In this document: in pieces, positions 1-64,000 of the stretch
Numbering within the stretch: the first letter of the stretch is position 1
Layout of the letters: the number at the start of each line of letters is the position of its first letter
Source: a virus
Reading direction: 5' to 3' (one strand)
Length of the DNA: 64,000 nucleotides
IMG/VR virus record: IMGVR_UViG_3300014205_000222
Translations under genes and position numbers: made by a program
The notes under the pieces: model-generated
What the model was told of the DNA's origin: nothing
What the model saw: only the letters and a program-made list of their open reading frames with translations
Databases searched by the model: none

Positions 1-28534: not shown

Positions 28535-28708
28535 CTATACAATATCTGTTCCCATCACATGCACTGGCAATTTATCCCATGTCTCTTTAGATACAAATTT
28601 TCCGCAATATCCACACATTTTCATACCAGATGCCATTTCGTGCCATGTAAATTCTCGGATTCTGCCACCACAGTGGGGGCATTCTTTTCGTACAACCATG
28701 TTTTTCAT
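28535..28708 (-). CDS. double zinc-ribbon protein (57 aa), not in ORF track (<60 aa)
   Basis: Manual minus ORF MKNMVVRKECPHCGGRIREFTWHEMASGMKMCGYCGKFVSKETWDKLPVHVMGTDIV*. Confidence 0.4.
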   Translation of the reverse strand: MKNMVVRKECPHCGGRIREFTWHEMASGMKMCGYCGKFVSKETWDKLPVHVMGTDIV

Positions 28709-28980
28709 CGTTTTCTATCACGAGGTTGACTTCTTTCTTGTTTTTCAGAACTAACCCACAAATTGTATGGATATCCGCGCGCACCATATGCTCTGTCGGG
28801 AGTGAAAATAAATGTCCTATACCCAAGCCGTTTAAATTTTAAAGATTCATCGCGCGCGTCTTCTTCTGTCACATATCCATCATGGTATACCATATCAATT
28901 TTAAATCGCTTTATTACCCTCTCTCCAGTAGCATCAAAAACCTCGCGCACCGGTGTTCTTCCTTTTGGTTTAAGTTTCAT
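28705..28980 (-). CDS. hypothetical basic protein (91 aa)
   Basis: ORF track. Confidence 0.4.
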   Translation of the reverse strand: MKLKPKGRTPVREVFDATGERVIKRFKIDMVYHDGYVTEEDARDESLKFKRLGYRTFIFTPDRAYGARGYPYNLWVSSEKQERSQPRDRKR

Positions 28981-29001
28981 AGATTATCGTTATCCCCAAT
29001 A

Positions 29002-29355
29002 CTATTTATATTTTTCAGTCTCCGCCGATGGTAGTTTTCTTACACCTTTGATAAGATCTAACGCATAGTCTTTTTCTGAAGATACCAATGCACGCTTTCT
29101 CTTACCCTTAACATATTCAACTACACGCGCACTAAATTCAATCCGGTCACCCTCACGCAAATTTAATTTATCAAATTCTTTGTTCAGATTAAACCACAAG
29201 TGGTCTGTCAAAATATTTCCATCTTTATCTGTGATATTCTTCAAAATTATAGTCCACACAAGTTCCTGTGCGCGTTTTTTTCTACCAAAACCCGAAAAAG
29301 TTCCTCTAAACACCCTACGCGCATTATTTATTTTTTTAAGTTCGTCCCTTGTCAT
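29002..29355 (-). CDS. hypothetical basic protein (117 aa)
   Basis: ORF track. Confidence 0.45.
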   Translation of the reverse strand: MTRDELKKINNARRVFRGTFSGFGRKKRAQELVWTIILKNITDKDGNILTDHLWFNLNKEFDKLNLREGDRIEFSARVVEYVKGKRKRALVSSEKDYALDLIKGVRKLPSAETEKYK

Positions 29356-29361
29356 TATATT

Positions 29362-29670
29362 TCACAACCAGTTTTCAAGAGTTACCTGTTTCTTTTGATG
29401 TTCGATTTGGATTTCGATTGGGCATTCTGTGTCTTTATCTACACACGTGGTATCCAATGGACATCGCAACATGTTTTTTATATACCCACCGAAATCGTTA
29501 CAATACTCCCTATCATCTCCGTTTACCACAATATCATACACGAAATTCCCTTTCTTATAAACAGGAAACCCATAATCATCTAATCTCTGCACTTTTGTCA
29601 CAATATAATTTTTCGAAAGGTGCCGACACTCCTTTTTACCAATTTGACAATACAACTGCTCCAAGCGCAA
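29362..29670 (-). CDS. Cys-containing protein (102 aa); first gene of the long minus-strand block
   Basis: ORF track; followed upstream by AT-rich divergent region. Confidence 0.45.
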   Translation of the reverse strand: MRLEQLYCQIGKKECRHLSKNYIVTKVQRLDDYGFPVYKKGNFVYDIVVNGDDREYCNDFGGYIKNMLRCPLDTTCVDKDTECPIEIQIEHQKKQVTLENWL

Positions 29671-29813
29671 CCAAATTCACCACTTTATATTCCATTTGCA
29701 TAAAAGAATATGTTTTCATTACTTATATAGTATACTGTTCAACTCGATGATGTATTTTTATTTGTTAGAAATATATATATAGTTTGAAATAAAATTATTA
29801 TACAGAGGATACC
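29671..29813. promoter_or_regulatory. AT-rich divergent intergenic/promoter region
   Basis: Separates minus block (to 10978) from + genes 29814..; contains TATATATA and TTTATT runs. Confidence 0.4.
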
Positions 29814-30236
29814 ATGATACAATTACGTGGCAATACAATGTACGAAGAGTCTGAAACATATGGCGACGAAAACGAGATGCGAAGGGCAGCAATGCTCCAA
29901 GCAATACGAGACAGACCTGCACGATACAACTACAGGGGTGAAGGTTCAAAAACAGACCCAAGAGACTTAAGAGTAGATGAGCTTTCATTAAAAGAACTTG
30001 GAGAACTATACGGATTACCAGTTAAATTCCCACTTAACCGCCGTTCACCGGTAGACAGAGACCCAGTTAGACATGGAAAAGCATATGCCGTTGGTAAATG
30101 GCTTGCAGCCAGAAAAACAAAAAAACAACGTGCAAAACCAAAAAAAGAAACAACCAAAAAAACAACAAAAAATAAAAAAACGGTTTCTTTAAAAACACAG
30201 AAAAACAAGTCACAAAAGAAGGGTGGTAAGAAATGA
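29814..30236 (+). CDS. lysine-rich basic protein, paralog A (140 aa)
   Basis: ORF track; C-terminal K-rich tail; shares DPVRHGKAYAVGKWLAARK motif with next gene. Confidence 0.5.
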   Translation: MIQLRGNTMYEESETYGDENEMRRAAMLQAIRDRPARYNYRGEGSKTDPRDLRVDELSLKELGELYGLPVKFPLNRRSPVDRDPVRHGKAYAVGKWLAARKTKKQRAKPKKETTKKTTKNKKTVSLKTQKNKSQKKGGKK

Positions 30237-30718
30237 AAAACCCATTTTCAATTGAAATTAAACGCCCATCCCCAAAAAATGTATTAAAAACAATTGACAT
30301 CTCAAAAAGAAAAAAAGTTCAAACAAAATATCGGTGGTATCCCAAAAAAACAGCCGCAGGAGAAACAATATCTACACCAAAAAGCATTGATTTATCATCA
30401 ATTGATACAATAACCCCGGATATAGCACCAGTAAAAAATGTGGAATCAATGACATATGCCGAACTTCAACAAAGATTCAAGCTCCCGAAAGAATATGACA
30501 TATATCGAAATCCAGTTCGAAACGAGAATGCATACGCAGTAGGAATCTGGCTGGCAAAACGAAAAATAACACCAAAAACCAAAAAAACAAAACAAAAACC
30601 ACGCAAAAAATCAAGAAGCGAATATTACTACGAGGAAGAAACACCAACATGCCCTGTATGCAATTCATACATGGACTATATTAATGGTGGATACACGTGC
30701 CCCGACTGTGATTATTAA
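30233..30718 (+). CDS. lysine-rich basic protein, paralog B, with C-terminal zinc ribbon (161 aa)
   Basis: NPVRNENAYAVGIWLAKRK motif + K-rich tail + CPVCNS…CPDC. Confidence 0.5.
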   Translation: MKNPFSIEIKRPSPKNVLKTIDISKRKKVQTKYRWYPKKTAAGETISTPKSIDLSSIDTITPDIAPVKNVESMTYAELQQRFKLPKEYDIYRNPVRNENAYAVGIWLAKRKITPKTKKTKQKPRKKSRSEYYYEEETPTCPVCNSYMDYINGGYTCPDCDY

Positions 30719-30734
30719 AAAAAAGCAATTTTTT

Positions 30735-30986
30735 CTATTTTTTCAACCCGTCGATTCCTGCCTGTAACCGCAACAATTGTGTTATAACATAGCCCAATGC
30801 AACTATATTAGTCAACCCAATTATAATCGAAACTATCATAAGGTTTGTAACACCAAATGATGCAAGATTCGCAATGAACGCATGATATATCATTATCATT
30901 GCCACAAGACCAAACAATATCACAAGAATTATCGTAGATGATAATCCAGCAATAAATGAAAACAACTTATCTCGATTGTCATTCAT
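30735..30986 (-). CDS. small 3-TM membrane protein (83 aa)
   Basis: ORF track. Confidence 0.45.
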   Translation of the reverse strand: MNDNRDKLFSFIAGLSSTIILVILFGLVAMIMIYHAFIANLASFGVTNLMIVSIIIGLTNIVALGYVITQLLRLQAGIDGLKK

Positions 30987-31072
30987 GATATATTAATATA
31001 TATCTATAATAATATAATCTTTTCGCGAAAAATAAGAAAAAACCAAAAAATTGTTTAAAATTTAAAAAATTG

Positions 31073-33514
31073 TTATTCTGGTTTCCTTACAATCAAGAAA
31101 GAAACCACACCAAGACCAATCAGCGCAATTAACGCACCAAAACCCGGAGATTTCGGAGTTTCCGTTGGAACCACAGTTGGGTCAGGGGTTATGACCGGAG
31201 TTGGTACTTCGGTTACTACGGTTGTCGGCTGCGTTGTCGGCGGGGTTGTTGGAGGCGGTGTTGGTGTAGGAGTTGGTGTAGGAACAAACGCTACCAAGTC
31301 AAATACGCTGCTTCCAGACACGGAAACAACAATACCCGTAACCGAAACACGGTATTCGTCTACCTTAAACCCATCGGTATCAAACTCATACACAAACTTA
31401 TTGGCAGACTGTCCACCATCGACAACCTTCACAACGCTGCTGCTACCGCTAAACGTTCCCGGAGCAACTTTGTCGGTCGGTTTGAACGAAGATGAAAGCA
31501 CTTCTACAAGAATTTCATTCCCAACTGCAAGATTTGTGGTTCCAGTTACAGTAACCATATCTCCAACAGCCTTGCGCGGGATATTTGTGATGCTAATGTA
31601 TGGAGCTTCTATAATGAAACTGTTCTGAACATACAAATCGTCAACCGATGGATCGTTAATTGCATTTATTAAAGCAGTTGCTGCTTCAGACGACTGAAGG
31701 CTTCCAGAACCCTGTACCTTGAACTTTGTGTTCCCATATACAGGATACGTTCCTACAACAAGATCTCCGGATTTCCACACGTCAAACTGGTTGTTATACA
31801 TTGGGTGTTGAACAACAACATAATACTGACCATCTGCAAGATTGCCGGTATCCCCGCGTGTCAGCTTAAGTTCGTATGACGCATCATCATCAACAGAAAC
31901 CTGCTTTACCAACACATAATTCTTACCGAAAATCCAAACCATTACACCAGATGCTGAGTCTGTTCCTGCAGAACCGGCGACGATAATCTCATCGCCCCGT
32001 GCTGCGTTTTTAGGAGTAACTTCGGCACTCAACGTTGGCTTGCGAACAATAATCGATACTGTTGCATACTGTATGCCCTGTAAATTATCCCTGTTCCGAG
32101 GCTCGGAAACAGCATATACAGTATATGTTCCAGAATCAATTCCTATAGCGTCCGTTCTCCACTTGTAATCATACGAATCGTCTTCGCGGACATCTGCATT
32201 AACCATGTTTGAAACATTGATTGGTTCACGCGGCGAATCTAACTTTCCGCCAGCATTTGGAAGATTCGGTCCAGTTATAAAGAAATACGTGCTTTCAGTT
32301 TCAGTGTTTACACCAGCAAGTACAATCTCATCGCCAAGATAATATGAATTTTTATCGGTTACCAACGAGAGTTGCCCGGTGCTTACAGTCACTGTAACCT
32401 CACCCGATTTATACTCGCTGCCAAACTTATTTTCGGCACGAATGGTGTATCGTCTGTCCTGTGTGTCGCTGTACGTCTGGAAACCAATAGTTCTCTTACC
32501 AGAAGAATCTGTAGTTACCGTTGCAAAATATTTTGCATCACCGTTTGGAACACTTGCATCAATACGCTTACCACCCTCGGTAATATACCCCGGGTTTGCT
32601 CCAATCGAAACACCATACTGGTTCGATATAATTACAGGGGCCGGGTCTGTCTGTGTAGATTTTACAAACACATGATATTCCGTGTTTGGCTGACCAGTTA
32701 CCGTAACCGAAAATGCACCTCCACGGGTTACACTTGCAACATTCGACTCGACACGAATCCCTTCGGATGCAATAAAGAATGTTCTGACTACAGATTTTAC
32801 ATCCAAACTATTAACCCCGCACGTCGCATGAACCTTATATTCTCCGGCAGGGTATAACCGCGCAGAACCAGAACGAGCATCCAAATTCCATGCATCATTA
32901 GCAACTTTGTTTGCCCAATAAAACAGGGAACCAGTTAACGGAACGTTATCGATACTGCGATCACCATTTATTGTCACGAGTTTGTTATATACAGAACCAC
33001 TCGGTGCGGCAACCCTGATATCAAAATCAAACGCCTCTGTTGAATTTACATTCCGCGCGCGAATAAGATGCAGGTTAGACTCAACCCTGAAATCAACGCG
33101 CGATGTTCTGGCAATGCTTTCTCCGTCAACACGTTTGTCTGCCGGAATATCCCAAATCAGAACGTTAATCTGCGGGTTTTCGACATAGAATGCAACTCCG
33201 TGCGAAGTGCTACCATCCCACCGATACCATGCATCTGTTCTTCCAGTGAACGTTGATGGCGAAACATAGAAATCTGTCTTGCCAGTAACATCAACGACTC
33301 GCCCCGGCGAATCTATAGACGGATTCGAACCAGATGGGAACCATGCAATTTTATCATAACTGCCTACGGCAGCAGATATATCCAAACTTTCTTCCCCGAT
33401 GAACACCGTTCCCTCTTGCGCAACAGTGCTATAAGCTCCAGCAGAAACCGGAGCAGCTAAAGCAAAAGCCGCGAGGATCAGTGCAACAACCATAATTGAA
33501 AAATTCGCTTTCAT
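31073..33514 (-). CDS. large secreted cell-surface protein with Ig-like/beta-rich repeats, PT-rich linker and PGF-CTERM archaeosortase sorting signal
   Basis: Start at 33514 (GGTGGGAG SD, signal peptide MKANFSIMVVALILAAFALAAPVSA); C-terminus …PTPTPTPTPPPTTPPTTQPTT…PKSPGFGALIALIGLGVVSFLIVRKPE = PGF-CTERM; listed ORF start 33646 over-extended. Confidence 0.7.
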   Translation of the reverse strand: MKANFSIMVVALILAAFALAAPVSAGAYSTVAQEGTVFIGEESLDISAAVGSYDKIAWFPSGSNPSIDSPGRVVDVTGKTDFYVSPSTFTGRTDAWYRWDGSTSHGVAFYVENPQINVLIWDIPADKRVDGESIARTSRVDFRVESNLHLIRARNVNSTEAFDFDIRVAAPSGSVYNKLVTINGDRSIDNVPLTGSLFYWANKVANDAWNLDARSGSARLYPAGEYKVHATCGVNSLDVKSVVRTFFIASEGIRVESNVASVTRGGAFSVTVTGQPNTEYHVFVKSTQTDPAPVIISNQYGVSIGANPGYITEGGKRIDASVPNGDAKYFATVTTDSSGKRTIGFQTYSDTQDRRYTIRAENKFGSEYKSGEVTVTVSTGQLSLVTDKNSYYLGDEIVLAGVNTETESTYFFITGPNLPNAGGKLDSPREPINVSNMVNADVREDDSYDYKWRTDAIGIDSGTYTVYAVSEPRNRDNLQGIQYATVSIIVRKPTLSAEVTPKNAARGDEIIVAGSAGTDSASGVMVWIFGKNYVLVKQVSVDDDASYELKLTRGDTGNLADGQYYVVVQHPMYNNQFDVWKSGDLVVGTYPVYGNTKFKVQGSGSLQSSEAATALINAINDPSVDDLYVQNSFIIEAPYISITNIPRKAVGDMVTVTGTTNLAVGNEILVEVLSSSFKPTDKVAPGTFSGSSSVVKVVDGGQSANKFVYEFDTDGFKVDEYRVSVTGIVVSVSGSSVFDLVAFVPTPTPTPTPPPTTPPTTQPTTVVTEVPTPVITPDPTVVPTETPKSPGFGALIALIGLGVVSFLIVRKPE

Positions 33515-33660
33515 AGTCAATATCTTCTCCCACCGGGTTTTTTTCAAACACCCGGTGTCGTGTTTTACCACATAACAGATAATATTTCTAATTTCACATA
33601 TATAAGAGTTACGATAAATGATAAAATTATCAAACCAATGCGACAAAGAAATAATATTTA

Positions 33661-34188
33661 TTATTTTTTACGCGCTTTGACAGATGTTCGTTTTTTCGAA
33701 GATGTTTTTGGGGCACGAACCGGTGTTTTTGCGGTTTTTTTAACCGATGTGCGTTTTGTTTTAGAGACTTTCACCGGTTTTGTTACCGCAACCGGAGTGC
33801 TTACAGGATGAGCATAACTCTGTTTTCGTGACCGAAGTGCTTGCGGAAGCGAAGATGTGCGCGAACCGCCCAATCGCGAAGAAAAGGCATTCCATTTAGA
33901 ATTTATAACACACAACGCATCTTGCGGAGAGCAGTTATATGTTCCTGTAGGCGCGCGCGTATTATATTGAGAACCCGGTGGTGCCCGCGCAACACTCGCT
34001 GGTTCTGCGGATACATTTCCTTGTTGTAATGCAACTTGTTCTAAAATCCTAACAACCAGTTCCTTGACTTCCGGAGGCGTGGTGTTATCTTGAGACGGGT
34101 CATAATTATACGGTATAAACGTCCCATCAGGTAATGGCGGTGCACCAGAAACATATACTCCACCTTCTGCAGTTTGTATTTTAACCAT
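33661..34188 (-). CDS. protein with Lys/Arg-rich histone-H1-like C-terminal tail (175 aa)
   Basis: ORF track; C-terminus KPVKVSKTKRTSVKKTAKTPVRAPKTSSKKRTSVKARKK. Confidence 0.5.
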   Translation of the reverse strand: MVKIQTAEGGVYVSGAPPLPDGTFIPYNYDPSQDNTTPPEVKELVVRILEQVALQQGNVSAEPASVARAPPGSQYNTRAPTGTYNCSPQDALCVINSKWNAFSSRLGGSRTSSLPQALRSRKQSYAHPVSTPVAVTKPVKVSKTKRTSVKKTAKTPVRAPKTSSKKRTSVKARKK

Positions 34189-34443
34189 ATATATTTATTA
34201 TACACCATCAAATATAAATGTTACTATATTAAACATTTGAAATTTCTTCTGCGAATTGTGTATACAACTCTGGCGCATTTTCACGCATATACTCAACTAC
34301 CACATCCAAATCGACTTTTTCAATATAATCGACAAAGGTATCTAAAATTGTCATAGACATCATAAATATATAATCGATTAATTTGTATATATAGATGTCG
34401 TTGAACGATTTTAAAAACAGAATGTTTAATATACACAAAGATG

Positions 34444-34454
34444 GTATAAATATA
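34444..34454 (+). promoter_or_regulatory. TATA box (GTATAAATATA) ~26 nt upstream of PCNA start: leaderless archaeal-type promoter
   Basis: TATA-like motif at archaeal spacing from ATG 34475. Confidence 0.45.
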
Positions 34455-34474
34455 CCATTAACAGTGGTGTAAAA

Positions 34475-35221
34475 ATGCTCAAAGGAAAAATTGATGAAAA
34501 AACAATCACAAGTTTTATTGACGCTGTATCGATATTTGTTACAGAATGCAGGTTGCATATAAATGAAAAAGAAATCCACACGGCTGCTGTAAATCAATCG
34601 AATGTAGCACTTGCACAGGTTAAACTCTCTAAAGATGGGTTTTCAGAATATATTGTGACACCATCCGAAATGTGTTTAGATATTACAAAATTAAAATCTG
34701 CGCTTGTATGTATCAGAGCAGATGAATATTCTGTTTTATTCACCGAAAGTTCGGGAAAAGTTGAATTCTCTGGAAACGGATATACATATAGAATGTCACT
34801 TTTAGCTGACGCTTCGCTGCGCAAAGACCCAACATCCGACCCCTCGCAATTACCATTGCCTTGCCACTTACAAATGTCGGGAAAAGAATTTTCCAACGCG
34901 ATAACCGCAATCGGGAAAATAAGCGATGTAATTACATTAAAATATATCAAAGATGATGGAAAATTGTCAATATTCTCAAAAGACGAACTTGAAAACATGA
35001 CTGCAGAAATTGATAAAAACAATTTCTCTGCAATCAAAAATGTTGATGCTGAGTCTATGTTCGCAACAGAGTTTGTTAAAAGTATTGCAAGAATAGCATC
35101 GAATTCTGATGTAATAAATATACACTTGGGCAACAACATGCCTCTACGAACATCTCTACAGATTGGGACAAAAAACCCGGTTATTGATGCAACATATGTT
35201 GTCGCGCCTCGGTTGGAATAG
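34475..35221 (+). CDS. pcn: DNA polymerase sliding clamp PCNA
   Basis: 248 aa, acidic; C-terminus …YVVAPRLE matches conserved PCNA LAPK/R[IL]E ending; archaeal-type TATA upstream. Confidence 0.8.
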   Translation: MLKGKIDEKTITSFIDAVSIFVTECRLHINEKEIHTAAVNQSNVALAQVKLSKDGFSEYIVTPSEMCLDITKLKSALVCIRADEYSVLFTESSGKVEFSGNGYTYRMSLLADASLRKDPTSDPSQLPLPCHLQMSGKEFSNAITAIGKISDVITLKYIKDDGKLSIFSKDELENMTAEIDKNNFSAIKNVDAESMFATEFVKSIARIASNSDVINIHLGNNMPLRTSLQIGTKNPVIDATYVVAPRLE

Positions 35222-35491
35222 TGATGCAACCATGAAACCAAACTTTTTTAAACGCAAAAAATTGATTACACTAACCAAAAAAAATCCAGAAAACATTTTT
35301 GTAGATATCATACTTACATTTCTATCGATTTTTTTCTTTGCGTTCGCAGTTTTTTGTTGGTTTAAAATTCGGACAAACTTCCCAACACTCGAATCATTGC
35401 TCTTTTTCAGTATCAGTATAAACTTTGCGCTGATATACCAGTGCATATCTTACAGAAGATTCGCACAAAACATATTATCAACAAAAAAGAA

Positions 35492-36259
35492 TTAATTATT
35501 TTTTAGATTTTTGTTTCCCGCGCGTTTTTTCGCGGTGCAATTTGACTTTTTGCACGTGCGCGCGGTTTTTTTCGTGCTATATTTTTGTGGTCGTGTTCCT
35601 TTTGGAATTGTTTTTATTTGCCACCCATCATTTTCGGAACCATATCTACTACCATACCAATCAACATAATTTCTATCATTTGTAACATTTACATACGCCC
35701 CACTCTGTGAGTCATAATATCCACTAACAGGAGGACCATCGGGCTTCCACCCCATTTGTACTTGTCGGTCAAGATCTCGAAATTTCTGCGCGCGCACGTC
35801 TTCTGCAGTTTGCAAATTCGCATAAGGATTTGTAGATTGTAAAATCTGACGTGCCGCAGCACTTGTAGATGTAGTTCTCGATGGCGAAACTTGTGCGACG
35901 CGAGTAATTGGAGCTCCGCTGTAGGGCTGCGATGGATTTACCAAAGCCGCTTCCTTACGCCGTTCAACCTCACGCATAAACGCTTCGCGCCCCAAATTTA
36001 TATATGGGTTTGTAGCGTCTAAAATTGCCTGAACTTCTGGGCTACTTCTCCGATATAAATCAGACCGCGATGGTTTTAGAACAAGTGGAATGCGATTGTT
36101 ATCCGGGTAATATACCTTTGTTTGTGCATACGTCTGTTGAAGTGTTTTGGGTTTGACTCTTCCCTTTATTTTTTTATTTGCCTTTTTTCTAACCATATAT
36201 TTATGTATGTATCTAATCATATATATAAATATGTTCGAATATAAACAGTGTATCGTCAT
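35492..36259 (-). CDS. basic protein with internal ILxxTNPYxNL repeats (255 aa; likely start Met 36196)
   Basis: ORF track; ILDATNPYINL / ILQSTNPYANL duplicated motif; basic N- and C-termini. Confidence 0.45.
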   Translation of the reverse strand: MTIHCLYSNIFIYMIRYIHKYMVRKKANKKIKGRVKPKTLQQTYAQTKVYYPDNNRIPLVLKPSRSDLYRRSSPEVQAILDATNPYINLGREAFMREVERRKEAALVNPSQPYSGAPITRVAQVSPSRTTSTSAAARQILQSTNPYANLQTAEDVRAQKFRDLDRQVQMGWKPDGPPVSGYYDSQSGAYVNVTNDRNYVDWYGSRYGSENDGWQIKTIPKGTRPQKYSTKKTARTCKKSNCTAKKRAGNKNLKNN

Positions 36260-36275
36260 AACAAAAGATGTTAAA

Positions 36276-36584
36276 ATGACATGCCAAAAATCTTGTGTAC
36301 AGGTTGCACACGCCTCAATAGATTCCTACAGGATATCTAATAAAAAACTTCGGGAATCGTGGTATAACGAAGGGCAAAAAAAAGTTGTCCTAGAGGTAGA
36401 AACTACCCAAGACATTTTAAATCTCGCATCGATTGCAGATGAAAATGACATAGAATATTCAATTATACAAGACATGGGATATACAGAAATTGAACCGGAT
36501 ACCATTACAGCGATTGGATTTGAAATATTACCATCCGAAGAAATAGACAAAATCACAAAAAACTTAAATTTATTTAAATTTTAA
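36276..36584 (+). CDS. pth2: peptidyl-tRNA hydrolase PTH2 family
   Basis: SCVQVAHAS…WYNEGQKKVVLEV…IQDMGYTEIEPDTITAIGF…KNLNLF follows PTH2 conserved blocks; ATG 36276 (listed ORF 36147 over-extended); TATA at 36221-30. Confidence 0.7.
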   Translation: MTCQKSCVQVAHASIDSYRISNKKLRESWYNEGQKKVVLEVETTQDILNLASIADENDIEYSIIQDMGYTEIEPDTITAIGFEILPSEEIDKITKNLNLFKF

Positions 36585-36672
36585 TGAGTCTGTCCGGATT
36601 TGAACCGGAGCGTTTACCCTTCGGTAGCAGATCTTGAGTCTACCGCATTCAACCATGCTCTGCCACAGACTC
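36585..36672 (-). tRNA. tRNA-Leu-CAA: tRNA-Leu(CAA), class II
   Basis: Manual cloverleaf: acceptor GAGUCUG/CAGACUC, T-arm UCCGGUUCAAAUCCGGA, anticodon loop CUCAAGA, long variable arm; abuts pth2 stop. Confidence 0.75.
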
Positions 36673-36759
36673 GCAAAACACTATTGGTTTTACAAATATA
36701 TTAATATTTCTACACAACAATTAAAACCACAAACTCGAAATATGTAACAGCCGATAAAA

Positions 36760-37065
36760 ATGATACTATCACATGACAGATGCGACCACCACCCTGTAAC
36801 ACTCGACGAATCGAACATGACAGTGAAGGAATTAAAAGAGCAAAGAAACTTTCTGAAATTTGTATTCAATATTAAATACAAACAAGAAAATTTAGAAAAC
36901 ATCCGACGTTTGGGATATATCACTCCGCAAGCAGATACAGTTTTTCGATGTGGAAGCAATGGTGCATATATCTGGAAAACAAACCAAGAAGAAATAAAAA
37001 ATTTGATAGACAGAATTTCACTGGAGATAATTAAACGAAATAAAAATATACGAAATAACTTATAG
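36760..37065 (+). CDS. hypothetical protein (101 aa) between tRNAs
   Basis: ORF track; stop overlaps 3' end of next tRNA by 3 nt. Confidence 0.35.
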   Translation: MILSHDRCDHHPVTLDESNMTVKELKEQRNFLKFVFNIKYKQENLENIRRLGYITPQADTVFRCGSNGAYIWKTNQEEIKNLIDRISLEIIKRNKNIRNNL

Positions 37066-37145
37066 GTGTGATGGGATTTGAACCCACATACACTAAAGAC
37101 CGATTTTAAGTCGGTTCCCTAACCAAGTTCGGGATACACACACCC
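37063..37145 (-). tRNA. tRNA-Leu-UAA: tRNA-Leu(UAA)
   Basis: Acceptor GGGUGUG/CACACCU, T-arm GUGGGUUCAAAUCCCAU, anticodon loop CUUAAAA. Confidence 0.7.
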
Positions 37146-37147
37146 AA

Positions 37148-37229
37148 TATGGCTGGTCGGATTCGAACCGACGGCGTTTCCTCGTACGGCGTCTAAAGCC
37201 GCTCCATTCAGCCTCTTTGGTACAGCCAC
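37148..37229 (-). tRNA. tRNA-Leu-UAG: tRNA-Leu(UAG), class II
   Basis: Acceptor GUGGCUG/CAGCCAU, T-arm GUCGGUUCGAAUCCGAC, anticodon loop UUUAGAC, 13-nt variable region. Confidence 0.7.
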
Positions 37230-37235
37230 AATATA

Positions 37236-37436
37236 TCACATCATATTTTGAATTTCCATATATAAACATTTTTTCATTGTATGTCTACGTTTTTTTGACA
37301 ACCACCGTTTAGGTTTTCCTTCCTCCTTAATCAAATTATGACACATCTGCCATCGGTCAAACTGTTTATATTGATGTCTCAACCACAGCATTCCTTTATA
37401 ATGCTGGTAATTATATGCGCGTTTTGTGCGACTCAT
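37236..37436 (-). CDS. small basic protein (66 aa) embedded in tRNA array
   Basis: ORF track; fills the only gap in array. Confidence 0.3.
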   Translation of the reverse strand: MSRTKRAYNYQHYKGMLWLRHQYKQFDRWQMCHNLIKEEGKPKRWLSKKRRHTMKKCLYMEIQNMM

Positions 37437-37464
37437 GTATATTACCTTACATCAATTCCTCCAA

Positions 37465-37553
37465 TGAGTGGGGCAGGATTTGAACCTGCGAGTTTACCCC
37501 TGCGGGACAACCCCCTCAAGATTGCGTCTTCAGCCGAGCTTGACTACCCACTC
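37465..37553 (-). tRNA. tRNA-Leu-GAG: tRNA-Leu(GAG), class II
   Basis: Acceptor GAGUGGG/CCCACUC, T-arm GCAGGUUCAAAUCCUGC, anticodon loop UUGAGGG, variable stem CCCGC/GCGGG-like. Confidence 0.75.
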
Positions 37554-37557
37554 GAAA

Positions 37558-37642
37558 CGCCCCCGTCAGGAATCGAACCTGATACCCCGTTTCATCGGGG
37601 CGACGGTTTTCAAGACCGTTTCACACCATTGCGCTCAGAGGC
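37558..37642 (-). tRNA. tRNA-Ser-UGA: tRNA-Ser(UGA), class II
   Basis: T-arm UCAGGUUCGAUUCCUGA, anticodon stem ACGGU/ACCGU loop CUUGAAA, variable stem CCCCG/CGGGG. Confidence 0.75.
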
Positions 37643-37646
37643 AAAG

Positions 37647-37720
37647 AGCCGGTGGTGGGAGTTGAACCCACAGCCTTCCGCTTACAAGGCGGGTGCACAG
37701 CCAAATTGTGCTTCACCGGC
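37647..37720 (-). tRNA. tRNA-Thr-UGU: tRNA-Thr(UGU)
   Basis: Acceptor GCCGGUG/CACCGGC, D-stem GCAC/GUGC, loop CUUGUAA, T-arm GUGGGUUCAACUCCCAC. Confidence 0.8.
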
Positions 37721-37724
37721 AGAA

Positions 37725-37812
37725 CGCCCCCGGCAGGAATCGAACCTGCACCTGTCAGAAAGACAGCATCCGGGTAGCAACCGGCGGGTATAAACCATTC
37801 TCCCACGGAGGC
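37725..37812 (-). tRNA. tRNA-Ser-GCU: tRNA-Ser(GCU), class II
   Basis: T-arm GCAGGUUCGAUUCCUGC, loop UUGCUAC, variable stem CUGUC/GACAG. Confidence 0.75.
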
Positions 37813-38111
37813 AGTTGAAAAACCAATACAACAACACTTATAGTGTTGTCGAAGACGTACTAAGTAACGGGGTTGACCCTAAAATAGAATAATCGAAAAT
37901 GCACACTCGGACATTAAATCCATTCTGTTTATTTTCCATTTTTATCACATACATATTTCCACTCAAAAGTATATAAATTTAACCCTCGACAAAATATTCC
38001 TCAATTTGCTCTGACCACAAACATATATACTCGCTTGCCTCGCGCGGGGAAATTTCACGGTTGTATATACCAAGCGAAATTCTGTTCATATGATCCAAAA
38101 GGTTTTGTTTT

Positions 38112-38384
38112 TTATCTGGCATTTAGACGACCACCCACAAAATTTTCTCTGTATATCTGTTTCATATGTTCAAACGATGTATACAACACCACAGGAACCG
38201 CAAAAAACAACAATACAAACTCTGGGTCAGCCTCACCAACCAAATTCACAGTAAACAACATCGTATGATTTGGAGAGAAATATGCGCGCATCCATGTGTA
38301 CGCCATTAACAAGATGTATAGCATAGACATCATTGAACCATACAACATTATCGCAGCCCTGATTTTTTGTGAAACTGGAACCAC
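38112..38384 (-). CDS. small membrane protein (90 aa)
   Basis: ORF track. Confidence 0.35.
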   Translation of the reverse strand: MVPVSQKIRAAIMLYGSMMSMLYILLMAYTWMRAYFSPNHTMLFTVNLVGEADPEFVLLFFAVPVVLYTSFEHMKQIYRENFVGGRLNAR

Positions 38385-38601
38385 AACTCAACACTCCTTC
38401 TACAATTTTATAATACAACCTAATTATATTTAAAACTTTTCACTCTAACTTACTACCAGTCTCCCATATAAATTTCCCAAAATAATAAGACATCAGAATA
38501 TCTATTACCAATATTGCAAGCCATTTTATCGCTGGCATTTGTGCAGTTACAAAATCTGTTAAAAACGTTATTTTTATTGCCATAGGTTTCTACCCCGTAA
38601 C

Positions 38602-38907
38602 CTAATCTTCCTCAAAGTCATCATCGTTCTCATACCTATACAATTTATAATTTAACATAAACGTGTAAATACCAATAATTGTAACATTCACAATTAAAAT
38701 TCCCAAAATGTATAAGACATACGCAAGAGATTTTACCACATCAAACGTTGTCCCGCCATACATCATTGTATTGGCATGCATAAAAATGGTAATAAACGCA
38801 AATATATTTGTAATTGAGACAACGACTAGAAAAAATGCTGAAACCCCAATTGGCAACTTTGAACGGATATCCATATCAATCGTTATTTTCAAATGTTGGG
38901 TTATCAT
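38602..38907 (-). CDS. 3-TM membrane protein with acidic C-terminus (101 aa)
   Basis: ORF track. Confidence 0.4.
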   Translation of the reverse strand: MITQHLKITIDMDIRSKLPIGVSAFFLVVVSITNIFAFITIFMHANTMMYGGTTFDVVKSLAYVLYILGILIVNVTIIGIYTFMLNYKLYRYENDDDFEED

Positions 38908-39202
38908 TCATATATTCATTTATTAATTCATCTAACTGCTCTTCATGAATTTTTGCAGTTTTAATATACTCTTCAGTTTTTTCTGACAATTTCCTCTTTA
39001 CACTTTCATCATCACAATTTTCTACAATTTTTTCATAGAATGCAATTCCCTTTGAAACACCAAACTTATCAAAAAACGAATCGATTTTGCGCTGAGCAAC
39101 ATACGAATCTGCAATATGATATGCGACATAAATCAAATATGAACCGAATACACCCATGAAAAAACCTATGTTAAATGACAACAGATCAGTTACGCCAAAC
39201 AT
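38876..39202 (-). CDS. membrane-anchored protein (108 aa)
   Basis: ORF track. Confidence 0.4.
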   Translation of the reverse strand: MFGVTDLLSFNIGFFMGVFGSYLIYVAYHIADSYVAQRKIDSFFDKFGVSKGIAFYEKIVENCDDESVKRKLSEKTEEYIKTAKIHEEQLDELINEYMNDNPTFENND

Positions 39203-39392
39203 GGGTATATATTATAAACGCAAAACTATAAAAAGAAATCGTTGACATATAAGATATAATATATATCAAACCATATAATTTAAAACGTGGTTGGTTTTTT
39301 AAAAAAATAAGATTGCAAAGCGCATTTACTCAAAATAGTCGTAATGTTTAAATACTAAACAAACACCAATATATATAAGGTGATTTACGAAC

Positions 39393-39728
39393 ATGGATGT
39401 AACCAAATTAACTCCACACGGTGCCGATGTTAAAATCGGAGCTGGTGTTGGTATCCAGCCGCAAAACGTTGGTCAGACAGCACATAAAAAACAAAGAAAA
39501 CAAAATAAAACAATGGCAATCCCTTATGCATGCATAAAACGATTGGCACAAAACCAAAGCAGTGGAATGAGAATTTCAAGCGATGCTGTTTTTGTAATTG
39601 AAAAAGCACTCGAAGACTTCTCTGCGAAATTGATAAGTGTTTCGAAATCGTATACAGAACATAGAAACCGCAAGACCATAACATCTCTTGATGTTGATGT
39701 TGCACTAAAAAACATTGCTGAAATGTGA
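39393..39728 (+). CDS. archaeal histone (HMf-like histone fold) with 40-aa basic N-terminal extension (canonical fold starts at Met 39513)
   Basis: …AIPYACIKRLAQNQSSGMRISSDAVFVIEKALEDFSAKLISVSKSYTEHRNRKTITSLDVDVAL… aligns with HMfB (LPIAPIGRII…RVS.DA…HAGRKTI…D); TATA ATATATATAA at 39371-80. Confidence 0.7.
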   Translation: MDVTKLTPHGADVKIGAGVGIQPQNVGQTAHKKQRKQNKTMAIPYACIKRLAQNQSSGMRISSDAVFVIEKALEDFSAKLISVSKSYTEHRNRKTITSLDVDVALKNIAEM

Positions 39729-39738
39729 GAACCACATT

Positions 39739-40224
39739 TCACAACTTTTTTACATTTGTATTACCAAGTGCATCACGGAGTAAAAAATACCAGTGTGTTG
39801 TGGTATTGTGTCCATCTTGCACAGCAAAAGACACAAAATATTTATAAAAATATGATTTAGATACATCAAATGTATAATCAAAATCGTCGTGGTATTCTCC
39901 AGAATACAACTCGTATAACCCACCGCCACGATCCATAGTTCCACCATCCGAGCCATATATTTTCAGTGTTGCTACATCCGCACGGCTATCAAAACTATGT
40001 TTGACAAAAATATAATCCTTTTCATATATAACTTCTAAAACGTTTCCAGAATCATCATCTGTATTATCAACACCGAAAACAAATCCATATAATACGTACC
40101 CAACTCCCAAAATAACAGTAAGAATCAAAAAAAACGAAACGATTCTTAAAAATTTTGTGTACAGCGTAGGCTCATTCAAATCCGGGTCTACAAATTGTAC
40201 TGGGTGTTTAGAACGCACCGTCAT
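39739..40224 (-). CDS. signal-anchored protein (161 aa)
   Basis: ORF track; N-terminal TM. Confidence 0.45.
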   Translation of the reverse strand: MTVRSKHPVQFVDPDLNEPTLYTKFLRIVSFFLILTVILGVGYVLYGFVFGVDNTDDDSGNVLEVIYEKDYIFVKHSFDSRADVATLKIYGSDGGTMDRGGGLYELYSGEYHDDFDYTFDVSKSYFYKYFVSFAVQDGHNTTTHWYFLLRDALGNTNVKKL

Positions 40225-40240
40225 AATACCATAAAATCAA

Positions 40241-40732
40241 TTATACACACTGAATGTTTCCCTTGCGGAAATCATCTGCATCTTCTTCTTCCGCCTTGCG
40301 CTTTTTTCTTCCCAAAAACGAAAACAAACCGCGCTTTTTCTTTTTCGGTTTCGGTTGTTTAGAAGTTTCGGAAGGTTCAACCCCAAACAATGGCTGCAAC
40401 TCTCCCCATTTATCTGGTTGGGTTGGTCTCTGCCCGCGCGCAGGATTCACCTGTTCTTGATGCGGTTGCGGAAATTCGTTATTTTGTTGGTTATCTTCTG
40501 CAAACAAATCAAAAACTTCTTTTACCGACAACCGCTTTTGTGAAGTTCCTATATATGGTTGATATGTTTCATTAAACTCTTCATCTGATAAAATTATTTG
40601 TTCTCCTTCTGGAGTATTTACAAGCCACTCCCCTTCTTTAGCTTCGATATCATCACCATTTTCACCAGCAACTAATATATCTTCTTTCATTCTCACCGCA
40701 TCGACAACGACGGGTTTTTGCATATATTTCAT
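40241..40732 (-). CDS. hypothetical acidic/basic-tailed protein (163 aa)
   Basis: ORF track; C-terminal KPKKKKRGLFSFLGRKKRK. Confidence 0.45.
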   Translation of the reverse strand: MKYMQKPVVVDAVRMKEDILVAGENGDDIEAKEGEWLVNTPEGEQIILSDEEFNETYQPYIGTSQKRLSVKEVFDLFAEDNQQNNEFPQPHQEQVNPARGQRPTQPDKWGELQPLFGVEPSETSKQPKPKKKKRGLFSFLGRKKRKAEEEDADDFRKGNIQCV

Positions 40733-40786
40733 ACCATATATACTATACCGCCAAATCCTTAAAATACTTGCGGGTTATGACACAAA

Positions 40787-40859
40787 CGCCCCCGCCGCGA
40801 TTTGAACGCGGATCTTACGGGTTAGAAGCCCGATAGGATGTCCATTACCCCACGGAGGC
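40787..40859 (-). tRNA. tRNA-Arg-UCU: tRNA-Arg(UCU)
   Basis: Acceptor GCCUCCG/CGGGGGC, loop CUUCUAA, T-arm CCGCGUUCAAAUCGCGG. Confidence 0.75.
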
Positions 40860-40946
40860 AGGGTATATATTTATTTTACAGATATAAAAACATTTCACAA
40901 AATTCAAAAAGCATTATATAGTTCGCCCAAACAAAGCACCGGGTTA

Positions 40947-40979
40947 AATATATATAATTTAAACACACAACACACTGTC
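40947..40979 (+). promoter_or_regulatory. conserved leaderless promoter AAATATATATAATTTAAACACACAAC (copy 1)
   Basis: TATA ~25 nt upstream of ATG 40980; near-identical copy at 41567-41597. Confidence 0.5.
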
Positions 40980-41345
40980 ATGGATAACGACAAACACTTT
41001 GACATAAATACACAAGATGCAATTTTGTGGAACAAATTCCACATTGATTTAATCAGAGAATGTATTGGGAAAACTGATAATATCAATGAACCTCTATGCA
41101 GACATGTTGATATTATTTCCAGAGAACTGGCATTGAAAGGTATTCAAATATGTCGCGTGTGTGGAAAACCACTTCCATCCGGTGAAGGCAGATTCAACGA
41201 TCATCTGGTATTAAAACACGAAATGTGCATCCAACCAATATGTATTGCATGCTCAAAAACAAACCCCGATGCATTCCACTGTGCGTTTGAAAACGGCGTG
41301 AATAGATACAAAAATGTAATCAAATCCATTTACCCACGCGGTTAG
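40980..41345 (+). CDS. Cys-rich protein (121 aa)
   Basis: ORF track; CRVCGKPLPSGE…CIACSK. Confidence 0.45.
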   Translation: MDNDKHFDINTQDAILWNKFHIDLIRECIGKTDNINEPLCRHVDIISRELALKGIQICRVCGKPLPSGEGRFNDHLVLKHEMCIQPICIACSKTNPDAFHCAFENGVNRYKNVIKSIYPRG

Positions 41346-41347
41346 AG

Positions 41348-41539
41348 ATGAACAAAAACAAAAAAATTATAGCACCCATCAAATGCCCTGTGTGCGGGTC
41401 TGATATTATATCACACGGTATTGTATGGAGATGCACCACGCGGGGTTGTGTTTTTGTAGCCCCAAGACGATGTAAACACGACCCATCCGGCTATACCCTT
41501 GCACCCAACACAGAGTATTGGAAACAGTATCGTCGTTAA
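41348..41539 (+). CDS. zinc-ribbon protein (63 aa)
   Basis: ORF track; CPVCGS…CTTRGC. Confidence 0.45.
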   Translation: MNKNKKIIAPIKCPVCGSDIISHGIVWRCTTRGCVFVAPRRCKHDPSGYTLAPNTEYWKQYRR

Positions 41540-41566
41540 AATAATAAATTTAATTTTATTGCAAAG

Positions 41567-41597
41567 ACATATATAATTTAAACACAAAAACTTATAT
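41567..41597 (+). promoter_or_regulatory. conserved leaderless promoter ACATATATAATTTAAACACAAAAAC (copy 2)
   Basis: TATA ~24 nt upstream of cca ATG 41598. Confidence 0.5.
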
Positions 41598-43028
41598 ATG
41601 GTAATTAAAAAACAATCTCACAAAACTATAAAAAAAACATCGAAAGTTACACCCGCGCGCATTAAAAAAAGAATAATAAAAAGGAAAAAACGAATAAACC
41701 CGGAACAAATACCGCGCACTGCTCATAACATAACCTCAATGTTGAATCGACATGGTGCAACATGTTATATTGTAGGCGGATTCCCACGAGATACAATTCG
41801 AGGAATTTCTGCCAAAGATATAGATATTGAAGTGCACGGGTTAGATATCGACACTATAGCACAAATCTTGTCAAAACACTTTTCAGTAAATTATGTCGGG
41901 AAATCGTTTGGCGTGCTTAAAGTCAAAGAACCCGGTTCAACCGAGGAAATAGATGTGTCTGTACCGCGCGCAGACAGTGTTGGAAGAAAACCAGATGTCA
42001 CGTTTTTCAAAAATGCAACCCCAAAAGACGCAGCTTCAAGAAGAGATTTTACAATTAATGCTTTAATGTGGGATACAAAAACAAACACAATGGTTGACCC
42101 ATATGGTGGTATGCAAGATTTAAAATCTGGAACAATACGTTCAATATCCCAAAAAAGTTTTACAGATGACCCTCTCCGAGTTGTACGCGCTGCACAGTTT
42201 GCATCGCGGTTTGGCTATTCAATTGAACCTGAAACCGTTACCATGGCAAAACAATCTACACTACATGGTCTATCGATGGAACGTATACGTGAAGAAATGT
42301 TAAAAGCATTATTAAAGAGTAAAGCCCCATCAAGATTTTTCAATTCTCTCGATGGCATGGGGCAACTGTCTGCAGTTTTTCCAGAAATAGCAATTTTAAA
42401 ATCTATACCTCAAGATGAATATCACCACCCGGAGGGAAATGTATATACCCACACAATGATGGTTCTAGACCGTGTTCCAAACGACCCTATACTACGTTTA
42501 ACAGCATTACTCCACGATACTGGAAAGGCAGTCACGACATCAAACTCCAATGGGAGAATAAAATCGATTGGACACGAAAGACAAAGCACGATAATTGCAG
42601 AGAGATTTCTGCGCAAATTCAAATTCGACAACGCAACTATAAAAATGGTTTTGCCACTTGTAGATAACCACATGATTCCCGGGTTTTTGATAAATTCCGG
42701 AACAAAAATAACACTAGCAAAAAAGAACGCACTTATCGCACGCGTAGCCGGTGGTTATTCAAAAATTATGCGCGACCCACGAGAAGCACTAGAAAAATAT
42801 AAATATTTAATATCATTTGCAATTGCAGACCATGGTGCGGATTACTACAGCGACAAATTCTTGACACTCCCTCCAATACAACACTACGTATCCCACATCG
42901 ATGCACGCGCGCTTTCTGAAAAATACCAAGGAAAAGCACTCGGAGATGCGATTGTCGAGAGATATACAAACCAGATAAATACACCACCAAAACAAATGCG
43001 AAAAATGAGAAAGTTAACGAAGAGATAG
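41598..43028 (+). CDS. cca: CCA-adding tRNA nucleotidyltransferase, class II (bacterial/eukaryal type) with HD phosphohydrolase domain
   Basis: GGFPRDTIRG…AKDIDIEV head motif; HD motifs HHPEGNVYTHT and LLHDTGK; 476 aa. Confidence 0.8.
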   Translation: MVIKKQSHKTIKKTSKVTPARIKKRIIKRKKRINPEQIPRTAHNITSMLNRHGATCYIVGGFPRDTIRGISAKDIDIEVHGLDIDTIAQILSKHFSVNYVGKSFGVLKVKEPGSTEEIDVSVPRADSVGRKPDVTFFKNATPKDAASRRDFTINALMWDTKTNTMVDPYGGMQDLKSGTIRSISQKSFTDDPLRVVRAAQFASRFGYSIEPETVTMAKQSTLHGLSMERIREEMLKALLKSKAPSRFFNSLDGMGQLSAVFPEIAILKSIPQDEYHHPEGNVYTHTMMVLDRVPNDPILRLTALLHDTGKAVTTSNSNGRIKSIGHERQSTIIAERFLRKFKFDNATIKMVLPLVDNHMIPGFLINSGTKITLAKKNALIARVAGGYSKIMRDPREALEKYKYLISFAIADHGADYYSDKFLTLPPIQHYVSHIDARALSEKYQGKALGDAIVERYTNQINTPPKQMRKMRKLTKR

Positions 43029-43100
43029 TCCCGACCAGATTCGAACTGGTGTTTCAAGCTCCAGAGGCTTGTGTGCTTGACCAAACTACACTACGGGACT
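43026..43100 (-). tRNA. tRNA-Gln-CUG: tRNA-Gln(CUG)
   Basis: Acceptor AGUCCCG/CGGGACU, loop CUCUGGA, T-arm ACCAGUUCGAAUCUGGU; overlaps cca stop codon. Confidence 0.7.
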
Positions 43101-43104
43101 ACAA

Positions 43105-43174
43105 TGGGGATAGTGCGAATTGAACACACATCGCCCGGTTTGGAGCCGAGGTTCTTACCATTAGAGATATCCCC
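43105..43174 (-). tRNA. tRNA-Trp-CCA: tRNA-Trp(CCA)
   Basis: Acceptor GGGGAUA/UAUCCCC, loop CUCCAAA, T-arm GUGUGUUCAAUUCGCAC; short D-arm. Confidence 0.65.
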
Positions 43175-43176
43175 AA

Positions 43177-43248
43177 TGAACGTAGCAGGAATCGAACCTG
43201 CCATCTTCGCCATGTCAAGGCGACATCTTACCACTCGACTATACGTTC
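43177..43248 (-). tRNA. tRNA-Val-GAC: tRNA-Val(GAC)
   Basis: Acceptor GAACGUA/UACGUUC, loop UUGACAU, T-arm GCAGGUUCGAUUCCUGC. Confidence 0.7.
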
Positions 43249-43251
43249 AAA

Positions 43252-43325
43252 CGGACGCACGGAGATTTGAACTCCGACAAACAGATTAAGAATCTGTGAT
43301 GCAATCCAAACTACATTATACGTCC
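43252..43325 (-). tRNA. tRNA-Lys-CUU: tRNA-Lys(CUU)
   Basis: Acceptor GGACGUA/UGCGUCC, D-stem AUGU/GCAU, loop UUCUUAA, T-arm CGGAGUUCAAAUCUCCG. Confidence 0.75.
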
Positions 43326-43659
43326 AAATTGTACAGGGGGTTGCACCACCGGTTGGTTTGAGCTCTTTACCATCCTGAAACGTGCATCATCCAAACATAG
43401 AACTTTGTGTACACCTAAACATAGACCCCTGCACAAAATAATATATGCATTCAAGATATTTAAATCATTCTATCACAGATTGTTTTTGGGATATATTTTA
43501 CCGCATCGAAATAACAAGCCACACAAAAAAACAATAATATAGAGCGACAATTGATGTTATAATCACAATTCCAACAATAAAGACAGAAAATGGACATATT
43601 ATCACATCCCCCCGGGAAGTCACTCCTATCGGTTCACACGTCAAATAAATTGTCATCTA

Positions 43660-43730
43660 CGGGCGCGAGGGGAATCGAACCCCCTCTATCGGATTAAAAG
43701 TCCTGTGTGCGACCACTACACTACGCACCC
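43660..43730 (-). tRNA. tRNA-Lys-UUU: tRNA-Lys(UUU), weak anticodon stem
   Basis: Acceptor GGGUGCG/CGCGCCC, D-stem GUGU/GCAC, loop CUUUUAA, T-arm GGGGGUUCGAUUCCCCU; two mismatches at top of anticodon stem. Confidence 0.55.
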
Positions 43731-43733
43731 AAT

Positions 43734-43806
43734 TGTCCGGTCAGGATTTGAACCTGAGTCGCCAGATCATGGGTCTGGTATTCTGTACCAAGCTATACCA
43801 CCGGAC
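43734..43806 (-). tRNA. tRNA-CAU: tRNA-Met/Ile2(CAU) with C33
   Basis: Acceptor GUCCGGU/ACCGGAC, anticodon stem CCAGA/UCUGG loop CCCAUGA, T-arm UCAGGUUCAAAUCCUGA; long D-loop. Confidence 0.55.
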
Positions 43807-43984
43807 AACGATGTGTGCGGTGCCCGATTAAGCACATCCTCTCGGGCACCATTTAGCAGGTTTTACGTTTCGAAACCTATTGCTGTTAAACGTAGCCACG
43901 TTATTAACGAATAAGGGCAAGACGAGTGTTTTTTAGGTCACACTTAAACGACCCCCCACAACATAGTGCTACATGTGTGAGGAA
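43807..43984 (-). ncRNA. structured 178-nt spacer inside tRNA array (candidate small RNA / processing element)
   Basis: Perfect 9-bp hairpin GGUGCCCGA…UCGGGCACC (43819-43856), palindrome CGUUUCGAAACG within AGGUUU…AAACCU hairpin; no ORF. Confidence 0.3.
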
Positions 43985-44056
43985 TGCGCCCAGCAGGAGT
44001 CGAACCTACAACCGACACGGTGTAAACGTGCCGTGCTACCATTGCACCATGAGCGC
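43985..44056 (-). tRNA. tRNA-Val-UAC: tRNA-Val(UAC)
   Basis: Acceptor GCGCUCA/UGGGCGC, D-stem GUGC/GCAC, loop UUUACAC, T-arm GUAGGUUCGACUCCUGC. Confidence 0.8.
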
Positions 44057-44109
44057 GCGAATATTACTATTTGTCGTTATAATATATTAATTTAATGGTG
44101 TTTGTGGCA

Positions 44110-44649
44110 TCAATTGCCACAAATATATTCACCTATATCAAACAAATTGTTGGCAAGGTATACTGTTCCACGCATATACGAATTCCATGGAAATTCCAAT
44201 CCAGTTGCCAGTATACCTTTACAATATGCAACATTCAGTGTTTTTGGTGAATCGTCTATAACAACCTTCGTTGTGCCGTTAAACATTTTTGTCTTGTCGT
44301 ATGATATATGAATATCATCATATCGAATGTTATGTTTTTTCATCCACCGCGCAAGCAACTCTCTGGATTCTTCGCGCCGGTGCGAAGCTATCAGAACATT
44401 GAAATCTTCCTGCAGTCTACGCATAAATGAATCTGCCCCATCTAAAGGCGCGCATTCCATAATACGCATTTGGGCATTGTGTGCAGCTTCGAAAAAATCT
44501 TCTTCGCACATATAACCATGGTAAAAATCCCACTCGTTCCAATCAGTGTGTTTTGGTATTTCGGGATTATATTTGACAAGTTCTTCATAAAAAACAGGCG
44601 CAAAATCACACAATGTATTGTCAACATCTACAACAGCATCTTTAGACAT
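44110..44649 (-). CDS. HAD-superfamily phosphatase, 5'(3')-deoxyribonucleotidase (NT5C)-like
   Basis: N-terminal VVDVDNTLCDF (DxDxT HAD motif I); 179 aa typical of NT5C family. Confidence 0.5.
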   Translation of the reverse strand: MSKDAVVDVDNTLCDFAPVFYEELVKYNPEIPKHTDWNEWDFYHGYMCEEDFFEAAHNAQMRIMECAPLDGADSFMRRLQEDFNVLIASHRREESRELLARWMKKHNIRYDDIHISYDKTKMFNGTTKVVIDDSPKTLNVAYCKGILATGLEFPWNSYMRGTVYLANNLFDIGEYICGN

Positions 44650-44732
44650 CCAAATTACTCCAACCTAACAAATTTAAAAGATTTCCGCATTATTATATGT
44701 TTTAAAACTATTTTAAAGTTTGCATTTAAAAA

Positions 44733-44804
44733 TGCTCCCGGCGGGATTCGAACCCACAACGTGGGGTCGAAAGCCCCACATGATTGCCACTACACTACGG
44801 GAGC
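44733..44804 (-). tRNA. tRNA-Glu-UUC: tRNA-Glu(UUC)
   Basis: Acceptor GCUCCCG/CGGGAGC, anticodon stem UGGGG/CCCCA loop CUUUCGA, T-arm GUGGGUUCGAAUCCCGC. Confidence 0.75.
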
Positions 44805-44808
44805 GCAG

Positions 44809-44882
44809 CGCCACCGACAGGACTCGAACCTATATCGACCTACCTTAACAGGGTAGCGTATTACCAAATCTACCACAGTGGC
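44809..44882 (-). tRNA. tRNA-Asn-GUU: tRNA-Asn(GUU)
   Basis: Acceptor GCCACUG/CGGUGGC, loop CUGUUAA, T-arm AUAGGUUCGAGUCCUGU. Confidence 0.75.
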
Positions 44883-44886
44883 AAAA

Positions 44887-44958
44887 TGGAGCCAGAGTGA
44901 ATCGAACACCCAACACGGGATCTTCAGTCCCGCGCATTCCCAATTATGCTATAGCTCC
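44887..44958 (-). tRNA. tRNA-Phe-GAA: tRNA-Phe(GAA)
   Basis: Acceptor GGAGCUA/UGGCUCC, D-stem GCAU/AUGC, loop CUGAAGA (G37), T-arm GGUGUUCGAUUCACU. Confidence 0.8.
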
Positions 44959-44961
44959 GTA

Positions 44962-45038
44962 TCGGTGTAGTGGGATTTGAACCCACGGCTTTCCGGTTCG
45001 CACCCGGACTGTCTAAATCCAGACTGACATATACACCA
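44962..45038 (-). tRNA. tRNA-Arg-GCG: tRNA-Arg(GCG) (archaeal-type Arg isoacceptor)
   Basis: Acceptor UGGUGUA/UACACCG, anticodon stem UCCGG/CCGGA loop GUGCGAA, T-arm GUGGGUUCAAAUCCCAC; 5' end +/-1. Confidence 0.65.
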
Positions 45039-45040
45039 AA

Positions 45041-45115
45041 TCCGTCGGGCAGGATTCGAACCTGCGGGGTGACCGGTCTACAGCCGGTTGCGTTGGGCCG
45101 CTCTGCCACCGACGG
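45041..45115 (-). tRNA. tRNA-Tyr-GUA: tRNA-Tyr(GUA) with C1-G72 (archaeal/eukaryal identity pair)
   Basis: Acceptor CCGUCGG/CCGACGG, loop CUGUAGA, T-arm GCAGGUUCGAAUCCUGC. Confidence 0.75.
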
Positions 45116-45117
45116 AA

Positions 45118-45192
45118 TGTCCCGAGTGGGATTTGAACCCACAGCCATTTGCTTGCAAAGCAACCGTTCTACCGGGTTGTAACTATCGGGAC
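45118..45192 (-). tRNA. tRNA-UGC: tRNA with anticodon UGC (Ala-decoding) but lacking G3:U70
   Basis: Acceptor GUCCCGA/UCGGGAC (all Watson-Crick), loop UUUGCAA, T-arm GUGGGUUCAAAUCCCAC. Confidence 0.6.
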
Positions 45193-45256
45193 TTGTATGG
45201 CGAGTTTAATATGTTTATTTTAAAACAATTTATAGTTTTCCATTGGATGAATAATA

Positions 45257-45919
45257 TCAATATGAATTTGCTATCTGCAATTTTGATTGGAAGTATTCAC
45301 CGGTATCTACATTCATTGCGGTCAATTTACCATTCCATCCCGCACCGGTATCCATAAGAGTAAGATTTCCAATTGTTAGTGGTTTTGTGTCCTTTGTTAT
45401 GAATTGTGTTGTTGTGTGACCAATAAATATATGCGGATAATCGACAACATTTCCATCGAGAATATAGTTTATCAACTGCCTATCCCATACTAATGTTTCC
45501 AAATCATTATATTCTACTTTTTTCGTAGGGTTAAACCCACCGTGTACATATACACGTCCTTTGGAGTCTATGTAATATGGTTTTCCAGATTCAAGAAACT
45601 TTATGTGGCTGTCCGGGACACTTTTATATGAAAAACCATACGCGCGCATGGTTGCAAGTCCACCCTGATGAACCCACACAGGAAGTTCGATTCCGGTTTT
45701 CATCCAGTTCAATGCCCATAAATCGTGGTTTCCAATAACCAATATACAATTCTTAATTTTTAAAAGTTCTTCGATTACTTTCTGTGTGTCATATCCACCA
45801 TCAACAACATCACCTAAAACGATAAGTGTGTCACGGTCATAATCAAAAGACATCTTTTCAATTACTTCGCACAGAGCAACAAAACGCCCATGTATATCGC
45901 CAATAACATAAACACACAT
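45257..45919 (-). CDS. calcineurin-like metallophosphoesterase (lambda PPase / ApaH-like)
   Basis: GDIHGR, LGDVVDGG, GNHD motifs in order (PPP-family motifs I-III). Confidence 0.7.
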   Translation of the reverse strand: MCVYVIGDIHGRFVALCEVIEKMSFDYDRDTLIVLGDVVDGGYDTQKVIEELLKIKNCILVIGNHDLWALNWMKTGIELPVWVHQGGLATMRAYGFSYKSVPDSHIKFLESGKPYYIDSKGRVYVHGGFNPTKKVEYNDLETLVWDRQLINYILDGNVVDYPHIFIGHTTTQFITKDTKPLTIGNLTLMDTGAGWNGKLTAMNVDTGEYFQSKLQIANSY

Positions 45920-45945
45920 AAATAACCAACACCGTGTTAAAAAGT

Positions 45946-47472
45946 TTAAATTTTTGTTGTTGGGATTTTGAAATTTTCAATTTCCTGTATCATTGTCTCG
46001 CGGTTTGTCTCGAAGAGGCTTATATAATTGAATATCTTATCACTGTATCCAGCAACATTAACTACATTTTTATGACCTTCTGGTAACGTTGCAAGCCCAT
46101 ATCCTGCGAGATCTACAAGATACACGAACACATTTGGATTTATATTCCTCTGATATTTTAGAAACTCTTTTACAAATGATTCTGAACCATATGCCGATGT
46201 ATTATACAGCACCATATCACTGAAAAGCACAACCCGGTCAACAAACTTTTTGTTATCGTTGAGATACCGAATTGCCTTCCAACCATTTGTAGAGTGCCCA
46301 AGATGCTGTTCTGTAACACTTTCGATATTCTGTAATATTGAGCTGCCACCCATTGGGATAACCGCAAAATCTGTTCCAAATGCTGAAATAATAGATTTTG
46401 TCGATATATAATCCAATATAGACCCGTACAGAGATGCAACCTGCGCGCGAGATACCACAGATTTTTCACTGAGGGCAACCGTCATACTACCACTAACATC
46501 AATCGATGTAAATGTGATACCACCAAGTTTTGGAACATTATTTAAACTAATTTGTAGAGCCTTCTCCAAGCCTTTCAAAACCACATTAACGTTTTCCGTT
46601 GCTACATCGTATTTTCTAGTTTTTACAATAGAATGCGCCGTATAAAACCTGTATGGGAATTGTTTTGATGACCGTATGGCACGTTCATCTACAATGCGCG
46701 ACATATAAAGTTCTGGTTCGATTCCAAACTTAAGAAAATTATTTAGATTACGGAGTAGCGCCATATACCCCATGTCGGGGATTTCCTTTTCCCAATTTTC
46801 TTTGGTAGAACCTTCACGCATTATGTTAGCATTCCACGACGAATTAACAACCTTTTTGTTGATAATTCTTTCAAAGACATCAGCCATATCCTTATTCAGC
46901 GGTTTTGGGTGGACGACGCACATCGCGTCTTTAAGGCTTACACTCGACCCATCACCGAGATACTTACCAAACTGATACTCATCGAAATTATAAAAAGCGC
47001 GTGATAAACCCTTTTTAAGAACCATTGGTACATGTGCACGAGCCTTTTCATTATGCGAATTCAACTGAAACTGATACGCCAGCATTTCAGTAATTTCGTC
47101 AGGTCTCTGAATTGTAGAGGTAACAATTTTACTAAAATCGTTGTGACCTTTGCCAGACGGAAGATTTGCAGCTTCCACTAACAACATGATAGGAACGGTA
47201 CGAAGATACAAGTTGTGGCGCACATATGCCGCAAGATTAAACACAAACTTCGGGTCTAATTCGGTGACTTCTCGGATTAAGTCTTTAAGTTCTTTATCCG
47301 ATTGTGTAGCACTGGTATAAAACTTTGGCTCACCGACCATTGCAGATGCAACACGAAGGTAAAGTTCCAATTTCTTTGACACATTAAACGCGATTCCGCC
47401 TTCAAAATTAGTTGTTACATCGCCACGTGATTCTAAAACGCTTGTTGTCGTTTTTTTCGTATTAAACTTCAT
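45946..47472 (-). CDS. rsr: Ro60/Rsr-like TROVE-domain RNA-binding protein with C-terminal vWA/MIDAS
   Basis: 508 aa; N-terminal …NFEGGIAFNVSKKLELYLRVASAMVGEPKFYTS… resembles TROVE start (N.AGG.AF…RL.RFLILGS…TYY); C-terminal DVSGSM MIDAS motif; AAGGTG SD upstream. Confidence 0.65.
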   Translation of the reverse strand: MKFNTKKTTTSVLESRGDVTTNFEGGIAFNVSKKLELYLRVASAMVGEPKFYTSATQSDKELKDLIREVTELDPKFVFNLAAYVRHNLYLRTVPIMLLVEAANLPSGKGHNDFSKIVTSTIQRPDEITEMLAYQFQLNSHNEKARAHVPMVLKKGLSRAFYNFDEYQFGKYLGDGSSVSLKDAMCVVHPKPLNKDMADVFERIINKKVVNSSWNANIMREGSTKENWEKEIPDMGYMALLRNLNNFLKFGIEPELYMSRIVDERAIRSSKQFPYRFYTAHSIVKTRKYDVATENVNVVLKGLEKALQISLNNVPKLGGITFTSIDVSGSMTVALSEKSVVSRAQVASLYGSILDYISTKSIISAFGTDFAVIPMGGSSILQNIESVTEQHLGHSTNGWKAIRYLNDNKKFVDRVVLFSDMVLYNTSAYGSESFVKEFLKYQRNINPNVFVYLVDLAGYGLATLPEGHKNVVNVAGYSDKIFNYISLFETNRETMIQEIENFKIPTTKI

Positions 47473-47514
47473 TTAATTCACACCTTGGAGATAAGCTACC
47501 ACACATGTTTTAAA

Positions 47515-47841
47515 TGGATTTCATTGAATGATAACAGTTTTTTCAGTCATATGGTTTGTCCGCCCGGACATAATATGTTCAAGTCCAATCCACCCCACAT
47601 ATTATTTTTGCAGGATTTCATCGAATTATAACAGGGTTTTCAGTCGGTTATAGGAAATAATATCACTTGGTAATGCGATGAACCCACAACCTGCGCATCC
47701 CTGCTTACTGGGAGAACTTATGAACGACTTAAACTTAAACTTAATCTATAACGCATTTCGGTGGGTTTTCAGACGAACATGGCAAAATACCTTGTTTAGA
47801 GGTAGAGTTCCACAATGATGAAACCACGTTCTGCGCATCCC
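47515..47841. repeat. tandem imperfect repeats in rsr-upstream noncoding region (candidate Y-RNA-like ncRNA genes)
   Basis: Units 47634-47701 and 47763-47841 share termini GGGUUUUCAG[UA]C … GAUGAA[CA]CCAC…CUGCGCAUCCC; extra copies of GGATTTCAT[TC]GAAT[GT]ATAACAG at 47515 and 47613; degenerate unit ~47536-47600. Confidence 0.55.
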
Positions 47842-47959
47842 ACTCCAATGCAACAATATTATTGTGTAACTAATAGTATATATACATTTCCAAACATTTC
47901 ACGAAAAGCATGTAAAAATTACACATATGCAGATATTATCAACCCGCACGTTAAAAAAA

Positions 47960-48289
47960 TTAATTTGTTGGAGGGTCGGCGCGCGTGTCAAGTTCCATTT
48001 TCTTTTCTAAATCTGAACCAGATTTATATGATAAAACCGCAAATGCGCCACCGAAGATTAACAAAAACAACCCTTGCGCCGTAAATACAAATACACTGTT
48101 AGCTGACACACCACCAGATGAAATTGCCGCAGCAACAAATGCCAGCATCACAATTCCCAAAAGCACAAAAATCAACCCTACCCCGGTCAACATGGCAAAC
48201 AGACTCATACGCATGTTGTCATTTTTTTCATTATCATAATCACGTATTTCTTCATATACGATTTCGCGAATTTTCTTTGCTTTAACCAT
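47960..48289 (-). CDS. 2-TM membrane protein (109 aa)
   Basis: ORF track. Confidence 0.4.
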   Translation of the reverse strand: MVKAKKIREIVYEEIRDYDNEKNDNMRMSLFAMLTGVGLIFVLLGIVMLAFVAAAISSGGVSANSVFVFTAQGLFLLIFGGAFAVLSYKSGSDLEKKMELDTRADPPTN

Positions 48290-48497
48290 ACATATTATAT
48301 ACGTAAAAACAAACTTAAAAACATTTCGTTAATTTTTCAAAAATTTTGTGATACTTTCAACTTCCTTGAAACTACATGCCGGAACATTAAACACAGCCCC
48401 ACACATGTTACAACGAATTCCTTTTTTACCACCGTGATCCCCATAGTGGAATGATATATCGTCACTCTTACAGTTTACACACAATATCAAAATCATT

Positions 48498-48860
48498 TTA
48501 TCGTGATGGGGCTGTAGGAATATTCAACTGTTTATTATATTCATCAGGGCACTGGCAATACGCATATATTATCTTATCCGAAGTATCAAAACCATCGAAA
48601 AACACCATATTGTTAAAATCTGTGTAACCACATTCAAAACACTCTTCACGAGATTCTATACAGGAATAATAATGCGGGGCAACGCGCGTGTCATATAGTT
48701 CAATAAACCAACCGTCGTCACACATGGTTAACAAATCATACAACCGAACCCAACCGCTAAACGCCGGAGAAATGTTGTTATTCTTCAGGCTATCCACAAA
48801 ACCGGGTTTTGCAAACTTATCTGTATCCTTCTTCAAATAAACACATCCTTTTAACCACAC
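48498..48860 (-). CDS. Cys-containing hypothetical protein (120 aa)
   Basis: ORF track. Confidence 0.4.
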   Translation of the reverse strand: MWLKGCVYLKKDTDKFAKPGFVDSLKNNNISPAFSGWVRLYDLLTMCDDGWFIELYDTRVAPHYYSCIESREECFECGYTDFNNMVFFDGFDTSDKIIYAYCQCPDEYNKQLNIPTAPSR

Positions 48861-48876
48861 CAGTTTGGTTGTGGGA

Positions 48877-48948
48877 TGGGCGTTAAGGGAGTCGAACCCA
48901 TATCCTCACGGTTATGAGCCGTGCGCTCCGCCATTGAGCTAAACGCCC
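48877..48948 (-). tRNA. tRNA-Met-CAU: tRNA-Met(CAU), elongator-like (G1-C72)
   Basis: Acceptor GGGCGUU/AACGCCC, D-stem GCUC/GAGC, loop CUCAUAA, T-arm AUGGGUUCGACUCCCUU. Confidence 0.75.
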
Positions 48949-48958
48949 CAATTTGAAA

Positions 48959-49032
48959 TGGGACTTCCCGGATTTGAACCGGGGGCAACACGTCCCAAAC
49001 GTGCAAGGTTAGCCAGACTACCCCAAAATCCC
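48959..49032 (-). tRNA. tRNA-Pro-UGG: tRNA-Pro(UGG)
   Basis: Acceptor GGGAUUU/AAGUCCC, loop UUUGGGA (G37), T-arm CCCGGUUCAAAUCCGGG. Confidence 0.7.
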
Positions 49033-49098
49033 TCAATATAGTATTGAAATGGAAAATATTTATACCTTTCGTTTTTCAAAAAAATAAAGTTTGTTTTT

Positions 49099-50643
49099 TT
49101 ATTTTTTAGAGGTTTTCGCAGTTTTCTTTACAAAACCATCGACACCCTGATTTGAAGATTCAACCGATTTTATATCAACCGGAGACGGAACCGTTCCACT
49201 AACTGGCGGCTGTGGTTGTGGTGGTGTTACTACAGTTGCTTTTTTTGTATCGTCTACATACGAACCCTTCGAAGGTTCTGGCGCGGTTGCAGGTTTTTTA
49301 ATAATGGTTTGCATCACGTTTGCCAACCGGGAATACAGATCCGGGTCAGATTCCTTAACAATATCCATCAGGGTTGAAAAACTGCCAGCCGTTGATAGCC
49401 CGCCCTTCGGAGTGAAGAGATCCATGAAGTCTTCTGGTTTTCCAGAACCATAATATTTTATAGTTGCATTCGCAAGTGCCTCTGCAAGTGCAAGACCAAT
49501 ACGCTCATCCTTTTCAATCGTACGGATTGCCGTTGCATATTCCTGCTGTTTTCTCTGTGCATCTGCATATTTGTCAAGACCTTCTGCCTCTGCGAATTTC
49601 TTGGCTCTTAATACATCGGCTTCGGATGTACCTTTCTTACGAATAATTTCGGCTTCGGCAGAACCCATTGCCTCAATTTTCGCACCTTCTCCGCGACCTG
49701 TAAGTTCAAGTTTCTGTTTTTCTCCTTCTGCAAGTTCAATTGCCATGCGCTTTTCTCCATCGGCAGTACGAACTTTGGCATCTGCTTCAATTTCCGCAAA
49801 CATGACTTTAGATGCTCGCTCAACATCCATCGCTTTCTCTACCGCGCGTTTCTTTTCTGTAGAAACTACCTGATTCTTTTCTTCTTCGCGCTTGCCAACA
49901 GATTCTTCAACTTCAATCTTTCTCGTTTGTGCAGCCTGATAAGCTTCTACCTCTGAAATTTCTGCCTGTCTCTTTCTGGTTGCAATCTCCTGTCTAGACA
50001 ACGAATTAATTTCTGCCTCTTTTTTTGCAGATATATCATGAATTACGCTTGTATGATCAGAATCTTTGAAATCTACAATCGAAACGTTGATAATTTCGAC
50101 ACCCCAACGAAGCATATCATCTTTAATATCTGACAACACATGGTCTGCAATCTCGCTTCGCTTTGCAATTACATCCTCAACTGCAAAATTAGCAGTTGTC
50201 TTACGAATAGCGGCAATAATGATTTCCTGAATCCCGGTCTTGAAATCTGTCATAGTTTTCCCCGGGAAACGCTGGGCTGCTTCTAAAACATTGTTGACAC
50301 GACAATAAACACTAGCATCAATAGTAAACCGCGCATTTCCTTTTGCAAAAGTTTGATAATTCTCAATCTTAATTTCCATATTTTCAAGCGACATGCGGGT
50401 TACAATAACACCAATGAATGGCATCCACCACGGAAACTGATAATACACCGTGTTTGTACCACGCTCTTCAGTAACCGTTTTATCTGCGGAATAAATTTCA
50501 ACAGCGCCCTTACGCGTAACAACATCTGCATATTTTGGTGGCACAACTCCCCTGAGAGTTACTAGATAAATAACCACCAACACTGCAAAAATACAACCCA
50601 TCACAAACAGAAACGATGTCTGCAAATCCATATCAAAAATCAT
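49099..50643 (-). CDS. SPFH/band-7 (flotillin-like) membrane-scaffold protein
   Basis: N-terminal TM, SPFH-like core, long EA/KR coiled-coil (…EAEINSLSRQEIATRKRQAEI…), Pro-rich tail; 514 aa like YqiK/flotillin. Confidence 0.65.
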   Translation of the reverse strand: MIFDMDLQTSFLFVMGCIFAVLVVIYLVTLRGVVPPKYADVVTRKGAVEIYSADKTVTEERGTNTVYYQFPWWMPFIGVIVTRMSLENMEIKIENYQTFAKGNARFTIDASVYCRVNNVLEAAQRFPGKTMTDFKTGIQEIIIAAIRKTTANFAVEDVIAKRSEIADHVLSDIKDDMLRWGVEIINVSIVDFKDSDHTSVIHDISAKKEAEINSLSRQEIATRKRQAEISEVEAYQAAQTRKIEVEESVGKREEEKNQVVSTEKKRAVEKAMDVERASKVMFAEIEADAKVRTADGEKRMAIELAEGEKQKLELTGRGEGAKIEAMGSAEAEIIRKKGTSEADVLRAKKFAEAEGLDKYADAQRKQQEYATAIRTIEKDERIGLALAEALANATIKYYGSGKPEDFMDLFTPKGGLSTAGSFSTLMDIVKESDPDLYSRLANVMQTIIKKPATAPEPSKGSYVDDTKKATVVTPPQPQPPVSGTVPSPVDIKSVESSNQGVDGFVKKTAKTSKK

Positions 50644-50645
50644 AT

Positions 50646-50864
50646 TTATACCGTCCTTTTACTCATCAACTTCACACTTCCATCATTCACTTGTGGGGAA
50701 TTGTTAGGTGTCAACAATTCGGAAACTTCGCAATCTCCGTCCCTCCAAGTGAGAAGAATTATTTTACCATTTGAAATATCATCATAAAAATCAAGCAAAT
50801 CTTTTTTACTTGCAAAAACAATTTTATCTGATGTTTTTTCTATTACTCTGACTTCATTTGTCAT
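50646..50864 (-). CDS. small protein (72 aa), possible NfeD-like partner of SPFH protein
   Basis: ORF track; immediately upstream/co-transcribed with SPFH gene; partner assignment is inference. Confidence 0.35.
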   Translation of the reverse strand: MTNEVRVIEKTSDKIVFASKKDLLDFYDDISNGKIILLTWRDGDCEVSELLTPNNSPQVNDGSVKLMSKRTV

Positions 50865-51134
50865 ATTTGTTCAACCGTCCAAACCATTACGGACAACAAT
50901 GGTATTCTAACATCTTTCCCGTCACAATTCATAGATAAAATCAATCCATGTGCTTCACCGCCATACCGTGTGGCGTTATATGTTTCTCGAACACCATTTG
51001 TCCACGTAACCTCAACTCGATACACTAATACACCTTCAAAAAATGCACATTGTCATAAATGAAATACAATCATGCACTAACATTATAATTTGATATTAAA
51101 ACTATAAAAACATATCCAAACAAAAAAGTTAAAG

Positions 51135-51206
51135 GGGAGATGGAGGGGATTGAACCCTCTCCAGCGCGGTCACAGCGCGCCGTGCTACCAATACACCACA
51201 TCTACC
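51135..51206 (-). tRNA. tRNA-His-GUG: tRNA-His(GUG) with genomically encoded G-1
   Basis: Anticodon stem GCGCG/CGCGC loop CUGUGAC, T-arm GAGGGUUCAAUCCCCUC, 8-bp acceptor incl. G-1:C73 (one U.C mismatch). Confidence 0.7.
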
Positions 51207-51209
51207 ACA

Positions 51210-51289
51210 AGCACTGGGCAGGAATCGAACCTGCAACCCACATGGAGCAGATCTGCAATCTGCCGCAATATCCATTCTGCCACCAGTGC
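51210..51289 (-). tRNA. tRNA-Cys-GCA: tRNA-Cys(GCA) with unusually long (12-nt) variable region
   Basis: Acceptor GCACUGG/CCAGUGC, D-stem GCAG/UUGC, loop UUGCAGA, T-arm GCAGGUUCGAUUCCUGC. Confidence 0.6.
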
Positions 51290-51296
51290 AATTTGA

Positions 51297-51368
51297 CGCC
51301 CCTGATGGGAATTGAACCCATTTCTTCAGGTTCGAAGCCTGATATGCGTTCCGGTGCACCACAGAGGC
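51297..51368 (-). tRNA. tRNA-Arg-UCG: tRNA-Arg(UCG)
   Basis: Acceptor GCCUCUG/CAGGGGC, anticodon stem UCAGG/CCUGA loop CUUCGAA, T-arm AUGGGUUCAAUUCCCAU. Confidence 0.75.
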
Positions 51369-51400
51369 AGTGCATATACTATATATTCAAACCACTATAT

Positions 51401-52000
51401 TTATTTTTTTGTGTTCTGTCGTTTTTTCTTTGGAGTTGGTGCTTTTAAACGTCGCTCATTTATCAGTTTCGTATCTAAAATCTTTAATTTTTTCGGGTCA
51501 AATGCAATAAGATGTTTAACACCACCATGTTTTTGTATGAGAACCCCATCGTAGCCCAAGCTTACCATATTTTTAAGATATACTTCTGGCTCATCCCTAT
51601 AAAAATCATAAGACACAGTTTGAAATGCATCATGAGCCGTCTGATTATATGTTAAAATTAATCTATATGCATTTTCAAACGCTGGAACGTGTCTATCTGT
51701 ATCAAAATTTGTCAGGGTGTCTTCTAAATTTGGCGCACGAATCAACATCTTTCGAATATCCCCATGGTTGGGGGGGCGTGTAGTTGACACAAATTTTCTA
51801 ACTGTTGCTCGTACAACCATAATATATTTTCCATACATACGAGCATCATCTATCGTATTTGTTAAATAGAACCCATAACCCTCCTGTTCAGTTCCTTTCC
51901 CAAGATATTTATATTCAAATTCTCTGAATGGAACATTTGAACCATGATAAAATAATTCTGAATACAACACATATAAATATATGTTACAATAATATATCAA
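51401..52000 (-). CDS. hypothetical protein (199 aa) with basic C-terminal tail
   Basis: ORF track; no confident family (weak resemblance to ADP-ribosyl/phosphotransferase folds not supportable). Confidence 0.45.
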   Translation of the reverse strand: MIYYCNIYLYVLYSELFYHGSNVPFREFEYKYLGKGTEQEGYGFYLTNTIDDARMYGKYIMVVRATVRKFVSTTRPPNHGDIRKMLIRAPNLEDTLTNFDTDRHVPAFENAYRLILTYNQTAHDAFQTVSYDFYRDEPEVYLKNMVSLGYDGVLIQKHGGVKHLIAFDPKKLKILDTKLINERRLKAPTPKKKRQNTKK

Positions 52001-52005
52001 ATTTT

Positions 52006-52167
52006 CTAATCGTTATGTTTTGACGATATAATTTTAGGGCATAATTCTTCGGTTAAAACATATTGGCAATTGTATTTCCCGCCATTTTGTTCCAGTTGGT
52101 TCTCAAAACACTTTTCACACGATAAAACAATTTTTCGAATAATATCACAATTTATATCACTTATCAT
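52006..52167 (-). CDS. small Cys-rich protein (53 aa; listed ORF start 52218 overlaps tRNA)
   Basis: Internal Met MISDINCDIIRKIVLSCEKCFEN…; ends 3 nt before tRNA-Gly. Confidence 0.35.
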   Translation of the reverse strand: MISDINCDIIRKIVLSCEKCFENQLEQNGGKYNCQYVLTEELCPKIISSKHND

Positions 52168-52169
52168 AA

Positions 52170-52240
52170 TACGAGCGGCGGGCATCGAACCCACACCTGT
52201 TCCATGGCAAGGAACCATTCTACCATTATACTACACTCGT
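52170..52240 (-). tRNA. tRNA-Gly-GCC: tRNA-Gly(GCC)
   Basis: Acceptor ACGAGUG/CGCUCGU, anticodon stem GUUCC/GGAAC loop UUGCCAU, T-arm GUGGGUUCGAUGCCCGC. Confidence 0.65.
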
Positions 52241-52243
52241 ATA

Positions 52244-52316
52244 TGCGCCCAGCCGGGTTTGAACCGGCATCTATAGGTTGGAAGCCTATAATTCTAACCA
52301 ATTATACCATGAGCGC
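52244..52316 (-). tRNA. tRNA-Gly-UCC: tRNA-Gly(UCC)
   Basis: Acceptor GCGCUCA/UGGGCGC, anticodon stem AUAGG/CCUAU loop CUUCCAA, T-arm GCCGGUUCAAACCCGGC. Confidence 0.7.
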
Positions 52317-52319
52317 ACA

Positions 52320-52393
52320 TGGACGTGAGAGGACTTGAACCTCTAACCCCTGCTGTATCAGAACAGTGCGCTAACCAATTGCGCCACACGTCC
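52320..52393 (-). tRNA. tRNA-Ile-GAU: tRNA-Ile(GAU)
   Basis: Acceptor GGACGUG/CACGUCC, D-stem GCGC/GCGC, loop CUGAUAC, T-arm AGAGGUUCAAGUCCUCU. Confidence 0.8.
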
Positions 52394-52396
52394 TAA

Positions 52397-52468
52397 CGTC
52401 CGGTGCGGGTACTGCCCCCGCCTCATAACCGTGACAGGGTTATATGCTGTCTAATACACCAACCGAAC
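52397..52468 (-). tRNA. tRNA-Asp-GUC: tRNA-Asp(GUC) with non-canonical T-loop (GGCAGUA)
   Basis: Acceptor GUUCGGU/ACCGGAC, D-stem GUGU/GCAU, anticodon stem UAACC/GGUUA loop CUGUCAC, T-stem GCGGG/CCCGC but loop lacks U54-U55; keeps the array's 3-nt spacing. Confidence 0.55.
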
Positions 52469-52471
52469 AAA

Positions 52472-52537
52472 ATGGGTGGTGCCGGAGTTGAACCCAACAC
52501 TTTTACCACCATGGGTGGATCAATCCCCATGGCACCC
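52472..52537 (-). pseudogene. degenerate tRNA-like element
   Basis: Correct 3-nt spacing; T-loop UUCAACU and 3' ACCACCC-A but T-stem and acceptor pair poorly (5/7); only ~66 nt. Confidence 0.3.
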
Positions 52538-52668
52538 ACGGAGCATCCCTAATACAATACGCATGTATTTCCGTCTTTTACGTGCATGCATCCGGAAACA
52601 CGGCAAGATCGTTGTCGGGTCTTGTACCGCCATACAATAAGATTGCGACTCTTTGCATTGTATGGAAA

Positions 52669-52741
52669 TCCTCCCGGAAGGATTCGAACCTTCTTCGCCG
52701 GATTCAAAGTCCTGCATCATTACCAAGTAGACCACGGGAGT
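52669..52741 (-). tRNA. tRNA-Gln-UUG: tRNA-Gln(UUG)
   Basis: T-arm GAAGGUUCGAAUCCUUC, loop CUUUGAA, D-region GGUCUACUUGGUAAUGAU like eukaryal/archaeal tRNA-Gln; acceptor (A)CUCCCG/CGGGAG(G) with first-pair mismatch. Confidence 0.65.
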
Positions 52742-53070
52742 ATACTGCAACTACCTATATGTAATCAAATATATTTATGCTTTTCCATATGTTTGCGAAA
52801 AGAAACACAACATTCAGAAAATGGTGGGGAAGGAGTGGAACCCACCACCCTCAAAAACCATTCAAACGGGGGTTTAGAATAGTTTCGCTTAAAATTGCGC
52901 GCCAGAATGGATTGTCAAACTTATATCCAATGATAAATGGCGTATGCCAATTCGACGTGTATCCACCTGACACACAATACTATATGACACCACAACATTA
53001 TAAATATTTTGGTGGCACTCCAACGGGCACCCAATAATTTTTTATTCAGTAAAAACAATATACATATATC

Positions 53071-53331
53071 ATGAAAGAACAAGTTGTTGGTAAAACCCAC
53101 ATCACGCGCAGAAACAATATGCACAAAGAATTCTTAGATCAGGAAAAAAAGATAGAATTGTCAAAATTCCCCGATGGGAGTAGAAAAATAAACGGGCGAA
53201 TGTACGAACCCCACAAAGACTACGAAAAAAAATCGGATGCTATAACAGAAAGTAAAAGTCTAAACTCTCAATACTTAACACACATTGGAAAAACAAACGG
53301 AAAATGGATGATATATAAGTTTAAAATATAA
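53071..53331 (+). CDS. hypothetical basic protein (86 aa)
   Basis: ORF track; AT-rich TATA-like upstream. Confidence 0.4.
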   Translation: MKEQVVGKTHITRRNNMHKEFLDQEKKIELSKFPDGSRKINGRMYEPHKDYEKKSDAITESKSLNSQYLTHIGKTNGKWMIYKFKI

Positions 53332-53332
53332 A

Positions 53333-54112
53333 TTATTTTTTATTTGTTTTATTTCTTTTAGGTTTTGTTTTCATTTTACGTTCTTCAGTAAACCACCTAG
53401 AAACAATCTCCGGTGGCACGCGTTTCTTCTTTTTACCGCCACCACGTGGGGTATAATCAATACTATCAATATAATCGACATCCTCGCCCATTAATATTGC
53501 TTCGTAGTTATCAATTGTTCTACCAGTTTTTAAATCTTTGCGCTTTCCGCCATACAAACTTTTAAGTGCTTCTGGATTTGTACTACGTATAAAATCGGAA
53601 AGTGCACCACGCCCTCCGCCTTTAGCATGCATATTACGTATTTCTGGTATTGAACCACGAACTATGGTTGGGTTTCGTTTAAATTCATAAATTTCTGCAA
53701 CCGCGCGTTCAATTGATATCTGGTCAAATAAATCAACTTCAATATAATGTTCACGATCAAGCCAAAATCTATTTGGTATATTTGTATCACGTATCACATT
53801 ATATTTATATGCAAAATCCCTTGCGGCACGTTTTGCTTCTAAAACGCCACGGATACGACCGGGAATGTCATATGATTTTGGGGCATCGCCACGAATATAT
53901 CCGTGGTGAAAATTCACATCTTCTTGGATTCCGCGCGGTTCAGTTTGCGGTTCGCGCACGTGTTGTGATTCAACATCGTCTCCGGTTGTACCACCCATAT
54001 GATATCTCTTTTTAACAATTTTCTTTTTGGCACCCGCAGCACTTTTTACTTTTAAAATCGGTTTTTTCTTCCTAATTGAACCAACGGTGCGCTTATTATT
54101 TTTTATTACCAT
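53333..54112 (-). CDS. hypothetical protein with Lys-rich N- and C-termini (259 aa)
   Basis: ORF track. Confidence 0.45.
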   Translation of the reverse strand: MVIKNNKRTVGSIRKKKPILKVKSAAGAKKKIVKKRYHMGGTTGDDVESQHVREPQTEPRGIQEDVNFHHGYIRGDAPKSYDIPGRIRGVLEAKRAARDFAYKYNVIRDTNIPNRFWLDREHYIEVDLFDQISIERAVAEIYEFKRNPTIVRGSIPEIRNMHAKGGGRGALSDFIRSTNPEALKSLYGGKRKDLKTGRTIDNYEAILMGEDVDYIDSIDYTPRGGGKKKKRVPPEIVSRWFTEERKMKTKPKRNKTNKK

Positions 54113-54148
54113 ATTATTATATTTGTCATCAAAGTATAAAAATGTTGG

Positions 54149-62548: not shown

Positions 62549-64000
62549 TAATAACCACCACCCAAATATGTTGACCGTCTATACATATCATATAGTATGT
62601 ATATAGTAATAAACCCAGTTACCACCGCAAGCAAAATTGAAACCCATGATATGATTGTCATCGTACTCAAGGTTGAAACAACCAAATAAAGTTCTATAAC
62701 CAATGCGGACATAAGAAAAACAACCGATTTCGGACTACTACGAACAAGCAATCCAATTACAGTCAAAATAATTGATATTATAACAAAATACATATAATAC
62801 CAACCACTGTATTTTGTAGTCGTTTCATTGCTATCGGATGATATCTGATACAAATAATTCGGGTCACTGTCAGAATATTCAACCAACCGTATCGTATGTT
62901 TTTCGTTTGGTTTCAACCCAGACGCAGTATATGTTGTTGACATTTCACTAGCATTAGATAACGACATATCATACACTTCTGTTTCGTCTAACAACACTCG
63001 AATTTTAGAATCACTCCCAATAAACTCTGGGGGTATAACCCAATCCCACCTTATCCAGCTCTCTCCACTAACAGATGTAATCTGATATAACCCAACCGTT
63101 CCATTCTGTGGTGGATATGTAGGCGTTGGAGTAGGCGTTGGAACAAATTTTAAAGTTATATAATCTATTTTGTTAGATATTCCCCAAGAATAATCATTAG
63201 AAGCATTTAGTGTAACTGTAAACGTATTACCATTCCCATAATATGTATGCGTTGGGTTTTGTAAAGACGAGTAATTTCCATCTCCAAAATTCCACGACCA
63301 TGCAGTTGGGACACCATTAGATGTCAAATCTGAAAAATCTACAGTTAACGGAGAAGAACCACTTGTTGGTGTTCCTATAAAATTAACAGATAGTGGATAT
63401 AATGTTATATAACTGTATTTCGTTTCTACAGAATACCCAGTGGCATTTGTTACATTTAGACTAACCGTGTAACTATTTCCAGAATCCCCAACACTAATAT
63501 TATACCAATGCAATGGATTTTGGTCTGTACTAAACTCTCCATCACCAAACTCCCAGTACCAAGACAAAGGATCTGTCACAGTAGTATCTGTAAATTGCAC
63601 CACAAATGGTGGATACCCTGTTGTAGCATTGGCATAGAAATCAACATCGGGCAACCCTAATCCGGAATACACTGTAATATAATCAATCTTCACTTCACTG
63701 TCAGACCCACAATCGTTCGTGACTGTCAAATTGACCGTGTATGTGCCCGGTGATGAATATTCGTGCACAGGAGAACTTGTTGTATAATCCACAAATCCGT
63801 CATTATCAATATCCCATGCCCAAGTTGATGGACTACCCGTGCTACTATCTTTAAACGCAACTACAAGAGGAGATTCCCCTGTCGTTACATTCGCAGAGAA
63901 CCCGGCAGTTGGCGGACTGCCAACGGTTATATGCCCGGTCTTCACTTCGCTGTCAGACCCACAATCGTTCGTGACTGTCAAATTGACCGTGTATGTGCCC
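62548..64000 (-). CDS. PKD-repeat cell-surface protein with C-terminal TM anchor (N-terminus beyond window)
   Basis: Repeated …YTVNLTVTNDCGSDSEVK… PKD-domain signature; frame stays open to window end. Confidence 0.65.
   Translation of the reverse strand, partial: GTYTVNLTVTNDCGSDSEVKTGHITVGSPPTAGFSANVTTGESPLVVAFKDSSTGSPSTWAWDIDNDGFVDYTTSSPVHEYSSPGTYTVNLTVTNDCGSDSEVKIDYITVYSGLGLPDVDFYANATTGYPPFVVQFTDTTVTDPLSWYWEFGDGEFSTDQNPLHWYNISVGDSGNSYTVSLNVTNATGYSVETKYSYITLYPLSVNFIGTPTSGSSPLTVDFSDLTSNGVPTAWSWNFGDGNYSSLQNPTHTYYGNGNTFTVTLNASNDYSWGISNKIDYITLKFVPTPTPTPTYPPQNGTVGLYQITSVSGESWIRWDWVIPPEFIGSDSKIRVLLDETEVYDMSLSNASEMSTTYTASGLKPNEKHTIRLVEYSDSDPNYLYQISSDSNETTTKYSGWYYMYFVIISIILTVIGLLVRSSPKSVVFLMSALVIELYLVVSTLSTMTIISWVSILLAVVTGFITIYILYDMYRRSTYLGGGY
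63689..64000. repeat. near-identical 60-bp direct repeat (63689-63748 vs 63941-64000, 1 mismatch) = recently duplicated PKD domain
   Basis: Direct sequence comparison; spacing 252 bp = 84 codons = one PKD domain. Confidence 0.85.

Follow-up and report, generated by a model that had tools for sequence, protein, structure and literature searches.

The window, that is the whole 64-kb stretch of DNA analysed here, comes from a metagenomic contig of 181.6 kb and contains a 16-kb island of tRNA genes and protein-coding genes. Based on the Rfam model RF00005, 30 tRNAs were detected above the gathering score and ARAGORN called 28; every one of these genes is on the minus strand, within 36585-52742. 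The two genes detected only by Rfam were Lys(CTT) (43252-43325) and Arg(GCG) (44962-45038), the anticodon of the latter being read from the CM alignment. With a 31st gene found by hand, the total was 31 tRNA genes for 20 amino acids, including four for Leu, three for Arg and two each for Ser, Val, Lys, Gly, Gln and the CAU anticodon, which agreed with the number and redundancy given in a preliminary description of this DNA. That description had also reported seven arrays with spacers of 2-7 nt; the spacers were short, but ranged from 2 to 10 nt, and with this range as the criterion eight arrays and four single genes were distinguished. The minus strand that it gave held for all tRNAs; the CCA enzyme and PTH2 genes lie on the plus strand, and the start it had assigned, 36276, fell inside the PTH2 gene. 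Within the ~100 kb examined, no tRNA was found outside the island.

The single genes were Leu(CAA) (36585-36672, with a TATA-like box at 36697-36709), Arg(TCT) (40786-40860, box at 40883-40895), Val(TAC) (43985-44056) and Gln(TTG) (52668-52742), whose orthologue in the relative L013 has A1-U72. Read along the minus strand, the arrays in the left part were Leu(TAG) (37147-37230) and Leu(TAA) (37063-37143), with an exact AAATGTTTATATA box at 37259-37271; Ser(GCT) (37724-37813), Thr(TGT) (37646-37720), Ser(TGA) (37557-37643) and Leu(GAG) (37465-37553); Lys(CTT), Val(GAC) (43176-43249), Trp(CCA) (43104-43175) and Gln(CTG) (43024-43101); and a CAU tRNA, "b", with an unusual C33 (43732-43808), followed by Lys(TTT) (43659-43731). 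They were followed by a six-gene array of Ala(TGC) (45118-45192), Tyr(GTA) (45040-45116), Arg(GCG), Phe(GAA) (44887-44958), Asn(GTT) (44808-44882) and Glu(TTC) (44733-44804); Pro(TGG) (48959-49032) and the second CAU tRNA, "a" (48877-48948); Arg(TCG) (51295-51369), Cys(GCA) (51210-51289) and His(GTG) (51134-51205); and Asp(GTC) (52398-52468), Ile(GAT) (52320-52393), Gly(TCC) (52243-52317) and Gly(GCC) (52169-52241). Apart from the genes missed by one or both programs, all of these were called by ARAGORN and Rfam, and the order within the Ser(GCT), Ala(TGC) and Arg(TCG) arrays was identical in L013. A 3' CCA was encoded in none of the 31 genes. TATA-like boxes were located 23-44 nt upstream of several units, with 20 matches against 10 expected and none of 100 shuffles reaching 20.

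The tRNA-Asp, overlooked by both ARAGORN and the Rfam model, was found by a scan for the loop sequence CTGTCAC on top of a stem of 5 bp. Its T-loop, GGCAGUA, is non-canonical and its minimum-energy fold is a cloverleaf; the gene was kept in L013 with compensatory changes at two acceptor pairs, C4-G69 to U-A and U3.G70 to C-G. Between the Asp array and tRNA-Gln(TTG) lies a conserved non-coding stretch (52473-52667, minus strand), which had no match in Rfam and was kept in L013 with one compensatory pair. Its 3' part (52473-52548) gave a weak tRNA-like fold without a D-arm (z = -0.8), consisting of a stem resembling an acceptor, a stem-loop of 7 bp and a hairpin that resembles a T-arm and contains GUUCAA.

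The tRNA set reads at least 52 of the 61 sense codons, which make up 89.5% of the codon usage of the element. G34 tRNAs were absent for four codon boxes, so the set is near-complete, as described before, rather than complete. The anticodons were biased toward A/U-ending codons, which the element itself prefers (GC3 = 0.32), and the U34 tRNAs fitted its favoured codons CCA (0.48), ACA (0.51), CAA (0.61) and AAA (0.78). Thus, in the proposed comparison with virus and host codon usage, the anticodons matched the usage of the element; the argument for a mismatch with the host is based on 13 genes from two Methanomicrobiales loci and would be weaker if the host itself were AT-rich.

Among the protein genes, 41598-43028 (plus strand) encodes a predicted class II tRNA nucleotidyltransferase of the CCA-adding type with an HD domain (PF01743, PolyA_pol, 3.8e-20; PF12627, PolyA_pol_RNAbd; PF01966, HD, 23.9 bits against a cut-off of 22). 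Its translation contains the motifs GGFPRD, DIDIE, RRDFTINAL, DDPLR and HD, with both catalytic and HD motifs intact, and Lys/Arg-rich N- and C-terminal tails. It matched the tRNA nucleotidyltransferase family phrog_2244 (9.8e-66), and its matches to the NCBIfam CCA families fell below the cut-offs. The nearest named homologues outside its own clade were Firmicutes proteins (~40% identity); judged by these relationships, the enzyme is of a bacterial or phage kind. In the relatives L105-L107 a Ser/Leu tRNA array directly follows the CCA gene. The Pth2-type peptidyl-tRNA hydrolase (36207-36584, plus strand) is of the archaeal/eukaryotic type (Pfam PTH2, 1.3e-30; TIGR00283, 96.7 bits, cut-off 82) and convergent with tRNA-Leu(CAA), and its nearest named homologues were from ANME-1, Methanoperedens and Methanosarcinales (43-49%). 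A HAD-superfamily phosphatase (44110-44649, minus strand) was assigned at a borderline score (NT5C, 25.8 bits against 24.8) and matched phrog_420 (1.4e-14) and phrog_415, annotated as polynucleotide kinase (9.7e-11). The protein is a candidate for either a deoxynucleotidase of the NT5C type or an enzyme resembling polynucleotide 3'-phosphatases, and is possibly nothing more than a deoxynucleotidase.

In the middle of the island, 45946-47472 (minus strand) encodes a Ro60 protein, a putative RNA-binding protein with TROVE (2.1e-23) and vWA_Ro60 domains. It matched the Ro60 of Thermus phage phiLo (PDB 9KOP/9L5Y, 1.1e-25) and the TROVE protein of HGTV-1 (31% identity, 2e-70), and its nearest named homologues outside its own clade were bacterial MAG proteins (~40% identity), by which Ro60, too, is of a bacterial or phage kind. 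Directly downstream lies a gene for a lambda-phosphatase-type (PPP/NinI-like) metallophosphoesterase (45257-45919, minus strand; Metallophos, 1.7e-15). Its best solved homologue was lambda phosphatase (PDB 1g5b, 1.5e-10, full length), and it matched phrog_246 (4.3e-50) and also a multidomain phage family that carries the annotation RNA ligase, within the phosphoesterase part of that family. Orthologues with the motifs GDIHG, GDVVDGG and GNHD adjoin Ro60 in all five lineages. The CCA/HD, TROVE, PTH2 and Metallophos domains named in the preliminary description were thus all recovered by Pfam, with only the HAD/NT5C assignment at the border.

Upstream of Ro60, in five lineages, lie genes for Y-RNA-like RNAs, which did not figure in the preliminary description. 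The window holds two short forms on the minus strand: gene 1 (47758-47845; CM R1, 82.9 bits) and gene 2 (47629-47705; 78.1 bits), whose minimum-energy fold consists of a stem, an internal loop and a stem (z = -2.98). A TATA/BRE-like box (47877-47889), kept in L013 and L014, is located 32-44 nt upstream of gene 1. Across seven sequences of the family, 92.8% of the pair cells were standard, compared to 33-49% when the partners were slid, and compensatory changes occurred at eight pairs; none of 500 shuffles reached the observed values. The single-sequence folds, including that of gene 1, matched the consensus structure, and two matches outside the training set scored 52 and 48 bits. Rfam, including its Y RNA models, gave no match for the two RNAs of the window, which are without a tRNA-like domain; the long forms of L013 and L102 contain a tRNA-like core (Rfam tRNA model positions 7-64, 24 bits). 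The conserved loop motif is CG(C/U/A)AG, different from the published GNCGAA. The family, which shows clear covariation and lacks an Rfam match, appears to be new, and so does the cassette of one or two Y-RNA-like genes, Ro60 and phosphoesterase that is common to the five lineages.

Two further genes of the island, both on the minus strand, encode an SPFH/Band_7 (flotillin-like) protein (49099-50643; 6.1e-24), with an orthologue at the same place in L013 (66% identity), and an ART-PolyVal ADP-ribosyltransferase (51401-52000; PF18760, 4.2e-11), a possible host-takeover enzyme. The replication module mentioned before was present on both sides: left of the island lies PCNA, and right of it a PrimPol/DUF3987 primase-helicase, a Cas4-like exonuclease, a DEAD helicase and an AAA_24 ATPase. 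The replication genes matched phrog_1366 (6e-79), phrog_16 (2e-77) and a primase, a tail-fibre-like protein matched phrog_2295 (9e-57) and phrog_863, and a further match was to phrog_2045 (3e-50); PADLOC gave no match. The contig consists of small ORFs on one strand, with no housekeeping genes seen. Archaeal marks were a tRNA-Tyr with C1-G72 and a short variable arm, histone, PCNA, Pth2, PGF-CTERM and TATA boxes, in line with the earlier remark that a bacterial-type CCA enzyme and Ro60 stand in an archaeal setting. These features together indicated a virus-type translation-support island and not a cellular locus, as had been proposed. The label "virus" is based on the replication and tail-fibre-like genes and the genome style, with no capsid, portal or terminase gene in the ~100 kb read; the virus-like element (at least 181.6 kb) is probably one of the tailed viruses. 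As its host, a methane-producing or methane-oxidizing euryarchaeon of the Methanomicrobia sensu lato is the most likely candidate, with the surface protein pointing to Methanomicrobiales and Pth2 to Methanosarcinales or ANME. L013 kept the island order (Ro60 59% and primase 83% identical). The lineage had no match in the phage and IMG/VR collections searched and, by these, appears to be new.

A non-viral nature of the region, as plasmid DNA, as part of an extrachromosomal element similar to Borgs or as part of a cellular chromosome, is improbable. Large Methanoperedens plasmids and ECEs exist, and the missing capsid, terminase and portal genes together with host-like PGF-CTERM surface protein, glycosyltransferase, histone and PCNA genes would suit such an origin. 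However, the PHROG matches of the replication and tail-fibre-like genes are strong and housekeeping genes are lacking; unlike Borgs, the window has only four tandem-repeat arrays in 64 kb, and HMp plasmids carry no tRNA genes (v1, v2) or three (v5), compared to 31 here. In a scan of species-representative genomes with the surface protein as query, only homologues of that gene were found. A bacteriophage with acquired archaeal genes would explain why bacteria and phages supply the closest named homologues of the CCA enzyme, Ro60 and the AAA_24 ATPase, but is hardly credible, since bacterial tRNA-Tyr has G1-C72 and a long arm, the L013 tRNA-Gln has A1-U72, the promoters are TATA-like and not of the sigma-70 type, and histone, PCNA, Pth2 and PGF-CTERM are all archaeal.

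Regarding function, counter-defence as the main purpose, in which the tRNAs stand in for host tRNAs that anticodon nucleases or other defences aimed at tRNAs have cut, and the resulting damage is repaired by the enzymes, is possible but doubtful. The redundant, near-complete set exceeds the need of a few rare codons, three phosphoesterase types (HD, PPP and HAD) beside the CCA enzyme fit end healing, Pth2 could free blocked aminoacyl-tRNAs, an ART enzyme lies within the island, and the concept is established in jumbo phages. On the other hand, neither an RNA ligase (RtcB, Rnl) nor a polynucleotide kinase was found in the gene content of the window and ~36 kb of flanking sequence, therefore anticodon-loop breaks could not be resealed by the island alone, and the self-contained repair system suggested earlier was not borne out. 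Moreover, no host nuclease is known for the system, and codon supply alone explains an anticodon choice that follows the codon bias of the element. It is unlikely that the Ro60 cassette is unrelated to tRNAs and hijacks or blocks a host RNA-decay enzyme, as has been suggested for phiLo Ro60 and PNPase, or that the Y-like elements do no more than regulate the Ro60 mRNA in cis as structures of its 5' leader. In phage phiLo, Ro60 with Yrl1 and Yrl2 complexes host PNPase (PMC12135203). Here, a single TATA-like box precedes the Y-like RNAs and the start codon of Ro60 follows them, without a clear terminator in between, and the L100 and L014 contigs carry the cassette with few tRNAs nearby; but in the window and L013 it sits amid the tRNA genes, and the long forms hold a tRNA-like core. 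Archaea are not known to have PNPase, so the phiLo mechanism could not be copied as such.

An island of this kind is not unprecedented. Giant bacteriophages have such an arrangement, and so does the salt-lake archaeal virus HGTV-1, with 36 tRNAs, a TROVE protein, a CCA enzyme and RtcB; what appears to be new is the lineage that carries it here and some of its parts. We consider it reasonably probable that the island supports translation as a module of a large virus-like element whose host is a methane-cycling archaeon, and it is best read as tRNA supply combined with 3'-end maturation, healing and quality control. As predicted from the genes, the arrays would be transcribed as short polycistrons, cut by host RNase P and RNase Z, and finished by the element's own CCA-adding enzyme. 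The cassette, together with the nearby HAD phosphatase, Pth2 and HD domain of the CCA-adding enzyme, would have three roles: a putative Ro60-Y RNP would serve RNA surveillance, 2',3'-cyclic-phosphate or 3'-phosphate ends, the presumed phosphoesterase substrates, would be healed and CCA re-added, for which no ligase is needed, and tRNAs trapped as peptidyl- or N-blocked aminoacyl-tRNA would be released. In this way, viral protein synthesis would become independent of a mismatched, depleted or attacked host tRNA pool.

The tRNA genes of the window were searched with ARAGORN and with the Rfam tRNA covariance model. ARAGORN called 28 genes, and the covariance model gave 30 matches above the gathering score, all of them on the minus strand and located from 36585 to 52742. 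The tRNA-Lys(CTT) (43252-43325) and tRNA-Arg(GCG) (44962-45038) genes were detected by Rfam only; the former was named with relaxed ARAGORN, and the anticodon of the latter was read off the model alignment. Extra ARAGORN calls obtained with introns allowed or under relaxed thresholds were rejected as spurious, as they contained kilobase-long "introns" or lay inside ORFs. For Asp, the usual anticodon loop CUGUCAC with a closing 5-bp stem was scanned for, and one perfect site was found, which gave tRNA-Asp(GTC) at 52398-52468 (minus strand, 71 nt), 4 nt upstream of tRNA-Ile. Its minimum-energy fold was a cloverleaf with a weak D-arm. The gene was kept in L013, a diverged relative contig with the same island, where compensatory changes were present in the acceptor stem (C4-G69 to U-A, and U3.G70 to C-G). 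The T-loop was GGCAGUA instead of UUCRANN in both, and it was due to this lack of the universal UUCRA that the gene was missed by ARAGORN and Rfam. The conserved non-canonical tRNA-Asp is counted among the new items of this work. In this way, the set folded by hand in the preliminary description, 31 tRNAs for all 20 amino acids with redundancy (4 Leu, 3 Arg, and 2 each of Ser, Val, Lys, Gly, Gln and Met-like), was recovered as 30 covariance-model matches and one hand-found Asp gene. The 31 genes fell within 16.2 kb, and 3' CCA was encoded by none of them. Their clustering in arrays stood as described, whereas the seven arrays with 2-7 nt spacers became eight arrays and four single genes, with intra-array spacers of 2-10 nt by Rfam ends.

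C1-G72 with a short variable arm in tRNA-Tyr, and A1-U72 in tRNA-Gln, are identity features of archaeal and not of bacterial tRNAs. The former was found in the tRNA-Tyr of the island and the latter in the tRNA-Gln of L013, and these two tRNAs gave the most telling archaeal signals. Two tRNAs with a CAU anticodon were located at 43732-43808 and 48877-48948 (both minus strand), one of which had C33 in place of the universal U33, and the A1-U72 of archaeal initiators was absent from both. As AUA made up 41% of the Ile codons of the element, one of them may be tRNA-Ile2. In L013, the counterpart of the intron-less CAU tRNA at 48877-48948 was a 150-nt Rfam tRNA match (6633-6782) missed by ARAGORN, which suggests an intron or insertion. 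A conserved non-coding stretch was also observed between tRNA-Gln and tRNA-Asp (52473-52667 in the window, minus strand; 3035-3308 in L013). Its 3' 76 nt showed a tRNA-like fold without a D-arm, and the L013 copy had an extra GC-UUCG-GC mini-hairpin at the variable-arm position and one compensatory pair. A AAATGTTTATATA-type TATA-like box (at most 2 mismatches) was present 23-44 nt upstream of several tRNA units, of a histone gene and of the Y-like RNA genes, which are short structured RNA genes upstream of Ro60. The boxes were matched 20 times against 10 expected, and they provide candidate promoters for an uncultivated archaeal virus.

The proteins encoded among the arrays were assigned by domain, family and structure searches. 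A class II nucleotidyltransferase of the CCA-adding type, with a Pol-beta head, a body and an HD domain, was encoded at 41598-43028 (plus strand). It matched PF01743 (3.8e-20) and PF12627 (1.2e-7), contained the motifs GGFPRD, DIDIE, RRDFTINAL and DDPLR, and passed the cut-off of PF01966 (23.9 bits against 22) with the H...HD residues kept, in agreement with the class II CCA enzyme carrying an HD domain that had been proposed. A phage family annotated "tRNA nucleotidyltransferase" was matched at 9.8e-66. The best NCBIfam matches were CCA families, including "multifunctional CCA addition/repair protein", and all were below the equivalog cut-offs; by these best matches, the protein is a candidate CCA adder. 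The E. coli multifunctional CCA addition/repair enzyme has the same head-body-HD order, and its family NF008137 was matched at 1.5e-45, but the score of 155.7 was far from the equivalog cut-off of 451, and basic terminal extensions were present in the window enzyme. These tails (41598-41700 and 42985-43028, plus strand) were rich in Lys and Arg, such as KKRIIKRKKR, and were absent from the aligned solved bacterial enzymes. The 3' end of the gene overlapped the opposite-strand tRNA-Gln(CTG) by a few bases. The Acidianus tailed spindle virus (ATSV), a crenarchaeal spindle virus that is not a known relative of the element, also has a class II nucleotidyltransferase, 31.7% identical over 76% of the protein. 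Pth2 peptidyl-tRNA hydrolase was encoded at 36207-36584 (plus strand) and, as had been expected from its earlier recognition, scored above the curated threshold of TIGR00283 (96.7 bits against 82) and matched PF01981 at 1.3e-30. A HAD phosphatase of uncertain substrate (44110-44649) and a metallophosphoesterase of the lambda phosphatase type (45257-45919) were likewise found by domain search where such proteins had been described, the latter being matched in structure and phage-family searches as well. An SPFH/Band_7 protein and an ART-PolyVal ADP-ribosyltransferase were also encoded in the island.

The Ro60/TROVE protein of the preliminary description was detected at 45946-47472 with a TROVE match of 2.1e-23. 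It consisted of TROVE and vWA domains, the vWA_Ro60 score of 23.1 bits being below the cut-off of 27.7, and its nearest solved structure was the Ro60 of Thermus phage phiLo (PDB search, 1.1e-25). The lambda-type phosphoesterase gene was found directly after Ro60 in all five lineages, starting 5-26 nt past the Ro60 stop codon, with 50-57% identity between lineages and intact GDIHG, GDVVDGG and GNHD motifs. Upstream of Ro60, the 487-nt gap of the window was aligned with the gaps of L013 and of another compared contig, L014, and a conserved TATA-like box (47877-47889, minus strand) followed by a conserved element was revealed. A covariance model (R1) was built from five copies of this element, and it gave exactly two matches in the window, at 47758-47845 and 47629-47705 (both minus strand), 157-373 nt upstream of the Ro60 start and on the same strand. 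The second copy was present in the window and L013. Two sequences upstream of Ro60 that had not been used in training, from contigs L102 and L100, were matched with 52 and 48 bits respectively, while no match was obtained in the HGTV-1 TROVE locus or in an unrelated Ro60 phage. The family was therefore found upstream of Ro60 in five lineages.

The structure of these Y-like RNAs was analyzed by folding and covariation. The ends were paired (GUGGG with CCCAC, and GAACGUGG with CCAUGUUC), and the internal loop was formed by AUGCG(C/U/A)AG and, on the opposite strand of the stem, G.UGAWAA, with the loop sequence AUGCGNAG. RNAalifold gave 18 pairs, 8 of which showed compensatory changes, and the observed covariation was reached in 0 of 500 shuffles. 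Among seven distinct sequences, standard pairs occupied 92.8% of the pair cells, compared with 33-49% when the partners were slid. The single-sequence folds showed the same stem-loop-stem as the consensus. Rfam searches with E-value limits of 1 for the island and 10 for the region upstream of Ro60 gave no Y RNA, YrlA or other family. Both window copies were short forms containing no tRNA-like (YrlA type) domain, and long forms with a T-arm-like hairpin were found in L013 and L102. The L013 long form matched positions 7-64 of the Rfam tRNA model with a sub-threshold score of 24.2 bits (threshold 29), which recalls the tRNA-mimicking YrlA.

Y RNAs of bacteria and phages are located on the same strand as Ro60 and within 4 kb of it, often as two upstream copies, and carry a CGAA-related loop motif (PMC4201824; PMC12135203). 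The predicted architecture and the genomic position of the window elements are those described for these RNAs. As in the Rsr-YrlA/YrlB and the phiLo Ro60-Yrl1/Yrl2 modules, Ro60 is preceded on its own strand by one or two small RNA genes, and the RNA ends are paired into a long stem with a conserved internal loop, the long forms of the relatives having a tRNA-like core (PMC4201824, PMC12135203). Differently, the loop was AUGCG(C/U/A)AG here and GNCGAA in the bacterial and phage Y RNAs; of the published Ro-binding motif, GNCGAA or CGAA, an exact CGAA was present in the L014 copy only. In the long form, the Ro-type stem replaced the acceptor stem, unlike in bacterial and phage Y RNAs, and the partner gene of Ro60 was a PPP phosphoesterase instead of the RtcB/RtcA of bacterial modules. 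Given that the same phosphoesterase followed Ro60 in all five lineages, the Y-like RNAs, Ro60 and phosphoesterase were considered a conserved cassette.

The window was identical to positions 35035-99034, reverse strand, of the JGI contig Ga0378408_0000108 (181,586 bp), and its sequence was also present in one ENA assembly and two SRA assemblies. The viral-type replication module reported to flank the island was confirmed on its right side, where a PrimPol-DUF3987 primase-helicase, a Cas4-like exonuclease, a DEAD helicase (phrog_16, 2e-77) and an AAA_24 ATPase (phrog_1366, 6e-79; 44-49% identity to phage proteins) were encoded. Past its right end, the window was followed by PKD, Kelch and Gly-rich proteins of very large size, among them one with matches to phrog_2295 (9e-57) and to a "tail fiber assembly" family, and the left third of the window contained a run of small ORFs on one strand with no recognised function. 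Archaeal-type proteins included a histone-fold protein, PCNA, Pth2 and a PGF-CTERM-anchored DUF3821 surface protein. The approximately 100 kb read of the 181,586-bp contig contained no gene for a capsid, portal or terminase; the sister contig Ga0172380_10005447, obtained by metagenome scan, added 7.4 kb with PKD-repeat proteins, and a further 10 kb contained small ORFs, with a hallmark gene in neither. With these three genes missing from the sequence read, the element is very likely, but not certainly, a virus. The island gave no megablast match against 50,697 phage records, and no relatives were revealed when IMG/VR was scanned with Ro60 or the primase-helicase as query. The nearest cellular homologues of the surface protein were in Methanomicrobiales/Methanoregulaceae MAGs, and those of Pth2 in ANME-1, Methanoperedens and Methanosarcinales, so the host hints differ at order level: Methanomicrobiales from the former, Methanosarcinales or ANME from the latter.

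Other identities of the element were evaluated. A defence island was rejected, as no PADLOC match was obtained. Borg and HMp plasmid identity was rejected on the basis of few tandem repeats, different gene content and far more tRNAs: Borgs have pervasive tandem repeats, and only 4 tandem-repeat arrays were found here in 64 kb; HMp_v1 and v2 have no tRNA genes and HMp_v5 has three, compared with 31 here; and the HMp marker Orc1/Cdc6 was absent from the called genes, the replication genes being of phage type.

Several further features of the element were observed. The histone-fold protein (39393-39728, plus strand, 111 aa) has an N-terminal extension, lies inside the island with its own TATA-like box (39342-39354) and was kept at about 70% in L013; it is unusual in its own right for a virus to encode an archaeal histone. 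A 12-nt tandem repeat, GGAGCCTGTTGA, was present in 11.8 in-frame copies (59948-60089) within the ORF at 59743-61038 (minus strand), which encodes a 431-aa protein of the replication module, and the independent ENA assembly ended within this repeat at about 60032. Around 10,700-11,000, the ORFs flipped from the plus strand on the left to the minus strand on the right, the GC skew changed sign and the cumulative skew peaked; this is a divergent transcription point and possibly a replication origin or terminus. Host-envelope-type genes at 24537-27084 and 31073-33646 (both minus strand) encoded a GT2/GtrA glycosyltransferase, a PMT_2 mannosyltransferase-like protein and the DUF3821/PGF-CTERM protein (857 aa), and might serve to alter the cell surface, for instance so that superinfection is excluded. 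The closest homologue of the PGF-CTERM protein (46% identity) was encoded by JBAZKI010000010.1 (L097), a 47-kb contig labelled as a Patescibacteria MAG, which is probably a mis-binned relative of the element or of its host. A small serine recombinase (19018-19551, minus strand) with a Resolvase domain matched phrog DNA invertase or integrase, which suggests that inversion of a segment, or integration, may occur in the element.

The island was compared with that of L013 (21.9 kb), whose primase and Ro60 were 83% and 59% identical to those of the window. The order was the same in both: Gln, the non-coding RNA stretch, Asp-Ile-Gly-Gly, Arg-Cys-His, SPFH, Pro-Met, Y-like RNAs, Ro60, phosphoesterase, Ala-Tyr-Arg-Phe-Asn, Glu, histone, Ser-Thr-Ser-Leu, Leu and Leu. 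L013 lacked the HAD gene, the CCA gene and 7-8 tRNAs (Val, CAU, Lys, Lys, Val, Trp, Gln and possibly Arg(TCT)), and the absence of this block indicated that whole blocks are gained and lost by the island. The CCA enzyme had a clade of its own (63-65% identity), encoded on contigs reaching 202 kb in length, in which a Ser/Leu tRNA array directly followed the CCA gene. One relative of 202 kb was ERZ28614920 MUNK22-1 scaffold_36. A wider clade at 44-48% included a protein labelled Thermoplasmatota, followed by Firmicutes enzymes at about 40-45%. Beyond its own small clade, Ro60 was about 40% identical to bacterial MAG proteins and 31% to that of HGTV-1. With these identities, the earlier view of a bacterial-type CCA enzyme and Ro60 in an archaeal setting proved correct.

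The kind of island is already known. The archaeal tailed virus HGTV-1 (Halomagnusviridae) likewise has tRNA arrays, with 36 genes for all 20 amino acids, a reported CCA-adding enzyme and further tRNA enzymes, and a TROVE/Ro60 protein 31% identical to the one here with the best E-value in the phage collection. Among archaeal viruses, a near-complete tRNA set with finishing enzymes is reported in PMC8651126 only for this haloarchaeal isolate. Unlike the element, HGTV-1 has a halophile host and 50% GC, encodes RtcB, two Rnl2 ligases and LysRS, which are all absent here, and has no lambda-type phosphoesterase adjoining TROVE. The nucleotidyltransferase beside the HGTV-1 TROVE gene was considered as a homologue of the class II enzyme and rejected as unrelated, and the Ro60 here was nearer to bacterial and phage proteins (about 40%) than to that of HGTV-1. 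For giant bacteriophages, such near-complete sets with finishing enzymes have been well documented. In jumbo phages, numerous tRNA genes occur together with CCA-adding enzymes, peptidyl-tRNA hydrolase and HD, calcineurin-like and HAD phosphoesterases, and a subset has a TROVE protein with a tRNA-like RNA partner (PMC7824862, Iyer et al. 2021). They are bacterial viruses and usually encode RtcB or Rnl ligases and polynucleotide kinase, whereas no ligase or kinase was found here, and the tRNAs, promoters and several proteins of the element are archaeal. In addition, class II CCA enzymes were found in 510 phage records (including ATSV) and Ro60 in 101. What is new is the lineage, the non-halophilic host group, the cassette of Y-like RNA, Ro60 and phosphoesterase, and the RNA family.

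Codon usage was analyzed for the role of the tRNA set. Under simple wobble rules, 52 of the 61 sense codons were read, or 53 if one CAU tRNA is tRNA-Ile2, and 89.5% of the codon usage of the element was covered by its own tRNAs. The four-codon boxes contained U34 species and four G34 species and no C34 species, which agrees with the A/U-ending bias of the element (GC3 0.32). In 13 genes from two Methanomicrobiales loci, a weak proxy for the host, GC3 was 0.62, and CCA, ACA, CAA and AGA were 2-4 times rarer than in the element; codon supply would matter most if the host is GC-rich. The arrays would be transcribed as short polycistrons from TATA promoters, cut by host RNase P and RNase Z, and finished by the CCA enzyme of the element. 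Pth2 would support tRNA recycling from dropped-off or blocked aminoacyl species. The candidate end-healing phosphoesterases of the island (HD, PPP-type and HAD) would, together with the CCA enzyme, provide a coherent healing route for damaged tRNA 3' ends that needs no ligase; the HD domain of the E. coli CCA enzyme and lambda phosphatase both hydrolyse 2',3'-cyclic phosphates.

A supply of tRNAs with maturation and quality control was ranked first, as a reasonably probable reading of the island. The preliminary description had offered a self-contained translation-takeover or tRNA repair system, for instance against host anticodon nucleases, and a reading in which counter-defence drives the island is still a serious competitor, though on balance an improbable one. 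No Pfam family of RtcB or Rnl RNA ligase was found among the genes called in the window and flanks or in the domain scans, HGTV-1 RtcB gave no tblastn match, and no polynucleotide 5'-kinase domain was found among the window and flank genes, the HAD protein matching phrog_415 weakly and containing no P-loop kinase domain. As ligase and kinase were both absent, a full anticodon-break repair pathway is not encoded, a self-contained repair system is not supported, and this incompleteness was the reason for placing tRNA supply with maturation and quality control first.

For the cassette, we put forward a more speculative reading, to which only a low probability is given: a new Ro60 machine, in which the Y RNA would tether Ro60 to the phosphoesterase and not, as in bacteria, to PNPase, may act with the HD-bearing CCA enzyme as a ligase-independent line of tRNA 3'-end surveillance and repair, kept by archaeal viruses so that their own tRNAs stay chargeable. 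The tRNA ends might be damaged by the host or by the virus itself, and repair would proceed from 2',3'-cyclic phosphate to 3'-OH and then to CCA, by which the viral pool could be kept chargeable. In a limited literature search, archaea were not mentioned in the Y RNA papers PMC4201824 and PMC12135203.

These results place an HGTV-1-type strategy in an anaerobic archaeal lineage of the methane cycle that has no entry in the phage and IMG/VR collections searched, with an island layout conserved across diverged relatives. They also provide a testable new component, the covarying Y-like RNA family, which was always paired with Ro60 and phosphoesterase in five lineages. Archaea are not known to have PNPase, the only known bacterial effector of Ro60, and for this reason the cassette allows the function of the Ro60 RNP to be asked where that effector is missing. 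It can likewise be used to test whether archaeal viruses and their hosts contend over the healing of tRNA 3' ends. If the reading as a new machine is true, the archaeal virosphere would gain its first described Ro60-Y RNA system, with an RNA family that is not in Rfam.

Follow-up and report, generated by a model that had tools for sequence, protein, structure and literature searches.

Does the open reading frame at positions 39393-39728 encode a genuine histone on a virus-like element, and does its long basic N-terminal extension belong to the protein? Histone tails underlie the regulation of eukaryotic chromatin. Outside the eukaryotes, long basic N-terminal tails on histones of the nucleosomal type have been described mainly from Asgard archaea, with a small number of further uncultured lineages besides (PMC6136690, PMC11390915). 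The locus was analysed within the whole 64,000-nucleotide stretch of DNA, referred to here as the window, together with flanks of ~19 kb beyond one window end and 8 kb beyond the other.

A histone fold of the archaeal HMf type

The gene is present exactly as the initial annotation described it, with HKKQRKQNK at residues 31-39 and RKTI at residues 93-96 of the 111-aa translation. Its parts are as follows.

39393-39728, + strand: histone gene, ORF of 111 aa
39393-39482, + strand: distal tail, aa 1-30, variable in sequence, conserved in its presence and predicted to be disordered
39483-39515, + strand: basic patch at the base of the tail, H31-K-K-Q-R-K-Q-N-K-T-M41, conserved in 12 members
39516-39725, + strand: histone fold, aa 42-111 (alpha1, L1, alpha2, L2 and full-length alpha3), from Pfam, profiles and AF2

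Two Pfam families matched the protein above their gathering cut-offs, namely PF00125 (E=1.9e-11; 44.7 bits, cut-off 26.4) and PF00808, or CBFD_NFYB_HMF (E=2.6e-11; 44.1 bits, cut-off 21.4), and hhalign against an archaeal histone profile returned P=99.7%, E=1.4e-25 and a score of 126. An AF2 monomer model built with 12 sequences (a 3-sequence version reached a pLDDT of 55 and was unusable) placed helices at residues 39-55, 63-90 and 98-110, with pLDDT >90 across the fold. This model could be superposed by Foldseek onto HMfA, HMfB, HPhA and 5T5K at 2.1-2.2 Å over 65-68 residues, with TM values of 0.84-0.89. Helix alpha3 is full-length (residues 98-110, pLDDT >90), unlike that of the alpha3-truncated histone families, from which full-length alpha3 is distinguished by a length of ~10 aa or more (PMC11390915). 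Together, these data confirm that ORF 39393-39728 encodes an archaeal HMf-type ('nucleosomal') histone-fold protein, and the alignment with HMf histones first proposed from the sequence, RKTI motif included, holds at the level of Pfam, profile and model.

Residue criteria for DNA binding, tetramer formation and stacking were taken from PMC6136690 and applied to 12 cluster representatives of the family. R50, R60, R93, K94, T95 and D100, which are equivalent to HMfB R10, R19, R52, K53, T54 and D59, are invariant in 12/12 members, as is the R93-D100 pair that corresponds to the HMfB R52-D59 salt bridge (RxTxxxD). At the dimer-dimer positions, D100 (D59) is accompanied by H90 (HMfB H49) in 11 of the 12 sequences; HMfB L46 is replaced by Tyr in every member, a bulkier residue at position 46 being rated '+/-' in PMC6136690, and L62 by V, A or I. 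The position of HMfB G16 is occupied by Ser (Cys in member P0004), and L1 is one residue longer than in HMfB. Of the stacking pairs, K30-E61 is retained and E34-R65 retained in part; D14-R48 is lost. Because of L46Y, G16S, the L1 insertion and the loss of D14-R48, the formation of tetramers and hypernucleosomes is uncertain.

By the PMC6136690 criteria the same four changes weaken hypernucleosome growth, and this lends some weight to a reading in which the histone acts on the host instead of forming chromatin on the DNA of the element itself. It would then form heterodimers with host HMf-type histones and cap, loosen or re-target host hypernucleosomes as a 'capstone' or poison subunit, or else serve as a histone-fold transcription cofactor. 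The Pfam CBFD_NFYB_HMF family scores as well as Histone, and the element has a single histone gene: three histone HMMs detected one histone-fold ORF in the window and flanks, and no second histone-fold ORF or H3-like partner among the six-frame ORFs of the window, flanks and fetched loci. In Caudoviricetes, terminase-packaged DNA carries no histones, and the same would apply here if the element is a tailed virus. However, all of the DNA-contact residues are invariant, which argues for direct DNA binding, and an exclusively host-directed role is possible but doubtful.

The initial annotation had also been reminded of eukaryotic histones by the tail. There is a likeness to H4 in length (111 against 102-103 aa), in the basic patch ~10 residues before alpha1 and in the common motif YTEH..RKT.T..DV..ALK, and H4 chains topped the single-sequence search of the PDB (phmmer, 1.3e-7, with HMfA at 4.6e-5). 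YT.H..RKT is also found, however, in other archaeal-like singlets. Profile-profile comparison of the element family by hhalign gave a score of 89 with the H4 set and 126 with the archaeal set, the H4 and archaeal sets scoring 90 with each other, and the corresponding HMM scores were 60.5 and 75.7 bits. Canonical H4 scored 30.5 bits per domain, whereas archaeal singlets reached 41-46. The 'H4' top matches in a search of 1.84 billion proteins proved to be concatenated H4/H3/H2B gene models, and their rank is misleading because such models sum several domain scores. Moreover, the hhalign alignment to H4 starts at query residue 38 and leaves the tail unaligned; homology to the H4 tail (GKGGKGLGKGGAKRHRK) is not supported, the one alignment that enters the tail being that of single-sequence phmmer, at low confidence. 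H4 also has an obligate H3-type partner, whereas three HMMs detected none in the window and flanks. Orthology with H4 was rejected because both the profile-profile and the HMM comparisons favour the archaeal histones. As judged from these comparisons the H4 resemblance is superficial, and neither tail nor fold shows a specific tie to eukaryotic histones.

A conserved basic tail and its expression signals

The family representatives are 101-113 aa long and all are tailed. Measured up to the IPYAC motif the tail comprises 32-44 aa, and in three close relatives 40-41 aa precede the equivalent of Met41. In every member the tail ends in the patch consensus KKxGRKxSxK, in which K32 and R35 are invariant and G34 and K39 nearly so. 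The net charge of the tail is +3 to +6, and its last 15 residues carry +5 in 12/12. Comparison of the patch between the related loci L002 and L003 revealed 5 synonymous changes and 1 non-synonymous change (pS 0.73, pN 0.04); for the fold, the values between relatives are pN 0.13 and pS 0.75. By this measure the basic patch is under purifying selection. In the distal tail dN is about equal to dS between relatives, with the frame still open, which indicates that this segment evolves without sequence constraint; residues 1-31 have a pLDDT <50 in the AF2 monomer. An open stretch of 40 codons upstream of an ATG has a chance probability of ~0.15 in this sequence, and the tail is therefore established by the comparative evidence and not by the open frame alone.

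The signals around the gene were read as follows.

39339-39354, + strand: putative BRE and TATA (TCGTAAT-G-TTTAAATA; TATA at 39347-39354), assigned from conservation
39368-39376, + strand: second conserved AT-rich box, AATATATAT, a putative promoter-proximal or initiator region, taken for the TATA box in the initial annotation
39379-39383, + strand: Shine-Dalgarno-like GGTGA, 9 nt upstream of ATG 39393
39746-39751, + strand: T6 run 18 nt after the stop, a candidate archaeal oligo-T terminator

An exact match to TTTAAATA lies at 39347-39354 of the window, and TCGTAA..TTWAWAT is invariant in the window, L002, L003 and L004 and also occurs upstream of the L016 and L022 genes. A BRE followed by a TATA box is the archaeal promoter architecture, and it is on this ground that 39339-39354 is assigned its putative role. 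The motif was also considered as a promoter class shared by many genes, and was discarded as such, its 3 matches in the window being not above chance. The box at 39368-39376 is conserved between the window, L002 and L003; in L004, L016 and L022 this place is AT-rich. In each of the six loci read, the upstream ATG is preceded by GGTG at a distance of 8-11 nt, and GGTG(A) 5-10 nt before an ATG is the usual signal of many window genes. Thus BRE/TATA, GGTG and upstream ATG are conserved in six otherwise diverged loci. In L002, where the gene caller had chosen a later ATG, the conserved upstream ATG restores a protein of 112 aa.

Met41 is conserved in 10/12 members. P0004 has no ATG, GTG or TTG at this position, where its codons read ACA ATC ATT CCA, and P0143 has TTG, a possible start codon. 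The absence of an internal Met as proof of the tail is consequently weakened for P0143, where the Leu codon is TTG, and stands for P0004. Taken together, the comparative sequence evidence confirms that the ~40-aa basic tail is a genuine, conserved part of the histone and no artefact of ORF calling; the 40-aa extension noticed at the outset is real, its tail, patch and upstream start recurring in relatives. Tryptic peptides from the tail of the 111-aa form would be LTPHGADVK and IGAGVGIQPQNVGQTAHK.

Two products might nevertheless be made in this element, the tailed 111-aa protein and a tail-less one of 71 aa, the latter from a leaderless transcript or by internal initiation. Consistent with this, Met41 is found in 10 of the 12 members with TTG in an eleventh, the TATA-like CATAAAAAA at 39483-39491 is suitably spaced (~26 nt) for a leaderless transcript starting at 39513, and a similar A-rich box is present in L003. 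However, the box consists merely of Lys codons, is unconserved in L002 and L004 and has no BRE-like element before it, and P0004 lacks an internal start. Met41 may instead be kept for structure; the model puts it in the N-terminal extension of alpha1. Dual production is, on this evidence, unlikely.

The element and the neighbours of the histone gene

The source of the window is a 181,586-bp metagenomic contig with 28 tRNA genes. Its replication module is phage-like, with a Sak4-like ATPase 44-49% identical to phage proteins, a primase-helicase, an SF2 helicase and an exonuclease, and a tail-fibre-like protein adjoins the window (phrog_863, 3.8e-17; phrog_2295, 8.6e-57). PCNA, PTH2 and PGF-CTERM are archaeal traits of the element. 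The cellular proteins closest to a DUF3821 surface protein of the element come from MAGs of Methanomicrobiales and Methanoregulaceae, and the host is probably among the Methanomicrobiales methanogens, an assignment that rests on this one surface protein. The genes next to the histone and those relevant to a proposed chromatin function are listed below.

38876-39202, - strand: divergent 108-aa gene with an N-terminal transmembrane helix and an acidic helical C-terminus, always paired with the histone
39739-40224, - strand: convergent 161-aa membrane protein, syntenic with the histone
40241-40732, - strand: 163-aa PGDYG-domain protein (Pfam PGDYG, 5.5e-6) with a K-rich C-terminus, syntenic
29814-30236 and 30233-30718, + strand: two adjacent paralogous ORFs, 140 and 161 aa long, each with a Lys-rich segment at the C-terminus; a zinc ribbon ends the second
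33661-34188, - strand: 175-aa ORF whose last 40 aa are rich in K, T, S and P, lying just upstream of the gene for the DUF3821/PGF-CTERM surface protein
57507-58916: SF2 helicase of the ResIII/DEAD type, in the replication module

Homologs of the divergent 108-aa gene, with 56-70% identity, lie directly upstream of the histone and divergent from it in L002, L003, L004 and L006; in L022 a 104-aa gene takes this place, matched by position only. No Pfam family was found for the 108-aa protein. For the 161-aa membrane protein, tblastn gave matches next to the L002 and L003 histone genes, on their downstream side, and a similar-sized gene stands in its place in L004; the PGDYG protein is conserved in L002, L003, L004 and L006. 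The distant element L020 encodes a short-tailed histone paired with the same divergent partner (32.5% identity, E=6e-15), together with PCNA, DUF5131 and R2K_3. Because this distant element has both histone and partner, the histone appears to be a long-standing core gene of this lineage.

The initial annotation had further proposed that the histone belongs to a packaging set with the Lys-rich paralogs and the ORF at 33661-34188. The paralogy is real (38% identity over 45 aa, E=1e-7), but neither paralog has a significant Pfam family. The C-terminal 40 aa of the 175-aa ORF are rich in K, T, P and S as described, although the gene lies on the minus strand, a detail not given at the time, and Pfam detected no chromatin-protein domain in it or in the paralogs. 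Highly basic 20-aa segments occur in 10/103 predicted window proteins, including the N-terminus of the CCA-adding enzyme and the primase, and Lys-rich tails are for this reason regarded as a general trait of an AT-rich element. Acetyltransferase, deacetylase, methyltransferase, SET and SNF2-type remodeller domains were likewise undetected in the window. With K/R-rich segments so widespread and no modifier or remodeller domains in the window, a 'chromatin gene set' around the histone was rejected.

Could the locus be cellular, that is, a chromosomal region or an integrated provirus of an uncultured archaeon, with the histone a cellular variant? PHROGs and Pfam searches of 63 window ORFs and the large flanking proteins, ~83 kb of the 181.6-kb contig, gave no match for capsid, portal, terminase or tape-measure; the window encodes a serine recombinase domain; and one relative of the family sits on a contig of a GenBank MAG. 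Against this, the window has no ribosomal or other housekeeping genes, and several of its features typify large viruses, namely 28 densely arrayed tRNA genes, replication genes of the phage type and numerous ORFans. When 185,579 GTDB species-representative genomes were scanned by pattern and tblastn, a method sensitive to close relatives only, no relative of the histone was found, and synteny is conserved across contigs of several samples on which only such genes are found. A cellular origin is thus improbable; the locus looks extrachromosomal and virus-like, as had originally been supposed, and not chromosomal. A scan of metagenome contigs for relatives yielded just two short loci. The related viruses that the initial annotation had suggested searching for were absent from IMG/VR, whether the histone alone, the family alignment or the primase was used as query, and a search of the literature found no description of the histone family or the element.

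Proposed working and comparison with known histones

The reading that we consider probable is that the locus encodes a 111-aa HMf-like histone with an obligatory basic tail of ~40 aa, and that the gene is conserved, in single copy, among large virus-like elements that form a small lineage and whose host is probably in the Methanomicrobiales. What was computed comprises the fold, the conserved residues, the tail's conservation and the selection acting on it, the conserved expression signals and the genomic context. Transcription would begin near 39377, driven by the BRE/TATA promoter of the gene itself, and translation at ATG 39393 behind GGTGA. It is very unlikely that the canonical 71-aa histone without a tail, translated from ATG 39513, is the sole product, an alternative that the initial annotation had itself drawn from a TATA at 39371-80, with the upstream 120 nt a fortuitously open 5' leader: the ~0.15 chance of an open 40-codon stretch, the box at 39368-39376, which could be the true TATA and would move the transcription start to just after 39393, the TATA-like CATAAAAAA ~26 nt before 39513 and the dN of the distal tail all suit it, but the patch upstream of Met41 is conserved in amino acids with synonymous turnover, the tail is open in 12/12 members, GGTG and ATG at the upstream start are conserved in six loci, no ribosome-binding site can be read before 39513 and P0004 lacks a start codon where the internal Met would be.

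For the tailed protein, the histone would homodimerise through its fold or pair with a host histone. The dimer may bind and bend ~30 bp of DNA via the minor-groove arginines R50 and R60 and L2 residues K94/T95, and dimers could be joined through a His90/Asp100 four-helix bundle. The +5 patch, KKxGRKxxxK, is predicted to emerge at the N-terminal end of alpha1, at the DNA-binding face, where it may act as an extra DNA-binding arm that enters or passes through the minor groove, in the way modelled for the tailed histone of Heimdallarchaeota; such an arm would raise DNA affinity and neutralise charge. The distal tail would project outward in a disordered state. During infection, the histone may coat replicating element DNA, join or disturb the histone-DNA filaments of the host, or do both.

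A bolder version, which we hold to be rather unlikely, is that a large methanogen-virus lineage has kept an old core histone, with its own promoter and membrane-anchored partner, that acquired a eukaryote-style tail independently of Asgard archaea and eukaryotes and forms the virus's own chromatin on replicating or packaged DNA. If true, it would give the nucleosome-packaging giant viruses their first counterpart among archaeal viruses, and would amount to a natural experiment on the reasons for histone-tail evolution. The claim made here is modest, archaeal-like viral histones and tailed archaeal histones each being already known. A conserved tailed family on a mobile element linked to euryarchaeal methanogens shows that selection can bring forth and keep such tails in quite another context, and it extends the very recent recognition of histones in archaeal viruses. 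It also bears on how viruses of histone-bearing hosts handle host chromatin, and offers a 111-aa, single-gene system for testing the effect of a tail on an archaeal histone in terms of DNA affinity, filament length and bridging.

Among known systems, HMfA/HMfB of Methanothermus fervidus, HTkA/B and HPhA (PF00808) share the fold of the element histone, with full-length alpha3, and give the best profile match. HMf has no tail, however, whereas the element histone has a basic N-terminal tail of 32-44 aa, an additional residue in L1, L46Y and G16S; identity to the HMf type is just ~28-33%, and the gene is encoded on a virus-like element. Histones are also found on other large archaeal extrachromosomal elements, the Borgs of Methanoperedens (bioRxiv 10.1101/2024.11.05.622173). 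Borg histones are described as closely resembling those of the host and P. horikoshii HPhA, as often occurring in several copies and as having putative modifying enzymes alongside (bioRxiv 10.1101/2024.11.05.622173); the element described here differs in having a single, diverged, tailed histone, with no modifying enzymes detected in the window.

Tailed archaeal histones are known from Heimdallarchaeota LC_3 (HA), Huberarchaea and Bathyarchaeota B23 (Henneman et al. 2018, PMC6136690), and from Asgard archaea (Schwab et al. 2024, PMC11390915). The element histone fits the description of this type, with an extension of at least 20 aa that is net positive and has basic residues adjoining alpha1. 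In common with Heimdall LC_3 HA it combines an archaeal-type fold with a long, positive, presumably disordered tail and a basic run next to alpha1; in HA, R17-R19 at the base of the tail have been modelled passing through the DNA minor groove (PMC6136690). The tailed histones of Asgard, DPANN and Bathyarchaeia, compared here by description only, are cellular, whereas the present one belongs to an element linked to Methanomicrobiales (Euryarchaeota).

A viral parallel is provided by the HMf-like viral histones ('MFVH') of Caudoviricetes predicted to infect Methanobacteriota (Liu et al., bioRxiv 10.1101/2024.12.06.627149); both are archaeal-like histones carried by viruses or virus-like elements of methanogen-type hosts. 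The MFVH survey mined IMG/VR (bioRxiv 10.1101/2024.12.06.627149), in which no relative of the element histone family was found. In that survey, N-terminal Lys-rich tails were described for the face-to-face (alpha3-truncated) class only and not for the HMf-like one (bioRxiv 10.1101/2024.12.06.627149), whereas in the element family the tail is the defining conserved feature.

Fold and affinity of the window histone

The ORF at 39393-39728 (+) encodes a 111-residue protein (MDVTKLTPHGADVKIGAGVGIQPQNVGQTAHKKQRKQNKTMAIPYACIKRLAQNQSSGMRISSDAVFVIEKALEDFSAKLISVSKSYTEHRNRKTITSLDVDVALKNIAEM) in which the initial annotation had recognised a histone fold behind a basic N-terminal tail. The histone-fold ORF is real, since two Pfam families match above their gathering scores (PF00125 Histone, residues ~31-106, E=1.9e-11; PF00808 CBFD_NFYB_HMF, residues 42-105, E=2.6e-11) and a confident AlphaFold2 model of the monomer, built from 12 family sequences, superposes on HMfA, HMfB, HPhA and the HMfB-DNA structure 5T5K at 2.1-2.2 A over 65-68 residues (TM 0.84-0.89). 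The model has helices at residues 39-55, 63-90 and 98-110, with a pLDDT of about 90 from residue 50 on and below 50 for residues 1-31. The predicted fold is that of a full-length (‘nucleosomal’) histone, which sets it apart from the prokaryotic classes with a truncated alpha3 that Schwab et al. (PMC11390915) define.

A single-sequence PDB search placed eukaryotic H4 first (1.3e-7) and HMfA lower (4.6e-5), with an alignment extending into the tail, and in the large protein search the family was followed directly by 200-520-aa proteins with H4 numbering. The latter were rejected as a sign of H4 kinship, being concatenated H4/H3/H2B gene models whose scores sum several domains. Scored per domain, archaeal singlets reach 41-46 bits, divergent H4-like proteins 38-40 and canonical H4 30.5. 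The family profile scores 126 (E=1.4e-25) against an archaeal HMf-type set and 89 (E=2e-16) against an H4 set, the two sets scoring 90 against each other, and the window protein gives 75.7 and 60.5 bits, respectively, with HMMs of the same sets. Because all three measures favour the archaeal sets, the protein is a histone of archaeal type whose distance from H4 is about that of other archaeal histones. It has also diverged from known cellular histones, with 28-33% identity to HMf and no close cellular relative, and shares its ‘YTEH..RKT’ motif with other archaeal-like singlets. The profile comparison by hhalign, of the kind proposed in the initial annotation (HHpred), bears out the histone fold. 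A specific link of fold or tail to H4 is not supported: the archaeal profile scores higher, and the alignment to H4 starts at residue 38, leaving the tail unaligned.

Likely translation and conservation of the tail

In so AT-rich a sequence, 40 open codons 5' of an ATG would arise by chance with a probability of about 0.15, and the open frame alone is therefore no proof of a tail. A word-indexed search of 5.8 billion proteins returned two close relatives, P0002 and P0003; P0004 (E=7e-21) came from HMMER run exhaustively against 1.84 billion representatives, and as query it recovered eight further members. All 12 proteins, the window protein included, are 101-113 aa long with an N-terminal extension of 32-44 aa. 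The tail ends in KKxGRK(S/A)(S/T)xK(S/T)M, which abuts the IPYAC motif where alpha1 starts. K32 and R35 are shared by all members, G34 and K39 by nearly all, and over its last 15 residues the tail has a net charge of +5 in 12/12 members. A comparison of the metagenomic loci L002 and L003 shows five synonymous changes and one non-synonymous change in the 11 codons of the patch (pS 0.73, pN 0.04), a pattern matching that of the histone fold (pS ~0.75, pN ~0.13) and indicative of purifying selection on the basic patch. In the distal tail dN about equals dS, the frame being open nonetheless.

The tail before the Met41 equivalent measures 40-41 aa in three close relatives. In P0004 the Met41 position is deleted or replaced (codons AAG ACA ATC ATT CCA, without ATG, GTG or TTG), and a canonical tail-less histone therefore cannot be made there. 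P0143, which has Leu at this position, was set aside as a further case, since its TTG codon could initiate.

Upstream signals occur in the same order at six loci (the window, L002, L003, L004, L016 and L022), namely TCGTAA-N2-TTWAWAT, an AT-rich box, GGTG, 8-11 nt and ATG, with diverged spacers between them. GGTG(A) 5-10 nt 5' of an ATG is the ordinary ribosome-binding site in this element; in L002 the gene caller's later ATG gives 98 aa and the conserved ATG behind GGTG gives 112 aa. The signals in the window are:

39340-39345 (+), CGTAAT, resembling an archaeal BRE
39347-39354 (+), TTTAAATA, resembling a TATA box, in standard archaeal promoter geometry
39368-39376 (+), second AT-rich box, read as promoter-proximal region
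39379-39383 (+), GGTGA, within the predicted 16-nt leader
39483-39491 (+), CATAAAAAA, TATA-like, formed by Lys codons of the patch

The first two look like a BRE and a TATA box. With the latter centred at about -26/-27, transcription would start near 39377, giving a 16-nt leader that holds GGTGA and making ATG 39393 the first AUG. The initial annotation had taken the second AT-rich box for the TATA box, and sequence alone cannot decide between the two. A minor leaderless isoform without the tail may also arise in this element, as CATAAAAAA lies about 26 nt 5' of the internal ATG 39513, the right distance for such a transcript; neither L002 nor L004 conserves this box. Taken together, the tail in 12/12 members, the selection on the patch, the conserved upstream signals and P0004 settle the 40-aa extension as part of the protein; it is very likely translated, and very likely subject to selection.

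Within the P0138-P0143 subgroup (L004:2427-2768) the extreme N-terminus, MT(D/E)GN(D/E)PK, is conserved and the mid-tail variable. Several relatives' tails contain TPxK or KPxK motifs, resembling SPKK-type minor-groove motifs; that of the window histone has none.

The element and the gene neighbourhood

The window corresponds to positions ~35,036-99,035 (reversed) of JGI contig 3300037067 Ga0378408_0000108 (181,586 bp). It encodes PCNA, glycosyltransferases, dozens of small ORFs without homologs and a phage-type replication/recombination module (prim-pol/DUF3987 primase-helicase, SF2 helicase, exonuclease and a Sak4-like ATPase matching phrog_1366 at 6e-79 and phage proteins at 44-49% identity). 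Giant PKD/CBM proteins adjoin the window, as does a 1011-aa Gly-rich/Kelch/PKD protein that matches phrog_863 (tail category, 3.8e-17) and phrog_2295 (8.6e-57). The element is likely to be a virus, though this is unproven, as genes for capsid, portal and terminase were looked for and not found in the ~83 kb read of the contig.

Between 36585 and 52742, the minus strand carries all of the 28 tRNA genes, which serve 19 amino acids (Asp missing). The first four genes below are interleaved with them, and together with RlaP the whole resembles an extensive tRNA and RNA-repair module in an archaeal element:

36231-36584, PTH2
41598-43028, class-II-type CCA-adding enzyme with HD domain
45257-45919, metallophosphatase
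45946-47472, Ro60/TROVE
21019-21837, RlaP, away from the tRNA genes

Also present are a GT2 fused to a GtrA-like transmembrane domain and a PMT_2 dolichyl-phosphate-mannose-type transferase (24537-27084, -), an SPFH/Band7 protein (49099-50643) and, at 500-9400 (+), a long series of tiny ORFs, many of them Cys-rich (CxxC pairs, zinc-ribbon-like), with no homologs detected; this block is kept in contigs of other samples (L014, L015). GC skew falls from about +0.25 to about -0.15 around 10000-12000, at the plus-to-minus switch in gene orientation near 10.97 kb, which may mark a replication origin or terminus.

A dedicated packaging set, as initially proposed, is not borne out. The ORFs at 29814-30718 are true paralogs in which Lys-rich segments follow a shared AYAVGxWLA core (the second ORF ends in a zinc ribbon), and the ORF at 33661-34188 (-), 5' of a surface-protein gene, does have a K/T/S/P-rich C-terminus; a chromatin-like or H1-like role for them gains no support, Pfam recognising no domain in any. 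Of 103 predicted proteins, 10 have a 20-aa segment with at least 9 K/R, the CCA-adding enzyme, the primase and the PGDYG protein among them, so basic extensions are a general habit of the element, on about 10% of its proteins, enzymes included. Examples are:

41598-43028, 35492-36259 and 53333-54112, N-terminus
40241-40732, C-terminus
L018:3-3491, beyond the window ORFs, C-terminus

AT-rich composition, nucleic-acid tethering or packaging could each explain them. A 1535-aa protein outside the window has a sub-threshold, compositional match to the HC2 (H1-like) nucleoprotein family, and no histone-modifying enzyme domain was detected in the window.

All family members lie on metagenomic contigs with a common neighbourhood: a divergent 104-111-aa gene, the histone, a convergent ~160-aa membrane protein, the PGDYG protein, then metallophosphatase and TROVE. 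The divergent gene is always directly 5' of the histone gene and encodes ~105 aa, with a transmembrane helix at the N-terminus and a C-terminus that is acidic and helical; it matches no known family, and the histone may be its functional partner:

38876-39202 (-), divergent partner, window
L002:7065-7379, L003:799-1113, L004:1631-1966 and L020:9481-9792, divergent partners
L020:10001-10258, short-tailed histone (ENA ERZ4239754 NODE_5106)

L020, a distant, higher-GC element that also has PCNA, DUF5131 and R2K_3 homologs, encodes a histone of 85 aa whose basic tail measures 17 aa, and a partner 32.5% identical to that of the window (E=6e-15). Since even this element has both genes, they look like an old conserved pair in the lineage and not a recent host capture. 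Such 85-aa histones, with 17 aa of basic tail (MSDGTKKAAPKSKGERTAIPNACVKRIA...), form a second group (L020, P0034, P0038, P0146) on higher-GC virus-like contigs with PCNA, DUF5131 and R2K_3 genes in common with the element; across the wider lineage, tails differ in length.

Support for an archaeal element comes from the BRE/TATA-type signals, from PCNA and PTH2, and from a DUF3821 surface protein of 857 aa (31073-33646, -) that carries a PGF-CTERM anchor. The closest cellular relatives of the DUF3821 protein, at 39-42% identity, are in Methanomicrobiales and Methanoregulaceae MAGs, hence our guess at such a host. A closer copy (46%) lies on a 47-kb contig (L007) assigned to a ‘Patescibacteria’ MAG; the contig is probably a related element that was binned wrongly. 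No relative of the histone family was found in 185,579 species-representative genomes, nor in IMG/VR, where the suggested search of related viruses drew a blank.

Predicted DNA binding and comparison with known histones

The family was mapped onto HMfB with the criteria of Henneman et al. (PMC6136690).

Table. HMfB residues and their family equivalents
R10, R19 (minor-groove anchors): R50, R60, invariant
K53/T54 (L2 contacts): K94/T95, invariant
R52-D59 (fold salt bridge): R93-D100, invariant
H49, D59 (four-helix bundle): H90, D100, kept in 11/12 and 12/12
L46: Tyr87, replaced in all members
L62: V, A or I, hydrophobic character kept
G16: Ser, replaced, adjoining a one-residue L1 insertion
K30-E61 (stacking pair): K71-D/E102, kept
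D14-R48 (stacking pair): N/D54-E89, lost

These residues suggest a DNA-binding dimer that can probably form tetramers; growth into long hypernucleosomes is uncertain. In archaeal histone dimers the N-terminus of alpha1 sits on the DNA-binding face, and the +5 patch, emerging there, should for that reason contact DNA. It would serve as an added DNA-binding arm, and the distal, variable part of the tail would point outward. Three HMMs found no second histone-fold ORF in the window and flanks, so the histone would act as a homodimer or with a host histone partner: a DNA-wrapping dimer with an extra basic arm, on element DNA, host DNA or both.

The patch can be likened to basic residues R17-R19 in the tail of a Heimdallarchaeota histone, modelled as contacting DNA (PMC6136690). 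Tails are generally absent from archaeal nucleosomal histones; long basic ones at the N-terminus are described for Asgard archaea, one Huberarchaea histone and one Bathyarchaeota histone (PMC11390915, PMC6136690). A 2022 review of viral histones leaves viruses of archaea unmentioned; a 2024 preprint mining IMG/VR describes HMf-like histones in Caudoviricetes predicted to infect Methanobacteriota, with Lys-rich N-terminal tails only for the face-to-face class (bioRxiv 10.1101/2024.12.06.627149), and Borgs carry host-like histones (bioRxiv 10.1101/2024.11.05.622173). No published description of the present family was found in the literature. The family is thus a novel variant among known kinds, an archaeal-type histone on a virus-like element defined by a long conserved tail with a fixed basic patch, and would be of greater interest if the protein proves to build viral chromatin or to remodel that of the host.

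What the first reader, a model, noticed from the sequence alone, without database searches (positions are those of the whole stretch)
43807..43984. 178-nt highly structured spacer inside an otherwise 3-4-nt-spaced tRNA array
Neighbouring tRNAs are separated by 2-4 nt, but here a 178-nt ORF-free segment is inserted. It carries a perfect 9-bp GC-rich hairpin (GGUGCCCGA/UCGGGCACC), a second hairpin around the palindrome CGUUUCGAAACG, and a G6 run. It may be an embedded small RNA (Y-like or tRNA-like), a processing or termination signal, or a degraded tRNA.
Basis: seen in the sequence. Interest (0 to 1): 0.5.

Follow-up and report, generated by a model that had tools for sequence, protein, structure and literature searches.

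The report
Mosaic non-coding spacer in viral tRNA array
A 177-base gene-free stretch between two tRNA genes of a large archaeal virus is real and carries one strong GC-rich hairpin, but it matches no known RNA family, part of it is a leftover of a gene junction, and it is not the Ro60-partner "Y RNA" (good candidates for that lie 3.7 kb away, next to the virus's Ro60 gene).

Summary
The spacer is real. It covers window 43808-43984 on the minus strand (177 nt), between tRNA-Val(UAC) and tRNA-Met(CAU). It has no credible ORF.

"Highly structured" is overstated:
- The whole spacer folds only slightly better than shuffles (z -1.5).
- The 3' GC-rich hairpin (43819-43850, z about -4) exceeds chance and is the only GC-rich one in 64 kb.
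- The 5' hairpin that uses the G6 run also exceeds chance (z -2.6).
- The middle 100 nt, including the palindrome, do not (z +0.2).

Identity tests were negative. There is no Rfam family at E<=10 and no tRNA or tmRNA call. BHB-like motifs and a loose HDV-like motif occur no more often than in shuffled sequence. No homologue was found in any collection, and the one syntenic relative lacks the whole segment.

Spacer nt 21-58, which include the G6 run, copy the junction of two conserved genes elsewhere in the window (30/38 identical, empirical p about 0.003). That part is a coding relic.

The window is from an archaeal virus with a Ro60 gene 2 kb upstream. Two tandem stem-bulge-stem RNAs sit directly upstream of Ro60. 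Similar RNAs sit upstream of Ro60 in three related viruses, with covariation. The spacer does not match that model.

Best reading: a lineage-specific mosaic spacer, co-transcribed with the tRNAs and cut out during their processing. Only the GC hairpin is plausibly under selection.

The parts
43808..43984 (-). The spacer itself: 177 nt, 46% G+C, with no credible ORF.
   Evidence: G+C is 0.46, against 0.38 for the window and 0.31-0.36 for three of the four other long gaps in the arrays (the gap at 52394-52667 is 0.50).
43985..44056 (-). tRNA-Val(UAC), the upstream gene of the same transcription unit. No CCA is encoded. Its discriminator A can pair with spacer nt 34.
44077..44090 (-). A/T-rich TATA-like element 21-34 nt upstream of tRNA-Val. 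It is the likely promoter of the unit.
   Evidence: Similar 'AAA..T(T/A)TA(A/T)ATAT' elements sit 20-45 nt upstream of most other tRNA clusters and of the Ro60-linked RNA. Calling it a promoter is an inference.
43952..43984 (-). 5' hairpin (spacer nt 1-33). UUCCUCACACAUG pairs with UAUG-UGUGGGGGG, so it uses the G6 run at 43952-43957. It abuts the acceptor stem of tRNA-Val.
   Evidence: Energy -12.9 kcal/mol, z -2.6, p 0.016.
43927..43964 (-). Relic of a gene junction (spacer nt 21-58). It is 30/38 identical to window 38106-38143, which holds the stop of a 90-aa gene, a G-rich ribosome-binding-like run and the start of a 47-aa gene. In the spacer the start position reads GUG-UGA.
   Evidence: One of 400 shuffles reaches the score. 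Both genes at 38106-38143 are conserved in L025.
43851..43926 (-). Central part (spacer nt 59-134). It contains the 10-nt palindrome GTTTCGAAAC (43867-43876) and two mutually exclusive weak hairpins. Its structure does not exceed chance.
   Evidence: z +0.17 for nt 35-134, -0.6 for nt 62-125, -1.1 for nt 90-134.
43819..43850 (-). GC-rich hairpin (spacer nt 135-166): a 9-bp perfect stem, 12 bp with an AA bulge, and a 6-nt apical loop. Energy -20.3 kcal/mol.
43808..43818 (-). 11-nt linker GCACACAUCGU between the hairpin and the 5' end of tRNA-Met. Together with the last stem bases (CACCGCACA) it is 8/9 complementary to the first 9 nt of tRNA-Met.
   Evidence: Read from the sequence. In the fold the hairpin and the cloverleaf both form.
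43733..43807 (-). tRNA-Met(CAU), the downstream gene. It has no promoter-like element of its own.
43811..43817 (-). Second copy of the direct repeat CACACAU. The first copy is at 43973-43979. The repeats bracket 162 nt of the spacer.
   Evidence: Read from the sequence. Its meaning (microhomology at an insertion) is an inference made after the fact.

Best explanation
The spacer is a lineage-specific, mosaic, non-coding insert in an otherwise tight tRNA array of an archaeal tailed virus.

Transcription and processing: it has no promoter or terminator of its own. It is therefore transcribed from the TATA-like element upstream of tRNA-Val as the middle of a tRNA-Val / spacer / tRNA-Met / tRNA-Lys precursor. 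The enzymes that trim the two flanking tRNAs then cut it out: tRNase Z after the discriminator of tRNA-Val, and RNase P at the 5' end of tRNA-Met.

Composition: the 5' third is debris of a gene junction. Its G-run happens to pair with the tRNA trailer. The middle has no structure beyond chance.

The GC hairpin: the 12-bp GC-rich hairpin, 11 nt upstream of tRNA-Met, is the one element likely to be maintained. My proposal is that it acts in cis. It would lock up the leader sequence CACCGCACA, which could otherwise pair with the 5' acceptor strand of tRNA-Met, and it would cap the 3' end of the excised fragment.

Shown here: the anatomy, the statistics, the relic, the absence of family matches, and the absence of promoter or terminator motifs.

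Inferred: co-transcription, the processing sites, and the insulating role of the hairpin.
For: - Position and lack of ORF.
- Structure above chance is confined to the two terminal hairpins.
- The GC hairpin is unique in the window.
- nt 21-58 copy the junction of two genes that are conserved in a relative. The empirical p is about 0.003. This explains the G6 run as the counterpart of a ribosome-binding-like GGGUGG.
- TATA-like elements lie upstream of tRNA-Val and of other clusters, but not in the 70 nt upstream of tRNA-Met.
- No terminator-like site was found. The transcribed strand has no T run above 3. tRNA-Glu, the last gene of its cluster, is followed at once by T5 (read from the sequence).
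- The syntenic relative L025 has the same Ro60 / phosphatase / tRNA order but lacks the whole segment from about 40.8 to 44.6 kb. The spacer is therefore not a core feature of the group.
- The other long gap compared with a relative carries a small ORF conserved in L025.
- A 9-nt near-repeat brackets 162 nt of the spacer. Removing that interval would leave a 15-nt spacer.
Against: - No transcript data are available.
- No homologue of the spacer is available, so there is no test of conservation or covariation. The four assemblies that carry it are 100% identical over 17.8-21.5 kb.
- A perfect GC-rich hairpin and 46% G+C in a 38% G+C genome look more like a maintained RNA than like debris. If the hairpin is as old as the 79%-identical relic, its perfection argues for selection, which a trans-acting role would explain equally well.
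- A related virus (L029) has an unrelated but well-folding 192-nt ORF-free spacer after another tRNA-Val (z -2.95). This hints that embedded RNAs may be a habit of this group.
- The proposed insulating role is untested.
Confidence: 0.5

Rival explanations
1. It is a functional, stable small RNA that is released from the tRNA precursor and acts in trans. It would be comparable to the species 1 and species 2 RNAs (rnaC, rnaD) of phage T4, possibly as a ligand or decoy for the virus's RNA-repair and quality-control proteins (Ro60, RlaP, CCA-adding enzyme).
For: - Hairpins at both ends would protect an excised RNA.
- G+C is above that of three of the four other long gaps, and the GC hairpin is unique in the window.
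- T4 has 119- and 139-nt stable RNAs placed 1 and 6 nt after a tRNA in its cluster.
- RNA-repair genes surround the arrays.
- A relative has another structured ORF-free spacer after a tRNA-Val.
Against: - The central 100 nt show no structure above chance.
- One third of the spacer is coding debris.
- The segment is absent from the syntenic relative.
- There is no similarity to rnaC or rnaD, and the spacer has no T-arm like the one in rnaC.
- No family match was found.
Confidence: 0.2
2. It is a Y RNA, the RNA partner of the virus's Ro60 protein, of the YrlA type or of the virus-specific type.
For: - A Ro60/TROVE gene lies about 2 kb upstream on the same strand. That is within the 4-kb, same-strand rule used for YrlA (PMC4201824).
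- The spacer contains a CGAA tetramer.
Against: - It has no GNCGAA(N)G motif, no T-arm or D-arm, and no stem joining its two ends.
- No Rfam hit was found.
- The RNAs conserved directly upstream of Ro60 in four viruses give a model that scores the spacer at 0.7 bits with filters off, against 34-91 bits for true members.
- CGAA is expected by chance about 0.7 times in 177 nt.
Confidence: 0.03
3. It is what remains of one or more decayed tRNA genes. For example, the GC hairpin could be a former acceptor or T-arm helix.
For: - It sits in a tRNA array.
- GGUGCC...GGCACC also occurs in an unannotated tRNA-like element at 52478-52536.
- The loop and 3' strand of the hairpin loosely resemble a T-loop, T-stem and acceptor 3' strand (by eye only).
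Against: - No tRNA-model hit at E<=10 on either strand, and no ARAGORN call.
- No significant similarity to any tRNA in the window or in relatives.
- Complementarity continues beyond 7 bp, which a relic of an acceptor stem would not require.
- The only detectable ancestry is from a protein-gene junction.
Confidence: 0.1
4. The 5' part is a self-cleaving HDV-like (theta-type) ribozyme that frees the 3' end of tRNA-Val.
For: - A loose nested double-pseudoknot descriptor finds a solution starting 1 nt after the first spacer base.
- Theta ribozymes sit within 5 nt of tRNA ends in phages (PMC10879173).
- The virus encodes a CCA-adding enzyme with an HD domain and a metallophosphatase.
Against: - 27.5% of shuffles give a hit with the same descriptor, with a mean of 1.2 hits.
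- P2 is 4 bp with a G-U pair and lies about 60 nt away.
- There is no G at +1 and no C-rich L3, and P1.1 is A-U plus C-G.
- No Rfam ribozyme hit at E<=10.
- Theta ribozymes are about 50 nt long and have so far been reported only in gut phages.
Confidence: 0.04
5. The feature works at the DNA level. The 9-bp inverted repeat with a 14-bp spacer would be a binding site for a dimeric protein (regulator, recombinase or nuclease), or the scar of a mobile insertion.
For: - It is the only GC-rich inverted repeat in the window.
- A direct repeat CACACAT brackets the insert.
- A relative carries an IS200/IS605 element.
Against: - The bracketed segment has no terminal inverted repeats.
- No second copy exists in the window or in relatives.
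- No transposase, integrase or other candidate binding protein was found nearby.
Confidence: 0.08

Closest known systems
Phage T4 species 1 and species 2 RNAs (rnaC, rnaD)
   Same: They are non-coding RNAs of 119-139 nt placed 1-6 nt after a tRNA inside a viral tRNA cluster. They are annotated as small stable RNAs. Their function is still unknown (from my own knowledge).
   Different: No sequence similarity to the spacer. rnaC ends in a T-arm and an acceptor-like helix, which the spacer lacks. The T4 RNAs follow the last tRNA of a sub-cluster, whereas this spacer lies between two tRNAs. Stability of the spacer RNA has not been shown.
Bacterial and phage Y RNAs (YrlA; Yrl1 and Yrl2 of Thermus phage phiLo)
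   Same: Same strand as a Ro60 gene and within 4 kb of it. The spacer is a non-coding RNA in a virus with many tRNAs.
   Different: None of the defining motifs or helices are present. The layout described for phiLo is two RNAs directly upstream of Ro60, each a stem, a bulge with CGAA and a stem (PMC12135203). In this window that layout is found at 47629-47846, not in the spacer.
Theta (minimal HDV-like) ribozymes next to phage tRNAs
   Same: A structured element starting at the 3' end of a viral tRNA gene.
   Different: The fit to the fold is no better than chance and lacks the conserved positions. The candidate is about 94 nt, against about 50 nt for theta ribozymes.
Pseudogene or recombination scar in a mosaic virus genome
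   Same: A 38-nt segment is derived from a gene junction elsewhere in the same genome. The segment is absent from the syntenic relative. It is bracketed by a short direct repeat.
   Different: A scar does not explain the perfect GC-rich hairpin.

Membership tests
YrlA-type Y RNA | GNCGAA(N0-1)G motif near the 5' end | tested here: not met
   The motif is defined in PMC4201824. It is not present on either strand of the spacer (sequence). The only CGAA is preceded by UU.
YrlA-type Y RNA | tRNA-like domain: T-arm and D-arm stem-loops with an acceptor-like stem-loop between them | tested here: not met
   No UUCRANY loop closed by a 5-bp stem. No tRNA-model hit at E<=10. No ARAGORN call.
YrlA-type Y RNA | Encoded within 4 kb of the Ro60 gene on the same strand | tested here: met
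   Ro60 is at 45946-47472 on the minus strand. The spacer starts 1.96 kb downstream on the same strand.
YrlA-type Y RNA | Bound by Ro60 | not testable with these tools
   Needs a pull-down or gel-shift experiment.
Ro60-linked stem-bulge-stem RNA of this virus group (model R1) | 5-bp terminal stem, bulge AUGCG(C/A/U)AG opposite CG..UG...ACC, and a 9-bp inner stem | tested here: not met
   With filters off, the best score inside the spacer is 0.7 bits. Members score 33.6-91.2 bits. A motif scan found neither half of the bulge in the spacer.
tRNA gene or tRNA pseudogene | Cloverleaf, or a recognisable part of one, scored by the tRNA covariance model | tested here: not met
   No local similarity to the window's 30 tRNAs above shuffle level.
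HDV-like / theta ribozyme | Nested double pseudoknot P1-P2-P3-P1.1-P4 with a catalytic C at the start of J4/2 | tested here: inconclusive
   The loose descriptor finds a solution starting at 43983, but so do 27.5% of shuffles. No Rfam hit. Cleavage is not testable here.
Intrinsic (hairpin plus U-run) or archaeal oligo-T terminator | GC-rich stem followed by a U run, or a run of at least 5 T on the transcribed strand | tested here: not met
   No terminator-like site in 43200-44200. The hairpin is followed by GCACACAUCGU. The longest T run on the minus strand is 3.
Archaeal bulge-helix-bulge (splicing endonuclease) substrate | Two 3-nt bulges separated by a 4-bp helix and flanked by helices | tested here: not met
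   11 loose matches in the region, against a mean of 12.2 in shuffles. None is placed at the spacer ends in a sensible way.
T4 rnaC/rnaD-like stable RNA of a tRNA cluster | Accumulates as a discrete stable RNA after processing of the tRNA precursor | not testable with these tools
   The genomic position is comparable. There is no sequence or T-arm similarity.

The most novel reading that the evidence does not exclude
The spacer is cut out of the tRNA precursor as a hairpin-capped RNA of about 177 nt that the virus uses in trans. It could serve as a second, non-canonical ligand or decoy for its Ro60, RlaP and CCA-enzyme RNA-repair module. That would be an archaeal-virus counterpart of the T4 species 1 and 2 RNAs, but with an assignable partner.
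Probability: 0.1. Interest if true: 0.6.

Novelty: new member of a known kind. Interest (0 to 1): 0.25.

Why it matters
On its own it matters little. It is one more long, partly structured spacer in a viral tRNA cluster, with no relatives and no assignable function.

Its value is as a pointer. Checking the "Y-like" guess showed that the window comes from an archaeal virus with a Ro60 gene. It also showed that convincing Y-RNA-like genes, conserved with covariation in four viruses, lie directly upstream of that gene. As far as I know, Y RNAs have not been described for archaeal viruses.

If the spacer RNA proved to be stable and protein-bound, it would give a tractable example of the still unexplained "extra" RNAs in viral tRNA clusters.

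Tried and rejected
Searches for homologues of the spacer (all negative):
- megablast and blastn against 50,697 phage genomes.
- The hairpin pattern in IMG/VR gave 24 hits, all chance hairpins with no other similarity.
- Neighbouring proteins used as anchors: Ro60, the NT5C-like protein and the CCA-adding enzyme.
  - L025 is syntenic but lacks the segment.
  - L032 has NT5C, an ORF and tRNA-Val(tac), but the contig ends 4 nt after the tRNA. Those 4 nt are TTCC, as in the window.
  - L029 and L157-L161 have different neighbourhoods.
- A tRNA-Val anticodon/T-arm pattern in the metagenome collection was too unspecific. 
- The full tRNA-Val pattern in genome and viral collections gave no hits.
- The four assemblies that carry the spacer are identical over 17.8-21.5 kb, so they give no information about population variation.

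Identity tests (negative or no better than chance):
- Rfam at the gathering threshold and at E<=10.
- tRNA and tmRNA.
- Sigma-70 promoter and intrinsic terminator scan.
- Bulge-helix-bulge scan.
- HDV-like descriptor.
- C/D-box, H/ACA and K-turn motifs, by eye only.
- MITE or PATE: no terminal inverted repeats and no second copy.
- Coding potential: the only internal ORF is 30 aa with a TTG start and no ribosome-binding-like run. tblastx gave no significant hit.
- Similarity to T4 rnaC and rnaD.

Full report
**What is there**

The window carries 30 tRNA genes, all on the minus strand between 36.5 and 52.7 kb. ARAGORN finds 28 and the Rfam tRNA model adds two. The finding lies between tRNA-Val(UAC), 43985-44056, and tRNA-Met(CAU), 43733-43807. 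On the transcribed minus strand the spacer is 177 nt (43984 down to 43808). Within sub-clusters most neighbouring tRNAs are 0-5 nt apart. No credible ORF lies in the spacer. The only ORF wholly inside it is 30 aa, starts with TTG and has no ribosome-binding-like run. The longer ORFs listed there run through the tRNA genes.

**Is it more than chance?**

Only in part.
- The whole spacer folds at -49.8 kcal/mol, z = -1.5. The plus strand gives z = -1.26.
- Spacer nt 133-169, the GC hairpin GGUGCCCGA/UCGGGCACC at 43819-43850, extends to 12 bp with an AA bulge. It has z = -4.3.
- Spacer nt 1-34, a 13-bp hairpin in which the tRNA trailer UUCCUC pairs with the G6 run, has z = -2.6 (p 0.016).
- Spacer nt 35-134 have z = +0.17. 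The segment around the palindrome has z = -0.6 to -1.1 (all).
- A perfect stem of 9 bp or more arises in 1.05% of dinucleotide shuffles of the spacer.
- Among the roughly 15 distinct perfect 9-bp hairpins in the 64-kb window, this is the only one with more than four G-C pairs.
The perfect palindrome is 10 nt, GTTTCGAAAC, at 43867-43876. About 16 palindromes of 12 nt are expected by chance in 64 kb, and shorter ones are commoner still.
- The spacer has 46% G+C. The window has 38%, three of the four other long gaps in the arrays have 31-36% (the gap at 52394-52667 has 50%), and the tRNAs have 54%.

**What kind of genome this is**

No phage genome in the 50,697-record collection is close at the DNA level. 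The proteins point to a tailed virus of a euryarchaeon.
- An 857-aa protein has DUF3821 and a PGF-CTERM sorting signal.
- There is a histone-fold protein.
- The best cultured match to the window's Ro60 is Halogranum tailed virus 1, at 31% identity.
- A/T-rich TATA-like elements preceded by AAA sit 20-45 nt upstream of most tRNA clusters.

Around the arrays the virus encodes:
- Ro60 (TROVE plus vWA domains, 45946-47472 minus)
- a metallophosphatase
- an NT5C-like nucleotidase
- a class II CCA-adding enzyme with an HD domain
- an ADP-ribosyltransferase
- RlaP

The same virus is present, 100% identical over 17.8-21.5 kb, in three other assemblies.

**Transcription context**

A TATA-like element lies at 44077-44090, 21-34 nt upstream of tRNA-Val. 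No such element lies in the 70 nt upstream of tRNA-Met. The minus strand of the spacer has no T run longer than 3, and no terminator-like site is predicted. tRNA-Glu, the last gene of its cluster, is followed at once by T5 (sequence). The next long T run on the minus strand is T7 at 43526-43532.

I infer a precursor of tRNA-Val, spacer, tRNA-Met and tRNA-Lys. The spacer would be released by tRNase Z and RNase P. This has not been shown.

**Known families**

Rfam gives nothing in the spacer, at gathering thresholds or at E<=10 on either strand. That includes tRNA, Y RNA and the self-cleaving ribozyme families.
- Bulge-helix-bulge motifs are no more frequent than in shuffles: 11 against a mean of 12.2.
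- A loose HDV-like descriptor gives a solution that starts 1 nt into the spacer. The same descriptor hits 27.5% of shuffles. The solution has a 4-bp P2 about 60 nt away, no G at +1 and no C-rich L3 (compare PMC10879173).

**Ancestry**

The only significant similarity of the spacer to anything is internal. Spacer nt 21-58 (43927-43964) are 30/38 identical to 38106-38143. One of 400 dinucleotide shuffles reaches that score.

That second site is the junction of a 90-aa membrane protein gene and a 47-aa gene. Both are conserved in the relative L025, at 66% and 49% identity. The aligned parts are the last codons (..VGGRLNAR* against ..VGGRLSVT*), the G-rich run (GGGUGG against GGGGGG) and the start codon position (AUG against GUG, followed at once by UGA).

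The G6 run is therefore a leftover of a ribosome-binding-like run, and this part of the spacer is coding debris. A 9-nt near-repeat, C(U/G)CACACAU, lies at spacer nt 4-12 and 166-174. Deleting the interval between the copies would leave a 15-nt spacer. This fits an insertion by microhomology, but I noticed it after the fact.

**Relatives**

I used the neighbouring proteins as anchors.
- L025 (Ro60 59% identical) has the same order of SPFH protein, Ro60, phosphatase, tRNA-Ala-Tyr-Arg-Phe-Asn, tRNA-Glu and histone-fold protein. It lacks the segment from the NT5C gene to tRNA-Arg(tct). No spacer homologue is detectable in it.
- L032 (NT5C 63% identical) has NT5C, an ORF and tRNA-Val(tac). The contig ends 4 nt after the tRNA, with TTCC as in the window.
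- Relatives found through the CCA enzyme have another neighbourhood.
- IMG/VR holds no relatives.

There is therefore no comparative test of the spacer.

**The Y-RNA idea**

The 487-nt gene-free stretch directly upstream of Ro60 holds two tandem units, at 47758-47846 and 47629-47706 on the minus strand. L025 has two at the same place. All four fold as follows:
- a 5-bp terminal stem
- a conserved bulge, AUGCGCAG on the 5' side and CG..UGA(A/U)AA on the 3' side
- a 9-bp inner stem

A covariance model built from these four found new members directly upstream of the Ro60 genes of two further viruses. These are L164 4578-4652 (E 5e-10) and L162 3801-3910 (E 4e-7). The Ro60 proteins of those viruses are 47% identical to the window's.

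Over the six sequences, 96.4% of cells pair and 6 of 14 pairs show double changes. Between 0 and 1 of 500 shuffles reach these values, and the slid controls collapse.

One L025 unit carries a T-arm (GUUGGUUCGAUCCCAAU) followed by a perfect 8-bp hairpin, as in YrlA (PMC4201824). The layout matches the two Y-like RNAs reported upstream of the Ro60 gene of Thermus phage phiLo (PMC12135203).

The spacer scores 0.7 bits against this model with filters off. It has neither half of the bulge motif. It has no GNCGAA motif, no T-arm and no stem joining its ends.

**Closest analogue**

By genomic logic, the closest analogues are the small stable species 1 and 2 RNAs of phage T4. They are 139 and 119 nt and sit 1-6 nt after tRNA-Arg. 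They share no sequence with the spacer. rnaC ends in a T-arm, which the spacer lacks.

**Verdict**

The feature is real but ordinary in kind: a lineage-specific, mosaic, non-coding spacer inside a tRNA transcription unit. One third is debris of a gene junction, the middle is unstructured, and one GC-rich hairpin is probably maintained. If the hairpin is as old as the 79%-identical relic, neutral decay should have broken an 18-24-nt perfect stem, so its perfection suggests selection.

I propose a cis role for the hairpin. It would hold the leader CACCGCACA, which is 8/9 complementary to the first 9 nt of tRNA-Met, and cap the excised fragment. I give this reading about 0.5. A trans-acting stable RNA gets about 0.2 and a decayed tRNA about 0.1. 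A DNA-level site, a ribozyme or a Y RNA are each below 0.1.

Noticed in passing
window 47629-47846 (-), with Ro60 at 45946-47472 (-); L025 9179-9417; L164 4578-4652; L162 3801-3910: Two tandem stem-bulge-stem RNAs sit directly upstream of a viral Ro60 gene. They are conserved in four related viruses. New members were found by a covariance model (E 5e-10 and 4e-7). Six of 14 pairs covary. One member carries a T-arm plus an acceptor-like hairpin. These are strong candidates for Y RNAs of archaeal viruses. None is recognised by Rfam.
   Followed up: yes
window 52394-52667 (-); L025 3035-3386: A 274-nt gap with 50% G+C between tRNA-Ile and tRNA-Gln, conserved in L025. It holds an undetected tRNA-Asp(GUC) with a non-standard T-loop GGCAGUA and compensatory acceptor changes (about 52399-52470). 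Next to it is a three-way-junction tRNA-like element (about 52470-52545), and further conserved hairpins lie upstream. No tRNA or Rfam call.
   Followed up: partly
window 31073-33646 (-), 39393-39728 (+), 21019-21837 (-): Signs of an archaeal host and an RNA-repair theme: a DUF3821 protein with a PGF-CTERM signal, a histone-fold protein, and RlaP. The window also encodes a CCA-adding enzyme, and PTH2 is on the same virus contig. A relative, L029, has Thg1.
   Followed up: partly
L029 7960-8151 (+): A related virus has a 192-nt spacer with no called gene and a good fold (z -2.95) between tRNA-Val(gac) and tRNA-Trp. These two genes are adjacent in the window. It has no Rfam match and no similarity to the spacer studied here.
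   Followed up: partly
window 43252-43325 (-) and 44962-45038 (-): Two tRNA genes found by the Rfam model but missed by ARAGORN. The first reads as tRNA-Lys(CUU). The second corresponds in position to tRNA-Arg(gcg) of L025.
   Followed up: partly
window 37236-37436 (-); L025 16359-16599: The 234-nt gap between tRNA-Leu(gag) and tRNA-Leu(tag) holds a small, very basic 66-aa ORF with a GGAGG run upstream. It is conserved in L025, so at least one long gap in the arrays is coding.
   Followed up: partly
window 43733-43807 (-): The tRNA-Met(CAU) after the spacer has C instead of U at position 33 and a U1-A72 first pair. Its role (initiator, elongator or Ile2-type) is unclear.
   Followed up: no
window 47516-47548 and 47613-47645: A 33-nt direct repeat (88% identical) overlaps the 3' end of the second Y-like unit and lies again 97 nt downstream. 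A 9-bp perfect hairpin lies between the two copies (47570-47605). This may be a third, degenerate unit.
   Followed up: no
L160 15283-16736; L161 11303-12600: An IS200/IS605-type element (Y1 transposase plus TnpB) sits in a related virus genome.
   Followed up: no

Follow-up and report, generated by a model that had tools for sequence, protein, structure and literature searches.

A virus-borne Ro60 gene with two adjacent Y-RNA-like units in a probable archaeal virus

Does this viral genome carry both halves of a Ro60–Y RNA particle, the protein and its partner RNAs? Such particles have been studied in animals (in connection with autoimmunity and RNA quality control) and in bacteria (RYPER and the RtcB operon). 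The window considered here, the whole 64,000-nt stretch of DNA from IMG/VR record IMGVR_UViG_3300014205_000222, raises the question through a gene for a 508-aa protein and the repeats that precede it. The coding side of the locus comprises the following features:

45946..47472, minus strand: Ro60 gene (TROVE + vWA/MIDAS), 508 aa; TROVE match, PDB alignment, AlphaFold/Foldseek
45257..45919, minus strand: PPP-family metallophosphoesterase (ApaH/PrpA/lambda-phosphatase-like); Pfam Metallophos; 26 nt downstream of Ro60
47481..47485, minus strand: Shine-Dalgarno-like AGGUG, 8 nt before the Ro60 ATG; direct sequence reading

The Ro60 architecture that a preliminary description had assigned to the 508-aa product is borne out. 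Rather than a generic vWA profile alone, Pfam TROVE (PF05731) matches well over threshold (83.7 bits against a cutoff of 23; E 2.1e-23); a DVSGSM MIDAS motif occupies residues 325-330, its DVSGS (325-329) aligning with that of Ro60 from the Thermus phage phiLo; and the predicted fold is that of a full-length Ro60. PF25045 (vWA_Ro60) spans residues 323-487 at 23.1 bits, under its cutoff of 27.7, and PHROG 850, 'RNA-binding protein', matches at E 2.5e-48. The phiLo protein (PDB 9KOP/9L5Y) aligns end to end (E 1.1e-25). When an AlphaFold2 model (pLDDT 81.2, pTM 0.75) was compared with the PDB using Foldseek, ranks 1-13 were all Ro60 (496-557 aligned columns, TM 0.59-0.80), with full-length matches that include phage, bacterial, frog and human proteins, and the C-terminal part of the model also returned vWA domains. 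On these profile, alignment and model-based grounds, the product of 45946-47472 is a full-length Ro60 rather than a generic vWA protein. It is not a close Rsr orthologue, because it reaches only 24.5 bits against the NCBIfam Rsr equivalog, whose cutoff is 900. If an 8-residue numbering offset is assumed, the phiLo RNA-contact residues R137/K141/K142/R178 (roles from PMC12135203) correspond to R145/K153/K154/K190 in the window protein, and phiLo R163 and R173 align to G175 and C185. At the position equivalent to the Shine-Dalgarno-like AGGUG, GAGGUG/GGAGGU is found in three relatives (L002, L003 and L004).

Upstream of the gene, positions 47473-47960 (488 nt) hold only short plus-strand ORFs of 41-89 aa. 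The tandem repeats described in this otherwise noncoding gap were confirmed. A 25-nt pair (47677-47701 and 47817-47841) shows 84% identity at a spacing of 140 nt, a 24-nt pair (47634-47657 and 47763-47786) shows 75% identity at a spacing of 129 nt, and the copies of a 33-nt pair (47516-47548 and 47613-47645) are 88% identical. Shuffles predict 0 occurrences of the combined end motifs, and the window has one. The features of this region are as follows, scores being those of a covariance model, R1, introduced below:

47877..47889, minus strand: promoter-like box AAATGTATATATA, 34 nt upstream of the U1 stem; 1 mismatch to box A
47761..47843, minus strand: Y-RNA-like unit U1, 83 nt; R1 76.5 bits, E 5e-16; fold; compensatory pairs
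47843-47839 with 47765-47761, minus strand: U1 stem 1
47838-47832, minus strand: U1 5' loop AUGCGCA
47831-47824 with 47782-47775, minus strand: U1 stem 2
47774-47766, minus strand: U1 3' loop GUCUGAAAA
47630..47705, minus strand: Y-RNA-like unit U2, 76 nt; R1 71.2 bits, E 1e-14; fold; compensatory pairs
47705-47699 with 47636-47630, minus strand: U2 stem 1
47698-47692, minus strand: U2 5' loop AUGCGCA
47691-47684 with 47653-47646, minus strand: U2 stem 2
47645-47637, minus strand: U2 3' loop GACUGAAAA
47536..47604, minus strand: decayed third copy plus hairpin; 33-nt repeat; R1 0.3 bits; alignment with L002, L003, L004 and L006

U1 and U2, placed 158-371 nt upstream of the Ro60 ATG on the minus strand, share one fold: a terminal stem, a conserved internal loop (AUGCGCA / G.CUGAAAA), an 8-bp second stem and a variable apex. 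Stem 1 differs between them by 2 compensatory pairs and stem 2 by 3, and the loops are identical, with AUGCGCAG unchanged. What was originally proposed as a bulged terminal helix is a pair of helices, one of 5-7 bp and one of 8 bp, with an asymmetric conserved loop between them. Of the two to three units envisaged, two are intact, at about 80 nt each. The third copy keeps the U2 3' loop and trailer (the 33-nt repeat), has neither the 5' motif GGGAUGCGCAG nor the terminal-stem CCC, and is ruled out as a real Y RNA by its 0.3 bits with R1; it includes the window's form of a hairpin, GGG(Y)CA(R)ACC, that relatives have conserved.

The strand had to be revised, the motifs first quoted for the repeats being plus-strand reverse complements. 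Fold z-scores, a G-U pair and the model hits all identify the minus strand as the RNA strand. Folding of both strands, as the preliminary description had suggested, favoured the minus strand for the two units (z -1.4 and -3.1, the latter for U2 at an MFE of -25.0 kcal/mol) over the plus strand (z -0.5 and +0.1), on which folding is no better than in shuffles, and one stem pair is G-U in 7/7 sequences and would be a C-A mismatch if read on the other strand. A candidate GAUGC/GCAUC pseudoknot from the 5' loop to the apex was set aside: the window, L002 and L003 could form it, both segments being invariant wherever present, and L004, L006 and the main family lack it.

Comparison with other genomes indicates what these structures are. 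The close set aligns 7 units, taken from the window and the four relatives nearest to it (L002, L003, L004 and L006); 93% of its cells pair (40-47% in slid controls) and double changes occur in 7 of 15 pairs. R1, trained on nothing but these units, picks up another 33 in 597 kb; every one is on the Ro60 strand, and just two lie elsewhere than immediately upstream of Ro60. Over 39 distinct units in a model-fitted alignment, compensatory changes affect 15/15 pairs, and 93% of cells pair versus 59% in shuffles. A broader model, R2, gives 250 hits, 250/250 on the Ro60 strand, which fall in about 90 loci and often number 3-7 per locus. The best 148 R2 hits outside the window (58 loci) lie upstream of Ro60 in 130 cases, downstream in 18 and inside it in none, and their lengths are bimodal, at about 72-90 nt and about 130-150 nt. 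Covariation shows conservation of the RNA structure, and strand and position tie the module to Ro60 genes. The resemblance to the Ro60-adjacent Y RNA arrangement of bacteria and phages, noted at the outset, is real: the same module stands in tandem arrays beside Ro60 in many phages.

The consensus obtained for this module runs stem, G.UGCG.AG, 8-bp stem, UACUUC ... G..U.UUCUC, stem. The family loop consensus is G-N-(U/A)-G-(C/U)-G-N-A-G, and the window has CGCAG. At positions 93-100% conserved in 150 family units, the window units change UACUUC to UUCAUC and the 3' UUCUC to AAAAC; with such near-invariant motifs changed, their recognition by Ro60 could differ or be lost. A model built without the window's own clade (R3) scores L004 at 54.8, L006 at 52.4, L003 at 29.1 and L002 at 22.9 and 22.6 bits; it reaches U1 at 20.0 bits (E 0.0056 on a rough calibration) and does not find U2 at E<=1. 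A sequence-only profile HMM, likewise built without the window clade, has no match in the window, which indicates that the family signal is largely structural. The Rfam covariance search that had been suggested as a check did not recognise the units: positions 47300-48100 yielded neither RF02553 nor RF00019 even at E<=10, and only unrelated chance hits. Family units with the 5' motif GAUGCGNAG...GG(U/A)UACUUC match Rfam YrlA at 27-44 bits (E down to 1e-6), and typical phage units stay in that range, against a gathering score of 69 for RF02553.

U1 and U2 have no tRNA hit with the Rfam tRNA model or ARAGORN and no GGUUCRAUCC T-loop. In L002 and L003 the second unit does have a canonical T-arm, GUUGGUUCGAUCCCAAU, with an adjacent covarying hairpin and a weak tRNA hit (24 bits); a D-arm was looked for in these long units and none was convincing. 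A metagenome scan with the lineage pattern GGGATGCGNAGNNNGTGGNTNCATC returned 6 loci, none accepted by the model, and these were discarded as chance matches. Taken on sequence and predicted fold, U1 and U2 are candidate short YrlB-like Y RNAs, with no tRNA-like domain and diverging at near-invariant motif positions.

Y RNAs adjoin Ro60 in >250 bacteria and phages (PMC4201824), and at least one Y RNA per species carries a tRNA-like domain according to Chen et al. 2014 (PMC4201824). The window units resemble YrlA/YrlB with Rsr (PMC4201824; RF02553) in standing beside Ro60 on the same strand, often in tandem in those systems, and in having paired ends. The 5' loop motif of YrlA/YrlB is of the CG(N)A(G) type, published as GNCGAA(N0-1)G or CGAA, whereas the window has CGCAG. 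Short YrlB-like and long, tRNA-like YrlA-like forms coexist in those systems, and L002 and L003 have the long T-arm form. Unlike YrlA, the window units give no RF02553 match, lack the tRNA-like domain and have the near-invariant UACUUC and UUCUC changed; unlike bacterial Yrl loci, the locus has an apparently archaeal host and no RtcB/RtcA operon context.

The closest solved structure to the window protein is phiLo Ro60 with Yrl1/Yrl2 (9KOP, 9L5Y; E 1e-25, TM 0.73-0.80), which binds two Y-like RNAs encoded beside its gene (PMC12135203). Both systems have a phage- or virus-encoded Ro60 and two adjacent Y-like RNAs of stem-loop-stem form; the proteins, however, share only about 26% identity, and the phiLo effector is host PNPase. 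Our covariance models put family-type units downstream of phiLo Ro60, unlike the published upstream region. Deinococcus radiodurans Rsr-Yrn1-PNPase (RYPER) and metazoan Ro60 have the same TROVE + vWA ring (TM 0.59-0.69; 2NVO, 1YVP and human 9NEN) and partner RNAs that dock by a conserved stem and internal loop near paired ends. Against these proteins the window Ro60 is 14-16% identical. The window has no Rfam Y_RNA match and neither a La nor a PNPase context, and its units do not contain, as such, the bulged helix GGUCCGA of metazoan Y RNAs.

We put at roughly 75% the probability that the locus is a virus-borne Ro60–Y RNA ribonucleoprotein module. In minus-strand order it would consist of the promoter-like box, U1, U2, the decayed third copy, Ro60 and the PPP-family phosphoesterase; its expression, processing, Ro60 binding, effector and biological role are inferred. 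The box at 47877-47889 has a counterpart in the methanogen 'box A' consensus AAANNTTTATATA, with exact versions at the equivalent place in L002 and L004, and may act as a promoter. The 5' and 3' ends of each Y RNA would form the terminal stem, followed by the asymmetric loop, the 8-bp stem and the short variable apex. By analogy with the frog, Deinococcus, Salmonella and phiLo particles, the internal loop and flanking stems would dock on the outer face of the Ro60 ring, and the bound RNA might gate the central cavity or tether Ro60 to a host nuclease or other effector. To our knowledge, PNPase, the known bacterial effector, is absent from archaea, so that the bacterial downstream mechanism cannot simply be transferred. 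The element has 30 tRNA genes, all on the minus strand and all without an encoded CCA, and encodes its own CCA-adding enzyme and an RlaP-family protein. Because of these genes, the particle is likely to serve during infection to monitor or rescue tRNA and other structured RNA that is misfolded or damaged, or else to neutralise a host RNase. The phosphoesterase, which is paired with Ro60 in 4/4 closest relative lineages, matches PrpA-like (E 5.5e-16) and ApaH N-terminus (E 9e-20) NCBIfam models and, weakly, bacterial Pnkp (E 3.6e-4); it might take part in RNA-end healing.

U1 and U2 might instead act in cis, as structures in a long 5' UTR of the Ro60 mRNA that serve as autoregulatory Ro60-binding sites or as stability or processing elements. 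The units do sit between a single promoter-like box and the Ro60 start, and in all relatives the last unit is followed by another conserved hairpin before the ATG. No terminator-like site was found after the units on the minus strand, which means that discrete small transcripts would need processing. We nevertheless regard a purely cis-acting role as rather unlikely, as the module reaches arrays of up to 7 units elsewhere, 18 of the best 148 hits lie downstream of Ro60, and Salmonella YrlA/YrlB are stable Ro60-bound RNAs cut from an operon transcript (PMC4201824). Both could hold, the RNAs being processed from the leader.

The nature of the element bears on whether this ribonucleoprotein module is simply one more phage Ro60/Y RNA cassette. 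Points for a bacteriophage are a CCA-adding enzyme of class II (bacterial/eukaryotic) type, Ro60 relatives at 35-40% identity that occur mostly in bacterial MAGs and phages, and replication genes (Sak4, helicase, exonuclease, primase) that match ordinary phage families. Against this, one gene of the window specifies a full-length S-layer glycoprotein of the Methanoculleus family (762 bits with NF041431, whose cutoff is 600) that carries the archaeosortase signal PGF-CTERM (TIGR04126). Box-A-like AAANNTTTATATA sites are enriched (20 in the window versus 8.2 +/- 2.5 expected) and stand before the tRNA arrays. L002, the closest syntenic relative, has a histone-fold gene and a tRNA-Met with a 76-nt intron at 37/38 bearing a perfect bulge-helix-bulge motif (the intron is in L002, not in the window). 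The best E-value for the window Ro60 among 50,697 phage records belongs to a haloarchaeal virus, HGTV-1 (gp129, 31% identity, E 2e-70).

With the S-layer protein and its PGF-CTERM, the box-A-like promoters and the archaeal-type tRNA intron of L002 as grounds, the element is probably a large virus-like one that infects a methane-producing archaeon of Methanomicrobiales type, and a bacteriophage origin appears improbable. A Borg-like element is a further possibility, since TROVE is a core protein of Methanoperedens Borgs (PMC11208441); the phage-type replication module fits a tailed virus better. An IMG/VR scan with the single Ro60 protein gave no close relative, a megablast of 12 kb against the 50,697 phage records gave no match, and a GTDB genome scan gave no relative above 39% identity and one archaeal fragment only, without flanks. 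That the repeats are non-functional (promoter duplications, decayed tRNA-like fragments or a mobile repeat, with no selected structure) is scarcely credible: a clearly decayed third copy is present and the whole 488-nt region folds within the range of shuffles (z +0.29), but the five compensatory changes between U1 and U2 with identical loops, the 93% pairing and 15/15 covarying pairs over 39 distinct units from many loci, and the lack of any Rfam tRNA or ARAGORN match on the window units largely refute it, and the upstream repeats hold a covariation-supported structure rather than the simple promoter duplications that the preliminary description had allowed for.

How new is this module? The Ro60–Y RNA module is already known from phages, and the window does not reveal a new kind of system. 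The earlier view that Ro60 is essentially unreported in archaea or archaeal viruses went too far as regards the protein: Asgard Nidhogg viruses are reported to encode Ro60/TROVE (bioRxiv 10.1101/2021.07.29.454249), it is found in Borgs, and gp129 of Halogranum tailed virus 1 (HGTV-1; RefSeq NC_021328) is annotated as an RNA-binding protein. Those reports concern the protein alone, whereas the present analysis also defines partner RNAs in the window, with covariation as support; in the searchable literature we found no description of partner RNAs of Ro60 in any archaeal element. Just upstream of gp129, HGTV-1 itself has one weak candidate unit, at about 67604-67703 on the minus strand (16.2 bits, E 0.005 in 6.5 kb). 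We give even odds to the stronger proposal that U1 and U2 would be the first defined archaeal-domain Y RNAs, with the tRNA-like module lost, both recognition motifs re-tuned and an archaeal effector in place of PNPase, for which the exosome, aRNase J, aCPSF or a tRNA-repair enzyme such as the adjacent phosphoesterase would be candidates.

The comparison yields a compact consensus for a presumed Ro60-docking module that is far commoner in phage genomes than the Rfam YrlA model shows. The window lineage, in which protein and conserved RNA motifs have drifted in parallel, offers material for mapping RNA–protein recognition. In archaea the protein gene alone has been noted so far, in passing, and the covariation-supported pair in what is probably a methanogen virus extends the RNA half to archaeal elements. 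If the stronger proposal is true, the Ro60/Y RNA partnership would span all three domains through viruses and, with the weak candidate unit in the cultured HGTV-1, would offer an experimentally tractable archaeal system.

The 508-aa protein encoded at 45946-47472 on the minus strand is a Ro60, as the preliminary description had proposed from its TROVE-like N-terminus and its C-terminal vWA MIDAS motif (DVSGSM, residues 325-330). The Pfam TROVE model matches it at E 2.1e-23 (83.7 bits, cutoff 23), and the Ro60-specific vWA model scores 23.1 bits, slightly under its cutoff of 27.7. Residues 20-493, including the MIDAS sequence DVSGS, align to the solved Ro60 of the Thermus phage phiLo (9KOP/9L5Y; E 1.1e-25), and, on an assumed 8-residue offset between the published and chain numbering, the phiLo RNA-contact residues R137/K141/K142/R178 align to R145/K153/K154/K190. 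We also built an AlphaFold2 model using 15 homologues (pLDDT 81, pTM 0.75), for which the best 13 PDB matches are Ro60 throughout, with TM scores of 0.73-0.80 for phiLo, 0.66-0.68 for Deinococcus, and 0.59-0.69 for the Xenopus and human proteins. Generic vWA domains rank lower, so the refuting outcome named in the preliminary description, matches to generic vWA alone, did not occur; the identification follows from a TROVE match together with a full-length Ro60 fold. Homologues are present in 101 of 50,697 phage records, the lowest E-value being that of gp129 of Halogranum tailed virus 1 (HGTV-1), a cultured haloarchaeal virus (31% identity, E 2e-70), and in more than 1000 metagenomic proteins at E<=1e-10, the nearest of which show 59, 57, 47 and 47% identity.

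Between the Ro60 ATG and the stop codon of the next upstream minus-strand ORF (47960) lie 488 nt with only short plus-strand ORFs, in keeping with the earlier view of this region as noncoding. It contains the following features:

47843-47761, minus strand: U1, an intact Y-RNA-like unit with the same fold architecture as U2
47705-47630, minus strand: U2, an intact Y-RNA-like unit with the same fold architecture as U1
About 47604-47536: a third copy in which nothing but the U2 3' loop and trailer is retained
47545-47596, minus strand: a hairpin with the core GGG(U/C)CA(G/A)ACC, apparently split by a ~32-nt insert

The conserved unit ends noted previously were recovered by a repeat finder, which reports pairs of 25 nt (84% identity, spacing 140 nt), 24 nt (75% identity, spacing 129 nt) and 33 nt (88% identity), and the joined end-motif pattern occurs once in 64 kb and never in 100 shuffles. 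The count of "2-3 tandem units" reduces to two intact ones, as the third copy scores 0.3 bits with the family model.

In both units, a terminal stem (GUGGG/CCCAC in U1, AGCAGGG/CCCUGUU in U2) is followed by an internal loop of identical sequence in the two (5' AUGCGCA, 3' G(U/A)CUGAAAA), an 8-bp second stem (GAACGUGG/CCAUGUUC in U1, GGUUGUGG/CUAUAACC in U2), and an apex that varies between the two. Between U1 and U2, stem 1 has two compensatory pairs and stem 2 has three. The preliminary description had read the units from the opposite strand; the shared architecture belongs to the minus strand, on which Ro60 and all 30 tRNA genes are also encoded, and plus-strand folds of U1 and U2 show no gain over shuffles (z -0.5 and +0.1). 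Furthermore, a G-U pair recurs at one position of stem 2 in all sequences and would be unpaired if read from the other strand.

We fetched the four closest Ro60 lineages with their flanks (L002, L003, L004/L005 and L006-L008). Their synteny comprises Band_7 (in L002), tRNA arrays, units, Ro60 and then a metallophosphoesterase, the Ro60-phosphoesterase gene pair being conserved, and in all four Ro60 is preceded on its own strand by one or two units of this design. In the resulting 7-unit alignment, 93% of cells pair (40-47% in slid controls), with both-side changes in 7 of 15 pairs. L002 and L003 each carry a second, longer unit whose apex includes a canonical T-arm, GUUGGUUCGAUCCCAAU, with a covarying 7-8-bp hairpin after it; this unit, which has a weak Rfam tRNA match (24 bits), is a YrlA-type tRNA mimic, and the window lacks a long unit of this type.

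In each of the four relative lineages, a hairpin with the loop/stem core GGG(U/C)CA(G/A)ACC, which could be a leader or processing element, is conserved ahead of the Ro60 start, after the final Y unit (L002:5930-5960, L003:275-305, L004:3910-3935, L006:3950-3975).

To place these units within a family, we trained a covariance model, R1, on the seven close units only, and scanned both strands of 597 kb, comprising the window plus 85 further Ro60 loci taken from IMG/VR and the relatives. Each of the 40 matches at E<=1 has the orientation of Ro60, and with two exceptions they lie directly upstream of it. Across the 39 distinct units, compensatory changes occur in 15/15 pairs and 93% of cells pair, as compared with 59% for shuffled and 41-49% for slid controls, although the alignment was fitted to the R1 model and structure is thus somewhat favoured. 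A broader model, R2, built from these matches and run over 667 kb at E<=0.1, yields 250 units, every one on the Ro60 strand; the best 148 outside the window come from 58 loci (up to 7 per locus); 130 of them lie upstream of Ro60 and 18 downstream, and the gene itself contains none. The structure of the two window units is under selection, and the module is tied strictly to Ro60 genes by strand and position, which supports the proposed Ro60-adjacent Y RNA arrangement. Lengths among these 148 are bimodal (about 72-90 and about 130-150 nt), as they are in the A5 alignment of 150 units from 59 sources, which fits a mixture, within tandem arrays, of a short YrlB-like class and a long YrlA-like class that is tRNA-like. 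Units sharing the 5' motif GAUGCGNAG ... GG(U/A)UACUUC match Rfam YrlA at 27-44 bits (E down to 1e-6), with all family units tested below its gathering score of 69 bits. The family motif contains the CG(N)A(G) core, for which the published forms are GNCGAA(N0-1)G or CGAA (Chen et al. PMC4201824; phiLo study PMC12135203).

A third model, R3, trained on 71 units with the window and its four relatives left out, gave the following scores:

L004: 54.8 bits, E 1e-12
L006: 52.4 bits, E 5e-12
L003 long unit: 29.1 bits, E 1.6e-5
L002 short unit: 22.9 bits, E 8.7e-4
L002 long unit: 22.6 bits, E 1.1e-3
Window U1: 20.0 bits, E 0.0056 (rough)

Scores fall from L004 to U1, and U2 is not recovered at E<=1; the series is thus graded, with the window units as its most diverged members. 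A sequence-only HMM finds no match in the window. In the window, UUCAUC/GUUCAUC and AAAAC stand in place of two features of the 150 family units, the U-A-C-U-U-C motif, conserved at 93-100%, and the UUCUC at the end of the 3' loop.

The two most conserved motifs (window 47817-47823 and 47766-47770, with equivalents in L002-L006) shift jointly along the window lineage, from UACUUC+GUUCAC through UGCAUC+GAUAAC to UUCAUC+GAAAAC. GAUG(C) of the invariant 5' loop and the new (G/U)CAUC are complementary, which could reflect a pseudoknot or motif co-evolution with the protein.

In phiLo, the published Yrl1/Yrl2 were taken from the upstream region by the CGAA motif (PMC12135203), whereas the family models place two GGGUACUUC-motif units (24-28 and 19-26 bits) directly downstream of Ro60, at L114:3020-3089 and 3210-3295 (MH673673 about 29348-29417 and 29142-29227), overlapping the annotated hypothetical CDS phiLo_25. 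HGTV-1 has a weak candidate on the minus strand (L037:2378-2477, about 67604-67703; 16.2 bits, E 0.005 in 6.5 kb), with an AUACUUC motif and a 7-bp second stem, ending 24 nt before gp129.

The host and neighbourhood were assessed from these features:

21019-21837, minus strand: RlaP "RNA repair pathway" nucleotidyltransferase
31073-33646, minus strand: S-layer glycoprotein, Methanoculleus MEMAR_RS02690 family (762 bits, cutoff 600)
36585-52742, minus strand: 30 tRNA genes in several arrays, none encoding the 3' CCA
41598-43028, plus strand, opposite to the tRNA genes: class II CCA-adding enzyme
43252-43325 and 44962-45038: tRNA-Lys(CUU) and tRNA-Arg(GCG), found by Rfam and missed by ARAGORN
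51401-52000, minus strand: ART-PolyVal family ADP-ribosyltransferase (Pfam), between tRNA arrays
L002:3125-3274: tRNA-Met(CAU), interrupted at position 37/38 by a 76-nt intron
L002:10516-10812: histone-fold gene (CBFD_NFYB_HMF)

The host is very probably archaeal, and probably of Methanomicrobiales type. Several observations point to this: the S-layer gene, a full-length family member with DUF3821 and a C-terminal PGF-CTERM archaeosortase signal; the L002 tRNA-Met intron, with a perfect bulge-helix-bulge motif (helix, 3-nt bulge, 4-bp helix, 3-nt bulge, helix) and pairing of anticodon-loop CUCA, two anticodon bases included, with the intron; the L002 histone-fold gene; and AAANNTTTATATA sites (<=1 mismatch; 20 in the window, 8.2 +/- 2.5 expected) located 25-40 nt ahead of tRNA arrays and of U1, which we take to be the classical methanogen stable-RNA "box A". 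The orthologous window tRNA-Met (48877-48948) is intronless. Against an archaeal host stand the class II CCA-adding enzyme and the mostly bacterial origin of the more distant Ro60 relatives. The window derives from a 181.6-kb JGI contig and a 64-kb ENA contig, and its replication/recombination module is phage-type (Sak4-like protein, helicase, exonuclease, primase). The S-layer gene, in a local GC bump (44% vs about 37%), and its GT2/GtrA glycosyltransferase, PMT_2 mannosyltransferase and transglutaminase-like neighbours (with 23822-27084, minus strand) look like a host-derived cell-surface module. Elsewhere, ORF 59743-61038 contains a 12-nt tandem repeat in perfect register, GGAGCCTGTTGA (59948-60089; 94% matches over 11.8 copies), which would encode a 4-residue peptide repeat. 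Window 1-13880 has no ORF >=180 aa, only small, mostly plus-strand ORFs, and a GC skew of +0.24 with a sign flip near 11 kb, at the coding-strand switch.

Transcription would start from a promoter-like, box-A-like site (47877-47889) and may give a single precursor shared with the Ro60 mRNA, since the minus strand has no terminator-like site after the units, and processing may then release ~80-nt RNAs. Their loop and stems would dock on the outer surface of the Ro60 ring, where R145/K153/K154/K190 are the residues aligned with the phiLo contacts. The neighbouring 30 CCA-less tRNA genes, CCA-adding enzyme and RlaP-family protein suggest that the module may deal with tRNA or other RNA that is damaged or misfolded, or may disarm an RNase of the host. 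To our knowledge, PNPase, which is the partner in bacteria, does not occur in archaea.

Ro60 with adjacent Y RNAs is established in bacteria and phages (PMC4201824, PMC7824862), and a phage Ro60-Y RNA has been studied structurally (PMC12135203). Ro60/TROVE genes have been mentioned in Asgard Nidhogg viruses (10.1101/2021.07.29.454249) and Borgs (PMC11208441); with HGTV-1, these make "essentially unreported" in archaea and their viruses too strong for the protein. Our literature search found partner RNAs described for no archaeal element. Strand and novelty claim apart, the reading of a Ro60 gene with upstream Y-RNA-like units is supported, and its value lies mainly in defining, for the first time, Y-RNA candidates in a probable archaeal virus, with a diverged variant of the docking motif.

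What the first reader, a model, noticed from the sequence alone, without database searches (positions are those of the whole stretch)
51210..52537. Several structurally aberrant tRNAs within the arrays
Five tRNA-like genes depart from the canonical cloverleaf. tRNA-Asp(GUC) has a perfect cloverleaf, but its T-loop reads GGCAGUA with no U54-U55. A ~66-nt degenerate tRNA-like element follows it at the exact array spacing. tRNA-Cys(GCA) carries a 12-nt variable region. An Ala-anticodon tRNA(UGC) at 45118-45192 lacks the G3:U70 identity pair. tRNA-Lys(UUU) at 43660-43730 has a mismatched anticodon stem, and a CAU tRNA has C33. These could be decoys, regulators, mischarging or recoding tRNAs, or pseudogenes. 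All of these have been described in viral tRNA arrays.
Basis: seen in the sequence. Interest (0 to 1): 0.55.

Follow-up and report, generated by a model that had tools for sequence, protein, structure and literature searches.

The report
Odd-elbow tRNA-Asp in archaeal virus
A large virus of archaea carries 30 ordinary tRNA genes plus a conserved aspartate tRNA that lacks the near-universal T-loop/D-loop "elbow" nucleotides, a tRNA-shaped small RNA beside it, and a few other tRNAs that break textbook identity rules, so these oddities are selected features and not decay.

Summary
All six sequence observations are correct. The main one is a 72-nt cloverleaf at 52397-52468(-), anticodon GUC, with T-loop GGCAGUA and D-loop AUUAGACA. 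ARAGORN and Rfam do not report it in the window. It is not a pseudogene. Orthologues in four related genomes keep the fold (99% of cells paired, 8 pairs changed on both sides), the anticodon, the T-loop GGCRGNA and G73/G10·U25. The other 30 tRNAs in the window cover 19 amino acids but not Asp.

The 68-nt element 3 nt upstream (52472-52539) is a conserved tRNA-like RNA: an acceptor-like stem, a side hairpin and a T arm, with no anticodon arm.

The 12-nt variable region of tRNA-Cys and the C3:G70 pair of tRNA(UGC) are both conserved in the closest relative. The Lys-UUU stem mismatches are specific to this lineage. The C33/G37 CAU tRNA has no comparator.

tRNA identity features, a bulge-helix-bulge intron in a relative and a PGF-CTERM protein point to an archaeal host.

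Best reading: a working viral tRNA-Asp with a rebuilt elbow. A non-translational role is not excluded.

The parts
52397..52468 (-). Non-canonical tRNA-Asp(GUC): acceptor 7 bp, D stem 4 bp (G10·U25), anticodon stem 5 bp, 4-nt variable loop, T stem 5 bp, discriminator G73
   Evidence: The cloverleaf is the MFE fold. Over 5 genomes 99% of cells pair and 8 pairs change on both sides. A covariance model finds one copy per genome at 90-97 bits. ARAGORN and Rfam do not report it in the window.
52410..52416 (-). Aberrant T-loop GGCAGUA (G54 G55 C56 A57 G58 U59 A60); consensus in relatives GGCRGNA
   Evidence: Read from the sequence. Conserved in L039, L004, L005 and L008. All 30 other tRNAs have UUCRAnn.
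52448..52455 (-). D-loop AUUAGACA with a single G (read as A18 G19); U8, A14 and A21 retained
   Evidence: Comparison with the D arm of tRNA-His, GGUGUAUUGGUAGCAC.
52433..52435 (-). Anticodon GUC, invariant in all five genomes, within a 7-nt loop with U33 and a purine at 37
52472..52539 (-). 68-nt tRNA-like RNA: acceptor-like stem GUGGGUG/CACCCAU, 7-bp side hairpin with loop motif UGAUC, 8-nt linker instead of an anticodon arm, extended T arm with loop UUCAACU
   Evidence: MFE fold. Orthologues in L039, L004 and L008. Trimmed alignment: 100% paired, 11 pairs changed on both sides. Absent in L005.
51210..51289 (-). tRNA-Cys(GCA), 80 nt, with a 12-nt variable region (51235-51246), U73 and G37
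   Evidence: ARAGORN and Rfam, 56.8 bits. The L039 orthologue has a 13-nt variable region.
45118..45192 (-). tRNA with Ala anticodon UGC, C3:G70, no G·U pair in the acceptor stem, A73
   Evidence: Rfam alignment, 57.1 bits. Feature table. The acceptor stem is identical in L039.
43660..43730 (-). tRNA-Lys(UUU) with C27·A43 and A28·G42 mismatches in the anticodon stem
   Evidence: The L040 orthologue has a fully paired stem.
43733..43807 (-). CAU tRNA with anticodon loop CCCAUGA (C33, G37), U1:A72, A73
   Evidence: No orthologue was found.
41598..43028 (+). Context: class II CCA-adding enzyme with an HD domain, inside the tRNA region
   Evidence: Pfam and PHROGs
45946..47472 (-). Context: Ro60/TROVE RNA-binding protein between the tRNA clusters
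   Evidence: Pfam TROVE, phrog_850

Best explanation
The window belongs to a roughly 180-kb virus of an archaeon. The virus carries a near-complete tRNA set of its own.

The RNA at 52397-52468(-) is most likely the virus's working tRNA-Asp. It keeps everything AspRS and the decoding site need. That includes the GUC anticodon in a normal 7-nt loop, G73, G10·U25, a 4-nt variable loop, the normal 7+5-bp acceptor/T stack and the U8-A14-A21 core.

Only the elbow has been rebuilt. G18 has become A, and U54, U55 and A58 have all become G. C56, G19 and a purine at 57 remain.

Inferred mechanism: G19-C56 is kept, A18/G55 replaces G18/Psi55, and a purine-purine G54·G58 pair replaces the U54·A58 reverse-Hoogsteen pair. 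The RNA therefore still folds into an L shape, is charged with Asp and reads GAY codons. It would escape the host enzymes and factors that read or modify U54, U55, A58 and G15. Whether that escape is the selected benefit is inference.

The 68-nt element upstream is a separate conserved tRNA-shaped RNA without an anticodon arm. It is probably a processing or 'punctuation' module cut by the tRNA end-processing enzymes. In relatives it lies between a DUF3800-X small RNA and tRNA-Asp.

The long variable region of tRNA-Cys and the C3:G70 pair of tRNA(UGC) are conserved lineage traits. The Lys-UUU mismatches are recent.

Shown: fold, conservation, covariation, retention of identity elements, uniqueness in the set. 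Inferred: charging, ribosomal use, elbow geometry, processing role.
For: Covariation. The cloverleaf holds over 5 genomes whose flanking proteins are 59-70% identical. 99% of cells pair, 8 pairs change on both sides, and 0 of 500 shuffles reach the observed covariation score. The loops are invariant while the stems change.

Copy number. There is one copy per genome.

Gap in the set. The 30 other tRNAs in the window cover 19 amino acids by anticodon, and only Asp is missing. ARAGORN's intron mode finds no intron-bearing Asp gene. The L039 array also has no other Asp tRNA.

Identity elements. G73, G34 U35 C36 and G10·U25 are the published Asp determinants. Yeast tRNA-Asp variants without D and T arms are still aspartylated (PMC9976931).

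Tolerance of unusual elbows. tRNAs with a canonical U8-A14-A21 core but non-standard D/T-loop contacts work in translation (PMC6337575). A purine-purine 54·58 pair exists in eukaryotic initiator tRNA (PMC7912444).

tRNA homology. ARAGORN calls the L008 orthologue as tRNA-Asp. The L004 orthologue scores 38.8 bits on the Rfam tRNA model in a small search.

Position. The gene sits in register in the array with 3-nt spacers. In L005 it lies 2 nt after tRNA-Gln.

Archaeal host:
- tRNA-Tyr is class I with C1:G72; Gly and Trp have A73 (compared with the identity table). Lys G73 and Thr U73 also fit archaeal tRNAs (from my own knowledge for Lys).
- A 77-nt intron in the L039 tRNA-Met folds as helix, 3-nt bulge, 4-bp helix, 3-nt bulge, helix.
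- A protein carries DUF3821 and a PGF-CTERM motif.
Against: There are no expression, charging or structure data.

U54, Psi55, A58 and G18 are among the most conserved nucleotides in biology, and no other tRNA in the array departs from them. A specialised non-ribosomal role is therefore a real alternative.

Only about 84 kb of the 181.6-kb contig could be read, so a canonical tRNA-Asp elsewhere in the genome is not excluded.

Five sequences from one virus clade is a small sample. No copy was found outside it.

The proposed A18/G55 and G54·G58 contacts are untested.

One lineage (L040) has lost the gene.
Confidence: 0.6

Rival explanations
1. The Asp-like RNA is a conserved tRNA mimic that is not used on the ribosome. 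It could be a decoy or sponge for a host tRNA-Asp-directed nuclease or tRNA-binding defence factor. It could also be an Asp donor for a non-ribosomal reaction, or a partner of the virus's RNA-repair and quality-control genes. In this reading the altered elbow keeps it out of translation.
For: It is the only member of the array that lacks U54, U55, A58 and G18. It lies among RNA-handling genes: Ro60/TROVE, a CCA-adding enzyme, a metallophosphatase, an NT5C/PNK-like protein, RlaP and ART-PolyVal. In relatives it is linked to a DUF3800-X RNA and a tRNA-like RNA. From my own knowledge, staphylococcal cell-wall tRNA-Gly species have altered T loops and avoid EF-Tu.
Against: The full AspRS identity set, a normal anticodon loop and normal helix lengths are all kept. 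A decoy for an anticodon nuclease would need only the anticodon arm. Asp is also exactly the one amino acid the rest of the set lacks.
Confidence: 0.27
2. The aberrant genes are decaying tRNA pseudogenes left over from duplication within the array.
For: The window copy of the 68-nt element has a weakened T arm (a bulge and two U·G pairs), and the neighbouring DUF3800-X RNA is lost. The Lys-UUU mismatches are not shared by L040. tRNA-Gln(UUG) and tRNA-His carry single acceptor-stem mismatches.
Against: The Asp-like RNA and the 68-nt element show compensatory substitutions and invariant loops across 4-5 genomes. The Cys and tRNA(UGC) peculiarities are conserved in L039. This reading is plausible only for Lys-UUU, and perhaps for the window copy of the element's T arm.
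Confidence: 0.05
3. tRNA(UGC) lacking G3:U70, and/or the C33/G37 CAU tRNA, are charged with a non-cognate amino acid, so that the virus recodes GCA or AUG/AUA codons.
For: C3:G70, with no G·U pair in the acceptor stem, is conserved in two genomes. G3·U70 is the alanine determinant in all three domains (PMC9976931). This is the only Ala-anticodon tRNA in the set.
Against: No alternative identity set is recognisable in the sequence, and no viral aminoacyl-tRNA synthetase was found among the proteins scanned. AlaRS enzymes that do not depend on G3:U70 exist (human mitochondria; reference). The tRNA may simply go uncharged.
Confidence: 0.08

Closest known systems
tRNA-Pyl of Methanosarcinaceae and some bacteria
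   Same: A natural tRNA used on the ribosome without the invariant G18-Psi55 and G19-C56 inter-loop pairs (PMC6337575).
   Different: [quoted passage not shown] It still keeps U54-A58. The viral tRNA-Asp has a canonical core and helix lengths, keeps G19 and C56, and changes positions 18, 54, 55 and 58.
Synthetic 'YtRNA' scaffold (class I tRNA with a canonical U8-A14-A21 augmented D helix and non-standard D/T-loop contacts)
   Same: The same architectural idea, and it was shown to support aminoacylation and suppression in cells (PMC6337575).
   Different: It is man-made, carries the T loop of tRNA-Pyl and has Tyr identity. The viral RNA is natural, conserved and carries Asp identity.
Eukaryotic initiator tRNA-Met
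   Same: It has a purine-purine A54·A58 pair in place of U54·A58 (PMC7912444). Vertebrate and plant initiators have C33 (my own knowledge), like the viral CAU tRNA.
   Different: Initiators keep Psi55/C56 and G18 G19, and have A1:U72 and three G:C pairs in the anticodon stem. The viral CAU tRNA has U1:A72, the stem CCAGA/UCUGG and a normal T loop.
Staphylococcal non-proteinogenic tRNA-Gly and metazoan mitochondrial tRNAs (my own knowledge)
   Same: These are tRNAs with non-consensus T or D loops that are still aminoacylated.
   Different: They come from different organisms and have different loop sequences. The staphylococcal species serve cell-wall synthesis, and mitochondrial tRNAs co-evolved with a dedicated translation machinery.
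mascRNA/MALAT1-type and YrlA-type tRNA mimics (comparison for the 68-nt element)
   Same: They are tRNA-shaped modules with an acceptor-like stem and a T arm but no decoding function. mascRNA is cut by RNase P and RNase Z to make the end of the neighbouring RNA. YrlA accompanies Ro60.
   Different: No Rfam hit to YrlA or mascRNA covers the element. Its ends lie in the acceptor-like stem, not in a Ro-binding stem. Its acceptor plus T stack is 14-15 bp, not 12. It lies about 5 kb from the Ro60 gene.
Phage tRNAs that resist host anticodon nucleases (T5 tRNA-Lys versus PARIS, mycobacteriophage tRNAs; my own knowledge)
   Same: These are viral tRNA variants with altered stems or loops that replace host tRNAs under attack. 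This is a possible reading of the Lys-UUU stem mismatches and of the altered Asp elbow.
   Different: The known cases change the anticodon stem-loop, not the T/D elbow, and occur in bacteria. No such defence is known for the archaeal host here.

Membership tests
Canonical class I elongator tRNA (Asp-like RNA) | Cloverleaf with a 7-bp acceptor stem, 3-4-bp D stem, 5-bp anticodon stem and 5-bp T stem, maintained in evolution | tested here: met
   99% of cells pair and 8 pairs change on both sides over 5 genomes
Canonical class I elongator tRNA (Asp-like RNA) | U8, A14, A21; a 7-nt anticodon loop with U33 and a purine at 37 | tested here: met
   Invariant U8, A14, A21 and U33; position 37 is A or G
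Canonical class I elongator tRNA (Asp-like RNA) | T loop U54 U55 C56 R57 A58 and G18 G19 in the D loop | tested here: not met
   The T loop is GGCRGNA and the D loop AUUAG.. has a single G. All 30 other tRNAs meet this feature.
Canonical class I elongator tRNA (Asp-like RNA) | Recognised by standard tRNA finders | tested here: inconclusive
   The window copy is missed by ARAGORN and Rfam. ARAGORN calls the L008 orthologue. The L004 orthologue scores 38.8 bits in a 281-nt search but is missed in a whole-locus search. tRNAscan-SE was not available.
tRNA-Asp identity | G73, G34 U35 C36 and G10 (G10·U25 in eukaryotic type); C38 in bacterial type | tested here: met
   G73, GUC and G10·U25 are invariant. 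C38 occurs only in the window and L039. Identity sets are from PMC9976931.
tRNA-Asp identity | Aminoacylation with aspartate by AspRS | not testable with these tools
   Needs an in vitro or in vivo charging assay
tRNA pseudogene | Loss of pairing and no selective constraint across relatives | tested here: not met
   Compensatory changes and invariant loops
tRNA-Pyl-type compact-core tRNA | Short (about 5-nt) D loop, 3-nt variable loop, 6-bp anticodon stem, 0-1 nt between acceptor and D stems | tested here: not met
   The D loop is 7-8 nt, the variable loop 4 nt, the anticodon stem 5 bp, and 2 nt (U8 G9) separate the stems
tRNA-Ala (tRNA with UGC anticodon) | G3·U70 wobble pair in the acceptor stem | tested here: not met
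   C3:G70 and no G·U pair in the stem, in both the window and L039
tRNA-Ala (tRNA with UGC anticodon) | A73 discriminator | tested here: met
tRNA-Cys | U73, GCA anticodon, and a class I (4-5-nt) variable loop | tested here: inconclusive
   U73 and GCA are present, but the variable region is 12 nt (13 nt in L039)
Initiator tRNA (CAU tRNA with C33) | A1:U72 (archaea/eukarya) or a C1·A72 mismatch (bacteria), plus three consecutive G:C pairs at 29-31/39-41 | tested here: not met
   U1:A72 and the stem CCAGA/UCUGG
YrlA / Y RNA (68-nt element) | Match to the Rfam Y RNA families; RNA ends in a Ro60-binding stem; gene next to the Ro60 gene | tested here: not met
   No YrlA or Y_RNA hit on 52380-52680. 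The ends lie in the acceptor-like stem. The element is about 5 kb from the Ro60 gene.
D-armless tRNA (68-nt element) | Side hairpin with a 7-nt loop and a conserved anticodon | tested here: not met
   The loop is 6-10 nt in different genomes, and only the motif UGAUC is conserved

The most novel reading that the evidence does not exclude
The rebuilt elbow of the viral tRNA-Asp could be an adaptation that gives the virus a private tRNA. Such a tRNA would be invisible to a host factor that reads the canonical T-loop/D-loop elbow, whether a tRNA-directed defence nuclease, a modification enzyme or a quality-control pathway. It would be serviced by the virus's own class II CCA-adding enzyme and its Ro60/RlaP repair genes. 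The conserved tRNA(UGC) without G3:U70 could belong to the same strategy, through altered charging rules or recoding of GCA codons. That would be the first case of a virus evolving the tRNA elbow or the alanine identity pair as a target in the arms race.
Probability: 0.12. Interest if true: 0.85.

Novelty: new variant of a known kind. Interest (0 to 1): 0.6.

Why it matters
U54-Psi55-C56...A58 and G18-G19 are about as invariant as anything in RNA biology, and tRNA gene finders depend on them.

This is a natural, conserved, cytosolic-type tRNA that has replaced four of those nucleotides while keeping all its aspartate identity elements. It offers a ready test of what the elbow is needed for: RNase P, CCA addition, elongation factor binding, ribosome contacts, and the modification enzymes.

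It also shows that viral tRNA complements are under-counted by standard tools.

The tRNA(UGC) without G3:U70, conserved in two genomes, offers a similar test of the alanine rule.

Finally, the data add to the few known archaeal viruses that carry near-complete tRNA sets. This one also carries Ro60 and RNA-repair genes.

Tried and rejected
**Other copies of the Asp-like RNA.** Exact and degenerate pattern scans of IMG/VR, JGI metagenomes and 185,579 species genomes found none. The 24 metagenome hits were chance matches with no cloverleaf.

**Close relatives among isolated phages.** There are none. One 71-nt DNA match and primase hits of 21-26% identity were all that turned up.

**A hidden canonical tRNA-Asp.** ARAGORN at lowered thresholds and in intron mode finds none in the window.

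**Paralogues with other anticodons.** The covariance model of the Asp-like RNA finds only ordinary tRNAs, at 37 bits or less.

**The 68-nt element as a D-armless tRNA, a tRNA-Sec or a Y RNA.** All rejected. The loop length varies, there is only a 23-bit tRNA-Sec hit on the L008 copy, and there is no YrlA hit.

**A DUF3800 protein next to the DUF3800-X RNA.** No Pfam match in the neighbouring ORFs.

**A DUF3800-X RNA in the window.** The equivalent stretch does not align convincingly.

**Orthologues of the C33 CAU tRNA and the mismatched Lys-UUU.** Contigs carrying the relatives' CCA-enzyme gene hold only Ser and Leu tRNAs. The third CCA-enzyme look-up returned contigs of the L040 lineage from the same sample series, which were not scanned for tRNAs. 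The 17-nt C33 anticodon arm has 18 exact matches in IMG/VR, none called a tRNA by ARAGORN; their flanks look like coding sequence.

**A candidate Ala(AGC) at 43326-43396.** This came from ARAGORN at 70% threshold. It has no T arm and is noise.

**T-loop/anticodon-loop complementarity.** The T loop GGCAG can pair with the anticodon loop CUGUC. I judged this probably coincidental, with roughly a 6% chance expectation by my own estimate, and sterically impossible within an L-shaped tRNA.

**Host identification.** A genome-collection scan with the relative's CCA enzyme was uninformative.
Full report
**Setting.** The window is AT-rich (38% G+C). It matches a 181.6-kb JGI metagenome contig and a 64-kb ENA contig. 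All of its tRNA genes lie on the minus strand between 36.5 and 52.8 kb. ARAGORN finds 28. The Rfam tRNA model finds 30, at 29.6-67.4 bits. The two extra genes are Lys(CUU) at 43252-43325 and Arg(GCG) at 44962-45038. By anticodon the 30 genes cover 19 amino acids, and only Asp is missing.

Several RNA-handling genes lie among the tRNAs:
- a class II CCA-adding enzyme
- a Ro60/TROVE protein
- a metallophosphatase
- an NT5C/PNK-like protein
- an ART-PolyVal ADP-ribosyltransferase
- RlaP, further away

**The host is archaeal, not bacterial.**
- tRNA-Tyr is class I with C1:G72, and Gly and Trp have A73. These match the archaeal rows of the published identity table and not the bacterial ones (PMC9976931). 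Lys G73 and Thr U73 also fit archaeal tRNAs (for Lys, from my own knowledge).
- In the closest relative (L039), tRNA-Met carries a 77-nt insertion in the anticodon loop. It folds as helix, 3-nt bulge, 4-bp helix, 3-nt bulge, helix, which is the archaeal bulge-helix-bulge splicing motif.
- An 857-aa protein in the window has DUF3821 and a PGF-CTERM sorting signal.
- L039 encodes a histone-fold protein and a DUF7123 protein.
- No isolated phage is close.

**The Asp-like RNA.** The 72 nt at 52397-52468(-) read:

GUUCGGU UG GUGU AUUAGACA GCAU A UAACC CUGUCAC GGUUA UGAG GCGGG GGCAGUA CCCGC ACCGGAC G

The cloverleaf is also the minimum-free-energy fold. In addition, the D loop has a single G where G18 G19 would normally be. 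All 30 other tRNAs in the window have UUCRAnn T loops and a GG in the D loop.

ARAGORN does not call this RNA even at 70% of its threshold, where it already produces more than 200 false calls. Rfam does not report it in three searches, including a 301-nt search at E<=10.

**Relatives.** Homologues of the neighbouring primase (69-70% identity) and of Ro60 (59%) led to contigs from other metagenomes. Four of them carry an orthologue at the same place:

| Locus | Coordinates |
|---|---|
| L039 | 3309-3380 |
| L004 | 14754-14824 |
| L005 | 11442-11512 |
| L008 | 7037-7107 |

.

Across the five sequences the stems change while the pairing is kept. 99% of cells pair, and 8 of 21 pairs change on both sides. 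No shuffle reaches the observed covariation score, and shifted registers pair only 30-53%.

The following stay invariant: U8; the segment UGGUGUAUUAG; A21; G10·U25; U33 G34 U35 C36; G73; and the T-loop pattern G54 G55 C56 R57 G58 N59 A60. A covariance model built from the five sequences finds exactly one copy per genome at 90-97 bits. The next best hits are ordinary tRNAs at 37 bits or less, led by tRNA-His.

ARAGORN does call the L008 orthologue (T loop GGCGGAA) as tRNA-Asp. The L004 orthologue scores 38.8 bits on the Rfam tRNA model when a short stretch is searched, although the whole-locus search misses it. The RNA is therefore a tRNA homologue that standard filters tend to lose. It is under purifying selection, and it is not a pseudogene.

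**What it most likely does.** It keeps every published aspartate determinant: G73, G34 U35 C36, and G10 with U25. Yeast tRNA-Asp variants lacking D and T arms are still aspartylated under the same identity rules (PMC9976931). Helix lengths, the 7-nt anticodon loop and the U8-A14-A21 core are all normal. Asp is also the one amino acid that the other 30 tRNAs do not serve.

Comparison with the D arm of tRNA-His (GGUGUAUUGGUAGCAC, against GGUGUAUUAGACAGCAU) suggests that the single G is G19 and that G18 has become A. My structural reading is therefore as follows. G19-C56 is kept, A18/G55 replaces G18/Psi55, and a purine-purine G54·G58 pair replaces U54·A58. This reading is inference.

Two precedents show that translation can tolerate such elbows. 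Eukaryotic initiator tRNA has an A54·A58 pair (PMC7912444). tRNA-Pyl and engineered 'YtRNA' scaffolds, which have a canonical core and non-standard inter-loop contacts, function in cells (PMC6337575).

I put about 0.6 on a working tRNA-Asp with a rebuilt elbow. I put about 0.27 on a conserved mimic kept out of translation. The four changed nucleotides are otherwise near-universal, and the gene lies among RNA repair and quality-control genes. Decay is essentially excluded.

The main caveats are these:
- There are no expression or charging data.
- Only about 84 kb of the 181.6-kb genome could be read.
- The family was found only in this virus clade.
- One lineage (L040) has lost the gene.

**The 68-nt element (52472-52539, minus strand).** On the transcribed strand it precedes tRNA-Asp by 3 nt. 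The same spacer separates Asp-Ile, Ile-Gly and Gly-Gly. It has four parts:
- a 7-bp acceptor-like stem, GUGGGUG/CACCCAU
- an immediately adjacent 7-bp hairpin whose loop carries UGAUC
- an 8-nt linker where an anticodon arm would be
- an extended T arm with the canonical loop UUCAACU

Orthologues exist in L039, L004 and L008, but not in L005, where tRNA-Gln sits 2 nt upstream of Asp. I made an alignment trimmed by hand to the three helices. All cells pair, and 11 of 19 pairs change on both sides, including four of the seven acceptor pairs between the window and L004. This alignment is fitted to the structure, so the counts lean towards it.

The hairpin loop varies from 6 to 10 nt and has no conserved anticodon. 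The acceptor plus T stack is 14-15 bp, not 12. The element is therefore a conserved tRNA-shaped RNA and not a tRNA.

In L004 and L008 it directly follows a DUF3800-X RNA (Rfam RF02984; 44.3 and 38.8 bits against a gathering score of 38.2). In L039 it follows a weaker copy at 30.1 bits. In the window that RNA is not recognisable. The T arm is perfect in L004 and L008. In L039 and the window it is weakened by a bulge and two U·G pairs. 'Degenerate' is thus a fair word for the T arm of the window copy.

My best guess is that the element is a punctuation module cut by tRNA-processing enzymes, which would define the ends of its neighbours, as mascRNA does for MALAT1. This is inference only. DUF3800-associated RNAs have no known function (PMC5737381).

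**The other four claims.**
- *tRNA-Cys(GCA).* It is 80 nt with a 12-nt variable region. The L039 orthologue has 13 nt with the same CC...GG ends, and both have U73 and G37. This is a conserved lineage trait.
- *tRNA(UGC).* It has C3:G70, no G·U pair in the acceptor stem, and A73. The acceptor stem is identical in L039. G3·U70 is the alanine determinant in all three domains. Its conserved absence in the only Ala-anticodon tRNA of the set is unexplained. The candidates are an unusual AlaRS, no charging, or mischarging.
- *tRNA-Lys(UUU).* It has C27·A43 and A28·G42 mismatches. The L040 orthologue is fully paired, so the change is recent.
- *The CAU tRNA.* Its loop is CCCAUGA (C33, G37), with U1:A72. 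It has none of the initiator signatures, and no orthologue could be found.

General-purpose models score these four as ordinary tRNAs at 49.6-57.1 bits. They would pass a generic tRNA scan, yet their identity-level deviations are real.

**Verdict.** The most striking member is not a pseudogene. It is a conserved, probably functional tRNA-Asp with a non-canonical elbow in an archaeal virus. The 'degenerate' neighbour is a conserved tRNA-like RNA. This is a new variant of a known kind, namely tRNAs with non-standard elbows. It is of moderate to high interest to tRNA biologists, and it is directly testable.

Noticed in passing
window 47473-47960 (-), especially ~47761-47843 and from ~47703; L039 ~9182-9420; L040 ~4582-4660: Just upstream of the Ro60/TROVE gene lies a conserved module: GUGGG-AUGCGCA-GAACGUGG ... 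variable top ... CCAUGUUC-GUCUGAAAA-CCCAC. There are two copies in the window and in L039, and one in L040. RNAalifold gives a 5-bp stem, an internal loop and an 8-9-bp helix, with one compensatory pair. The second L039 copy has a T-arm-like top (partial Rfam tRNA hit, 24 bits). These are candidate Y-RNA-like partners of the viral Ro60. No Rfam Y RNA family matches.
   Followed up: partly
L004 14601-14674; L008 6884-6957; L039 3133-3201: A DUF3800-X RNA (Rfam RF02984, function unknown) sits inside the tRNA array of related archaeal viruses. It lies directly 5' of the tRNA-like element and tRNA-Asp. It is above the gathering score in L004 and L008, weak in L039 and lost in the window. No DUF3800 protein was found nearby.
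   Followed up: partly
L039 6633-6782: tRNA-Met(CAU) of the closest relative carries a 77-nt intron with a textbook bulge-helix-bulge motif. The window orthologue (48877-48948) has no intron.
   Followed up: yes
window 41598-43028 (+): A bacterial/eukaryotic-type (class II, PolyA_pol head plus HD domain) CCA-adding enzyme is encoded by what appears to be an archaeal virus. Archaeal hosts use class I enzymes (my own knowledge). It is conserved at 63-65% identity in the related viruses.
   Followed up: no
window 31073-33646 (-): An 857-aa protein with DUF3821 and a PGF-CTERM archaeal sorting signal. Glycosyltransferase and PMT_2 genes lie at 24537-27084. These are evidence for a euryarchaeal host.
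   Followed up: partly
window 52603-52631 (-): The 29-nt block GGCGGUACAAGACCCGACAACGAUCUUGC lies between tRNA-Gln and the tRNA-like element. It is identical in L008 except for its first base and nearly identical in L039. In L004 a hairpin with different stem bases takes its place. Function unknown.
   Followed up: no
window 52669-52741, 51135-51205, 37063-37143 (all -): Further small irregularities. tRNA-Gln(UUG) has A1·G72, where relatives have A1-U72. tRNA-His has a U2·C71 mismatch (G-1 and C73 are present). tRNA-Leu(UAA) has an 11-nt unstructured variable region and an acceptor-stem mismatch, and scores 38.6 bits.
   Followed up: no
L008 4630-6162: An IS200/IS605-type element (Y1 transposase plus an OrfB/TnpB-like gene) is inserted just upstream of the tRNA-Gln/tRNA-Asp cluster in one relative. 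TnpB-like genes also occur in L046 and L047.
   Followed up: no
window 51401-52000 (-) and 21019-21837 (-): An ART-PolyVal ADP-ribosyltransferase gene lies between two tRNA clusters, and an RlaP (RNA-repair-associated nucleotidyltransferase) gene lies elsewhere in the window. Together with Ro60, the phosphatase and the PNK-like gene, they suggest an RNA damage and repair theme.
   Followed up: no
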